DNA of 32,000 bases, from assembly GCF_000300075.1 (NCBI RefSeq), contig NC_018677.1, forward strand, positions 60,001-92,000, written 5' to 3'. This stretch comes from Candidatus Saccharimonadota bacterium. GTDB taxonomy: Bacteria; Pseudomonadota; Gammaproteobacteria; Johnevansiales; Johnevansiaceae. Positions within the stretch are counted from its first letter, which is position 1. The number at the start of each line of letters is the position of its first letter. Under the pieces are notes generated by a model. The model worked only from the letters and a program-made list of their open reading frames with translations, was not told the origin of the DNA and ran no database searches. The position numbers and the translations under genes were made by a program. This document shows positions 1 through 32,000 of this stretch, piece after piece.

Positions 1-1147
1 TATTTTTAAACAAAACATCAATTATATATTATTAGTTTAATATATTTTTTTTTGAATTTGATTTGGATTACATAAAGATTTTAACTTGAATAATATCTAC
101 TAAACTTAAAACTTACTAAACAACAAGTTTTTTATAGACACAACTATTCAAACACTCCATATCTGTTCTATCTTTTCTATTTTTCACATCTAATTTATTT
201 TTACACAGGAAAATAATAGGCATTTATACTTGTGTACATGTGTTTTTTTTTATCGGTATCGTTAATACGTAATATATGTTTTTAGATATACGTTTAAAAT
301 AAGTATTTTATATTTTCTTCAAATAACTAATACTAAATATTTTGTTTTTATACAATTAATGTTTTTTTACAAACATATTAATACCTTTTTGTTCAATTTA
401 TCATTACAAATTCTATTAAATAACAACAAAACCTTATTTTACTTGTATACCGTATGACATATATATTTTTCAAACTATACAATACAAAATACAACTCTTA
501 TAGTTAGTTAAGTATTAAACAAACAAGTTTAAGCATTTATAATTTTAACAACAAAATTAACTTAACCAATAAATTTAAAAGAAACAACTACTATAAACAA
601 ACACATTAATCTACTATTTAAACATTACATCCACTACTAACAATTTAACCCTTAACCCTTTTCTACATCTACATTCATTAAACCTACAGCATATTTTACA
701 TAGTATATACAACCTTCTATATATTAGTAAACTTTACAAGTCTATACAAAAAAGAATAGTTACTATACAGCATACAACTTTAAGCAATAAACAACATACA
801 GCAGAACCCAATAAATCCATTAACCATACTAATAAAAAAACTGTAATACAAAAGCTAAACAAAAATATCATCTAAAACCATAATAACAAACAAAAAAAAA
901 TACAACACATAACATAGAAAAAGTAGAAAAAAAAAACAACAAAATAGCATATAGACAAAAAAAAAGAACAGTAAACAGCAAAGAAAAAGAGAAAAATTAT
1001 ACAATACAGAAAAAGATGGTTATATAGTAAAGAAAAAACCATAAAAACACAGAAAGCTAACCATCAAAACTAAACAAAAGACTACGTAGATAAATAGAAA
1101 TATATATAAAAAGTATAAAAAAAATAAGAATATAAGTAAAATTAGAT
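1..1147. other. Long non-coding block, A/C-rich and G-poor on the + strand (strongest about 420-960), with a purine/A-rich tail about 960-1140
   Basis: No ORF of 60 aa or more on either strand in the supplied track. Hand count of 541-780 gives C=49, G=8 in 240 nt. Low-complexity motifs recur (catctaaa, aaacaac, aaccctt x2 at 647-660). Confidence 0.8.
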
Positions 1148-1950
1148 ATGGGGACCACAGCATCAGGAAAAAAAGTTAGCTATAACTTTAAAAGAATATA
1201 AAATTGTGAGTTAATTAGTGTAGATTCAGCTATGGTTAATAGAAAGATGGATATCGGAACAGCAAAACAAAAATATAGATATCATGAATTAATATATATA
1301 AAAATAATAATGAAAAATATTTAGATTTGGATTTTCGTAAAGAAGCAATAAAAACAATTAGTAAGTTAGGAAAGATTCATATTTTAGTTTGTGGTACAAT
1401 GTTTAATTTAAAAACTTTATTAGAAGGAATAGCAACAATAACTTTTTACAATATTAAATTAAGCAATAAGTATTGTTTATTATTTAATAATAAATTATTT
1501 CATAAAACTGTATTAAAATTATATAATAAAGACATTTATCGAATAAAACGATTATTAGAAGTATATTTAAATACTGATTAATTAATATTGGAAAAACAAT
1601 AATAAAAATTTAAATGAAATGTAATAAAAATTATTATTAAACACAATAACAAGGAAAACTTATATAAAACCGTGTTAATACGTTTAAATATTATTTTTGA
1701 AAAAGCTTTCATCACACAAGTATAAATGTTAACGTTTATGAAAAATATGTATTTAGAATTACCTGAAAATCGAAGTATAGGTTATCGGAAAATTGGTGAC
1801 TTTGTTGATGAAAAATATAATTATTTTATTTTAAAAGATAAGATTTAATCAGCTAATAGAAACTTAGCAAAAAAAAAATTATGGTTACAAAAATATAAAG
1901 ATGCTTTTTTGTTAGATGCTTATAAACATAAAAATAGAAATAGAGATTAG
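1148..1950 (+). pseudogene. miaA: tRNA dimethylallyltransferase (MiaA) pseudogene
   Basis: Translated pieces align colinearly with MiaA. MGTTASGKK (degenerate P-loop GPTASGKT) at 1148, ELISVDSAMVNRKMDIGTAKQ at 1208-1270, LDFRKEAIKTISKLGKIHILVCGTMFNLKTLLEGI at 1327-1431 (this is the 84-aa track ORF), RIKRLLEVY, RSIGYRKIGDFVD at 1771-1809, NLAKKKLWLQKY about 1860-1895. Broken by in-frame stops at 1199-1201, 1322-1324, 1579-1581 and 1846-1848, plus a frame change near 1320. Confidence 0.8.
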
Positions 1951-2022
1951 GTTGTATAATTAGTTGAAATAAATATTACAGAAGAATGGAAAAAAAAATA
2001 TATTATATAGTATTATAAATGT

Positions 2023-3198
2023 ATGAAAAATTATGAAAAAAATTTATTACCTGATGGTATAAAGGAAATATTACCCCCACAATCTATAAATATAGAGAAT
2101 TTAAGAAAAAAATTATTAAATTTATATTATAAATATGGTTATAACTTAATTATACCTCCCCATATAGAGTTTTTAGAAACATTATTGAATGTTGTAGGAT
2201 ATGATTTAGAACTACAAACAGTTAAGTTAATTGATATGTTAAGTGGTAAATTAATTGGTTTAAGTGCAGATTCAACACCTCAAATTGCTAGGATAGATTC
2301 TAATGTATTAAAAAACAAAGGACCGTACAGGGTGTGTTATTGCACAAATGTGTTTCGTGCTTTTCTTGATGAAGATCAGAATGATTTAGAAAGAACGCCT
2401 ATACAAGTAGGAATAGAATTGCTAGGATATAAAGGTTTAGAAGCAGATATTGAAATAATAATTCTTACTATAAAAAGTTTAATAGTATCTGGCGCAAAAC
2501 ATATAAATTTATCAGTTGGACATATTGGCATATATAAAGTATTAGTAAAAAAATCTAAAATAAAAAAAAAATATTTAAAACAGTTGTTTGAAGCCATAGA
2601 CAATAAATCATATACTGATGTAGATCTTTTAATAGATAAAATAAACGTTGATTTTAAAGTAAGGAAAATATTTAAACTGCTACCTAAATTACATGGTGAT
2701 TTTAAGATTATACAAAAAGCATATAAAACAATATCGTATATTAAAGAAATAAAAGTACTGTTAGATGAATTAAAAGAAATCTATAAGCTTATAAATAAAA
2801 AAGTAAAAAATATCTCTATATATTTTGATTTATCAGATTTAAAAGGTTATCAATATCATAATGGTTTTATATTTACAGCTTATGTGTCTGGTGTCGTAAA
2901 ACCATTAGCAAAAGGAGGTAGATATGATATTGGTCAAAAATATGGAAAGCAAAGCCCAGCCACAGGGTGTACTTTTGATTTAAATTTACTTATATCCTTA
3001 CATGAGAAACAAGAAAATATAAAAGAAGGAATATTAGCACCTTTTTTAGAAGATAAAAAATTAGAAAAAAAAATAAATGAGTTAAGATTTTATGGAGAAC
3101 AAGTTATACACGAATTACCAGGAGTTTGTACGAAGGAAAATAATTGTAACAGAAAGTTATGTTTAATAAAAAAAGAATGGCAAATAAGATGTTTATAA
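2023..3198 (+). CDS. hisZ: ATP phosphoribosyltransferase regulatory subunit (HisS paralogue)
   Basis: 391-aa intact ORF. LPDGIKEILPPQS...YGYNLIIPPHIEFLETLL...LSADSTPQIARID...GGRYD matches the class-II aaRS-like HisZ core without an anticodon-binding domain. Lies at the ancestral position between the hflC side and purA. Confidence 0.8.
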   Translation: MKNYEKNLLPDGIKEILPPQSINIENLRKKLLNLYYKYGYNLIIPPHIEFLETLLNVVGYDLELQTVKLIDMLSGKLIGLSADSTPQIARIDSNVLKNKGPYRVCYCTNVFRAFLDEDQNDLERTPIQVGIELLGYKGLEADIEIIILTIKSLIVSGAKHINLSVGHIGIYKVLVKKSKIKKKYLKQLFEAIDNKSYTDVDLLIDKINVDFKVRKIFKLLPKLHGDFKIIQKAYKTISYIKEIKVLLDELKEIYKLINKKVKNISIYFDLSDLKGYQYHNGFIFTAYVSGVVKPLAKGGRYDIGQKYGKQSPATGCTFDLNLLISLHEKQENIKEGILAPFLEDKKLEKKINELRFYGEQVIHELPGVCTKENNCNRKLCLIKKEWQIRCL

Positions 3199-3865
3199 AC
3201 AAAATAAAGATTATGTTGAGACAAGAATATAGTTTTAAATACTATTAATACAATTTGTGATGAATGTAAAGCAAAAGTAGTAGATTATGTAACTTATTTA
3301 TCCATAAATACAGTCGTTCGATAAAATTGTGGTCATACACTAGTTAGAAAAATAAAATTAATACCATAAGTTAGTTTAAGATCGAAGGAAATTTGTATAA
3401 TAAGCAAAGGAGTCGTTAGTTCATAAAATAATTTGTTGAAGTAAATAGACATTATAAAACTTAATAAAAGATTTATTATTTCATAATAATGTTTAAAAAA
3501 AATTGACTAACATGTACTGTTAGATATAGCAATAGAAATTTATTTAAATCAACAAAAATCGGCACTACTAAGTGTGTAATTTTCCCAGTATACGAAGACA
3601 TACTAGCTATAAGATTTATTAAAATTAGTGATATCTTATTTAAGGAACAGTTTTATTTTAAAGATACAATAAGTTAAATTTTTAGTTTTGTATTGAAAAT
3701 TCTTTTATAAATAAACAATTTACATTAAAATCAAGTCTTTGAGCACACAATTGTTTTACTAAAAAGTTTACGTAAGTTCTTTTAAAAAAAATATAATAAA
3801 TGTTAAAAAAAAATTTTTTGTCAAAGGTATTTTGTTAGGAGCACAATTTAAAAATTAGATATAGA

Positions 3866-3955
3866 CTTATCCCTATGTTACGAGCTCAACTACTATTTAT
3901 TTGTGGTCTTATCCCTATGTTACGAGCTCAACCACTATTTATTTGTGGTCTTATC
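3866..3955 (+). repeat. 42-bp tandem repeat, 2.1 copies, one mismatch
   Basis: cttatccctatgttacgagctcaac[t/c]actatttatttgtggt at 3866-3907 and 3908-3949, then a partial third copy cttatc at 3950-3955. Lies inside the purA pseudogene. Confidence 0.95.
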
Positions 3956-4200
3956 AATTGTACTTGTGGTTTTTATAACTTAACAATACAACTAATTGTC
4001 TTTAAAAAAAGAAAATAGGTATATATTTATTTATTAAAGCAAACGAACAAGGTAAAAACACTGGTATTTAAAAGAAGCTGTTTATTGTTTAGTAAGTAAA
4101 GTTTGTTATATATTAATAATAATAAAATATATGCTTAAGTAAGTTATAGGTTTTAGAACTTAAAAAAAAGATTAAAGCATATGTCTTGATTTAAAAAATT

Positions 4201-4252
4201 AGTATAAATACAACAGTCTTAAAAACAGTATAAATACAACAGTCTTAAAAAC
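4201..4252 (+). repeat. 26-bp perfect tandem repeat, 2 copies
   Basis: agtataaatacaacagtcttaaaaac at 4201-4226 and 4227-4252, identical. Lies inside the purA pseudogene. Confidence 0.95.
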
Positions 4253-4435
4253 GTGAAAGGTTTGAGGCAACCCAATAACGGTACTGTGAATTAGCTTAGA
4301 AAACATTACCAAAATAATCAAAAGTTAATATTAGGTTTCTATAGAAAAAACAAAATATTTAACTCGTGATTAGATCGCCATGATAAAATATTAAGGATAC
4401 TATCATATTAAAATTTACTTTAAGAGAAACAATAG

Positions 4436-5860
4436 GTGAGAAATACAGATAAAACTTTAGTAAAATTGTTTGATAAAAAAGACTATAAATATGGTTTTAA
4501 AATAAACATCGCTAGTAACGTACAGTTACCAGGTTTAAATAAAAAAATAATACGTAATTTATCGAAACAGAAAAAAGAACCAAAATGGATGTTAAAATGG
4601 CGATTAGAAGCTTATTTAAAATGGTTAAAGATGAAACCACCCTTTTGGGCTATATTTAAAACACCAGAAATAAATTATAAAGAAATGTCTTTTTATAGCT
4701 CGCCCCAAAAAAAATATTTAGATAAAAAGTTATTACATGTTTACAAAAAATTAGGTGTGAATTTGTATGATAAAAAAAAACAAACAATAGCTATAGATGC
4801 GGTTTTAGATTCAGTGTCAATCGCAACTACATATAAAAAAAAATTATATAAATTAGGAATTATTTTTTGCTCTATTTCAGAAGCAATAATGAAATATTGT
4901 GATCTAATACAACTATACTTAGGGTCAGTTGTACCGAATGATGATAATTATTTTGCTTCATTAAATTCTGCAGTATTTACAGATGGATCTTTTGTGTTTT
5001 TACCAGAAGGAAAAAAAAGCCCTATAGAATTATCAACTTATTTTCGTTTGAACTCTGAAAAATTAGGACAATTTGAAAGAACTTTAATAATATGTGAGAA
5101 AAGAGCAGAAGTTTCTTATTTAGAAGGTTGCACAGCAACTATATACGATTCGAATCAATTGCATGCTGCTGTCGTTGAATTAATAGCTTTTGAAGAGAGT
5201 TATATAAAATATTCTACAGTACAAAATTGGTATCCAGGTAATAAATTTGGCAAAGGAGGCATTTATAATTTTGTAACCAAACGTGGTTTATGTAAAGGAA
5301 TAAAATCAAAAATCAGTTGGATTCAATTAGAAACAGGCTCAGCAATAACATGGAAATATCCTTCGTGTATCCTGTTAGGTGATTTTTCGAAAGGTGAATT
5401 TTATTCAATGGCCATAACAAATAATAAACAAAAAGCTGATACGGGAACTAAAATGATTCATATAGGGAGCAATACAAAATCTACAATAATTGCTAAGGGT
5501 GTTGCTATTGGTAAGTCTAAACAAGCTTATAGAGGTTTAGTTAAAATTAGCAAACACGCCAGTAACTCAAGCAATTTTACTCAATGTGATTCATTAATAA
5601 TAGGCAAAACAAGTACTATTTACACAATACCTTATCAAGCTATAAAGAACGATACGGCAATAGTAGAACATGAAGCTACTGCATATAAAATAAATAAAGA
5701 AAAAATGTTTTATTTAATGCAACGTGGTATAAATAAAGAAAATACTATAAATATGATAGTAAATGGCTTTTGTAAAGATATTTTTCAAAAATTGCCAATG
5801 GAGTTTGCAGTTGAAGCGTCTGCTTTGTTAGAAATTACATTAGAAGGGTCGTTAGGTTAA
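4436..5860 (+). CDS. sufB: Fe-S cluster assembly scaffold protein SufB
   Basis: 474 aa with a GTG start. MRNTDK... parallels E. coli MSRNTE. Full-length similarity includes KEPKWMLKWRLEAY, FERTLII, YLEGCTA, QLHAAVVELI, YSTVQNWYPG, SAITWKYPSCIL, ADTGTKMIHIG, NGFCKDIF. Confidence 0.97.
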   Translation: MRNTDKTLVKLFDKKDYKYGFKINIASNVQLPGLNKKIIRNLSKQKKEPKWMLKWRLEAYLKWLKMKPPFWAIFKTPEINYKEMSFYSSPQKKYLDKKLLHVYKKLGVNLYDKKKQTIAIDAVLDSVSIATTYKKKLYKLGIIFCSISEAIMKYCDLIQLYLGSVVPNDDNYFASLNSAVFTDGSFVFLPEGKKSPIELSTYFRLNSEKLGQFERTLIICEKRAEVSYLEGCTATIYDSNQLHAAVVELIAFEESYIKYSTVQNWYPGNKFGKGGIYNFVTKRGLCKGIKSKISWIQLETGSAITWKYPSCILLGDFSKGEFYSMAITNNKQKADTGTKMIHIGSNTKSTIIAKGVAIGKSKQAYRGLVKISKHASNSSNFTQCDSLIIGKTSTIYTIPYQAIKNDTAIVEHEATAYKINKEKMFYLMQRGINKENTINMIVNGFCKDIFQKLPMEFAVEASALLEITLEGSLG

Positions 5861-7791
5861 ACTTTTTTATGCTTTAGTGTTTACTTGTTTTATTTTATGC
5901 GTTATCTGTTATCTTTTTTGTTGCTTTTTTACTCTTTTTGTTATGTTGTTTAGCTTATATCTGTTTAATGTCATTTAAAACATTTGTGTTATGTTTGTTT
6001 AATGTTGTGTAAGTGGTTTAGCTGATAAATGTTGTTTATAATAAAGAAATTATGCGTTTAGTATTGAATTTATTTTTGGTAAATTGTTTTGCTTGAATGC
6101 TAATGTATAAAAAAAAAGATGTTGTAGTAAATTTATAGTTAATTAGTTAGTAAGGATTAAAATGTTAAGCAGTTAGGTTTGTTATTGGTTTTGTGTTTGC
6201 TTAATGTTAAAGCAGTTAGGTTTGTTTTTGCTGTTTATGTTAAAGAAGGTATGAAAGTTGTATCGTTTAGAAAATAGATAAACTAAAAGCTTGGTGTTAA
6301 ATTACTTATTTTATGTTAAAGGTTAAGTTTTGGATAAAACTGTTGTGTGTGATAGGTAAACTAAAAGCTTTTATGAAAATATATTATGCTTAAAGAATAG
6401 GTTGTTGCTTGTTTGTTTAAGGGTAGGTGTAGAAACAGTAAAGGTGTTGTATTTTGTATAAAAATAGAAAAGAGTAAAAGTATAAAGGGGTAAAGGTTAG
6501 TGGAGTGGTTAAATGTTAAGTAGTTAGATTGTAGGTCTTTAGGTTTGTTTATTTTTGCTTAAGGTTTGTTTGTTTTGTGAGTGGTGTTAGTGGTTAAATT
6601 AAAGGCTAAATAGTTGGTGGTTTTTTTTTTGCTTGAGATATAGGTTTGTTGGTGTATGGTATGGTTTGTAGTAAAATATAAAGGTTTTGTGATTTGTTTA
6701 TGGCTTTGTATTAAATGTTTTTGCTTAATCTTATATTTTTTTAAATTCTGTATTTATGGTTGTTGTTTTTTATAACTTAAAAAGTTAAACTCAGTTCTCT
6801 TTTTATACCAATGTGTATATAATGTTTTAAGGCTTAATGCTATAGGTTTTAGGTCGTTATGTAGTTGTGGTTTTATTTTTTGTTGACTTTTTTCTTTTTC
6901 TTTATGTTTAGTTTTTTTTATGCTTATTTAAATTCCATTTTTTTCGTTGTATTATTTTACATATAAGTGTATTTGTATCTACGTATTGTATTATAAACTA
7001 TAAAGGTTGTTGTATAAATATATAGTAAAAAAAAAGAAAGAAATGAAAGTAGGTAGATGTTGTATAGCTAAAAAAAAAGATGGTGTTAATAGTTTGTGTT
7101 CGTAAAAGGTTTGTGTTAAGAGGTGTTAGAAGTAGGGTTTGTGTTAATAAAATGTGAGTTTGTATTTAGCTGTATGTGTAAAGTGTGTAAGCTGTAAAAA
7201 TTGTGGATTACGTATTGTAATTTGTAAGCAGCTGTATGCATGGTGTAGTGTGTTTATGGTATATAGTCGGTTCTGTGGATATGGGTTGTAAATTAAAATA
7301 TTGTTGTTTTTTTTTATAGAAAACAAAAGAGCTAATAAGAAATTGATTGTTTTGTATTAACAAAAGAGCTAATAAGAAATTGATTGTTTTATATATATTG
7401 GTGTAGTGTGTGTAAAAAATATTATGTAGAAGTGGTAAGTTAGTTTTGAAAGTTTTGTTATGTATTGTGGTTGGTGTGTTATGTTCAACATATTGTAAAT
7501 AGGTGAGTTATTATATCAGTTGTATTCATATGAAAAAAGTATGGTGTAAAAGTATTAAGTTTATTGACTAATTTATATATTGTATAATTAAAACTAAAAA
7601 GTTTATGGTTAAATTAAAAGCTAGTAGCTCTAAGTTCTTAGTTTAAGGTTTATATTATAAATGCTGTAGGGTAATAGGTTTAAAGTAAACGTTTTAAAAA
7701 TGATGTTGTTAGTAAATTATGTTTGTAAAATAAATATGCTGTATGGTTAGAAAGAAAAGTAATGTAAGTAAATATTAATGGTTATATTAAA
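5861..7791. other. 1.9-kb non-coding G/T-rich, C-depleted block separating sufB from sufC
   Basis: Only one 60-aa minus-strand ORF in the track. Hand count of 6421-6660 gives G=71, C=5 in 240 nt. Made of degenerate dispersed and tandem short repeats (aatgttaa(a)gcagttaggtttgtt, taaactaaaagctt, ggttaaattaaa(g/a)gcta, tgcttaa). Confidence 0.85.
7322..7390 (+). repeat. 32-bp perfect direct repeat with 37-bp period
   Basis: aacaaaagagctaataagaaattgattgtttt at 7322-7353 and 7359-7390, separated by gtatt. Confidence 0.95.
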
Positions 7792-8529
7792 ATGTTAAAA
7801 ATAGAGAATTTAAAGGTTAATATAAAAAAAAATAATATATTACAAAGTATTAACATAAAGATAAAAACAGGTGAATTACATGTAATAATGGGGCCAAATG
7901 GGTCAGGGAAATCAAGTTTAGTATCAACATTGGTTGGAAAAGAAAATTATACAATAAAGAACGGGAAATTGTTTTTTAATGGTATTAATATTTCAGAGCT
8001 AAACATAGAAGAAAGATCTAAAGTTGGAATGTTGTTGAGCTTTCAAAATCCCATTTCTATAGCAGGCGTTAAAAATATATATTTTTTACATACAGCTTTA
8101 AATGAAAAATTAACGTATTTACAAAACGAAACAATAACTGTTTTACAAGTAATAAAAAAAATAAAACAAAAAATGAAATATTTAAAAATAGAAAAAAAAC
8201 TTTTAAATAGAGATGTAAATGAAGCATTTTCAGGTGGGGAGAGAAAAAAAAATGAACTTTTACAAATGTTATTGTTAAAACCAAAAGTCGCTTTACTTGA
8301 TGAAATAGATTCAGGATTAGATATAGATTCAATGAAAGTTGTATCAAATGGAATAAATTTGATTAAATCTAAGAAATGTTCGATTGTTTTAATTACTCAT
8401 TATAAACGTATATTAAATTATATAGAGCCTAATTTTATACATATTTTAGTTGATGGAAAGATTATAAAATCGGGTGATAAAACTTTAGTAAATGAAATAG
8501 ACCTCTTTGGTTATAAAAATTATGTGTGA
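7792..8529 (+). CDS. sufC: Fe-S cluster assembly ATPase SufC
   Basis: 245 aa. Walker A GPNGSGKSS, signature FSGGERKKNE, Walker B LLDEIDSGLDID, THY. Colinear with E. coli SufC. TGA stop. Confidence 0.97.
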   Translation: MLKIENLKVNIKKNNILQSINIKIKTGELHVIMGPNGSGKSSLVSTLVGKENYTIKNGKLFFNGINISELNIEERSKVGMLLSFQNPISIAGVKNIYFLHTALNEKLTYLQNETITVLQVIKKIKQKMKYLKIEKKLLNRDVNEAFSGGERKKNELLQMLLLKPKVALLDEIDSGLDIDSMKVVSNGINLIKSKKCSIVLITHYKRILNYIEPNFIHILVDGKIIKSGDKTLVNEIDLFGYKNYV

Positions 8530-9544
8530 TTTATTAAATATTGATGCTTATATGATTGTATTTATAGATGGTAAACTGTCAAAAAAATACTCAAATGTAA
8601 TTAACTCATGTGAAGTAAATATAATTTATTTAAAAAATAATCTTATGAATAAAGAAACTGATAAAATAAAAAAAAAATATTACACTTATAGTGGTTTAAT
8701 ACTTAATTTAAAATCAAATATAAAAATAAAAAAACCAATTTATATGTTACATATTTCAAAACAAAAAATATATAAACAAATTAATTTAAAAATATTAGTT
8801 TTGGTTGAGAAAAAGCTAAAAATACAAATTTTAGAGCATTATATAAATAAAAGTAGCAACAAACATATAAATAATATAAAAATGGAAATGAATATTAGTG
8901 ACGAGGCAAAGATTACATGGTTTCATTTAGTTGCTTTAAATACAATAGATTATTGTTTATCAAATATTGTTGTAAATCTAAGTAAATATAGTAATTGTGA
9001 GTTTTATAATATAAAGATATATAGCTATTTTTTGTATTATAACTTAGAAATTAATTTAAAAGATGAATATAGTAAATGTGATGTGGTAGGGTTGTTTTCT
9101 CCGAAAGATAAAAATTTTATAAGAAATAACATAATTATTAATCATATAACGAGTTTTACAAAATCTAATGTAAATTATAAAGGTTTAATAAGTTCGACAG
9201 GACTTTTACATTGTTATATCAACATAAAAAAAAATATAAAAAATATATATGGCATTCAAAAATCTTCAAATATATTATTGTCTAATAAGGCTACGATTAA
9301 AACAAATCCGAAATTAAAAATAAAATCAAAAGATGTGGTCTGTACACATAAAACTATTGTTGGTAAAATAAATGAAGATTATATTTTTTATTTGAGAACA
9401 AGAGGATTAACAAAACCGTTAGCTAAATCATTAATATTATTAAGTTTCATTAATGACTTTTTAACTAAAATTGAAATAAAAGCGTTTAAACGATATTTAG
9501 GTTGTACAAAAATAATAAAGTTAAAAGATGCTTATAGACAATAA
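8522..9544 (+). CDS. sufD: Fe-S cluster assembly protein SufD, N-terminally short and highly diverged
   Basis: Position between sufC and sufS. C-terminal similarity KPKLKIKSKDVVCTHKTIVGKINEDYIFYLRTRGL to SufD ([35 protein letters not shown]). The track ORF starts at TTG 8507. The in-frame ATG at 8522 gives an ATGTGTGA overlap with the sufC stop and is preferred. Confidence 0.85.
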   Translation: MCDLLNIDAYMIVFIDGKLSKKYSNVINSCEVNIIYLKNNLMNKETDKIKKKYYTYSGLILNLKSNIKIKKPIYMLHISKQKIYKQINLKILVLVEKKLKIQILEHYINKSSNKHINNIKMEMNISDEAKITWFHLVALNTIDYCLSNIVVNLSKYSNCEFYNIKIYSYFLYYNLEINLKDEYSKCDVVGLFSPKDKNFIRNNIIINHITSFTKSNVNYKGLISSTGLLHCYINIKKNIKNIYGIQKSSNILLSNKATIKTNPKLKIKSKDVVCTHKTIVGKINEDYIFYLRTRGLTKPLAKSLILLSFINDFLTKIEIKAFKRYLGCTKIIKLKDAYRQ

Positions 9545-9546
9545 AA

Positions 9547-10785
9547 ATGTTAATAAATTATATAAAACTAAAAAACAAAATTCTTAAAATAAGAGAAGAG
9601 TTTCCTATATTAAAAAATTGTATACACAAACTATATGAGTTAATTTTTTTTGATAATGCAGCGACAAGTCAAATGCCAAACAATGTAATTAACATAATGA
9701 ATGAATATAATAACTATTATAATGCTAATATACATAGAGGAATAACTTATTTATCAAAGGAAGTTACAATAGCATATGAACGCACAAGAAAAATGGTTTG
9801 TAAAAGTATAAATGCAAAATATAAAGAAGAAATTATATTTACAAAAGGAACTACAGAATCTATTAATATAATATCAAATAGTTATGGTAATTTATTAGAC
9901 AAAGGAAGTGAAATTGTAATTTCTATGATGGAACATCATTCAAATATCCTACCTTGGAAAATTTTATCAATAAATAAAGGATTTAAATTAAAAATAATCC
10001 CAGTAACAGAAACTGGGTTAATAGATATAAAAAGATTTCACAACTTATTGACACATCAAACGAAATTAGTAGTTATAACACATGTTTCTAATGTATTAGG
10101 TACAACAAACAAACTTAACATATTATCAAAAATAGTTCATAAAAAACAAGCTTTAATATTAATAGATGGAGCGCAAGCTATTTCCCATAAAAAGATTGAT
10201 GTACAAAAAATAAAGATAGATTTTTATGTTTTTTCTGCCCATAAAACTTATGGTCCAACTGGAGTTGGTATACTATATGTACGGTTAGACATCTTAAACA
10301 AGATGGATCCTTGGCAATATGGTGGAGACATGGTAAAGTATTTTAGTTTTTTTAAAGAACAAATTATATATTCAGAATTACCTTACAAATTTGAAGCCGG
10401 TACACAAACAATATGTAATATTATAGCTTATTATTCGTCTTTAAAGTGGTTAACAAAAAATTTAAAGTTGATTAAAACTTGGGAAAAACTTTTAGTATAT
10501 TTTATCATTAAAGATTTTCAACAAATAAAAACAATTCATATTATAGGAAGAAGTAAAAAAGTTTCAGTGGTATCTTTTCTTATTGAAGGTATTAATTCAC
10601 ATGATATAGGGTTAGTATTGGATAAATATGGAATTGCTATTAGAACGGGCCATCATTGTGGCCAACCCATATTAACTAATTATGGAATAAATACAGTTTG
10701 TAGAGTCTCATTTGCCTTATATAATAATTTAGAAGAAATAAACACGTTTATAAGAACATTAAAAACACTAATAAAAATATTTTAA
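9547..10785 (+). CDS. sufS: Cysteine desulfurase SufS (class V aminotransferase)
   Basis: 412 aa. FFDNAATSQ, HHSNILPW, FSAHKTYGPTGVGILY (PLP lysine), RTGHHCGQP (active-site Cys loop). Confidence 0.96.
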   Translation: MLINYIKLKNKILKIREEFPILKNCIHKLYELIFFDNAATSQMPNNVINIMNEYNNYYNANIHRGITYLSKEVTIAYERTRKMVCKSINAKYKEEIIFTKGTTESINIISNSYGNLLDKGSEIVISMMEHHSNILPWKILSINKGFKLKIIPVTETGLIDIKRFHNLLTHQTKLVVITHVSNVLGTTNKLNILSKIVHKKQALILIDGAQAISHKKIDVQKIKIDFYVFSAHKTYGPTGVGILYVRLDILNKMDPWQYGGDMVKYFSFFKEQIIYSELPYKFEAGTQTICNIIAYYSSLKWLTKNLKLIKTWEKLLVYFIIKDFQQIKTIHIIGRSKKVSVVSFLIEGINSHDIGLVLDKYGIAIRTGHHCGQPILTNYGINTVCRVSFALYNNLEEINTFIRTLKTLIKIF

Positions 10786-10786
10786 C

Positions 10787-11851
10787 TTAGGTTCTATTAT
10801 AAGTGCTAGAAATAATAGCGCCACCGAAACAAATATTATTGTGATATAAAACAATTGTTTGTCCTTCAGTTATGCCTTTTTGTTTATATAAAAAAGAAAC
10901 TTTTATGTAATTTATAAAGTTATAAACGATACACTGTTGATCTATTTGTCTATATCGTATTTTAGCATATAAAGTAATTTTATTAATTGTTTTATCAAAC
11001 GGATTTTTAAGCCAAATTACATTATTTGCAATTAAAGAATTAGTATATAAAATTTTATTTTTGGTCTTAGCGACAGATAGAATATTTTTATGTATTTTTT
11101 TTTTTATAACATACCAAACAGTTTTATTAAAAGTTTTGGTGATATTAAATCCATTAGTTTGTCCATTTGTATAAAAGAAAAGGCCTTTATGTTGTCCGAT
11201 AATAAGGTTATTTTTTGTTACGATGTTACCAAAGTTAAACGGAAAAAACTTGTTTAAAAAAGATGTAAAGTTGTGATTTCCTACAAAACAAATACCAAAA
11301 GATTCTTGTTTAAAATTTAATTTATAAAAAAGAAAGTTTGCAAGTTTACGTATTTCAAATTTATTATAAAATCCTATAGGAAAAAGAAGTTTGTGAATAT
11401 AATATTTATTTATATTATAAAGGTAATAACTTTGATCTTTATTTAAATCAAGACTTTTAAAAAACAACTTATTTGTTAATCTAATATAATGGCCAGTTGA
11501 CATATAATCAGCGTTTAATACATTAAACGCATATTTTGTTAATAAATTAAACTTTATTTCTTTATTACATAAAGAATCTGGATTTGGGGTTTTACCATAA
11601 ATAAATTCTTGAAGAAAAGTTTTAAAAACATTACTCCAATATTCAGATGTAAAATTTACAATATGTAAAACTATTTTTAATCTATTACATATATATTTAA
11701 CATCAGAAACTTCGTTTTGTAGTTTACACTGACTGTTTAACTCCCAATTTTTCATAAATAACCCTTCAACCTTATATCCTTTTTGTAACAGTAAAAACGC
11801 ACATAAAGAAGAATCTATTCCTCCAGACATACATACAATAATTTTTTTCAT
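10787..11851 (-). CDS. mnmA: tRNA-specific 2-thiouridylase MnmA
   Basis: 354 aa. PP-loop MSGGIDSS at the N-terminus, then GLFMKNW, TPNPDSLCNKEIKF, STGHY, KDQSYYL. Confidence 0.95.
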   Translation of the reverse strand: MKKIIVCMSGGIDSSLCAFLLLQKGYKVEGLFMKNWELNSQCKLQNEVSDVKYICNRLKIVLHIVNFTSEYWSNVFKTFLQEFIYGKTPNPDSLCNKEIKFNLLTKYAFNVLNADYMSTGHYIRLTNKLFFKSLDLNKDQSYYLYNINKYYIHKLLFPIGFYNKFEIRKLANFLFYKLNFKQESFGICFVGNHNFTSFLNKFFPFNFGNIVTKNNLIIGQHKGLFFYTNGQTNGFNITKTFNKTVWYVIKKKIHKNILSVAKTKNKILYTNSLIANNVIWLKNPFDKTINKITLYAKIRYRQIDQQCIVYNFINYIKVSFLYKQKGITEGQTIVLYHNNICFGGAIISSTYNRT

Positions 11852-11857
11852 AATAAC

Positions 11858-12076
11858 TTACCGCGAACGATATATTATACGACCTTTTGTAAGATCATAA
11901 TGTGTTATTTCAACTTTTACTTTATCTCCTGTTAAAATTTTTATATAATTTTTTCTAATTTTACCAGATATATGTGCTGTTATAACATGCCCATTGTCTA
12001 ATTTAACTCTAAACATGGTGTTTGGTAATGTGTCTATAATTCTTCCTTCCATTTCTATTGTGTCTTTTTTTTTCAT
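11858..12076 (-). CDS. infA: Translation initiation factor IF-1
   Basis: 72 aa. [63 protein letters not shown] is near-canonical IF-1. Confidence 0.98.
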
Positions 12077-12104
12077 ATCTTCTTACTTCCTTACATATTT
12101 TTTA

Positions 12105-12133
12105 TTGACATTTTTTACCTTTGATTTAATAAT
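12105..12133 (+). promoter_or_regulatory. Candidate sigma70 promoter for the tRNA-Glu/tRNA-Gly (and possibly yadGH) transcript
   Basis: Perfect TTGACA at 12105-12110, a 17-nt spacer, then AATAAT at 12128-12133 (5/6 to TATAAT), about 14 nt upstream of the mature tRNA-Glu 5' end. AT-rich background makes -10-like hexamers common. Confidence 0.3.
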
Positions 12134-12146
12134 ATTATCTTATTCT

Positions 12147-12218
12147 GTCCCTTTCGTCTAGTGGTTAAGACACTGCTCTTTCACGGCAGTAACATGAGTT
12201 CAATTCTCATAGGGGACA
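12147..12218 (+). tRNA. tRNA-Glu (anticodon UUC)
   Basis: Cloverleaf folded by hand. Acceptor GTCCCTT/AGGGGAC, anticodon stem CTGCT/GGCAG, loop CTTTCAC. Close to E. coli tRNA-Glu. No encoded CCA. Confidence 0.92.
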
Positions 12219-12233
12219 AAAGAAAGAAGAAAG

Positions 12234-12307
12234 GCGGAAATAGCTCAGTTGGTAAGAGTGTCACCTTGCCAAGGTGAAGGTCGCGAGTTCGAGTCTCGTT
12301 TTCCGCT
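12234..12307 (+). tRNA. tRNA-Gly (anticodon GCC)
   Basis: GCGGAAATAGCTCAGTTGGTAAGAG...CCTTGCCAAGG...GTCGCGAGTTCGAGTCTCGTTTTCCGCT is nearly identical in architecture to E. coli tRNA-Gly(GCC). No encoded CCA. Confidence 0.93.
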
Positions 12308-12318
12308 AAGAAGGAAGT

Positions 12319-13257
12319 ATGAAAAAATTAGCATTAAATATAAAAAAATTAACAAAAATTTATAAAAAAAAGAATTATGCGTTAAAAAATATAAATTTAG
12401 AGGTTAGAAAAGGAGATTTTTTTGCAATATTGGGACAAAATGGAGCAGGAAAATCAACAACAATAGGAATAATAAGCTCTTTAATAAAAAAGACTTGTGG
12501 AAAAATAAAAATTTTTGACACAGATATAGATAAAGAAAATTCAAAAGCTAAATGTAATTTAGGTTATGTATCGCAAGAATACAATTTAAATCAATTTGAA
12601 AAGGTTGAAAATATTCTTTTTACACAAGCAGGATTGTATGGCATCTCAAAGAAGTTTTCTAAAGTACGTATTTATAAATTGTTACAAGATTTAAGTTTAT
12701 TTAAACAACGAGAAATAATAGTTAAAAAGTTATCAGGTGGAATGAAAAGAAGATTAATGATTGCGCGTTCTTTAGTACATAATCCAAACTTGTTGATTTT
12801 AGATGAACCAACAGCAGGGTTAGATATTGAATTAAGAAAAAATATATGGGATTATATGTACAATATAAATAAAAAAGAAAAGAAAACTATTATTTTAACA
12901 ACACACTATTTAGAAGAAGCTGAAAGATTGTGTAGAAATGTTGCAATTATAAAGAAAGGTAGAATTATAAAAAATACAAGTATGCAATCGTTATTAAGTA
13001 AAATAGATAGAAATACATTTTTATTAGAAACAAAACATCCTTTAAAAAAAATTCCTTACATTACAGGAGTAAAATTACAAAAAAAAGATTCTTATAACTT
13101 TATAATTTCATTAAAAAAAGGAACAAAATTAAATGAGATTTTTAATATATTTGATAAAGCTAACATAGAGATTGTGGCTATGCGGAATACTTCTAATAGA
13201 TTAGAAGAAAGGTTTTTAAATATAATTGAAAAAGCTAACATAGAGTATAAGATTTGA
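12319..13257 (+). CDS. yadG: ABC-2 type transporter, ATP-binding subunit (YadG-like)
   Basis: 312 aa. Walker A GQNGAGKST, signature LSGGMKRR, Walker B LLILDEPTAGLD, THYLEEAE. SD-like aaggaag upstream. 4-bp overlap with the partner permease. Confidence 0.88.
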   Translation: MKKLALNIKKLTKIYKKKNYALKNINLEVRKGDFFAILGQNGAGKSTTIGIISSLIKKTCGKIKIFDTDIDKENSKAKCNLGYVSQEYNLNQFEKVENILFTQAGLYGISKKFSKVRIYKLLQDLSLFKQREIIVKKLSGGMKRRLMIARSLVHNPNLLILDEPTAGLDIELRKNIWDYMYNINKKEKKTIILTTHYLEEAERLCRNVAIIKKGRIIKNTSMQSLLSKIDRNTFLLETKHPLKKIPYITGVKLQKKDSYNFIISLKKGTKLNEIFNIFDKANIEIVAMRNTSNRLEERFLNIIEKANIEYKI

Positions 13258-14015
13258 AACAAAAAAGAACTATTATAGCACTTAGTACATTAATTAAACG
13301 AGAAGTTGGTAGATTTTTACGAATTTGGCCACAAACTCTATTACCATCGTCAATTACTACTACCATGTATTTTTTTATTTTTGGTAAATTAATAGGTTGT
13401 AAATTAGGTAATATGGATGGTTTAAGTTATATAACTTATATATTTCCAGGTTTAATAATGATGGCGGTAATAACAAATAGTTATTCAAATGTAGCGTCTT
13501 CTTTGTTTGGTAATAAATTTCAACGTTCTATAGAAGAGTTACTCATATCTCCTATGCCTAGTTTTTTGCTAGTAGACGGTTTTATTTTAGGGGGGTTGTT
13601 TAGAGGTTTATTAGTAGGTTTAATTGTTACTTTTGTAGCTTTACTTTTTACAAAAATAAATATTGTACATCCTTTTTTAACAATAGTAATAGTGATTTTA
13701 ACATCTATATTATTTTCATTAGCAGGTTTTATTAATGCATTAGTAGCGAAAAAATTTGATGATATCTCAATTATCCCGAGTTTTGTTTTAACGCCTTTAA
13801 CTTATCTTGGGGGTGTTTTTTATAATATAAATTTACTACCAGAGTTTTGGAAAAATTTGTCATTAATCAATCCAATAGTTTATATTGTGAATACTTTTAG
13901 ATATGGGATTTTAGGTGGCTCAGATCTTGTTATAGGAAAATCATTAATTGCAATAATTATATTTATATTATTTTTTTATATAGTTTCATTACGTTTATTA
14001 AAAAAAGGTATATAG
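13254..14015 (+). CDS. yadH: ABC-2 type transporter permease (YadH-like)
   Basis: 253 aa with a TTG start overlapping the yadG stop. REVGRFLRIWPQTLLPSSITTTMYFFIFG...FPGLIMMAVITNSYSNVASSLFGNKFQRSIEELL...FVLTPLTYLGGVFY...LNPIVYIVNTFRYG aligns along its full length with E. coli YadH. Confidence 0.88.
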   Translation: MKQKRTIIALSTLIKREVGRFLRIWPQTLLPSSITTTMYFFIFGKLIGCKLGNMDGLSYITYIFPGLIMMAVITNSYSNVASSLFGNKFQRSIEELLISPMPSFLLVDGFILGGLFRGLLVGLIVTFVALLFTKINIVHPFLTIVIVILTSILFSLAGFINALVAKKFDDISIIPSFVLTPLTYLGGVFYNINLLPEFWKNLSLINPIVYIVNTFRYGILGGSDLVIGKSLIAIIIFILFFYIVSLRLLKKGI

Positions 14016-14029
14016 TTAGTCTGAATATT

Positions 14030-14113
14030 GGAGAGGTGTCCGAGTGGACTAAGGAGCACATTTGGAAAGTGTGTAAGTTTTAGACTTCAAGGGTTCGAAT
14101 CCCTTTCTCTCCG
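14030..14113 (+). tRNA. tRNA-Ser (anticodon GGA), long variable arm
   Basis: GGAGAGGTGTCCGAGTGG...CACAT TTGGAAA GTGTG...GGGTTCGAATCCCTTTCTCTCCG. Type-II tRNA that matches the E. coli tRNA-Ser(GGA) layout. No encoded CCA. Confidence 0.9.
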
Positions 14114-14156
14114 TTAAATCAAAGAACATAAAGATCATTAGGAGAATAAAATAAAT

Positions 14157-15095
14157 ATGCAAATAGGTATTATTGGTTTAGGTAAAATGGGAGGTAATAT
14201 TTCTAAAAAATTTTTAAAAAATAAATATACTTGTTATGTTTTTGATAAAAATAGAAAGAATATAAAACACATAGAAAAAAGGGGAGCACTAGGCGTAAAC
14301 TCTTTAAAATGCTTGGTTTTAAGTTTATCGAACCCTAGAACAATTTTGTTAATGTTGCCAGCAGGGAAAATAACGGAAAAAATCATTTTAAAAATCACAA
14401 AATATATGGAAAAAGGAGATACGATTTTAGATGGGAGTAATGGGTATTTTAAAAAAGATATCAAAAGATCTGAACAATTATTTATAAGAGGAATTAATTA
14501 TCTAGATGTAGGTGTTTCAGGGGGAATATGGGGTTTAAAACGAGGTTATTGTATGATGATCGGAGGAAATAAAAAGATTTTTGAAAAAAAAACGACTATA
14601 TTTTTTAGTTTATCTTCAGACAATTCAAAATGTTATATGTATTGTGGTAAAGTTGGTTCAGGGCATTTTGTTAAAATGATACATAACGGTATAGAGTATG
14701 GAATGATGCAATCTTATGCCGAAGGTTTTGATATAATTCATAATATAAACAACAAACATGTACTTTATAAACATCGTTATAACTTAAATATATATGATAT
14801 TTCTGAAATATGGCGTAGAGGAAGTGTAATTGAGTCTTGGTTGTTAGATTTGATTTCTATTTCTTTAGCGCACGATGTCACTCTCAATGATTTTAGTGGT
14901 AAAGTGAATGATTCAGGTGAAGTGCGATGGCTTGTACAAACAGCTTTAGAAGAATCAATGCCCTTAGACGTTTTAACTACCTCTTTATATGTTCGTTTTA
15001 AATCGAGGTATAATAATAGATATGGTGATAAATTGCTATCAGCTATGCGCAAACAGTTTGGTGGCCATATAGAACTTTTATATCCTTCTTCCTAA
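14157..15095 (+). CDS. gnd: 6-phosphogluconate dehydrogenase (decarboxylating), short YqeC/Gnd-like form
   Basis: 312 aa. Rossmann IGIIGLGKMGGN at the N-terminus, GSGHFVKMIHNGIEYGMMQSYAEGF signature, RRGSVIESWLLDL, and C-terminal RKQFGGH. Confidence 0.8.
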   Translation: MQIGIIGLGKMGGNISKKFLKNKYTCYVFDKNRKNIKHIEKRGALGVNSLKCLVLSLSNPRTILLMLPAGKITEKIILKITKYMEKGDTILDGSNGYFKKDIKRSEQLFIRGINYLDVGVSGGIWGLKRGYCMMIGGNKKIFEKKTTIFFSLSSDNSKCYMYCGKVGSGHFVKMIHNGIEYGMMQSYAEGFDIIHNINNKHVLYKHRYNLNIYDISEIWRRGSVIESWLLDLISISLAHDVTLNDFSGKVNDSGEVRWLVQTALEESMPLDVLTTSLYVRFKSRYNNRYGDKLLSAMRKQFGGHIELLYPSS

Positions 15096-15152
15096 TTACT
15101 TCTTTTTTTTTTACTTGTTGTTTTCTTTTTTCTTTATAGTCTTTTTTATACC

Positions 15153-15193
15153 AACATCAAACATCAAACATCAAACATCACCTATCACCTATC
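15153..15193 (+). repeat. Heptamer microsatellite (aacatca)x4 followed by (cctatca)x2
   Basis: aacatca at 15153, 15160, 15167 and 15174, then cctatca at 15181 and cctatc at 15188. Confidence 0.95.
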
Positions 15194-15410
15194 TAACATC
15201 TATAACTTCTTACTAACAACCAAATATCAACTTCTTACTACCAACATCTAACAACAAAATGGCTAACTAACTAACTAAAACATATAAACACCAACTACTA
15301 AACTATAACCATATAAATACAATAATATAACATATAAACACAACAAACTAAATAACGAAACACAAAAATATAACAGAAGACAAGATACTAAACTTCAAAA
15401 TTATAACTAG

Positions 15411-15445
15411 AAACAACAAACAACAAACAACAAACATCAAACATC
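15411..15445 (+). repeat. Heptamer microsatellite (aaacaac)x3 followed by (aaacatc)x2
   Basis: Five consecutive 7-mers read directly from the sequence. Same motif family as 15153-15180. Confidence 0.95.
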
Positions 15446-16164
15446 TACCTACAAACTACTTAAATACACACATATAACTACAAACTAATAACTTATAAAC
15501 ATATTATATAAAAAATAAATAATAATAACATATATATGTATAAAATATAAAAAACTATATATAAATACAAACTTTTAAAAGCAACAAATAACATCTAAAT
15601 AAAAACAAACTAACAACTCTAACCTCTAACATTCTTTATTCATACATATAACATCTAATAACTAACATAACTTTAATATTACATATTAGTAATTAATATA
15701 ACCGAAACCAATAAAACAACACCAGCAAATATATAAATTCTAAATAACATAGAACAATATAACGAAATAACAATATACCATATATAAACAACATATATGG
15801 AAAGATAAAGGCAGATAAAAAAAAAGAAAGCAAACATATGATATCTAATAACATCATCTAAATAACATTAAACATATAACTTAGAAGAAAAGAAACATCT
15901 AACAGCAAAAATTACACTAAACATATAACATAAATAAAAAAGCTATAAAAAGGGAAAGATAATTAAGAACAACACATCTAAACACTAAATATTAAATATA
16001 ACAGGTAATAAAAAACAAAAAATTATAAATGCTAACAGCTATAAACATAAAAACTTAAGAATTAAGAAAAATAAAACTGCAAAAAACAAAGAATCAGATG
16101 AGCAATACTGCAAAACTACACTATATAAGTAAATAACACAGAACAAAGCATGCCACATAAACAG

Positions 16165-16235
16165 GCGAACATAGTTTAAGGGTAAAACATTAGCCTTCCA
16201 AGTTAATGATACGGGTTCGATTCCCGTTGTTCGCT
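16165..16235 (+). tRNA. tRNA-Gly (anticodon UCC), glyT-like
   Basis: GCGAACATAGTTTAAGGGTAAAACATTAGCCTTCCAAGTTAATGATACGGGTTCGATTCCCGTTGTTCGCT parallels E. coli glyT. Anticodon loop CTTCCAA. Confidence 0.9.
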
Positions 16236-16242
16236 AATAATC

Positions 16243-16315
16243 GCTCATGTAGCTCAGTTGGTAGAGCACACCTTTAGTAAAGGTGAGGTCAACGGTTCAA
16301 TTCTGTTCATGAGCT
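16243..16315 (+). tRNA. tRNA-Thr, thrT-like body with anticodon AGU (A at wobble position 34)
   Basis: GCTCATGTAGCTCAGTTGGTAGAGCA CACCT TTAGTAA AGGTG AGGTC AACGG TTCAATT CTGTT CATGAGC T. Aligns position-for-position with E. coli thrT (CACCC TTGGTAA GGGTG), so the anticodon is AGT at 16276-16278. Confidence 0.85.
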
Positions 16316-16333
16316 CAAGCAGTTATAGTTGTA

Positions 16334-16406
16334 AGGTCAGTAGCTCAATTGGTAGAGTAGCGGTCTCCAAAATCGAAGGGTGGGGGTTCAATTCCCTCCT
16401 GGCCTG
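16334..16406 (+). tRNA. tRNA-Trp (anticodon CCA)
   Basis: AGGTCAGTAGCTCAATTGGTAGAGTAGCGGTCTCCAAAATCG...GGGGGTTCAATTCCCTCCTGGCCTG. Loop CTCCAAA. Canonical position just upstream of secE. Confidence 0.92.
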
Positions 16407-16426
16407 AAGAAAAAATAGGAAAAACG

Positions 16427-16771
16427 ATGAAAAAAAACAAGCAAAGCAAAAAAAAAGATTATTTAAAGTTGTTGTTTTCTATTCTGAATATATTAATTGC
16501 AATGTATTTATTAAAAAAAAATAAATATATATTTTTATGTTTGTATAGTTTGAGTTTATATTTAATGTTAGTTACTGTAAAAGGAAAAGAATTAAGAATT
16601 ATAGGAAAGATTGCAAAAAAAGAAATACAAAGTGTAGTGTGGCCAAAAAAAAAAGAAATAATAAAGACAACAAGCGTAGTTTTATTAATTATATTTATAA
16701 TAAGTATTATAATATGGACATTAGATACTTTAATTAGTGGATTAATAACAATTATGATAAATCAAAGCTAG
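16427..16771 (+). CDS. secE: Preprotein translocase subunit SecE
   Basis: 114 aa, hydrophobic. C-terminal EIQSVVWPKKKEIIKTTSVVLLIIFIISIIIW matches the conserved SecE TM3 region. Lies between tRNA-Trp and nusG. Confidence 0.9.
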   Translation: MKKNKQSKKKDYLKLLFSILNILIAMYLLKKNKYIFLCLYSLSLYLMLVTVKGKELRIIGKIAKKEIQSVVWPKKKEIIKTTSVVLLIIFIISIIIWTLDTLISGLITIMINQS

Positions 16772-16786
16772 TTAAAGGGAAAACAA

Positions 16787-17344
16787 GTGAAAAAAAGATG
16801 GTATGTTGTTAATATATATTCAGGTTATGAAAAACAAGTTATAAGTGATTTAAAAACTAGAATTAAAAGATATAAATTAGAAACAGCATTTGGAAAAATG
16901 ATAGTACCTTCAGAAACTTTGTTTGAAAAGATAATAGTACCTTCAGAAACTTTGTTTGAAAAGATATCAGGTAAAATACGTAAAAGTGACCGGCAATATT
17001 ATCCAGGATATATATTAGTAGAAATGGAATTAAATGATAAAACATGGAATTTAGTAAATGAAACAAAAAGAGTAGTTAGATTTATAGGATCAAATGTAAA
17101 AAAACCTGCCGTTATAAAAAAAAATGAATTTAAACAAATACTAAGTAATGTAAAAAAACATATAGATCAAAAACTTTTAAAATTAGGAGAAAGAATAAGA
17201 GTGCTAGAAGGTCCTTTTGCTGAGTTTACAGGTATTGTAGAAGAAATAAATTATGAAAAAAAGAAAGTTAAAATTAGTGTTTTAATTTTTGGCAGATCAA
17301 CTCCAGTAGAAATAGACTTTTATAAAGTAATTAAGGATATCTAA
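16787..17344 (+). CDS. nusG: Transcription termination/antitermination factor NusG, carrying an 11-aa internal tandem duplication
   Basis: 185 aa with a GTG start. [25 protein letters not shown], and KOW region [41 protein letters not shown]. Confidence 0.96.
16901..16966 (+). repeat. Perfect 33-bp tandem duplication, in frame within nusG
   Basis: atagtaccttcagaaactttgtttgaaaagata at 16901-16933 and 16934-16966, identical. Encodes [11 protein letters not shown] twice. Confidence 0.97.
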
Positions 17345-17345
17345 A

Positions 17346-17783
17346 ATGATTGATAAAAAAAAAATAATAAATGTAGTTAAAATACAAGTAGAAGCAGGTA
17401 AAGCAAATCCTAGTCCACCAATAGGACCTATCTTAGGACAACAAGGAATAAATATAATGGAGTTTTGTAAGAAATTTAATTTAGAAACTCAACATATAGA
17501 AACTGGTATGCCAATTCCCGTAATAATAACGATATATTCAGATAGAAGTTTTACTTTTCGGATAAAAAATCCCCCTGTGTCAAGTTTATTAAAAAAAATC
17601 ATTGGTATAGAAAAAGGATCAAGTGAAAATAATAAAAAAAAAATAGGAAAAATAACAAATAAACAAATAAAAGAAATAGCAAAAACTAAAATGCATGATA
17701 TGAATGTAATAAAAATAAAATCAGCCATAAATTGTATAAAAGGTACAGCAAAAAGTATGGGTTTAGATATAATAGATGATTAA
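17346..17783 (+). CDS. rplK: 50S ribosomal protein L11
   Basis: 145 aa. [35 protein letters not shown] is canonical L11. Confidence 0.98.
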
Positions 17784-17803
17784 ATAAAACGAGGCAGGTA
17801 AAA

Positions 17804-18493
17804 ATGGGACCGTTTTCCAAAAGAAAAAAAATAATACAAAATAATATTAACAAACATCAAAACTATAAAATAAAGGAAGCGATAGAACAGTTAAAAAAAT
17901 ATAGTTTAGTAAATTTTGTTGAAACAGTAGAAGTTGTTATAAAATTAGGAAAAAAAAAAGTTTTAAATAAAGTAATAAAAAATACATTAAATATACCTTA
18001 TGGTTTAGAGACTAATAAAAAAAATATTGTGTTTGTAAAAACAAAGGAACTTAAAGAAAACGAAATAAAAAGTTTATTAAAGTTAGGTGTAGATACATTA
18101 AGTCTAGATGAAATCAACAACGCCAAAAACAAATATAAAATTCATTATATTTTATGTGAATCAAAAAGTGCAGATATATTAAGACAAGCACATTTAAAAG
18201 CAAAAGTATACATGATAAATAACGAAAATCTTACTAAAAATATTTTAAACAAAGTTAACGAAATAAAAAAAGGAAAAATCACTTATTGTGTAAATAAACA
18301 TGGTAGAATAAACACAGTTATAGGAAAAATAACTTTTTCGATAAAAGAAATTAAAAGAAATTTAAAGGCTTTAATAAAAGATGCTTTAATAAAAAAATCA
18401 GTATGCAATACAAGTAATATATCAGATATATATATATCGACAACAATGGGTCCAGCATTAAGGCTTGATAAATGTGAAGTTAGATTTTTGTGA
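17804..18493 (+). CDS. rplA: 50S ribosomal protein L1
   Basis: 229 aa. SKRKKIIQNNINKHQNYKIKEAIEQLKK...FVETVEVVIKLG parallels the E. coli L1 N-terminus. Operon position fits. Confidence 0.95.
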   Translation: MGPFSKRKKIIQNNINKHQNYKIKEAIEQLKKYSLVNFVETVEVVIKLGKKKVLNKVIKNTLNIPYGLETNKKNIVFVKTKELKENEIKSLLKLGVDTLSLDEINNAKNKYKIHYILCESKSADILRQAHLKAKVYMINNENLTKNILNKVNEIKKGKITYCVNKHGRINTVIGKITFSIKEIKRNLKALIKDALIKKSVCNTSNISDIYISTTMGPALRLDKCEVRFL

Positions 18494-18529
18494 TACTGGC
18501 ATACAATCACTCATAAAAGGAGTAAGAGT

Positions 18530-19030
18530 TTGAAAAAAAAAATAAAAAACAAAGCATTAATAATAAAAACAATAAATAAAAATATAATTGAATCAACATC
18601 AATTATGGTAGTAAACTATAAGTATATTAATTCAATAAATATGAATGTATTATATACAACAGCAAAAAAAAAAGATGTTAAGTTGTATGTTGTTAGAAAT
18701 AGATTACTTATCAAAGCAATAAAAGGAACAAAATATGAAGGTTTAAAGGATTATGTGCAAGGACAGATAATGCTATGTTTTTCTAAAAAAAATATAAATG
18801 ATAGTTTGGTGTTATGGAAAAAATTAAAATTAAAAGAAGAAAAAATAAAAACATTATTTTATGAAGGTAATTTAATAAAAACAGATAAAAGAATAATTTT
18901 AGGAAAAATAAACATATCTGATACAAAGAAAATATTGTTAAAAACAATGATAATGTTAAAGATAAATACAATAGGCAGATTAATATATATATTAATGCTT
19001 TTAATAGAAAAAAGGGAATTAGAAAAATGA
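18530..19030 (+). CDS. rplJ: 50S ribosomal protein L10
   Basis: 166 aa with a TTG start preceded by aaaggag. Position between rplA and rplL. 4-bp overlap (ATGA) with rplL. Confidence 0.9.
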
Positions 19031-19392
19031 ATAAAGAAGAGATTATAGAAATTTTATCTAAAATGAATGTATTAGAATTGATAGAGTTAGTGTCTGAAAT
19101 GGAAAAAAGATTTAAGATTAACAAAGATAATATATTTAATAATAACACTAATAATAATAATATTAAGAAAAAAGAGAAAAAGTTAGAATTTGATTTGATT
19201 TTAAAATCAATCGGTGAAAAAAAAATTGGCGTAATAAAAATTGTCCGTGAGATAACAGGATTAGGGTTAAAAGACGCTAAATTAAAAGTAGAAAGTGCAC
19301 CTGTAACTATAAAAGAAGCTTTAACTAAAGAGGATGCTGAAAAAAATAAAATAAAATTAGAAAGTGTTGGGGCAAAAGTAGAAATTAAGTAA
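19027..19392 (+). CDS. rplL: 50S ribosomal protein L7/L12
   Basis: 121 aa. The C-terminal domain [56 protein letters not shown] is canonical. Confidence 0.97.
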
Positions 19393-19469
19393 GCAAATAA
19401 AAATAAACACAATATAGTTATTAACTATAAATTTTGTAAATGTATAAGAAGTATAGGAGTGTATTATAG

Positions 19470-22400
19470 ATGGGTTCTTCATACACGAAAAAAACCAATA
19501 TTCGTAAAATTTTTGGTAAAATACCTCAGATAATGGAGGTACCTTATTTATTATCTATTCAAATAGAATCATATAAAAATTTTTTAAAAAAAAAAACAAA
19601 TATAGGAATAAACGCAGCATTAAATTCAATATTTCCTATAAAAAGTTTATCAGGAAAAGCATTATTAGAATACGTGGATTATAACTTAATGAAGCCAGTT
19701 TTTGATGTGAAAGAATGTAAAATAAGAGGTATGACATATTATTCTAATTTGCGTGTTAAAATGAGGTTAGTTATTTTTGATGAAATAGAAAAACAAAGAA
19801 TTATAAAATATGTAAAAGAGCAAGAAGTATATATGGGTGATATACCTTTAATAACAAAAACTGGTACATTTGTAATTAATGGAACAGAACGGGTAGTAGT
19901 ATCACAATTACATAGAAGTCCTGGTTTGTTTTTTGATAATGATCATAATAAAAATTATTCAATAGGCAAATTAATTGCTACTGCAAGAATAATACCTTAT
20001 CGTGGTTCTTGGTTTGATTTTGAGTTTGATCAACGTGATAATATTTTTGTACGAATAGATAGAAGAAAAAGAATCCCTGTAACAGTTCTATTACGCGCTT
20101 TAGGTTTAAATAATGAAAAAATATTAAATTTGTTTTTTGAAATAAATAGCTTTAAAATTGCAGAGAAAAATATTATTTATTGGGAAAATTTTAAGCCATA
20201 TAAAATAAGAGGGGACGTATCAAGTTTAAATATAGTAGATCCTAAATGTAAGAAAATTATAGTCGAAGAAGGTTGTAGAGTTAATAAAAATTTGGTTTTA
20301 AAATTAAACGAATTAAAAATAAAAAAAATAAAAGTACCAATAGAATATTTAATAGGAAAAATATTAGTTAATAAACAAGTTAATAAAATAACTAAAGAAG
20401 ACATATATAACAGTAATACAAAACTAAATTTAAAAAAAATAAACAAATTATTAAAAAATAAAGTAAAAAAAATAAATACAATATATACAAAGGATTTGGA
20501 TACAGGTTCGTTAATTTATGAAACTATAAAGGGTGATACAACAACAACTCAAATGGAGGCAATATTGGAGATATATAGTATTATGCGGCCAGGAGAACCA
20601 CCAAATAAAGATTCAGCAGAATTAATATTTAAAAGTTTTTTTTTGTCGCTTGAGAAATATAATCTGTCAGCAGTTGGTAGAATGAAAGTTAATAGTAGAC
20701 TAAATAAAAAAAATAAGAAAGGTAGTGGAATAGTAAATGCTGAAGATATAATAGATGTGACAAAAGAATTAATACAAATTAGAAATGGTTTTGGCGAAAT
20801 AGATGATATAGATCATTTAGGAAATAGACGTATTCGTAGTGTTGGAGAATTGGCAGCAAATAATTTTAAATCAGGATTATTGCGAGTTGAACAATCTATA
20901 AGAGAAAGGTTGTTGTTAACAGAATCTGATGAAAAACTAAGGCCTAAAGATCTAATAAATGTTAAACAAATCACAGCTGCAATGAAAGAGTTCTTTATTT
21001 CAAGTCAATTATCCCAGTTTATGGATCAAACAAATCCTTTAGCTGAAATTACTCATAAAAGAAGGATCTCAGCGTTAGGACCAGGGGGGTTAACACGAGA
21101 TAGAGCAGGATTTGAAGTGCGGGATGTACATTCAACTCATTATGGAAGGTTATGCCCTATAGAAACTCCAGAGGGACCAAATATAGGGTTAATAAATTCT
21201 TTGGCGACATATAGTAAAATAAATAAATATGGATTTTTAGAAACACCTTATAGAAGAGTAGAAAACAGGAAAGTTTCGAAGGAAGTTATAAAATTATCAG
21301 CAATAGAAGAAGCAGAATATGTGATAGCGCAAGCTTCGGTAAGAGTAAATAAAAACGAAGAATTAAAAGATGAATTAGTGCAAGTAAGAAGTAAAGGGGA
21401 AACTACTTTTATGCAAACAGATAAAGTAAATTTAATGGATGTTTCACCTTGTCAAATAGTTTCAATAGCGGCTGCTTTAATTCCATTTTTAGAACATGAT
21501 GATGCTAATAGAGCATTAATGGGCTCAAATATGCAAAGACAAGCAGTTCCAACATTAATAGCAGAAAAGCCATTAATAGGTACTGGGATGGAAAGAATAG
21601 TAGCAAAGGATTCAGGCGTTTGTATCAAGGCGAAACGTAGTGGTATTGTAGAAGTTGTAGATTCAAAAACAATTGTTATTCGTGTGAATGAAAATGCTTT
21701 AGATGGAAATGAATATTGTGTAGATTTATATAATTTAAATAAATATATGCGTTCAAATCAAAATACATGTCAAAATCAAAGAACAATAGTAAACGAAGGT
21801 GACATTATAGAAGTAGGAGATATTTTAGCAGATGGTACAGCCGTAGATACCGGAGAGTTGGCTTTAGGACAAAATATGAGAATAGCATTTATGCCTTGGA
21901 ATGGTTATAATTATGAAGATTCGATTATTATTTCAGAAAGAGTAGTTAGAGAGGATAGATTTACTACAATTCACATTCAAGAAGTAACATGTATATCACG
22001 CGATACTAAGTTAGGTCATGAAGAAATAACATCAGATATACCAAATGTAAGTGAAGCATCGTTAAGTAAATTAGATGAATCTGGCATTGTATATATTGGA
22101 GCGCAAATAAAAGCAGGAGATATTTTAGTAGGTAAAGTTACTCCAAAAGGGGAAAAAAAATTAACACCAGAAGAAAAATTGTTACGTGCTATATTTGGAG
22201 ACAAAGCATCAGAGGTTAAAGATACATCTTTACGGGCAACTACAGGTACTATAGGAACAGTTATAAATGTACAAATATTTACAAGAGATGGCATAAAAAA
22301 AGATTTAAGAGCAAGGGAAATAGAAAAAAGGAAGATAGAAGAAATAAGTAAGGATTTAAAAAAAGCATATCGTATAACAAAAGAAATAACAATAAAAAGA

Positions 22401-23537
22401 TTAAAAACAGTAATAACAGGTAAAGAAGCATTAAAAGGGCACAAAATACAGAAAGGTGAGATTGTAAATGATGAGTATTTTCAAAAAATAAAAAATACAA
22501 AACAATGGTATAAATTAAGAATGAAAGATGATCAGTTAAATAAAAAAATAAAAAAAACAAAAGAGCAAATAGAAAAACTACATGAAGAAAAGGAAAGGTA
22601 TTTTATAGAAAAAAAAAGAAAATTAATTCAAGGTGATGATTTAGCTCCAGGGATTTTAAAAGTTGTCAAAGTTTTTTTAGCGATAAAAAGAAAAATACAA
22701 CCAGGAGACAAAATGGCAGGACGACATGGAAATAAAGGAGTAATATCTGCTATTAAACCTATAGAAGATATGCCTTTTGATAAAAAAGGTGAACCAGTAG
22801 ATATAGTACTTAATCCATTAGGAGTTCCGTCACGTATGAACGTTGGACAAATTTTAGAAACACACCTTGGAATGGCGGCTCATATGTTAGGTATAAAAAT
22901 AAATATTTTGTTAAAAGAAAAAACAAAGGTAAAAGAAATAAGAATATTGATAAAAAAAATTTTTAATAGAATAGGATTTTGTAAACAAGAAAACTTAGAA
23001 CGTTTACAAGATGAGGACATAATTAGATTAGCGAATAAATTTTCAAAAGGAGTTCATTTAGCAACACCAGTTTTTGATGGAGCAACAGAAAAAGAAATAA
23101 AAGCATTGCTTAAATTATCAGGAGTTCATAAATCTGGACAAGTACCTTTATATGATGGCTGTACTGGAGAAAGGTTTGATAGAAAAGTAACAGTAGGTTA
23201 TATGTACATGTTTAAATTAAATCACTTGGTTGATGATAAAATGCATGCAAGGTCAACAGGCTCATATTCGTTAGTTACTCAACAACCATTAGGTGGAAAA
23301 GCTCAATTTGGAGGACAACGTTTTGGTGAAATGGAAGTATGGGCATTAGAAGCTTATGGTGCTGCATATACTTTACAAGAAATGTTAACAGTAAAATCAG
23401 ATGATATTGGAGGGCGCACAAAAATGTATAAAAGTATTGTTGATGGAGATTATACAATGCAGGCTAGTATGCCGGAATCATTTAATGTGTTAGTAAAAGA
23501 AATAAGATCATTAGGTATAGATGTAGAAAAAGAATAA
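19470..23537 (+). CDS. rpoB: DNA-directed RNA polymerase subunit beta
   Basis: 1355 aa. YSYTKK..IRK.FGK...VPYLLSIQ at the N-terminus, plus [59 protein letters not shown]. Confidence 0.99.
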
Positions 23538-23578
23538 AAAAAAATAAATAAGTATTTGTTTGGGGGTGGTAAAACCGT

Positions 23579-26500
23579 ATGAAGGAGTTGGTAAAGAAAA
23601 TAAAATCAAAAACATATTATGAAGAGTTTGATGCAATAAAAATTTCATTAGCATCTCCAGAAAGGATACGATCATGGTCATATGGTGAGGTGAAAAAACC
23701 AGAAACAATTAATTATCGTACATTAAAACCTGAGAGAGATGGATTGTTTTGCGCAAAAATATTTGGTCCTATTAAAGATTATGAATGTATTTGTGGTAAA
23801 TATAAACGAATGAAACATAGAGGAATAATATGTGAAAAATGTGGCGTTGAGGTTACTAAAACATGTGTACGCAGAGAAAGAATGAGTCATATTGAATTAG
23901 CATCTCCTGTTGCCCATATATGGTTTTTAAAATCATTACCAAGTAGGATTGGCATTTTATTAGATATGACGTTAAGAGATATAGAAAGAATTTTATATTT
24001 TGAAGTCTTTGTAGTAATAGAACCAGGTATGACAAATTTAAAGAAAGGTCAATTATTAAATGAAGAAAAATATTTTGAAGCATTAGAAGAATATGGTGAT
24101 GAATTTAATGCAAGAATGGGTGCAGAAGCTATAAAGTTTTTGTTAGAAGACATAGAGTTAGTAGAACAACTAGAGAAAATCAGAAGCGAAATTAAACAAG
24201 TACATTCAGAAAATAAAATAAAAAAATTGACTAAACGGTTAAAATTAATAGAAGCATTAAAAATATCAGGAAATAAACCAAGTTGGATGATTTTAGAGGT
24301 TTTACCTATATTACCTCCAGATTTAAGACCTTTAGTACCATTGGATGGAGGTAGGTTTGCAACGTCAGATTTAAATGATTTATATAGGCGTGTTATCAAT
24401 AGAAATAATAGATTAAAAAGATTAATTGAATTAAAAGCTCCAGAAATCATTGTTCGCAATGAAAAAAGAATGTTACAAGAAGCAGTAGATGCATTGTTAG
24501 ATAACGGAAGAAGAGGAAGAGCAATTATAGGTTCAAACAAAAGACCGTTAAAATCATTAGCAGATATGATAAAAGGAAAACAGGGAAGATTTCGTCAAAA
24601 CTTATTAGGTAAACGTGTAGATTATTCAGGAAGGTCGGTAATTACAGTTTGTCCAAAATTAAGATTAAATCAATGTGGTTTACCTAAAAAAATGGCTATA
24701 GAATTATTTAAACCGTTTATATATTCAAAATTACAACGAAATGGATACGCAGCAACTATAAAAGCAGCAAAACTTTTGGTTGAAAAAGAAGTGCCAGAGG
24801 TCTGGGACATATTAGCTGATGTAATTTGTGAACATCCAGTTTTGTTGAATAGAGCCCCCACTTTACATAGATTGGGTATTCAAGCGTTTGAACCAATCTT
24901 GATAGAAGGTAAAGCAATACAATTACATCCATTGGTCTGTGCAGCTTATAATGCAGATTTTGACGGGGATCAAATGGCAGTGCATATACCTTTAACATTG
25001 GAATCACAATTAGAAGCTAGAGAATTAATGATGTCAACAAATAATTTATTATCTCCAGCAAATGGAGAACCTATAATTGTGCCTTCACAGGATGTAGTTT
25101 TAGGTCTATATTATATGACAAGGGAGACTTGTAATGGAATAGGTGAAGGGCTGATCTTTTCTAACATAAACGAAGTAGAAATAGCTTATAGCAATAAAAA
25201 AGTGGACTTACATTCTCGTATAAAGGTCCGTTTGACAGATTGGATAAAAGATGATAAACAAAAAGTAAGTACACAGACATCAATACGACATACGACTGTA
25301 GGTCGTGCTCTTTTATATGGTATGTTGCCAAATGGAATGAGTTTTGAATTAATAAATAGACCAATGAAAAAAAAAGTAATATCTAATTTGATTAATTTAG
25401 TTTATAGAAATATTGGATTAAAAAAAGCTGTGAACTTAGCAGATAAACTTATGTATACAGGTTTTAAACTAGCTACTTTGTCAGGTGCATCAATTGGCGT
25501 TAATGATTTTGTTATACCGACTGAAAAAGAACACATAATAAACAAAGCTGAAAAAGAAGTAAAAGAAATAGGTAAACAATATATTTATGGGCTTGTAACT
25601 TTAGGAGAAAAATATAATAAAGTTATAGAAATTTGGTCCAAAGCTAATGATAAAGTTGCAAAAGCTATGATGAATGGTATATCTAAATCAGTTGTGATAG
25701 ATAAATCTGGAAAAAAAGTTGAACAATATTCTTTTAATAGTGTTTTTATTATGGCTGATTCAGGATCCAGAGGAAGTGCAGCTCAAATTAGACAATTAGC
25801 AGGAATGCGTGGCTTGATGACAAAACCAGATGGGTCTATTATTGAAACGCCTATAACAGCAAACTTTCGTGAAGGATTAAATGTTCTACAATATTTTATA
25901 TCAACTCATGGTGCCAGAAAAGGCTTAGCAGATACAGCATTAAAAACAGCTAATTCAGGATATTTAACTAGAAGATTAGTAGACGTAGCACAAGATGTCG
26001 TGATCACAGAAATAGACTGTAATACACAAGAGGGTTTATTAATGTATTCAATTATAGAAGGAGGGGATATTATTATCTCAATCACTGAAAAAATTTTAGG
26101 TAGAATTTTAGCAAAAAATATTTTAGATTTAAAGGGGAGAATTTTAATTAAAGCAGGCACACTGTTAGATGAACTATGGTGTAAAAAAATTTATAGATTA
26201 GGAATAGACGAGGTTGTTGTACGTAGTATTATTAGATGTGCAACACAATATGGTGTTTGCGTTATGTGTTATGGTAGGGATTTATCAAGAGGGAAGTTAG
26301 TAAATATTGGTGAATCAGTAGGGGTAATAGCTGCGCAATCAATAGGCGAGCCAGGTACTCAATTAACTATGCGTACATTTCATATAGGTGGAGCAGCATC
26401 ACGAACGTTAATAAAAGATAATGTTCAAGTAAAATATGGTGGTATAATAAGATTTCATAATATGAAAGCAGTAGAACGAATTGATAAAAAGTTAATAGTT

Positions 26501-27697
26501 GTGTCTCGTTATTGTGCTATATATATAATAGACAAAAAGGGTAGAGAAAAAGAATACTATAGACTACCATATGGTGCAGAACTAAATATTAGAGAAGGAT
26601 GTTTTGTTGACGCAGGTACAACAGTAGCAAATTGGGACCCTCATACACATCCAATTATTTCAGAAATATCAGGTTATATAAAGTTTATCGATATTGAGGA
26701 AGGTTTGACGATGCATAGTACTGTGGATGAAATGACCGGTATCTCTTCGATAGAAATATTAGATTTAGGTATTAGACCCCTACTAGGAAGAAATAAAAGA
26801 CCAAGAATTATGTTACAAGATGAAACCGGAAAAGATATATCATTGCCTGGTTATAACACGCCTGTACAATATATTTTACCTGGTAATGCTTTGATTACAG
26901 TAGAAAATGGTAGAAAAATAGGCGTAGGGGAAACAATTTCAAGAATACCCGTAGAAGCATTAGGAAACAAAGACATAACTGGAGGGTTACCCCGTGTTGC
27001 AGAATTGGTAGAGGCAAGAAAGCCTAAAGAATATGCAATATTGGCAGAAATAACAGGTCAAATTTTATTTGGTAAGGAAACAAAAGGTAAACGGCGAATA
27101 ATAATAAATTCAGAAGAAACAGGTAAAAAAAAAGAAATATTAATTAATAAAGGCCGTCAAATATGCGTTTTTGAAGGGGATAAAGTAGAGAAAGGAGAAG
27201 TAATTTCTGATGGCCCAAGTAATCCACATGATATATTACGGTTGTTGGGTGTAGAGGAGTTATCAAAGTATATTATAAATGAGATACAAGAAGTTTATAG
27301 ATTACAGGGTGTTGGAATAAACGATAAACATATTGAAGTTATAATAAGGCAAATGTTACGTAAGGTAATAATAAAAGATTCAGGAGATAGTGAATTTATA
27401 AAAGGTGATCAAGTTGAAGTAGGATCAGTATTAGAAACAAATAGAAAGTTATATAAATTGAAAAAAAAAATAATTAGTTTTGAAAGAATATTATTAGGTA
27501 TTACTAAGTCATCGTTATCAACACCATCATTTATTTCAGCAGCATCATTTCAAGAAACAACACGTGTTTTAACAGAAGCAGCAGTTAAAGGCAGCTATGA
27601 TAAGTTAAGAGGTTTAAAAGAAAATGTCGTTGTGGGGAGATTAATTCCTGCAGGTACTGGTTTAGCATACCACAATGACCGTCGGAGAAAAATTTAG
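23579..27697 (+). CDS. rpoC: DNA-directed RNA polymerase subunit beta'
   Basis: 1372 aa. [34 protein letters not shown], Zn-finger [13 protein letters not shown], catalytic [12 protein letters not shown], and trigger-loop and C-terminal motifs. Confidence 0.99.
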
Positions 27698-27754
27698 CTA
27701 TTGTTTAACTGCCGACTGTTTACATAAATTAAATCATATTTTTATAAGACTATA

Positions 27755-28123
27755 ATGATAACAATAAATCAATTGATTAGAAACAAACGTAGAATAATTA
27801 AAACAAAAACCGATGTACCAGCATTACAATCTGGTCCACAAAAAAGAGGAGTTTGCACAAGAGTTTATACAACTACACCAAAAAAACCAAATTCAGCTTT
27901 AAGAAAAGTATGTAGGGTTAGATTAACTAATGGTTTTGAAGTAACATCTTATATAGGAGGGGAAGGCCATAATATACAAGAGCATTCTGTCGTTTTAATA
28001 CGAGGAGGCAGGGTAAAAGATTTGCCTGGTGTAAGATATCATACAATAAGAGGAGCATTAGATACATTTGGGGTAAAGAATAGAAAAACTTCACGATCAA
28101 AATATGGAACAAAACGAGGTTAA
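27755..28123 (+). CDS. rpsL: 30S ribosomal protein S12
   Basis: 122 aa. [46 protein letters not shown] is almost identical to E. coli S12. Confidence 0.99.
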
Positions 28124-28127
28124 AATA

Positions 28128-28601
28128 ATGTCAAGACGAAATATAGCCAGGAAAAGAGAAAAAAAAACAGATAATAGATTTAAAAGTGTAAGATTAGCTA
28201 AGTTTATAAATCATATAATGTTGAATGGAAAAAAAGAATTGGCAGAGAGAATAGTGTATGGTGCATTAAACAAAATAAATAAAGTTTTTAAAAAAAATAT
28301 AGCACTAAGTTTGTTTGAAAAAGCATTAGAGAGTATAAAGCCTATGGTAGAAGTTAAAACACGACGTATAGGTGGAGCGAATTATAATATTCCAGTAGAA
28401 ATTAGATCTGAAAGGAGAGATACATTAGCAATGAAATGGTTAGTTAAAGCATCAAGAGATAGACACTCAAAAAAAATGAAAATCAGATTGTATGAAGAAA
28501 TATTGGATGCAATAGAAGGTAAAGGTTTGGCTATTAAAAAAAAAGAAGAGATTCATAGGATGGCAGAAGCTAATAAAGCATTTGCACATTATAGGTTTTA
28601 A
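28128..28601 (+). CDS. rpsG: 30S ribosomal protein S7
   Basis: The track ORF begins at 28104, overlapping rpsL. The in-frame ATG at 28128 gives MSRRNIA..., matching the canonical MPRRRV start. The C-terminus [15 protein letters not shown] is canonical. Confidence 0.96.
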
Positions 28602-28627
28602 AGAAAAAGTTATTAAGGAATAGTCTT

Positions 28628-30763
28628 GTGGCTAGAAAAACCTCAATAAATAGATATAGAAATATAGGCATAATTGCACATGTTGATGCTGGAAAAACAA
28701 CAACTACAGAACGTATTTTATTCTATACAGGGAGATCTCATAAGTTAGGAGAGGTACATGATGGGACTGCAGCTACAGATTGGATGGAACAAGAGCAAGA
28801 AAGAGGTATAACTATAACATCAGCAGCAGTAACAACTTTTTGGAACGGCATGAAAGGACAATACAAAGAACATAGAATAAATTTAATAGATACTCCAGGT
28901 CATGTTGATTTTACTATAGAAGTTGAACGGTCGTTAAGAGTTTTGGATGGAGCAATAGTTGTTTTATGTGGATCATCAGGCGTGCAAGCTCAAACGGAAA
29001 CGGTATGGAGACAAGCAAATAAATATAAGGTACCACGTATTGTTTTTGTAAACAAAATGGATCGACCAGGAGCAGAATTTTTAAGCGTGGTAAAACAACT
29101 GGAAGAAAGATTAAATTGTAAAGCAGTTCCAGTTCAACTAAATTGGGGGGTAGAAGAAACGTTTAAAGGCATAATAGATTTAATTGAAATGAAAGCAATT
29201 TATTGGTGTGAAAATACAAATGGAAGTGAATATAAAATAGTAAACATACCAAAAGAATTAAAAGTTCTATCAAAACAATACAATGAATTAATAAAGGACA
29301 TAGCAGCAGAATCAGAAGAAAGTATATTAGAAAAATATTTTGAAGAAGGAAGTTTATCTAAAGATTTAATAAAAAAGGGTTTACGTATTAGAAGTTTAAA
29401 GAATGAAATTGTTTTAGTAACATGTGGATCGGCTTTTAAAAACAAAGGTATTCAACCATTGTTAGATGCAGTAATAGACTATTTACCATCCCCTTTAGAT
29501 ATAGATCTTTTAAAAGGAAAAAAAAGTATATTTATAAACAAAAAAGCAGACATCAAAAAATATATGGCTGATGATAATGCAAGTTTTGCAGCTTTAGCGT
29601 TTAAAATAGCTACAGATTCGTATGTAGGCAATTTAACATTTGTAAGAGTTTATTCAGGAAAAATAAAATCAGGAGATAAAGTATACAATTCAATAAAAAA
29701 CAAAACTGAACGGATTGGAAGAATCGTTCAACTACATGCTAATGCTAGGGAAGATATTAAAGAAATATTAGCAGGCGATATTGCAGCATGTGTAGGTTTA
29801 AAAGTTACAACAACGGGTGATACACTTTGTTCTGTTAAAAATAATATTATTTTAGAGAGAATAGAGTTTCCAGAACCTGTATTGGCAGTTGCTATTGAAC
29901 CCAAACATAAAGATGATCAAGAAAAAATGATTTCCGCTCTTAATAAATTAGAAAAAGAAGATCCTTCTTTTAAAGTAAATTATGATAAGGAAATTGGTCA
30001 AACTATAATTTATGGAATGGGTGAGCTGCACATTGAGATTATTGTAGATCGGATGCGTAGAGAATTTAAAGTAGAAGCTAACATAGGTAAACCTCAAGTA
30101 GCATATCGCGAAACAATTAACAATATAGTCAAACAAGAAGGTAAATTTATTAGACAATCAGGAGGTAGAGGTCAATATGGCCATGTTTGGTTACGTATTG
30201 AACCTTTTAAAAAAGTTGATAAATCTAACGACAAAGAAATCAACAATAAGTTTTGTTCAGAAATAGTAGGAGGTACAATACCTAAAGAATTTATCCCTGC
30301 AATTGAAAAAGGTGCATACGATCAGTTAAAAAACGGTGTATTAGCTGGATATCCATTGATAAATGTTAAAGTTACTGTATTTGATGGTTCTTATCACGAA
30401 GTTGATTCGAATGAAAATGCATTTAAAGTAGCTTCATCAATAGCGGTAAAGGACGGAGCAATAAAGGCTGATGTAGTTTTACTAGAACCAATAATGAAAG
30501 TAGAAATTACAACACCAGAACTATTTATGGGAGATGTGGTAGGCGATTTAAATCGTAGAAGAGGGATTATACAAAGTATGGAAGATAATTTCAATGGAAA
30601 AGTTATAACAGCTATGGTACCATTAAAAGAAATGTTTGGTTATGCAACAGTTTTAAGATCTAACACTCAAGGAAGAGCAAGTTATACAATGAAGTTTGAA
30701 CAATATGAGAAAGCACCAGATATAGTAAGTAGAGAAGTTATAAAAAAGAATAAAGAATATTAA
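28628..30763 (+). CDS. fusA: Elongation factor G
   Basis: 711 aa with a GTG start. [34 protein letters not shown], and domain IV/V motifs. Confidence 0.99.
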
Positions 30764-30784
30764 ATGAAAAAGAGGGTTATATTT

Positions 30785-31984
30785 GTGGCTAAAAAACTTT
30801 TTAATAGGTCTAAAGAACATTTAAATGTTGGCACAATAGGACATGTAGATCATGGAAAAACAACATTAACAGCAGCATTAACGCGGGTATCATCAGAAAT
30901 ATATGGTAGTGAATTGAGAAAGTTTGATACAATAGATAATGCACCAGAAGAAAAGCAAAGAGGTATTACAATAGCAACAGCTCATGTAGAATATGAGTCT
31001 AAAATACGCCATTATGCACATGTAGATTGTCCTGGGCATGCAGATTATATAAAGAACATGATAACAGGTGCAGCTCAAATGGATGGAGCTATATTGGTGT
31101 GTTCAGCATCAGATGGTCCGATGCCTCAAACAAGAGAACATATTTTATTAGCACGGCAAGTTGGTGTTCCATATATTGTAGTTTATTTAAATAAAGCTGA
31201 TTTAGTAGATGATACAGAATTATTGGAATTGGTAGAAATAGAGATTAGAGAATTGCTATCAGAATATGAGTTTCCAGGTGAAAAAACACCTTTAATTGTA
31301 GGTTCTGCTTTAATGGCGTTAGAAGGGAGAGATATAAACGGTATGGGAAAGAGTTCAGTAATAAAATTAGTTGAAGCATTAGATACTTATATCCCTTTGC
31401 CAGAACGTGCTATAAACAAACCATTTTTGATGCCAATAGAAGATGTATTTTCTATTTCAGGAAGAGGAACAGTTGTAACAGGTAGAGTAGATCGGGGTAT
31501 AATAAACGCAGGAGAAGAAGTTGAAATAATAGGTTTAAAAGACACCATAAAAACAACGGTTACAGGAATAGAAATGTTTAGAAAAATACTTGATGAAGGT
31601 CGTGCAGGAGAAAACATAGGAGCTCTGTTACGTGGTATTAAGAGAGAAGATGTTGAAAGAGGTCAAATACTAGCAAAACCCGGGTCAATAACACCACATA
31701 CACAATTTGAAGCAGAGGTTTATATTTTAAAAAAAGAAGAAGGCGGCAGGCACACGCCATTTTTAAAGGGCTATAGACCTCAATTTTATTTTCGAACCAC
31801 AGATGTCACGGGCACGTGTGAATTAAAAGATGGAGTGGATATGGTAATGCCTGGTGATAATGTTAAGATGATTATTAATTTAATAGCTCCTATAGCAATG
31901 GAGGAGGGTTTAAGGTTTGCTATTAGAGAAGGGGGTCGTACAGTAGGAGCAGGCATAGTTGTGAATATATTAAGAGACAAATAA
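30785..31984 (+). CDS. tuf: Elongation factor Tu (single copy in this window, tufA position)
   Basis: The track ORF starts at ATG 30764, immediately after the fusA stop. GTG 30785 gives (M)[26 protein letters not shown], which aligns residue-for-residue with E. coli [20 protein letters not shown] and is preceded by agaggg. Either start gives the same protein core. Confidence 0.97.
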
Positions 31985-31987
31985 AAA

Positions 31988-32000
31988 ATGAAAAAGCAAA
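31988..32000 (+). CDS. rpsJ: Probable 5' end of rpsJ (S10), truncated by the window edge
   Basis: ATG AAA AAG CAA begins 3 nt after the tuf stop. rpsJ follows tuf in the conserved str-S10 arrangement. Only 4 codons are visible. Confidence 0.3.

Follow-up and report, generated by a model that had tools for sequence, protein, structure and literature searches.

The three strongly skewed non-coding blocks found in a stretch of the chromosome of Candidatus Portiera aleyrodidarum are probably lineage-specific expanded intergenic regions, which grew in place in strains lacking a working proofreading subunit of DNA polymerase (dnaQ). The stretch, hereafter the window (32,000 nucleotides; NC_018677.1, positions 60,001 to 92,000), comes from the Bemisia tabaci strain of this whitefly symbiont: its spacer lengths agree with record CP016304.1, and SufC has exact matches in five chromosome-scale Portiera records of 351-359 kb. 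About 70 kb of this 352-kb genome were considered, together with fragments of three relatives, namely, the Trialeurodes strain, which has an ancestral-type genome, the sister lineage L090/L101, and the Singhiella strain.

The Portiera of B. tabaci harbours large intergenic regions, a sharp peak in tandem repeats at 7 bp and indels of that length, and has lost dnaQ, dnaN, dnaX, holA, holB, mutL, ruvC and ssb (PMC3673631, PMC5322561). The three blocks are the expanded, 7-bp-repeat-rich and microsatellite-rich spacers already described by Sloan & Moran (2013, PMC3673631): the published intergenic regions belong to this genome and to these loci (PMC3673631; Santos-Garcia et al. 2015, 2020, PMC5322561, PMC7821994), and the likeness extends to their absence from the Trialeurodes strain, the 7-bp repeat spike and the 7-bp indels. 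These spacers have been tied to losses of dnaQ and of further genes for replication and repair, and to structural instability (PMC3673631, PMC5322561, PMC7821994).

Features of the window, with strand and supporting evidence (gene names checked by NCBIfam and ARAGORN)
Feature	Position	Strand	Evidence
Proximal ilvD>miaA spacer, AT-rich, C>G and T>A	1-419	.	base composition
Block 1, A+C-rich G-poor repeat-derived spacer	420-1147	.	base composition
miaA pseudogene remnant, broken frames	1148-1989	+	tblastn with Trialeurodes-strain MiaA, E 1e-32 to 1e-34
hisZ	2023-3198	+	NCBIfam NF008935, E 1e-111
purA pseudogene remnant	3223-4431	+	tblastn with L090 PurA, E 3e-23
sufB	4436-5860	+	NCBIfam NF008773, E 2e-222
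Block 2, 1.9-kb G+T-rich C-poor spacer between sufB and sufC	5861-7791	.	base composition
sufC, sufD, sufS	7792-10785	+	NCBIfam
mnmA	10787-11851	-	
gnd, short-type 6-phosphogluconate dehydrogenase	14157-15095	+	NCBIfam NF007161, E 1e-120
Block 3, A+C-rich G-poor heptamer-satellite spacer	15096-16163	.	base composition
Perfect heptamer arrays (AACATCA)x4 and (ATCACCT)x2.4, in block 3	15153-15193	+	Tandem Repeats Finder
Heptamer array (AAACAAC)x4.7, in block 3	15411-15443	+	Tandem Repeats Finder
tRNA-Gly(TCC), tRNA-Thr(AGT), tRNA-Trp(CCA) cluster bounding block 3	16164-16406	+	ARAGORN, Rfam

Base counts bear out the polarity alternating as C>>G, G>>C and C>>G that was reported in the initial annotation. 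Block 1 contains 98 C and 26 G between positions 420 and 960 (GC skew -0.58, AT skew +0.30; 6.5 binomial SD away from C=G); over the reported ranges of this block, GC skew varies from -0.41 to -0.58 and AT skew from +0.30 to +0.37, and the surrounding C>G tract starts where ilvD ends, 343 bp upstream of the window, and continues to around position 1000. Just ahead of the window, tblastn detects a small ORF (orf105/orf118) as a weak remnant (L098 8402-8607, corresponding to window -272 to -67). Block 2 has 397 G and 87 C (GC skew +0.64, AT skew -0.19; 14 SD), and block 3 has 185 C and 52 G (GC skew -0.56, AT skew +0.36; 8.6 SD), with a maximum at 15150-15800. On the basis of these skews, the blocks are either A+C-rich or G+T-rich on the + strand; each is close to three-letter DNA, and the strand devoid of the fourth base differs from block to block. 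The genes and the two pseudogene remnants show a GC skew of +0.10 to +0.43 and a mostly positive AT skew, and the axis of the blocks (A+C versus G+T) is distinct from this purine richness of coding strands.

The earlier division of the spacers into pseudogene remnants on the one hand and repeat-derived blocks on the other is supported by their repeat structure. Self-match peaks at 7, 14 and 21 bp are observed in the blocks (at 7 and 14 bp in block 2, and most strongly at all three distances in block 3), but neither in the pseudogenes, including the miaA remnant, nor in rpoB. Both remnants are, as claimed, recognisable and free of block-type skew: that of miaA is gene-like in composition (GC skew +0.29, AT skew +0.16), and that of purA, a gene intact in L090, contains tandem duplications of 42 bp and 26 bp. 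Strains differ by 7 bp in the (TTAACCC)n array of block 1 (645-660). The length of block 3 ranges from 1068 to 1396 bp over six aligned strains, L088, a seventh assembly, having about 1061 bp, and 8 out of 24 inter-strain gap events are multiples of 7 (7, 14, 21, 42 or 56 bp), most of them located in arrays without G, for example (AACCTCA)n and (AAACAAC)n. The AAACAAC array of this block differs by 7 bp between strains, and the unit is also present, in both orientations, in the sister lineage.

With the purA remnant as a neutral yardstick (1.7-2.2%, about 2%, between two strain clades), the blocks diverge at the pseudogene rate (about 1-2%; 1.8-2.0% for block 2), compared with 0.3% for coding DNA. 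The substitution spectrum is dominated by transversions (A<>T, G<>T, A<>C) and transitions are nearly absent, C>T and G>A accounting for only 2 of the 92 polarised non-coding changes.

Comparison with relatives informs on where the blocks lie. At the site of block 1, the Trialeurodes strain has the order ilvD-orf105-mutL-miaA, so that the block occupies the position of mutL in the ancestral order; at that of block 3, which coincides with a rearrangement breakpoint, it has gnd-dnaX-dapA, dnaX being lost from the B. tabaci strain. The interval from rplQ to rplU, which measures 479 bp including ssb in the Trialeurodes strain, reaches 1593 bp in the B. tabaci strain. The blocks could accordingly be read as very old, fully decayed copies of lost genes such as mutL and dnaX, the more so as blocks 1 and 3 are roughly of the size of the missing genes. 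We consider this extremely improbable. No remnant of MutL, DnaX or SSB was found in the blocks by tblastn at E<1, whereas those of miaA and purA are obvious; the 7-bp periodicity and the indels of 7n bp, a composition lying on another axis than that of decayed genes, and the growth of the ssb site likewise argue against it. Moreover, sufB and sufC are separated by 1 bp in the Trialeurodes strain, but by 1931 bp in the B. tabaci strain (block 2) and, in L090, by 1652 bp of like polarity, the last 12 nt before sufC being common to both spacers. Block 2 is new DNA inside the suf operon, and the rpsH|rplF junction has similarly passed from 25 bp in the Trialeurodes strain to 607 bp in the B. tabaci strain. 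Gene decay is refuted as a sufficient explanation, although gene loss may have supplied the space.

Could the skew have been produced in situ by strand-asymmetric mutation, through replication strand, transcription-coupled deamination or oxidative damage? G+T versus A+C is the classical leading/lagging axis, shared with the replication-associated GC skew of chirochores, the C/A and G/T ratios on one strand lie 2-3 fold apart, and the pooled polarised changes lean the expected way on the A+C-rich strand (8 A>C versus 2 T>G). This sample is small, however, and compatible with strand symmetry. The block skew is also 3-5 times larger than that of chirochores and changes sign within a few kb, while the neutral sites of neighbouring genes are unchanged. 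At fourfold-degenerate sites, the + strand genes show a pooled G>C skew of +0.29, and every gene adjacent to a block keeps this sign; the sole exception is rpsL (-0.33, on 6 G+C sites). This uniformity excludes inversions of whole segments as well as replication and transcription biases, in agreement with the earlier argument that neither a replication bias nor transcription-coupled deamination could produce two sign changes in a collinear, co-oriented gene array. That array had been described as lying entirely on the + strand, which holds for the neighbours of the blocks but not for mnmA and infA, both on the - strand and flanking no block. Deamination is further ruled out by the scarcity of C>T and G>A changes, and the pseudogenes adjoining the blocks are unskewed. 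Together with the cross-lineage data below, the fourfold sites largely refute mutation pressure, which we regard as very unlikely.

Polarity is labile. The ilvD>miaA spacer, A+C-rich in the window, holds an 800-bp G+T-rich block in L090; rpsH>rplF is G+T-rich in the B. tabaci strain and L101, whereas the Singhiella strain has there a 4-kb A+C-rich block (skew -0.75). Both polarities also occur inside single spacers, such as the Singhiella rpsE>rplO spacer and, in the B. tabaci strain, that between rpsA and dapA, where 2 kb of G+T-rich DNA is followed by 0.8 kb of A+C-rich DNA. A rule of selection acting on transcripts was examined, according to which intra-operon spacers are kept C-poor on the sense strand so as to avoid Rho-dependent termination, and inter-operon spacers C-rich and G-poor as Rho loading sites. 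Portiera retains rho, nusA and nusG (PMC6699477), and the A+C-rich blocks downstream of ilvD and gnd resemble Rho utilisation regions, their sense-strand C:G ratio being about 3.5-4. For the two intra-operon spacers, sufB>sufC and rpsH>rplF, the sense strand is rich in G and poor in C both in the B. tabaci strain and in L090/L101; gnd>tRNA-Gly, rplQ>rplU, ilvD>miaA and tRNA-Ser>gnd, the last an extra block in L090, are C-rich and G-poor; and the polarities of rpsH>rplF and rplQ>rplU had been predicted before inspection. These sites probably represent few independent events, since those of the Bemisia-type lineages are likely shared by descent. The rule failed once more spacers and lineages were examined, and we judge it very unlikely: it is contradicted by the Singhiella rpsH>rplF block, in the same operon, and by the mixed rpsE>rplO spacer, by the 1.6-kb G-rich tRNA-Asp>hisI spacer of the B. 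tabaci strain, which is not intra-operonic, by the G-rich start of rpsA>dapA, and by the G-rich block at ilvD>miaA in L090. The divergent hisS|lon spacer, free of such a constraint, is as strongly skewed as any block. The blocks differ from Rho utilisation regions in that their polarity bears no consistent relation to operon structure, and no rule for it was found in the roughly 70 kb of genome and the fragments of three relatives, a sample that a genome-wide pattern could escape. Polarity looks historical.

The initial annotation had favoured one family of strand-biased repeats, seeded at several loci in both orientations, whose copies could act as recombination substrates. Part of this stands. 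Against a dinucleotide-shuffle null, shared 11-mers are in excess (z 5-12), in the orientation matching composition, among block 3, the dapA-proximal and rpsA-proximal blocks and that of rpsH>rplF; the words in question fall into a family of degenerate heptamers (AACMWCT) with a 4-5 fold enrichment, which some blocks carry forward and others reversed. Relative to gnd and dapA, its orientation is the same in the dapA-proximal block as in block 3, as expected from one ancestral block split by a rearrangement. In L090, all block pairs reach z 5-10; the (AACCTCA)n unit present in block 3 of other strains has its reverse complement in block 2, as AGGTTTG; and in a Singhiella spacer, inverted repeats of 101 nt (86% complementarity) and 37 nt (97%) link sub-blocks of opposite polarity. 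Repeats have, in addition, been associated with structural variants in Portiera (PMC3673631).

With regard to the window itself, however, the comparison gives z of about 0 between blocks 1 and 3, about 1 between block 2 and reverse-complemented block 3, and about 4 between block 1 and reverse-complemented block 2. Exact matches between blocks do not exceed 15 bp, no dispersed repeat of at least 22 nt joins them, and the best local alignments are gap-ridden, of low identity and low complexity. Such short matches and nil or weak z values indicate that the window's blocks are not copies of a discrete, alignable element, nor do they offer an obvious homologous substrate for recombination. Different species carry AAACAAC at loci that are not orthologous (LCS 26), which favours recurrent emergence over spread, and new blocks appear at new sites from local sequence. 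Much of the resemblance among the three blocks reflects composition and recurrent short units, and a single dispersed family, although possible, is doubtful.

Growth in place, the reading that we prefer, would proceed as short units, mostly of 7 bp in the B. tabaci strain, are multiplied over and over by slippage or tandem duplication, each block or sub-block arising in situ from founder units with only three bases per strand (A, C, T or the complement). One polarity could extend over a kilobase-scale block because each later duplication copies the composition of the founder. Polarity would be set by the orientation of the founding array, and might be reset by local inversion or inverted duplication; we infer that it is a historical accident and does not reflect the direction of replication or transcription. 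After expansion, arrays would decay through neutral, almost purely transversional substitution, and the skew would outlast recognisable similarity because the missing base returns slowly. The sites would be those where DNA is free to grow, namely, lost genes (mutL, dnaX, ssb) and rearrangement junctions and, in some cases, tight operon junctions (sufB|sufC, rpsH|rplF).

This clonal growth, and the part that the spectrum would play in maintaining skew, are inferred from the above observations. When a strand-symmetric rate matrix built from the observed substitutions is applied to a pure heptamer array, about 0.4-0.8 substitutions per site bring its composition near that of a sister-lineage block (A 0.23, C 0.03, G 0.18, T 0.55), with a modelled half-life of the skew of about 1 substitution per site. 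The model accounts neither for the consistent use of three-letter units nor for the 7-bp unit length, and the AT skew of block 2 has faded further than it predicts from the GC skew. Furthermore, strict strand symmetry expects C/A and G/T to converge, but these ratios remain apart (about 0.35-0.45 versus 0.15-0.20), so some mutational strand asymmetry or ongoing re-expansion may be at work.

In eukaryotes, strand-asymmetric satellites and minisatellites, such as telomere-like G-rich/C-rich repeats, are amplified by slippage from short units into long tracts nearly missing one base, and satellite arrays are degenerate, turn over rapidly and vary in length between close relatives. The blocks similarly form strand-biased tracts from short units, of variable length between relatives, but they lie on a bacterial endosymbiont chromosome, consist of AT-rich heptamers, and show no sign of a dedicated synthesis enzyme or structural role. 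Local compositional skew is not mentioned in the previous descriptions of Portiera spacers (PMC3673631, PMC5322561, PMC7821994); the word 'skew' is absent from PMC3673631 and PMC7821994, and PMC5322561 confines itself on this subject to the loss of the genome-wide GC-skew pattern. To these descriptions, the present analysis adds the near three-letter composition of the expanded spacers, their block-wise polarity and their transversion-dominated spectrum.

The SufC protein encoded in the window has identical counterparts on five chromosome-scale records, four NCBI genomes and a JGI contig, with lengths of 351-359 kb, and is named Candidatus Portiera aleyrodidarum in the database sources. The SufC, EF-Tu and miaA-remnant products have exact matches on CP016304.1, the record referred to below as the B. 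tabaci strain, and on its sibling records, and the spacer lengths of the window are exactly those of CP016304.1. CP016327 and CP016343 are the Portiera of Bemisia tabaci Asia II 3 and China 1 (PMC6699477). A pattern-based genome scan with SufB returned, among the matches listed, only Ignavibacteria, Bacteroidota and Bdellovibrionota-type sequences of 56-60% identity and no Halomonadaceae or Portiera, a taxon make-up that the peptide patterns probably produced as an artefact.

Downstream of block 1 and the miaA remnant, the gene map, as confirmed by NCBIfam and ARAGORN, runs hisZ, the purA remnant, sufB, block 2 and sufCDS, followed by mnmA and infA on the - strand (NCBIfam); then come two tRNA genes, yadGH, tRNA-Ser, gnd and block 3 (NCBIfam, ARAGORN). 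The genes for tRNA-Gly, tRNA-Thr and tRNA-Trp lie directly after block 3 (ARAGORN), and are followed by secE, nusG, rplKAJL, rpoBC, rpsLG, fusA and tuf (NCBIfam). An Rfam scan of the window returned five of the six tRNA genes found by ARAGORN and nothing else. The tRNA-Thr carries anticodon AGT according to ARAGORN, with A at position 34, and its orthologue in L090, a sister-lineage Portiera, carries GGT; A34 is unusual in bacterial tRNAs apart from tRNA-Arg. NusG has 185 aa in this strain and most others and 196 aa in two Logan assemblies, which matches a reported 11-aa length polymorphism of NusG (bioRxiv 10.1101/110353).

The initial annotation had singled out three spacers of extreme strand skew, and base counts bear this out (see table). 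On the + strand, blocks 1 and 3 are A+C-rich and block 2 is G+T-rich, the skew changing sign three times in 16 kb. The GC skew is +0.10 to +0.43 in + strand genes and in the miaA and purA remnants, which were delimited by tblastn, and about 0 in mnmA on the - strand; coding strands are purine-rich, which is an axis other than that of the blocks. When fourfold-degenerate sites of the + strand genes are pooled, G exceeds C (+0.29) and A exceeds T (+0.13), with a GC content of 15.5% versus 22-25% in the blocks. Every gene on both sides of every block keeps G>C at these sites; in the whole set of + strand genes, the sole exception is rpsL, which offers only 6 G+C sites and is remote from the blocks. 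Three ideas on polarity were tested, namely regional bias, selection through Rho, and history. The flanking fourfold sites, chosen beforehand as the test for inversion of whole segments, do not share the sign changes of the blocks, and because they keep one sign, segment inversions and a regional replication bias are both excluded. Replication-strand skew was rejected on the same grounds, the neighbouring neutral sites being free of the sign changes, and on account of the three changes within 16 kb.

Coordinates, sizes and composition of the features discussed (window positions unless a record is named; composition on the + strand)
Feature	Position or size	Composition	GC skew	AT skew	Binomial SD off equality	Remarks
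Block 1 (ilvD>miaA)	420-960	C 98, G 26	-0.58	+0.30	6.5
miaA remnant	1148-1989
purA remnant	3223-4431
purA tandem duplications	3833-3955; 4201-4252					42 bp; 26 bp
sufB	4436-5860
8-mer GTTAGGTT	5851; 6172; 6215					only copies: the first at the sufB 3' end, the others in block 2
Block 2 (sufB>sufC)	5861-7791	G 397, C 87	+0.64	-0.19	14	1 bp in Trialeurodes strain
sufC	7792-8529
Block 3 (gnd>tRNA-Gly)	15096-16163	C 185, G 52	-0.56	+0.36	8.6
tRNA-Thr	16243-16316
nusG	16787-17344
nusG, long form	L081 19158-19748; L087 10325-10915
hisS|lon	1.9 kb	A+C-rich				divergent genes
rpsH>rplF	607 bp	G+T-rich				inside spc operon; 25 bp in Trialeurodes strain
rplQ>rplU	1593 bp	A+C-rich				479 bp including ssb in Trialeurodes strain
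rpsA>dapA	3 kb	2 kb G+T-rich, then 0.8 kb A+C-rich
tRNA-Val>tRNA-Asp	about 1 kb	A+C-rich
tRNA-Asp>hisI	1.6 kb	G+T-rich
der (engA)	L098 about 200-420					- strand; roughly 8.3-8.5 kb upstream of window
secY/rpsM gap	L100 11644-11861					218 bp
rpsQ pair	L101 4605-5151					90 and 85 aa
Singhiella 5-bp units	L102 7774-10000, 2362-6367					CACTJB010000001.1

In the compact Trialeurodes strain, the gene order is lon, ilvD, orf105, mutL, miaA, hisZ, sufB, sufC, sufD, sufS, mnmA, infA, yadG, yadH, gnd, dnaX, dapA, aceE, with ilvD-orf105-mutL-miaA contiguous and gnd and dnaX overlapping. From this order, block 1 therefore occupies the former mutL site. Block 3 lies at the former dnaX site and at a rearrangement breakpoint, and block 2 is 1.9 kb of new DNA within the suf operon. 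Loss of dnaQ, dnaN, dnaX, holA, holB, mutL, ruvC and ssb has been reported for this genome, and the dnaQ-less status of this Portiera lineage is likewise taken from the literature (PMC3673631, PMC5322561). The blocks could be regarded as decayed pseudogenes of the genes that formerly stood at these sites. This reading was rejected, as tblastn searches of the blocks for remnants of MutL, DnaX and SSB gave no match and the miaA and purA remnants were recovered as positive controls.

With regard to the substitution process, 14 transitions versus 179 transversions were counted over 17.7 kb aligned between six strains of B. tabaci-complex Portiera; an independent set of 11 kb, compared with a more distant strain, gave 16 versus 105. 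Cytosine deamination is excluded as the source of the skew because transitions are so scarce, in line with the doubts of the initial annotation about such a model. The commonest changes, in genes as well as in non-coding DNA, are A<>T, G<>T and A<>C, and the equilibrium GC content implied by the spectrum is ~27%, above that of the fourfold sites. Complementary substitutions inside the blocks (8 versus 2 and 6 versus 2) are few counts, compatible with strand symmetry, and some strand asymmetry may also be compatible with so small a sample. A strand-symmetric rate matrix was estimated from the observed substitution counts. Applied to a pure G/T heptamer array for 0.4-0.8 substitutions per site, it yields A 0.14-0.24, C 0.03-0.06, G 0.21-0.25 and T 0.46-0.58, and the half-life of the skew is about one substitution per site. 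A sister-lineage block (A 0.23, C 0.03, G 0.18, T 0.55) comes close to this outcome; block 2 departs from the prediction in its higher A content and weaker AT skew. The founder composition of a block can thus outlive alignable similarity without any asymmetric force.

The blocks are rich in 7-bp repeats. Their self-match spectra peak at 7, 14 and 21 bp, peaks that are missing from the pseudogene remnants and from rpoB, and heptamer arrays were also found in them by Tandem Repeats Finder. The length of block 3 ranges from 1068 to 1396 bp over six strains, between which 8 of its 24 gap events measure 7, 14, 21, 42 or 56 bp, most of these 8 falling within the G-free arrays (AACCTCA)n, (AAACAAC)n and (AACATCA)n. 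Both features agree with the published account of this genome, which describes large intergenic regions, a 7-bp tandem-repeat spike and 7-bp indels (PMC3673631). Divergence between two strain clades amounts to 1-2% in the blocks, 1.7-2.2% in the purA pseudogene and 0.3% in coding DNA; the blocks show no sign of sequence constraint and diverge at the neutral rate. On all four counts tested, they are expanded repeat-rich intergenic regions of the kind known from Portiera (Aleurolobini).

The purA pseudogene harbours two tandem duplications, so tandem duplication acts on decaying genes too, there without 7-bp or three-letter character. The count of the 8-mer GTTAGGTT is not significant across the window (3 matches were reached by 10 of 100 shuffles), and the last 12 nt 5' of sufC are common to L090; the 8-mer copies and these conserved 12 nt hint at a duplicated sufB|sufC junction as the possible starting point of block 2. 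Upstream of the window, der encodes a low-complexity linker of ~110 aa that separates the two GTPase domains and abounds in N, K, T, H, Q and I; the coding strand of its codons has almost no G (the + strand has a GC skew of +0.87). This linker seems to be an in-frame expansion of the same three-letter DNA within a gene.

Six further spacers, listed in the table, emerged when the B. tabaci strain was sampled over about 70 kb. In the sister-lineage L090, an additional block is present at tRNA-Ser>gnd (skew -0.95), and the ilvD>miaA block is G-rich where that of the B. tabaci strain is C-rich. In the Portiera of Singhiella simplex, the rpsH>rplF spacer reaches 4 kb and is C-rich (skew -0.75, only 3% G), the rpsE>rplO spacer has mixed polarity, and the units, such as (GTTTT)n, (ATGTT)n and (TAATG)n, are of 5 bp, not 7. 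Adjacent Singhiella sub-blocks of opposite polarity are joined by true inverted repeats (101 nt at 86%, 37 nt at 97%), and polarity can therefore be flipped by local inversion or inverted duplication. In L101, also of the sister lineage, two neighbouring rpsQ (S17) reading frames suggest a tandem gene duplication within the S10/spc operon of that lineage. The Trialeurodes strain, L101 and the Singhiella strain have an rpmJ (L36) gene; in the B. tabaci strain, the interval from secY to rpsM contains no called rpmJ.

The initial annotation had proposed a single repeat family seeded at several loci in both orientations and serving as recombination substrates. Against a dinucleotide-shuffle null, k-mer sharing gives z of about 0 for blocks 1 and 3, about 1 for block 2 and reverse-complemented block 3, and about 4 for block 1 and reverse-complemented block 2. 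Smith-Waterman scores between the blocks lie at z 1-5 over shuffles, the best alignments being gap-ridden and of low complexity; no dispersed repeats of at least 22 nt join the blocks, and exact matches between them extend to 15 bp at most. Blocks 1, 2 and 3 thus offer one another no obvious homologous substrate for recombination. Between orthologous sites of the B. tabaci strain and L090, block homology is limited to z 1-3.7, and only the 12 nt before sufC can be aligned. Among the blocks compared, there are no alignable copies with defined ends at several loci, such as a dispersed or mobile element family (IS, MITE or REP-like) would have.

Among the wider blocks, 11-mers are common at z 5-12 to block 3, the dapA-proximal A+C-rich block, and the reverse complements of the rpsA-proximal G+T-rich block and of rpsH>rplF. 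The common words include AACCTCTAACAACTAAC and AACATCTAATAACTA, members of a degenerate heptamer family, AACMWCT, which is enriched 4-5 fold and runs forward in some blocks and in reverse in others. Motif sharing beyond composition is also present in L090, and is nil or weak among blocks 1, 2 and 3. The proposal of one family in both orientations is thus partly right as regards unit families, and wrong if discrete-element copies are meant. With gnd and dapA as reference, AACMWCT points the same way in block 3 and in the dapA-proximal block, as would follow from the splitting of a single ancestral block at the dnaX site; we infer that the two blocks would be the parts of such a block, separated by rearrangement.

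As for what sets polarity, selection through Rho would make it follow the operon context of the spacer. The genes rho, nusA and nusG are retained in Portiera (PMC6699477), and the sense strand of block 2, which is intra-operonic, is poor in C, those blocks that follow ilvD and gnd being C-rich. The rule was put forward after block 2 and predicted a G-rich rpsH>rplF and a C-rich rplQ>rplU, both of which were borne out in the B. tabaci strain and the sister lineage, and it fits the four spacer sites that L090/L101 share with the B. tabaci strain. However, the rpsH>rplF spacer of Singhiella is C-rich at the same operon junction, with rpsE>rplO mixed; in the B. tabaci strain, tRNA-Asp>hisI is G-rich though not intra-operonic, and rpsA>dapA holds both polarities in one spacer; and the ilvD>miaA block of L090 is G-rich. 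Because of these four contradictions, the Rho rule was rejected. Polarity is opposite at the same junction in sister lineages, single spacers contain sub-blocks of opposite sign, and new blocks appear at new sites. This pattern is matched by history, in which independent founding events would set the polarity of each block and tandem duplication would spread it.

It appears doubtful, at present, that the heptamer satellite is in addition the engine of the rearrangements of this lineage. Under such a scheme, family blocks in opposite orientation would be the substrates of the at least 17 reported inversions, block 3 and the dapA-proximal block would have arisen when a single ancestral block in place of dnaX was split in two by such an event, and a polymerase working without clamp, clamp loader and proofreader would have left its direct signature in the near three-letter composition.

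The blocks themselves are an already known, published feature of this genome, and the genome-wide GC-skew pattern has been reported as lost in B. tabaci strains (PMC5322561). With regard to local skew, the word 'skew' is absent from PMC3673631 and PMC7821994; 'transversion' is absent from PMC3673631, and the spectrum is not mentioned in the Portiera papers searched. Within this literature, three details of this known phenomenon seem not to have been described before: the near three-letter composition, the polarity block by block, and the spectrum. Ancient insect endosymbionts have, as a rule, frozen, compact genomes, and the Portiera of Bemisia tabaci is the textbook exception. Its spacer DNA is a near three-letter satellite of labile polarity, subject to neutral decay under a spectrum almost without transitions, and gives a concrete picture of what a chromosome contains after the loss of proofreading, clamp, clamp loader, MutL and, in Bemisia lineages, SSB. 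Caution is needed as well, in that local GC skew in such genomes should not be taken to show replication direction or inversions.

Follow-up and report, generated by a model that had tools for sequence, protein, structure and literature searches.

Why should sufB and sufC, which normally adjoin, lie 1931 nt apart in this genome, and what is the DNA that separates them? The window (the whole 32-kb stretch of DNA that was analyzed) is from Candidatus Portiera aleyrodidarum, the symbiont of the whitefly Bemisia tabaci. Every B. tabaci Portiera genome retrieved (350–359 kb) encodes an identical SufC protein, and the DNA between the two genes, hereafter the block, is present verbatim in CP016304.1. 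A search of genome contigs with SufB returned, among the matches listed, relatives at ~60% identity from unrelated phyla. Both flanking genes are intact; the 3′ end of sufB encodes the same C terminus as in relatives (...LLEITLEGSLG*), and downstream from sufC are sufD and then sufS.

4436..5860, + strand: sufB, intact (NCBIfam NF008773, 739 bits)
5861..7791, no strand assigned: the block, a noncoding spacer, rich in G/T and poor in C on the + strand (1931 nt)
7792..8529, + strand: sufC, intact (TIGR01978, 303 bits)

A lineage-specific spacer

The original prediction held that an insert splits two genes that are otherwise adjacent or overlapping, and comparison of the junction among relatives bears this out. 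In five other Portiera lineages the gap is 1, 13, 3, 1, and 1 nt, and in none of them is there a gene between sufB and sufC. The long spacer is limited to strains from B. tabaci, among which its length varies (1867–1931 nt), and to one diverged sister lineage, in which SufC is 88% identical and the spacer is 1652 nt long (C 2.8%, G 18%, T 55%). Outside the last ~45 nt of the block, we found no specific alignment between the two lineages. Matches at ~58% identity can be obtained using blastn, but they hit every skewed spacer in matching orientation and are thus compositional, so specific homology of the two spacers was rejected.

Low-complexity repeats assemble poorly, and some early Portiera genomes were built on 454 reads (PMC3673631). 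Nevertheless, there is virtually no chance that the block is an assembly artifact, because the same spacer recurs at 98%–100% identity in at least five different Portiera sequences of B. tabaci (from four complete NCBI genomes, one JGI metagenome contig that is identical to one of these genomes, and separate Logan assemblies), and the diverged sister lineage has its spacer in three separate assemblies.

Composition and coding content

The block contains 590 A, 87 C, 397 G, and 857 T (C 4.5%, G 20.6%, T 44.4%). The highest GC skew of the whole 32 kb is found in 500-nt windows inside it (+0.54 to +0.77), as is the highest G+T fraction (up to 0.72). The hand count first reported for 6421–6660 (71 G and 5 C in 240 nt) is exact, and G does exceed its level in the flanking genes (16.4% in sufB and 15.4% in sufC), reaching 27%–30% locally. 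The composition is not uniform along the block.

5861..6000, + strand: T-rich subsegment (~55%–60% T, C ~10%, from a 100-nt composition table)

A second T-rich segment at ~6700–7000 resembles this one, and the two share a repeat pair (5908–5937 and 6870–6899, 80% identity).

The block was also said to lack coding capacity, and this stands: there is no ORF >60 aa (the longest has 60 aa), those present are of low complexity, and a covariance-model search of the block against Rfam found nothing, either at the gathering threshold or with E ≤ 1. Nor was a conserved ORF or RNA homolog found. Comparison with plasmid and phage collections using blastn gave no match. With regard to mobile elements, the inverted repeats are short and A/T-rich. 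The block has no G-quadruplex potential.

Might it be what is left of a gene, or of foreign or mobile DNA, that entered the junction by insertion or translocation and then decayed? Many inversions have been reported in this genome (PMC3673631), and other spacers of the window are indeed decayed genes.

1148..2007, same strand as purA: miaA remnant
3223..4449, + strand: purA pseudogene (tblastn E = 3e-38 to the intact purA of L094)

For the block, however, such an origin is very unlikely. The junction is geneless in the five relatives, and a tblastn search with neighboring ancestral proteins (local genes only) finds nothing in the block, yet detects purA and miaA elsewhere; nor do the plasmid and phage collections provide a source. 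Under the mutation spectrum measured below, the decay of a gene, whichever way it was oriented, cannot lead to a G+T of 0.65 (model fit rms 0.15). The purA pseudogene, which serves as an internal control because it is noncoding DNA of known origin, is mildly skewed and has no period-7 signal, and this signal, described next for the block, is missing from the known pseudogenes generally.

Repeats and slippage

The block had been described as an assemblage of degenerate copies of short units that grew by local duplication or slippage of a C-free seed. All four of the repeat sets named were found, including the first and third of the following features.

6160..6235, + strand: unit AATGTTAA(A)GCAGTTAGGTTTGTT, present twice at a spacing of 43 nt (repeat families D3 and D8)
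6537..6576, + strand: 21-nt tandem duplication (AGGTTTGTTTATTTTTGCTTA; TRF period 21, 1.9 copies)
7322..7394, + strand: 37-nt tandem duplication, 2.0 copies (TRF; repeat family D4; 36 nt at 97% identity)

The copies of the AATGTTAA(A)GCAGTTAGGTTTGTT set are at 6160–6179 and 6203–6222, with a third at 6511–6530, and the remaining two sets are pairs at 6274–6292 and 6352–6370 and at 6586–6608 and 7601–7623. Overall, 43 12-mers are repeated in the block, compared with 5.6 ± 3.2 in dinucleotide shuffles, and removal of the 37-bp duplicate still leaves 22 (5.2 ± 3.3 in shuffles). Autocorrelation is elevated at lag 7 (z = 5.6) and lag 14 (z = 3.5), with the lag-7 signal spread along the block, although perfect heptamer arrays are rare within it and the evidence for repeats there is mostly statistical. 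This period matches a spike of 7-bp indels and repeats published for Portiera of B. tabaci (PMC3673631).

Slippage is also recorded in the differences among strains, which are separated by 12 indels of 1–21 nt in the block (the direction can be polarized for only a few), mostly with lengths that are not multiples of 3. Most of the longer indels are flanked by short direct repeats (e.g., AGGTTTGT, TTTTTC, AGTGG). An 8-nt indel (TAGGTTTG) inside one copy of the 6160–6235 unit differs between strain clades, and the 21-nt duplication is present in only one of six strains (L084, the one matching the window). The period of 7, the k-mer excess, and the repeat-flanked longer indels thus support the growth first proposed, by slippage or local duplication of units free of C.

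Two larger-scale patterns were also considered. Descent of the block from a duplicated sufB-stop/sufC-start junction is suggested by a 12-nt identity at 6157–6168, yet junction k-mers are not enriched (for k = 8, 20 vs. 14.1 ± 5.3, which is not significant, and none in the sister lineage), and the idea is not supported. For a possible ancient duplication of ~960 nt that would have produced two halves of the block, there is some enrichment of k-mer diagonals (offsets ~540–555 and ~960), but the alignment of half to half gives only z = 2.0.

Neutral evolution and the expression of sufC

Divergence between strain clades is 0.017 for the block, 0.019 for the purA pseudogene, and 0.009 at fourfold degenerate sites. 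The block is therefore neutral, diverging at the rate of a pseudogene and about twice as fast as fourfold sites.

An alternative is that the spacer is functional or selected, be it as a new promoter or leader for sufCDS, as a G/U-rich RNA, or as a buffer that tolerates rearrangement. Expression of sufC must persist, the block has no terminator-like site, and a selective role of long spacers has been floated as speculation (PMC7821994). Also, one short part of the spacer is conserved between the two lineages.

7747..7791, + strand: stretch before sufC, the sole part of the spacer conserved with the sister lineage (local alignment z = 4.3 vs. shuffles)

The last 14 nt of this stretch, ATGGTTATATTAAA (7778–7791), lie directly 5′ of the sufC ATG and are identical in B. 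tabaci Portiera and the sister lineage; this shared sequence is derived and differs from the ancestral junction. The stretch 7747–7791 is probably the translation-initiation region of sufC. Beyond these 45 nt, however, the spacer changes as fast as a pseudogene, accumulates indels freely, and has no specific alignment to the sister lineage. Promoter-like sites are not enriched (11 in the block, 13.4 ± 3.4 in shuffles), and the Rfam and G-quadruplex results provide no sign of a functional RNA. We regard a functional or selected spacer as improbable, and infer that sufC is still expressed via read-through from sufB across the spacer.

Strand polarity differs among spacers

The one-sided composition of the block could be ordinary replication skew if all intergenic DNA of the genome had the same skew and polarity, and it does not. 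Two other spacers of the window have the opposite polarity.

1..1147, no strand assigned: A/C-rich spacer at the mutL site of relatives (composition and synteny)
15096..16163, no strand assigned: mirror-image spacer, A/C-rich on the + strand (C 17%, G 5%, A 53%)

The spacer at 15096–16163 carries arrays of the heptamers AAACAAC, AACATCA, and AACTACA that are clearer than any in the block, its autocorrelation is stronger (lag-7 z = 7.8, lag-14 z = 5.2), and motif matches in it are almost all on the − strand. Arrays of AAACAAC/GTTGTTT recur in mirror spacers of both lineages. A metagenome search with (GTTGTTT)3 for further Portiera spacers was swamped by unrelated microsatellites. Both mutL and dnaX are missing from their syntenic positions. 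The rpsG region is a compact ribosomal operon without expanded spacers.

Within 15 kb, then, spacers between + strand genes may be G/T-rich (the block) or A/C-rich (1–1147 and 15096–16163). Polarity at sufB–sufC and gnd–secE is the same in the sister lineage, despite the loss of specific alignment between the sequences, whereas the mutL gap is A/C-rich here and G/T-rich there. What does not vary is the association of G with T on one strand, which holds in seven of seven skewed spacers (perhaps five independent events; ~50 kb, two lineages). The excess of G and T on one strand resembles the keto skew of leading strands. However, replication skew has a single polarity per replichore and is seen at synonymous sites, whereas neighbors of the block flip and the fourfold sites of + strand genes show a mild excess of G over C throughout that never changes sign. 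The composition of the block thus does not fit replication or transcription skew.

Published accounts of Portiera spacers describe their length, repeat content, and the loss of a global GC-skew pattern (PMC3673631, PMC5322561, PMC7821994). These papers do not describe strong keto/amino polarity of individual spacers, its variable sign, or a spectrum dominated by transversions, and the word skew is absent from two of them. Here we make the modest addition that each bloated spacer is strongly keto/amino polar, with a sign that varies by spacer and by lineage.

Mutation spectrum

Among six strains we counted 197 transversions and 18 transitions (~90% and ~8% of changes, respectively). Changes that could be polarized inside the block include no C>T, one A>G, five T>G, and four G>T, and the changes that gained G or C in skewed spacers were 13 transversions (T>G or A>C) and four transitions. 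With transitions this rare, simple C-to-T decay is insufficient to explain the block, as had been argued from its high G.

The heavy strand of animal mitochondrial DNA likewise has much G and T and very little C, and belongs to a small genome with little repair. There, the skew is ascribed to deamination of exposed single strands, through C>T and A>G transitions. The block shares the composition of the heavy strand, but with transitions at only ~8% of changes and transversions dominant, its skew is not of this deamination type.

One might tie the transversion bias to the loss of dnaQ. This was rejected because the same bias occurs in Portiera lineages with compact spacers and ancestral-type loci that retain mutL and dnaX. 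The bias accounts for the composition of the block, not for its growth. A literature search for Portiera together with transversions found nothing relevant.

Is the spectrum itself asymmetric between strands? No significant difference in per-site rates was found between the two strands (p = 0.27, 0.75, and 0.66). Given the measured rates and a G/T seed as its starting point, a strand-symmetric model comes within rms 0.06 of the composition of the block, although it predicts about twice the observed C (0.09 vs. 0.045). On the keto-rich strand, T>G per site is 2.2-fold A>C, from only 13 events. Given the excess of C in the model and this ratio, there may be some real strand asymmetry.

Such asymmetry could be the main cause, rather than a contributor. 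Locally strand-asymmetric mutation would then create the skew in place and carry unconstrained DNA toward an equilibrium rich in G and T, for example during long single-strandedness under a replisome without SSB, clamp, and proofreading, or as a result of transcription across the spacer. The low C, the T>G to A>C ratio, and the polarity that the sister lineage shares at sufB–sufC and gnd–secE despite having no specific alignment all favor this. On balance we find it unlikely, because fourfold sites of the flanking genes are only mildly skewed without change of sign, polarity is opposite within 15 kb in the same gene context and between lineages at the mutL gap, the purA and miaA pseudogenes on the same strand are only mildly skewed, and the rate asymmetries are not significant. 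A mechanism of the deamination type would moreover give transitions, which are rare here. There is a similarly small, perhaps slightly smaller, chance that our reading fails in one of two ways: that polarity does record real local strand-asymmetric mutation (e.g., T>G outrunning A>C on whichever strand stays single-stranded when the replisome has no SSB, clamp loader, or proofreading), or, alternatively, that the sufC-proximal part has evolved a new promoter that uncouples sufCDS from sufB. If polarity tracked replication or transcription, the spacers would be neutral recorders of how this reduced chromosome is replicated or transcribed, and could reveal how copying proceeds when clamp, clamp loader, SSB, and proofreading subunit are not encoded by the genome itself.

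Proposed origin and relation to known spacers

The block is probably nonfunctional filler that grew by slippage from T/G-rich seeds. This filler would have arisen de novo at the sufB–sufC junction in the common ancestor from which the B. tabaci lineage and one sister lineage descend. Growth and turnover would then have proceeded by replication slippage, with short T/G-rich units (first heptamers of the GTTGTTT type, later units of 6–37 nt) duplicated or deleted between short direct repeats. A short AT-rich unit has one or two G/C letters, which would all be on the same strand, so an array grown from a single seed would inherit a one-sided skew, and its sign would be a founder accident in each spacer. 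Because transversions dominate the spectrum, new G/C would enter mainly via A:T>C:G, such that the gain on a T-rich strand is in G and not in C, while G>T removes G. Together, founder skew and the transversion spectrum would place G with T and C with A, and could yield a block in which G appears enriched and C lost without C-to-T decay. Transversions at ~90% in Portiera, a second modest addition, would in this way explain why G travels with T in the spacers.

According to published work, dnaQ (PMC3673631, PMC7821994), mutL, dnaX, ssb, and further genes for replication and repair are gone from this lineage, and the usual deletion bias is no longer seen in it. The block is a member of an already known class, the expanded, repeat-rich spacers of B. 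tabaci Portiera (Sloan and Moran 2013, PMC3673631), which have been described as “abnormally large, microsatellite-rich intergenic regions” (PMC3673631; also Santos-Garcia et al. 2015, PMC5322561, and 2020, PMC7821994). Like these, it occurs in the same organism, a Portiera of the B. tabaci/Aleurolobini clade, is far longer than the spacers of T. vaporariorum Portiera, and has period-7 repeats with strain indels in the repeats, and mutL and dnaX are gone from syntenic sites. The insert described in the original prediction is real, but it is not peculiar to the suf operon, being one of the published large spacers found genome-wide (PMC3673631).

The growth that we propose resembles that of degenerate satellites in eukaryotes. 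Eukaryotic micro- and minisatellites grow by slippage or unequal exchange, take their strand asymmetry from the unit, and decay to low complexity. The block would have grown similarly from a short seed, but it lies inside an essential operon of a 350-kb endosymbiont. Bacteria are usually deletion-biased, and DNA of this kind is normally purged from endosymbiont genomes. The block is a clear case of junk DNA acquired by a very small endosymbiont genome with little repair, and within an essential operon at that. Such gain against the bacterial deletion bias was a point already made in 2013 for the same genome.

Composition and content of the block

The G/T-rich, C-poor block that separates sufB from sufC (5861-7791, 1931 nt) comprises 590 A, 87 C, 397 G and 857 T (C 4.5%, G 20.6%, T 44.4%). 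For comparison, the whole window has 10.3% C and 16.5% G, and the G content of the flanking genes is 16.4% (sufB) and 15.4% (sufC). The hand count of 71 G and 5 C in 6421-6660 that was part of the original prediction was exact on recount. The maxima of both GC skew (+0.54 to +0.77) and G+T (up to 0.72) over the 32 kb occur in 500-nt windows within the block.

4436-5860: sufB, upstream flank of the block
7792-8529: sufC, downstream flank of the block, followed by sufD and sufS

No ORF of >60 aa occurs in the block, and those ORFs that exist encode low-complexity strings of Cys, Phe, Leu and Val. No tRNA was found, an Rfam search was negative both at the gathering threshold and at E<=1, and there was no similarity to plasmid and phage records. 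No trace was found of a decayed translocated gene or mobile element, the genes tested being the neighbouring ancestral ones only.

All four sets of short repeats reported previously are present. Overall, there are 43 repeated 12-mers (5.6 +/- 3.2 expected from dinucleotide-preserving shuffles), or 22 (5.2 +/- 3.3 in shuffles) when a 37-nt tandem duplicate is set aside. Internal k-mer matches are in modest excess at offsets of ~540-555 and ~960 nt, and there are hints of older, larger segmental duplications (the two halves of the block align at z=2.0 only).

Autocorrelation reveals a period of 7 nt (z=5.6 at lag 7, 3.5 at lag 14) that is distributed along the whole length of the block. The signal is stronger in the A/C-rich spacer at 15096-16163 (z=7.8, 5.2 and 3.1 at lags 7, 14 and 21), in which arrays of AAACAAC, AACATCA and AACTACA are explicit, and it is absent from the purA pseudogene. 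Another spacer, in a diverged sister lineage of Portiera, contains an AAACAAC array of 9.9 copies. Two-unit matches to GTTGTTT number 64 in the window (15.9 +/- 4.2 expected) and cluster by strand: the block has them exclusively on the + strand, and they are exclusively on the - strand in 1-1147 and almost exclusively so in 15096-16163.

This structure agrees with published descriptions of Portiera from Bemisia tabaci, whose intergenic regions are far larger than those of Portiera from T. vaporariorum and whose tandem repeats and indels both spike at 7 bp; deletion bias is absent, and dnaQ, dnaN, dnaX, holA, holB, mutL, ruvC and ssb have been lost (PMC3673631, PMC7821994, PMC5322561). The block is a member of this class of expanded, 7-bp-repeat-rich spacers.

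Occurrence across Portiera

The window and Candidatus Portiera aleyrodidarum from B. tabaci have identical SufC proteins, and CP016304.1 carries the block verbatim. Spacer length ranges over 1867-1931 nt, at 98.0-100% identity, across B. tabaci Portiera assemblies (four complete genomes from NCBI, a JGI contig that matches one of them exactly, and separate Logan assemblies), a recurrence that excludes an assembly artefact. In five other lineages (a T. vaporariorum-type genome, the Aleurodicus genome LN734649, and three metagenome lineages) the gap is 1, 13, 3, 1 and 1 nt.

In the sister lineage (SufC 88% identical, three separate assemblies), sufB and sufC are likewise separated, by a spacer of 1652 nt with a composition more extreme than that of the block (C 2.8%, G 18.4%, T 55.4%). 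The two spacers show no specific alignment apart from the last ~45 nt before sufC; blastn matches of ~58% identity between the lineages land on any skewed spacer in matching orientation. The 14 nt preceding sufC (ATGGTTATATTAAA, 7778-7791) are the same in both lineages and unlike the ancestral junction (...GGTTAAAATG). This shared derived sequence indicates that the spacer arose once, before the two lineages split. Also in the sister lineage, one contig (L094 13250-14068) carries mnmA as a 178-aa fragment and a contig from another sample (L096 3681-4745) carries it as a full 354-aa gene, owing to either polymorphism or an assembly difference.

Strand polarity

The features compared with the block are as follows.

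1-1147 and 15096-16163: A/C-rich spacers of the block's kind but of opposite polarity, at the sites of mutL and dnaX in relatives
1148-2007, same strand as the purA pseudogene: miaA pseudogene, skew mild
3223-4449, + strand: purA pseudogene in the hisZ-sufB "gap" (tblastn E=3e-38), skew mild

The skew of the block is not of the ordinary kind produced by replication or transcription. Every + strand gene has a mild G>C and A>=T bias at its 4-fold sites, of constant sign along the window, whereas spacers between + strand genes differ in sign within 15 kb (GC skew +0.64 in the block, about -0.39 in 1-1147, and -0.56 in 15096-16163). The same observations, together with the mild skew of both pseudogenes, contradict local asymmetric mutation as the source of polarity, although small substitution counts leave it some room. 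Polarity of the sufB-sufC and gnd-secE spacers is common to the sister lineage and B. tabaci; that of the mutL gap is opposite (+0.29 versus -0.39), which also counts against local asymmetry. Between the ABC permease gene and gnd, a 1009-nt A/C-rich spacer in the sister lineage corresponds to 141 nt in B. tabaci.

No protein-level trace of dnaX or mutL remains in the two A/C-rich spacers. The spacer at 15096-16163 also marks a rearrangement breakpoint (after gnd, relatives have dnaX-dapA-aceE and this genome has tRNAs and secE), and a tRNA-Thr with anticodon AGT lies at 16243-16316 (ARAGORN); A at position 34 is uncommon in bacterial tRNA-Thr. Four other lineages of Portiera (L094, L097, L098, L099) have intact purA at the same position. 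Repeats within the pseudogene are a 42-bp tandem one (3833-3955) and a perfect 26-bp one in two copies (4201-4252). In T. vaporariorum-type lineages miaA is already split into ORFs of 184 and 104 aa; Aleurodicus Portiera has the intact gene (310 aa).

Mutation spectrum and base composition

In a 20.7-kb alignment of six B. tabaci Portiera strains (L081-L086; window about 1-18500), we counted 197 transversions versus 18 transitions (~92% transversions), a bias seen in every site class, 4-fold sites included, and odd for a bacterium. Comparisons between lineages whose loci stayed compact and of ancestral type, with mutL and dnaX retained (L090, L098, L099), show it as well (97 versus 22 and 35 versus 7; ~82% transversions), so it is not a consequence of dnaQ loss, a candidate cause that these lineages rule out.

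Polarised changes in skewed spacers, in keto-rich orientation, were T>G 10, G>T 10, T>A 14, A>T 7, A>C 3, C>A 4, T>C 1 and A>G 3, and GC-gaining changes comprised 13 transversions versus 4 transitions. The two strands did not differ significantly in per-site rates (p=0.27, 0.75, 0.66). Because A:T>C:G and G:C>T:A changes interconvert T and G, and likewise A and C, a strand rich in T gains G rather than C. This exchange explains why G accompanies T and C accompanies A in all seven skewed spacers examined, and it accounts for the original observation that G was enriched while C was lost.

Run with the measured rates, a strand-symmetric Markov model comes within rms 0.06-0.07 of the block composition when started from (GTTGTTT)n or poly-T, and misses it when started from an inverted gene (rms 0.15); a transition-dominated spectrum gives a T/C-rich strand instead. 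Because modelled C is about two-fold above that observed, the composition may also owe something to real strand asymmetry or to G/T-rich units being amplified again and again.

Of the published accounts of these spacers cited here (PMC3673631, PMC7821994, PMC5322561), one notes loss of the global GC-skew pattern and none mentions per-spacer strand polarity or transversion bias, and a keyword search found no relevant literature on transversion bias in Portiera. Both are minor additions, based on ~50 kb from two lineages.

Neutrality, origin and sufC expression

Divergence between two B. tabaci strain clades, by site class
Block: 0.017
purA pseudogene: 0.019
mutL gap: 0.021
4-fold sites: 0.009
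Codon positions 1+2: 0.001

The block is neutral, and its pseudogene-like rate contradicts a selected or regulatory role. The strains are distinguished by twelve indels, which are 1-21 nt in length and mostly not multiples of three, and short direct repeats bound most of the longer ones. Among these, a 21-nt duplication flanked by AGGTTTGTTT is restricted to the window's strain; others are a duplicated TTTTTC and a 14-nt unit beginning AGGT. This pattern is the signature of slipped-strand duplication and deletion.

Most likely, the block is neutral filler. It would have started at the sufB-sufC junction before the B. tabaci/sister split and grown as short T/G-rich units were duplicated by slippage-type events, with turnover continuing; its polarity would be inherited from the seed, and the transversion-dominated spectrum would fix which bases go together (G with T, C with A).

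No terminator-like site was found in the block, promoter-like sites are not in excess (11 versus 13.4 +/- 3.4 in shuffles), and its only conserved part is the 45 nt before sufC. Expression of sufC by read-through from sufB would be the simplest reading of the sequence. Unlike the suf operon, the fusA-tuf-rpsJ ribosomal-protein operon (L221 10525-20498, to the right of the window) has gaps of 2-30 nt and no expanded spacers. Within nusG, an in-frame 33-bp tandem repeat (16879-16966; 2.4 copies, 93% identity) coincides with a protein of 196 aa in two Logan assemblies (L081, L087) versus 185 aa in other strains, which suggests a copy-number polymorphism inside a coding gene.

Follow-up and report, generated by a model that had tools for sequence, protein, structure and literature searches.

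A gene-free spacer in a Portiera genome of the whitefly Bemisia tabaci, built of fast-changing 7-base repeats

We analyzed a window of 32,000 nt of bacterial DNA in which positions 15096-16163 separate a gnd-like gene from a cluster of three tRNA genes. The window matched CP016304.1 (Candidatus Portiera aleyrodidarum of Bemisia tabaci) with 0 mismatches over 11,529 nt, and the proteins encoded by gnd and sufC had exact matches in several complete Portiera genomes, for gnd in those of B. tabaci. The interval 15096-16163 is a spacer of Candidatus Portiera aleyrodidarum, which this whitefly harbors as an obligate symbiont. It is 1068 nt long (~1.07 kb) and without genes: no ORF of at least 55 aa overlaps it and the longest, on the minus strand, has 54 aa, which bears out the lack of ORFs reported in an initial annotation of this DNA. 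The features of the locus, together with a second block used for comparison, are as follows.

5861-7791, plus strand: G/T-rich compositional mirror block between sufB and sufC (block B), recognized by composition and by lag-7 (z 6.0) and lag-14 (z 3.6) autocorrelation
14157-15095, plus strand: gnd-like NAD(P)-dependent 6-phosphogluconate dehydrogenase, 312 aa, the upstream flank (NCBIfam PRK09599, E 1e-120)
15096-15152, plus strand: T-rich leader of 57 nt (T 70%) with keto (G/T-type) polarity, directly 3' of the gnd stop codon
15153-15194, plus strand: heptamer array, (AACATCA)x4 followed by CCTATCA CCTATCT (TRF)
15263-15278, plus strand: tetramer array, (CTAA)x4 (TRF)
15411-15445, plus strand: heptamer array, (AAACAAC)x3 (AAACATC)x2 (TRF and direct reading)
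15446-16163, plus strand: body of the spacer, made of decayed repeats and A/C-rich, in which G increases toward the tRNA genes (lag-7 z 3.1 in 15446-15800 and 3.3 in 15801-16163)
15614-15628, plus strand: deletion scar, ACTAAC joined to AACTCTAACCTC (alignments A1 and A2)
16164-16406, plus strand: tRNA-Gly(tcc), tRNA-Thr(agt) and tRNA-Trp(cca), the downstream flank, followed by secE and nusG (ARAGORN, Rfam RF00005, NCBIfam)

The base composition of the spacer is A 0.530, C 0.173, G 0.049 and T 0.248. Our recount of 15181-15420 gave C=54 and G=7, identical to the figures behind the earlier description of a nearly G-free plus strand, where ~40 G would be expected from the G fraction of the full window (0.165). 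The block had also been described as opening with its heptamer arrays. This is not so, as the first 57 nt form a T-rich segment of opposite polarity, along which the keto fraction is 0.80 and then 0.63 before it drops to 0.20 from ~15153-15156. The leader includes TTGTTGTTTT, which has the complement flavour of the AAACAAC array, and the inverted-repeat matches I2, I4 and I5 pair the leader with 15411-15434. A comparable T-rich leader and polarity switch follow gnd in the related Portiera L033. Over the whole spacer the GC skew is -0.56, compared with +0.64 in the sufB-sufC block (G 0.206, C 0.045, T 0.444). Background strand skew was considered as the source of the G depletion and rejected on the skew at 4-fold sites of co-oriented genes, which is +0.29. 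The word "skew" is absent from the texts of PMC3673631 and PMC7821994, PMC5322561 refers to GC skew solely as a pattern of the whole genome that B. tabaci Portiera has lost, and the depletion of spacers in G or C on a single strand seems to be undescribed in these three papers.

Two intact heptamer arrays stand out from this background. In the first, TRF found AACATCA x4.0 at 15153-15180 with 100% matches and an ATCACCT unit x2.4 at 15177-15193; the four AACATCA copies are as originally read, but the second of the two CCTATCA copies ends in T (CCTATCT). The second array, detected by TRF as AAACAAC x4.7 at 15411-15443 with 96% matches, was confirmed by direct reading of the letters as (AAACAAC)x3 (AAACATC)x2 at 15411-15445. 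Repetition extends beyond these arrays. The octamer ACATCTAA is present in exactly five copies (15244, 15591, 15651, 15895 and 15974), compared with 0.21 expected in dinucleotide shuffles (maximum 2); two further sites previously counted with it, at 15196 and 15841, are one-mismatch variants. The two occurrences of AACATATAAACAC at 15279 and 15329 were recovered as annotated. In the spacer body, dispersed ACATCTAA, AACATAT and ATAACAT all exceed shuffles, and k-mer repetition within the block surpasses dinucleotide shuffles with z of about 6-8.5 for the whole block and 1.3-3.3 when the intact arrays are left out. The lag-7 autocorrelation of the spacer reaches z 9.2, and when three segments free of intact arrays are taken one by one, lag 7 is strongest in all of them (z 2.3, 3.1 and 3.3).

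We found that the spacer differs in length among strains, with six lengths (1061, 1068, 1230, 1260, 1318 and 1396 bp) among those compared. Inside the heptamer arrays all length differences are multiples of 7 (7, 14, 21 and 42 nt), so that the arrays are not invariant among assemblies, a comparison that the initial annotation had proposed. The array at 15153-15194 is the most length-variable in the spacer: it has 3 AACATCA copies in L003, is 21 nt shorter in L001, L002, L086 and L094, is remodelled in L093 (CP016343) to AACATCA x2, CACATCA x3, CGCATCA and CAAATCA, and falls in an N-gap of the JGI scaffold L005. One additional CTAA copy is present at 15263-15278 in L086, L093 and L094, and strains carry between one and three AAACAAC copies at 15411-15445, a difference of 7 or 14 nt. 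Within arrays, one unit is distinguished from another by A<->C exchanges, as in AACATCA and CACATCA or AAACCTA and AAACCTC. At the scar at 15614-15628, ~190 bp of A/C-rich, unique sequence is found in other strains, together with a (CCTCAAA/CCTAAAA)n array that ranges from 0 to 26 units, and the end points of the deletion lie within CCTCTAA-type direct repeats. TRF counted 14.4 copies of the (CCTCAAA)n array in L001 (CP007563) and 26.1 in L002 (JGI assembly), whereas it is missing from other strains; L086 has the ~190 bp without the array. Heptamer slippage is not the sole process at work, as several indels depart from multiples of 7 (4, 5, 6 and 1 nt, and the ~190-bp deletion with its adjacent array). 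Variation of the arrays by multiples of 7 and the lag-7 signal outside the intact arrays nevertheless uphold the earlier proposal that ~7-bp units expand by slippage and then decay.

Substitutions in the spacer are close to what is expected of unconstrained DNA. Between the window and L086 there are 12 substitutions in 1032 aligned spacer sites (1.16%); in coding DNA, the corresponding values are 0.91% for third codon positions and 0.45% when every CDS site is counted. These values support that the spacer accumulates substitutions at about the third-codon-position rate, that is, approximately neutrally. The spacer shows no collinear resemblance to its orthologue in the divergent Portiera L033; polarity and motif types are kept, and the 17-mer AACAAACAACAAACATC of the array at 15411-15445 is also found in the L033 spacer. 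An Rfam scan at E<=1 returned only tRNAs and two sub-threshold chance matches overlapping tRNA genes, and RNA folding gave an MFE of -2.2 kcal/mol for 300 nt (z -0.09), with no structure beyond shuffles. A conserved RNA, which had been named as a finding that would speak against the repeat reading, is therefore not indicated. A scan of the spacer for promoters and terminators yielded none that was convincing and none near the tRNA genes, with 3 consensus promoter-like sites compared with 9.9 in shuffles. The promoter of the tRNA-Gly/Thr/Trp-secE-nusG unit presumably lies in the 3' end of the spacer.

The sufB-sufC block, whose length among strains is 1867-1931 bp, had been regarded as a relative of the spacer read in reverse complement. 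Shared 7-11-mers between 15096-16163 and the reverse complement of 5861-7791 were at the composition-matched expectation (z -1.9 to +1.1), and the longer L002 version of the spacer likewise had no cross-block k-mer excess. The orthologous L033 spacer, used as a positive control, gave z 2.6-2.8 at k = 10-11. Membership in one family with the sufB-sufC block was thus not borne out, by the very comparison with shuffles that the initial annotation had put forward as decisive; the mirror-image resemblance stands for composition and the 7-nt period, but the motifs differ. A blastn search at word size 7 of the spacer against the L033 orthologue, a gene-free block of Singhiella Portiera and block B gave only many-register matches of ~60% identity. 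These are typical of low complexity, and homology of the spacer to those blocks was rejected. Because different spacers share no motifs in the k-mer test, their common period cannot stem from one ancestral repeat, and a period common to unrelated spacers needs a genome-wide cause.

These properties are those of a published system. Sloan and Moran (2013; PMC3673631) described B. tabaci Portiera as having expanded intergenic regions in a genome that is only 69% coding, with a spike of tandem-repeat unit length at 7 bp and inter-strain indels enriched for 7-bp changes inside repeats, and associated this architecture with rearrangements and the loss of dnaQ, dnaX, dnaN, holA, holB, ssb, mutL and ruvC. 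The same architecture is reported in PMC7821994 and PMC5322561, and the replication and repair gene losses of the lineage beyond dnaX are taken from PMC3673631 and PMC12911140. Organism and phenomenon are the same here, and nothing essential differs at this locus: the spacer lies in a B. tabaci Portiera genome, is expanded, contains 7-bp units and has indels in multiples of 7 bp in its arrays. Gene-free 15096-16163 is therefore one instance of the known bloated, fast-changing 7-base-repeat spacers of Portiera and no new kind of element. From raw sequence, the locus re-derives a published oddity of one symbiont lineage, in which eroded replication machinery goes along with runaway 7-bp microsatellites and bloated spacers.

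The Portiera of Singhiella simplex, from the same whitefly tribe, provides a sister case. It has a pseudogenised dnaQ, a genome that is 40% intergenic and contigs that end in repeats (Santos-Garcia et al. 2020, PMC7821994), although the table of that paper lists only 3 tandem repeats for it. In this genome gnd...dapA is retained and a 5-kb gene-free block of repeat DNA lies after gnd, in the slot where dnaX stood. Its period is 5 nt and not 7 (lag-5 z 26.6; pentamers TGTTA, TGTAA and TGTTG), the blocks seen are larger than 1068 nt (at least 2.3 kb, 4.5 kb and 5.0 kb), and they are rich in G and T, most bins having 0-3% C on the sense strand, a polarity opposite to that of 15096-16163. The occurrence of C-free spacers with period 5 in Singhiella Portiera is an observation in its own right. 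Tremblaya princeps, Hodgkinia and Uzinura are ancient symbionts that likewise have long spacers and signs of genome instability, and a functional dnaQ is lacking in some low-density genomes of this set (PMC7821994). They differ in having few or no tandem repeats in the table of PMC7821994 and no reported heptamer microsatellite load.

Comparison with structurally stable relatives points to how the spacer may have come about. The Portiera of Pealius mori has the gene order gnd-dnaX-dapA-aceE-aceF, with gnd overlapping dnaX by 11 nt, and elsewhere cyoE-tRNA-Tyr-tRNA-Gly-Thr-Trp-secE, with tRNA-Tyr 3 nt upstream of tRNA-Gly; an 11-nt overlap and a 3-nt gap thus compare with 1068 nt here. In the Bemisia lineage, dnaX is absent from its ancestral position next to gnd, tRNA-Tyr is separated from the cluster and the spacer joins gnd to tRNA-Gly. 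We propose that the spacer arose de novo at this junction. Searches by tblastn with P. mori DapA, AceE and AceF against the window and related loci detected no remnant in the spacer, and a scan of metagenomes for P. mori DapA gave no matches other than distant marine relatives. This locus is a rearrangement junction that replaced dnaX, itself one of the lost replication genes.

Together, the best explanation of the whole, to which we assign a probability of roughly 0.85, is a selectively neutral spacer of Portiera that originated de novo at a rearrangement junction and grew by slippage and decay. It would grow and shrink by replication slippage of short tandem units, overwhelmingly of 7 nt, for which the loss of dnaQ, dnaX, dnaN, holA, holB, ssb and mutL is, from the literature, the likely cause. 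Arrays would expand and acquire point substitutions, variant units would expand in turn, and the products would in the end be scrambled, or lost by deletion between short direct repeats. Local sequence would seed each new array, and the strand composition of the block (A/C/T with almost no G) would thereby be inherited. Apart from the probable promoter of the tRNA operon at its 3' end, the spacer would do nothing beyond spacing. The value of the locus is that of a worked example, in which arrays can be followed from birth through unit mutation, re-expansion and deletion to complete turnover of the sequence, across a dated series of relatives.

Transversions make up ~90% of the substitutions that separate B. 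tabaci Portiera strains. At third codon positions we counted 0 transitions and 28 transversions, in the spacers 13 and 136, and in an independent region 5 and 29. A<->C and G<->T changes would leave the A/C or G/T class of a strand unchanged, and only A<->T changes would erode the skew. Inheritance of composition is the likelier reading, with a strand-asymmetric mutation process less probable on the few polarised substitutions available, 10 in 15096-16163 and 18 in block B.

The strongest competitor of the best explanation reads the A/C polarity as the fossil of an inversion, in which the body from 15153 onward originated as G/T-rich DNA like that of the Singhiella dnaX slot and was later inverted during the rearrangements that joined gnd to tRNA-Gly, leaving the 57-nt T-rich leader as the unflipped remainder. 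The sharp polarity switch at 15152/15153, with its counterpart after gnd in L033, would fit such an event, as would the complement flavour that the leader shares with the AAACAAC array, the G/T-rich block on the same strand after gnd in Singhiella and the many inversions reported in Portiera of B. tabaci (PMC3673631). In L033, however, where tRNA-Ser and gnd are in ancestral order, the 900 bp of spacer between them are A/C-rich and almost free of G, and A/C polarity therefore arises without inversion. There is also no sequence homology between the spacer and any G/T-rich block, and a single inversion cannot yield the observed flanks, for which at least two events are needed. We accordingly down-weighted inversion as the source of the polarity after finding the L033 spacer in its unrearranged context, and consider it unlikely.

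Slightly less probable still is that G depletion was imposed on unconstrained DNA by strand-asymmetric mutation pressure, replication- or transcription-associated, and does not reflect repeat ancestry. Whole blocks of 1-5 kb are strand-pure despite many different motifs, all three large blocks seen in Singhiella are G/T-rich on the gene-sense strand, and the sense strand of the sufB-sufC block, which has to be transcribed together with the suf genes, is poor in C. Against this, two blocks within one run of co-oriented genes are skewed in opposite directions (-0.56 and +0.64) with only +0.29 at flanking 4-fold sites, and L033 carries A/C-rich blocks on the sense strand in unrearranged context. 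Among the polarised changes of block B, T>A and A>T occur at similar per-site frequencies and T>G is as frequent as G>T, with 3 each; because these changes are balanced, mutation erodes the skew rather than builds it.

A functional spacer, in which a long leader, a UP-element-like A-tract or a non-coding RNA controls tRNA-Gly/Thr/Trp-secE-nusG and array length tunes expression, is very improbable. In its favor, an essential tRNA and secE-nusG unit follows the spacer immediately, and some promoter has to be located there. In other bacteria 7-bp promoter repeats tune expression, as in the hmw genes of Haemophilus influenzae, where they act as simple-sequence contingency loci. At such loci short tandem units change copy number by replication slippage, as is proposed here, but there the arrays occupy promoters or reading frames, and the switching of expression is under selection. 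The Portiera arrays, in contrast, are far from gene starts, apparently neutral and fill kilobases. The variable arrays of this spacer lie 700-1000 nt upstream of the tRNA genes (720-1010 nt for the heptamer arrays) and in no ORF. A function is also opposed by the near-neutral substitution rate, the lack of alignable conservation with L033, the lack of an Rfam family or predicted structure, promoter-like sites fewer than in shuffles and the mere 3-nt gap between tRNA-Tyr and tRNA-Gly upstream of tRNA-Gly in ancestral Portiera. A decayed dnaX pseudogene, suggested by the position of dnaX directly 3' of and overlapping gnd in P. mori Portiera, by its absence here and by the similar sizes (1098 bp for dnaX and 1068 bp for the spacer), is largely refuted and correspondingly remote, as tblastn with P. 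mori DnaX found no match in the spacer at E<=10 or in L001, L033 and L035 at E<=1, what is left of a gene on the sense strand would, in this genome, be rich in purines and not G-free, the periodicity is 7 and not 3, and the length is unstable among strains (1061-1396 bp).

The neutral slippage-and-decay reading can be taken a step further, although only tentatively. Strand-pure composition and a lineage-specific repeat step (7 nt in Bemisia, 5 nt in Singhiella) might be direct read-outs of a crippled replisome. An almost transition-free spectrum (A<->T, A<->C and G<->T only) could hold strands in the A/C or G/T class, and a fixed, genome-wide slippage step could be set by the polymerase assembly left after the loss of clamp, clamp loader, SSB and proofreader. 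We see this proposal as possible but doubtful. If true, it would explain why unrelated spacers share a period but not motifs. A transversion-only spectrum and the contrast of 5 nt with 7 nt were not found in the literature searched, and the two observations make the origin of the slippage step and of three-base strands testable with existing genomes and reads. Separately, nusG, downstream of the tRNA genes, carries a polymorphic 33-bp in-frame repeat; like the C-free period-5 spacers of Singhiella Portiera and the ~90% transversions, this may be a new observation.

The block at 15096-16163 is a gene-free spacer bounded by gnd and by three tRNA genes, 3' of which lie secE, nusG, rplKAJL and rpoBC. 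It is rich in A and C and depleted in G (A 0.530, C 0.173, G 0.049, T 0.248), and the sufB-sufC spacer is its mirror image in composition.

Features of the block, its flanks and the mirror block
14157-15095: gnd-like 6-phosphogluconate dehydrogenase gene (NCBIfam PRK09599), upstream flank
15153-15180: (AACATCA)x4.0, 100% matches (Tandem Repeats Finder)
15177-15193: ATCACCT x2.4 (Tandem Repeats Finder)
15411-15443: (AAACAAC)x4.7 (Tandem Repeats Finder)
16164-16406: tRNA-Gly(tcc)/tRNA-Thr(agt)/tRNA-Trp(cca) cluster, downstream flank
5861-7791: sufB-sufC spacer, compositional mirror (G 0.206, C 0.045, T 0.444)

By direct reading, the array at 15411-15445 consists of AAACAAC x3 plus AAACATC x2. 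The observation as such is confirmed. The initial annotation had counted 54 C and 7 G by hand in 15181-15420, which we reproduced; it had described the block as lacking an ORF, and none of at least 55 aa overlaps it; and AACATATAAACAC is present twice, as claimed. Five of the seven sites listed for ACATCTAA are exact (0.21 expected) and two are one-mismatch variants. The heptamer arrays do not open the block; they are preceded by a 57-nt T-rich stretch of opposite polarity. Complete Candidatus Portiera aleyrodidarum genomes from Bemisia tabaci encode an identical gnd protein, the nearest relatives in a species-level genome collection are Portiera of other whiteflies, and CP016304.1 (352,068 bp) is identical to the window across the compared 11.5 kb.

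Autocorrelation, scored against dinucleotide-preserving shuffles, reached its whole-block maximum at lag 7 (z 9.2; lag 14, z 6.4). Lag 7 was also top or joint-top in three segments without intact arrays (z 2.3, 3.1 and 3.3), and an rpoB control showed period 3 only. K-mers recur within the block more often than in shuffles, with z of about 6-8.5 for the whole block and 1.3-3.3 once the arrays are taken out. The sufB-sufC block has a lag-7 signal too (z 6.0), and its reverse complement had been proposed as kin to the block. This kinship was supported for composition and period and no further: 7- to 11-mers shared with the reverse complement of 5861-7791 were no more frequent than in shuffled versions (z -1.9 to +1.1), and therefore the two blocks are alike in composition and period, not in motifs. 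As a positive control, we compared the block with the orthologous spacer of L033, a divergent Bemisia-type Portiera from ENA metagenomes whose host is possibly B. afer, and found an excess of 10-11-mers (z 2.6-2.8) and a common 17-mer across the AAACAAC/AAACATC array junction.

The genome of B. tabaci Portiera is only 69% coding; microsatellites proliferate in its intergenic regions, with repeat-unit lengths that spike dramatically at 7 bp, a feature not seen in other insect symbionts, and its lineage has lost dnaQ, dnaN, dnaX, holA, holB, ssb, mutL and ruvC (Sloan & Moran 2013, PMC3673631). Later papers confirmed the same architecture (PMC5322561, PMC7821994, PMC12911140). Therefore, the block is one locus of an already published genome-wide feature. 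Slippage of 7-bp units followed by decay, the interpretation of the initial annotation, is supported and had already been published for B. tabaci Portiera.

Array copy number was compared across strains, as had been proposed, using spacers recovered from independent NCBI, JGI and Logan assemblies, in which the spacer measures 1061, 1068, 1230, 1260, 1318 or 1396 bp. Non-repeat sequence is near-identical among the window, L003 (another B. tabaci Portiera assembly), L001 (CP007563) and L002 (a JGI PQ2WF contig); the heptamer arrays vary, and all length changes within them are multiples of 7. The (AACATCA)n array has four copies in the window and three in L003, its region is 21 nt shorter in L001 and L002, and CP016343 has a remodelled version with AACATCA x2, CACATCA x3 and other variant units. 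The (AAACAAC)n copy number ranges from 1 to 3 among strains. Around 190 bp of additional sequence and a (CCTCAAA)n array (14.4 copies in CP007563, 26.1 in the JGI assembly, 0 in L086, a slightly diverged strain) are found in other strains at window position ~15614-15628, where the window strain has a deletion between CCTCTAA-type direct repeats. Indels outside the heptamer pattern comprise one CTAA unit, 5-nt and 6-nt changes and single bases. The N-gaps of JGI scaffold L005, at 3050-3085 and 3534-3595, coincide exactly with the (AACATCA)n array and the (CCTCAAA)n site, and Logan contigs L004 and L006 break off within the spacer, although away from the arrays. Short-read assembly thus has difficulty with this spacer.

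A permissive Rfam search of the region returned the three tRNAs only, and the predicted fold of the initial 300 nt of the A/C-rich body (-2.2 kcal/mol) is as weak as that of shuffles (z -0.09). Between the window and L086, the spacer differs at 12 of 1032 aligned sites (1.16%), third codon positions at 0.91% and all coding sites at 0.45%. Variable sites per site among five strains were 0.0145 in the block, 0.0248 in the sufB-sufC block, 0.0269 in other spacers, 0.0088 at third codon positions and 0.0014 at first plus second codon positions. Such rates are consistent with neutral evolution. L033 has the same gnd-to-tRNA-Gly junction (gnd 87% identical), and its spacer gave no collinear alignment with the block, only low-complexity matches, yet it keeps the same polarity and kinds of motif (AACATCTAA, AAACAAC). 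The block is not a gene, not an RNA and not conserved.

In the stable, ancestral-type genome of Pealius mori Portiera, gnd overlaps dnaX, followed by dapA, aceE and aceF, and the tRNAs stand in the order cyoE-tRNA-Tyr-(3 nt)-tRNA-Gly-tRNA-Thr-tRNA-Trp-secE. Portiera of Singhiella simplex still has dapA after gnd, with a 5,044-bp gene-free block in the dnaX slot. The next gene after gnd in both B. tabaci Portiera and L033 is tRNA-Gly, which has lost tRNA-Tyr as its neighbour. The block fills this rearrangement junction. Judged by ancestral spacers of about zero on either side of this junction and by the lack of any surviving DnaX similarity in the block, the 1.07 kb is effectively new DNA. The anticodon of tRNA-Thr (16243-16316) is AGT (A34) in Portiera of B. 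tabaci and of Singhiella, and that of its orthologue is GGT in P. mori Portiera and L033; A34 is unusual in bacteria outside tRNA-Arg.

We considered whether the A/C polarity of the block records an inversion. Three observations favour this: L033, too, switches polarity 3' of gnd, as the window does at 15152/15153; the T-rich leader has the complement flavour of the AAACAAC array; and the Singhiella block after gnd is G/T-rich. However, L033 also has a lineage-specific A/C-rich spacer of ~900 bp between tRNA-Ser and gnd (6095-7000; 60% A, 20% C and 1.9% G overall, G 0-0.7% in most 150-nt bins) despite ancestral gene order there, and therefore A/C polarity arises in place. The corresponding spacer in the window is 42 bp (14115-14156). 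Background strand bias is ruled out as the source, since the GC skew of +0.29 at 4-fold degenerate sites of co-oriented genes (AT skew +0.14) cannot yield the -0.56 of the block or the +0.64 of the sufB-sufC block. We instead prefer an explanation in which new arrays would be seeded from neighbouring sequence, so that each block would inherit its strand composition. The available polarised substitutions show that mutation erodes skew and does not create it; in the sufB-sufC block, the per-site frequencies of T>A and A>T are roughly the same, and there are 3 changes each of T>G and G>T.

About 90% of substitutions among B. tabaci Portiera strains are transversions, as sampled from window 1-16400 against L089, L090, L092, L093 and L094 and from 16427-23344 against L086.

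Substitutions among five strains, by site class
Third codon positions: 0 transitions, 28 transversions
Other spacers: 5 transitions, 87 transversions
sufB-sufC block: 6 transitions, 37 transversions
Block: 2 transitions, 12 transversions

Pooled spacers gave 13 transitions and 136 transversions, and the independent secE to rpoB region (window against L086) gave 5 and 29. The classes seen were A<->T, G<->T and A<->C. Changes of the A<->C and G<->T kinds do not alter whether a strand is of the A/C or the G/T class, which fits the unit variants within arrays (AACATCA/CACATCA, AAACCTA/AAACCTC). A text search of the literature returned no paper linking Portiera with transversions.

Spacers of Singhiella Portiera (CACTJB01) have a period of 5 nt (lag-5 z 26.6; pentamers TGTTA, TGTAA and TGTTG), in contrast to 7 nt in B. 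tabaci Portiera. Their gene-free blocks are G/T-rich, with 0-3% C in most 250- to 500-nt bins.

Gene-free blocks of Singhiella Portiera
L035:7928-12971: 5.0 kb
L088:1-2332: at least 2.3 kb
L088:2584-7121: 4.5 kb

A published table for this genome lists 3 tandem repeats only. Unrelated spacers of one genome have the same period and different motifs, and the period is lineage-specific, which points to a genome-wide mechanistic cause. New work could turn to the difference in step between 7 and 5 nt, to strand purity and to a substitution spectrum made up of transversions only.

Elsewhere in the window, the sufB-sufC spacer (1931 bp, C 4.5%) interrupts the normally tight suf operon; its length varies between strains from 1867 to 1931 bp, with indels of 14 nt, 21 nt and sizes not divisible by 7, and a 37-bp unit occurs there in two copies at 7322-7394 (97% matches). 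The hisZ-sufB spacer has tandem repeats at 3833-3955 and 4201-4252 (42 bp x2.1-2.4, at most 97% matches; 26 bp x2.0, 100%), with neither 7-nt periodicity nor strong skew. Upstream of hisZ, an 84-aa ORF (1327-1581) in a long spacer is probably a miaA pseudogene remnant, as suggested by a weak IPPT (miaA-type) Pfam match from an annotation-independent gene call on CP016304; a 7-nt period is not clearly visible in the spacer around it (1-2022). Within nusG (16787-17344), an in-frame 33-bp tandem duplication at 16879-16966 adds an 11-residue unit. The window has one extra copy, L086 two and other Portiera none, giving NusG proteins of 185, 196 and 174 aa, respectively; repeat expansion therefore also affects an essential gene.

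Follow-up and report, generated by a model that had tools for sequence, protein, structure and literature searches.

A bacterial tRNA-Thr gene that carries A at the wobble position 34, in a genome in which no deaminase gene is found, raises the question whether this base is used as it is encoded or is converted to inosine, and if so by which enzyme. Such a gene lies at 16243-16315 on the forward strand of the window, by which is meant the whole stretch of 32,000 nucleotides that was analysed; positions are given in its numbering (contig NC_018677.1 from 60,001) unless a genome position or another contig is stated. ARAGORN called a tRNA-Thr(agt) at 16243-16316, and Rfam RF00005 covered 16243-16315 over its full length with 65.6 bits and zero non-standard pairs flagged. 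The cloverleaf was not recovered by minimum-energy folding of the tRNA, a method that commonly misses it for unmodified tRNA sequences, and the covariance model was used for the structure in its place. The anticodon loop TTAGTAA occupies 16274-16280 and is closed by the pair U31:A39 (T16273:A16281), the whole spanning 16273-16281. The anticodon AGU, which the sequence-only reading had placed at 16276-16278, was returned there by ARAGORN and is present in the RNA reads, with A34 at 16276. G35 and U36 are intact, as are the pairs G1-C72 and C2-G71; the 3' CCA is not encoded.

The gene is preceded by tRNA-Gly(UCC) (16165-16235) and followed by tRNA-Trp(CCA) (16334-16406) in the same cluster, both on the forward strand and recognized by ARAGORN and Rfam, after which come secE (16427-16771), nusG (16787-17344) and rplK. 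This gene order is that of the thrT position. SecE and nusG, likewise on the forward strand, served as synteny markers for fetching the loci of other B. tabaci Portiera and of the Portiera of other whiteflies, respectively. The source genome consists of one contig of 351,658 bases with 26% GC and 33 tRNAs; its SecE matches the one in CP007563.1 (Portiera of B. tabaci MED, 357,461 bases) at every residue, and the relatives retrieved by NusG bear the name Portiera. Because of the synteny and a mean column identity of 93% with the GGU orthologues, the locus, which belongs to the Portiera of Bemisia tabaci, is confirmed as its thrT orthologue. The tRNA body is near-identical to those orthologues and the identity elements are kept, the missing feature being a genomic G34, since all B. 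tabaci loci have A at 16276.

The Thr tRNA set of the genome comprises AGU, CGU and UGU, and the whole-genome tRNA list holds zero copies of tRNA-Thr(GGU). The isoacceptor listing that the sequence-only reading had asked for therefore leaves UGU present and GGU gone, and its view that the gene is maintained is borne out: the gene is real, gives rise to sense transcripts and is alone in replacing thrT(GGU). Ten further Portiera loci of B. tabaci, drawn from NCBI, ENA and Logan, carry the identical 263-bp Gly-Thr-Trp cluster except for one base just before tRNA-Gly; a G34 allele was found in none of the 10, and contigs from two further runs also had A at 16276. A scan of JGI metagenomes for the A34 or the G34 allele gave no match. 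The Thr tRNAs of the MED Portiera genome were already given as CGT/TGT/AGT, uncommented, by Rao et al. (2015, PMC4438442 Table 3). Thr(AGU) had been taken for a rarity known from some Mycoplasma, which is too narrow a view: GTDB holds at least 120 matches, belonging, among the matches listed, mostly to Lactobacillaceae plus Mesoplasma, and it is in Pseudomonadota that the gene is scarce (1 of 400 other genomes). With AGU tabulated since 2015 and Thr(AGU) common in Lactobacillaceae and Mesoplasma, the gene by itself is a modest finding. The single pseudomonadotal match, a thrU-like arm with AGU in an unrelated gammaproteobacterium (G213:C1:1657242-1657277, minus strand), may be real or an assembly error.

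A search for tadA, also suggested by the earlier reading, came out negative in all five Portiera genomes: no match to PF00383, PF14437 or PF02137 was obtained in any of them, and no ADAR/ADAT1 fold was found in Portiera. Evansia encodes a TadA of 159 aa with HAE and PCxxC motifs. A hidden or degraded tadA was rejected, as tblastn of the Evansia protein against the five Portiera gave noise only; the best match (E 3e-4, in the Portiera of T. vaporariorum, TV) was a ribosomal-protein-S2-like ORF with neither HxE nor PCxxC. Besides tadA, thrS is missing from the five Portiera and present in Evansia (also PMC5322561, PMC7821994); neither Portiera nor Evansia has the CCA-adding family or cmoB, tsaD and valS being present. 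As thrS is absent, the charging of tRNA-Thr would already rely on a synthetase from outside. Similarly, with no encoded CCA and no CCA-adding enzyme, the 3' end of tRNA-Thr(AGU) would need outside enzymes.

The state of position 34 in the transcript was read from two stranded RNA runs of 2026 (X23 and X24), about 18% of each run being read and mapped to 15950-16850 (901 bases). All first mates lay on the minus strand, so the transcripts are sense. Read depth was unbroken from tRNA-Gly to tRNA-Trp, and six molecules ended at 16164, consistent with the processed 5' end of tRNA-Gly. Beyond the cluster, depth fell to zero near 16445, and over 16446-16724, most of secE, neither run had RNA reads. 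In X24, 15 of the 51 reads over 16276 (29%), with 14 start sites, had G instead of A, the cleanest G-bearing read showing zero other differences. This was the sole variant row over the 901 bases at a 1% threshold, about 280 of these bases being well covered. No indels or joints occurred in the reads over 15950-16850, and the single loose end in X24 was adapter. In X23, G was seen in none of 18 reads. The two runs differ with a Fisher p of 0.007 by reads, or 0.08 with the counts halved; as mates overlap, the 15/51 reads perhaps represent 8/26 fragments, and the RNA reads were compared with assembled sequence. The inosine option raised in the sequence-only reading thus has its sign in X24 and fails to show in X23.

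These G reads are surprising because tadA is missing. An origin from the Portiera of another whitefly or from another bacterium was rejected: the 24-nt context of 16276 occurs only in Portiera among 401 Gammaproteobacteria, and GGU relatives differ from the B. tabaci gene at three or more other positions, so that foreign reads would have added variant rows, or else gaps where such tRNAs carry an indel in the D-loop; X24 contained no rows of extra differences, no D-loop gaps and no loose ends other than adapter. I34 is conventionally recognized from A>G at that position in cDNA, the share of G in Buchnera Arg(ACG) being 27-72% (PMC3439896). In our judgement the G reads at 16276 quite probably reflect editing, and from them we infer inosine at position 34 in the one run.

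Which deaminase could act on this tRNA is suggested by the known specificities. Of 15 A34 anticodons, three (ACG, AUG and AAG) were modified by E. coli TadA, AGU being left unmodified (PMC11066159), and in Oenococcus oeni tRNAs for Arg and Leu are edited and Thr(AGU) is unedited despite the presence of TadA (PMC8072771). Reports of I34 in bacteria are limited to tRNAs for Arg and some for Leu, bacterial Thr(AGU) being reported as unedited (PMC8072771). The present loop, UUAGUAA, is not the ACG loop of TadA substrates. The eukaryotic Tad2/Tad3 (ADAT2/ADAT3) edits Thr, Val, Arg and further A34 tRNAs (PMC3711424, PMC8072771) and acts on pre-tRNA (PMC4446420). The substrates of ADAT2/3 are A34-bearing tRNAs for Thr, Ala, Pro, Ser, Leu, Ile, Val or Arg; the gene studied here is of this kind, as are Val AAC and Arg ACG in its relatives. 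Since bacterial TadA is reported to leave AGU unedited and Tad2/Tad3 edits Thr, the ADAT2/3 of the host is the best candidate, and the chance that it partly edits the Portiera tRNA-Thr(AGU) is, on this analysis, close to even. The literature searched yielded no account of ADAT being imported into a bacterial symbiont. Similarly, the literature on Portiera in connection with tadA, RNA editing or the anticodon contained, as far as the incomplete coverage goes, no discussion of tRNA-Thr(AGU).

The following sequence of events can be proposed. thrT has undergone a transition from G34 to A34, visible against the GGU relatives, and is transcribed within the Gly-Thr-Trp cluster, as the reads show. 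A share of the tRNA-Thr molecules would then be deaminated from A34 to I34, most likely by whitefly ADAT2/ADAT3, and I34 would read ACU and ACC much like the former G34. tRNA-Thr(UGU), the U34 of which is probably unmodified because cmoB is absent, would back up the ACN box. With I34 reading like G34 and this backup in place, it would matter little in family boxes whether A34 or G34 is present, and drift biased to AT may be what toggles them, the toggling itself being observed. The supply of deaminase would probably be kept useful by Arg(ACG), the sole plausible reader of CGU, CGC and CGA, whereas the Thr and Val tRNAs would be passengers of a host enzyme of broader specificity. The wider proposal, that ADAT2/3 delivered into Portiera replaces TadA and that, owing to the broad substrate range of this enzyme, eukaryote-style A34/I34 Thr and Val tRNAs are repeatedly acquired there, is put forward more tentatively. 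Against the host enzyme it must be said that the signal comes from one run, X23 being blank, and that superwobble by U34 explains the toggling of A34 and G34 equally well.

The relatives show how often position 34 has changed. AGU is also found in tRNA-Thr of the Portiera of Singhiella simplex (SiSi), whereas GGU occurs in G004, TV, the Portiera of A. dispersus (AD), Evansia and three further whitefly contig sets. In a seven-gene tree one GGU lineage (L249) is sister to B. tabaci (support 100) within the clade that holds SiSi (99). This implies that Thr position 34 changed twice, either by two gains or by a gain and a reversion. tRNA-Val(AAC) was seen in place of Val(GAC) in TV (G003:C1:220745-220820, minus strand) and AD (G001:C1:227923-227996, minus strand). 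As the Portiera of A. floccissimus (L260), the sister of AD, and all others examined keep Val(GAC), the AAC of TV and that of AD are two independent gains. By sequence, then, at least four G/A changes at position 34 have occurred in Portiera, twice in Thr and twice in Val, in family boxes only. In a comparison of five Portiera covering 31 orthologous tRNAs, positions 33, 35 and 36 are invariant and position 34 varies only in the Thr and Val family-box tRNAs, always between G and A. All gains of A34 are confined to the lineage without tadA.

The closing pair of the anticodon stem had been taken as a compensated change indicating a maintained gene. This argument had to be given up: the 31:39 pair is already T:A in GGU relatives and hence older than A34, and it is labile across Portiera, being often mismatched in relatives (T-T, G-T, C-A), as it is in SiSi, L250 and AD. 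In the S. simplex Portiera, Thr(AGU) has a U31-U39 mismatch, and tRNA-Thr(UGU) (G002:C1:59631-59703) starts with G-U-C, its identity pair C2-G71 having become U2-G71; both may reflect relaxed identity rules after the loss of thrS.

An effect of A34 on the decoding of the ACN box, as predicted by the sequence-only reading, was not evident from codon usage. Over 188 orthologous genes the Thr codons of B. tabaci Portiera are ACU 37%, ACC 5%, ACA 49% and ACG 8%, so the dominance of ACU and ACA that it had also predicted holds (86%). ACC is not depleted, occurring at 54 conserved Thr columns versus 56-63 in GGU Portiera; relative to other NCC codons, its odds ratio is 1.41 and 1.22 in the AGU lineages versus 1.50-1.89, with overlapping intervals. 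Neither is GUC depleted in the Val(AAC) lineages, nor CGA. Pro, and in B. tabaci also Ala, is read by a single U34 tRNA, which means that ACC could be covered through superwobble of Thr(UGU), irrespective of the editing of A34. Codon usage was rejected as a test of A34 against I34: it is uninformative because the single-U34 Pro box uses NNC about as often and the intervals overlap. In the same 188 genes, C-ending codons in two-codon boxes are about twice as common in the B. tabaci and S. simplex Portiera as in other Portiera, which fits an altered mutation spectrum after the loss of dnaQ.

The Arg box bears on the supply of inosine. tRNA-Arg(ACG) (genome 50577-50650, outside the window and 26 kb away) is retained in all Portiera although tadA is missing. 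The CGN box has tRNAs ACG and CCG only, Arg(UCG) being absent, and CGA accounts for 17% of the CGN codons in B. tabaci Portiera (9-17% across Portiera). Use of CGA without Arg(UCG) points to a possible need for inosine in Arg(ACG). CGN codons make up 41-44% of Arg codons in Portiera versus 63% in Evansia, a shift to AGR that is also known from tadA-less Mollicutes (PMC3711424). This shift suggests that I34 is not fully supplied in Arg, a point against the host-enzyme proposal.

Of the other explanations, all of which we consider unlikely, the one that survives best is that unmodified A34 works, having drifted in under superwobble by Thr(UGU), and that the G reads stem from a minor DNA allele (a GGU reversion, the sample being pooled or polyploid) or are artefactual. 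In vitro, unmodified Thr(AGU) reads ACU, ACC and ACG (PMC11066159, PMC3711424). The lack of a deaminase gene in Portiera, the blank X23, the absence of cmoB together with the existence of single-U34 boxes, and the slightly lower, if overlapping, ACC ratios in the AGU lineages are all in its favour. Moreover, the GGU lineage sister to B. tabaci makes gain or reversion easy here, and since the lineage is without dnaQ and mutL (PMC5322561), minor DNA alleles are plausible. However, this would require a random polymorphism to fall, as A>G, on precisely the wobble base and nowhere else in the roughly 280 well-covered bases, and G34 occurs in no B. tabaci assembly, the cluster being invariant. If the G reads were DNA variation after all, the gene would be no more than what drift ordinarily produces in a reduced genome.

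It is rather improbable that host ADAT2/3 edits tRNA outside the working pool, in RNA from degrading cells or RNA leaked into the bacteriocyte, the ribosomal tRNA keeping A34. Such a course would suit editing that is partial and sample-dependent (29% versus 0%) and a codon usage in which no dependence on I34 is visible, and off-target host modification has been proposed for the tRNAs of cicada symbionts (PMC6581868). On the other hand, ThrRS and the CCA-adding enzyme are missing, so that outside enzymes must already reach the working tRNAs, and the use of CGA without an Arg(UCG) tRNA speaks against it as well. Less probable still is a bacterial TadA, supplied by a co-symbiont (Hamiltonella, Rickettsia or Arsenophonus) or by a gene that the whitefly gained horizontally and the specificity of which has widened. 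Secondary symbionts do share the bacteriocyte (PMC4438442), which could explain the differences between samples, and whiteflies hold many genes of bacterial origin (PMC4607527, PMC8659303), but the TadAs tested leave AGU loops unedited (PMC11066159, PMC8072771) and the text of PMC4607527 mentions no deaminase. A sequencing error or decaying duplicate, for which the relaxed anticodon stems of the relatives might be cited, can be dismissed in view of the single copy, the Rfam score, the intact identity elements, the transcription, the 10 concordant loci and the AGU of the S. simplex Portiera.

Partial editing by host ADAT2/3, the reading preferred here, can be set beside known systems. tRNA-Thr(AGU) of Mycoplasma capricolum has an unmodified A34 according to Andachi (1987) and Inagaki (1995) as cited in PMC3711424 and PMC11066159. 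Portiera resembles this species and O. oeni/Lactobacillaceae in having a genomic A34 in an AT-rich genome, with a UGU partner and no GGU, which are the features of the unmodified-A34 type. It differs in that M. capricolum and Oenococcus keep TadA and leave the Thr tRNA unedited, whereas Portiera is without tadA and yields G reads; in addition, its gene is an independent derivative of gammaproteobacterial thrT, and the CGU isoacceptor is kept. With the eukaryotic tRNA-Thr(IGU) made by ADAT2/ADAT3 it shares an A34 Thr tRNA and partial A>G in cDNA, and the other A34 tRNAs of Portiera, Val AAC and Arg ACG, are also of ADAT2/ADAT3 substrate types; here, however, the tRNA body is bacterial and symbiont-encoded, and the enzyme is a candidate only. 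Buchnera tRNA-Arg(ICG) (PMC3439896) is likewise from an insect endosymbiont with partial A>G at position 34 (27-72% there, 29% here), but Buchnera encodes tadA and edits Arg only. In Hodgkinia and Sulcia (PMC6581868) tRNAs are also matured by activities that the symbiont does not encode, host supply having been proposed; unlike that study, the main text of which makes no mention of inosine, the present case specifies a single site, a single chemistry and a single candidate enzyme from the host. The tadA-less Mollicutes (PMC3711424), with unmodified Arg(ACG), have similarly lost tadA, kept the ACG gene and shifted to AGR; Portiera differs from them in keeping Arg(CCG) and in its 41-44% of CGN.

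What appears new is the combination of tadA loss, A34 gained repeatedly in tRNAs of ADAT type and A>G confined to one site, which was not found in the literature searched. How symbionts with tiny genomes mature and charge their tRNAs while lacking the genes to do so is a standing problem (PMC6581868), and there are few direct indications that a particular host enzyme acts on a symbiont molecule. A>G at one defined base would offer a cheap read-out, from ordinary RNA-seq, of the access of a host enzyme to Portiera. If the inosine is true, it would be an exception to the limitation of bacterial I34 to Arg and some Leu tRNAs. It would also repeat in nature, on a small scale, the route that has been proposed for the expansion of A34 genes after a broad deaminase becomes available. 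Should ADAT2/3 indeed be delivered into Portiera, the result would be a bacterial tRNA-Thr(IGU) and a case in which the decoding set of a symbiont is reshaped by an RNA-editing enzyme of its host.

Some further features of the cluster may be mentioned. tRNA-Tyr is missing from it (16164-16406) in the B. tabaci and S. simplex Portiera and lies here at genome position 147681, other Portiera retaining the order Tyr-Gly-Thr-Trp; tuf is absent between the Thr and Trp tRNAs. In tRNA-Trp(CCA), G27 stands opposite A43, a non-standard top pair that leaves an anticodon stem of 4 bp, and several relatives have C at this pair. Portiera is listed among the bacteria that were checked for tRNAs of this kind (PMC13092985).
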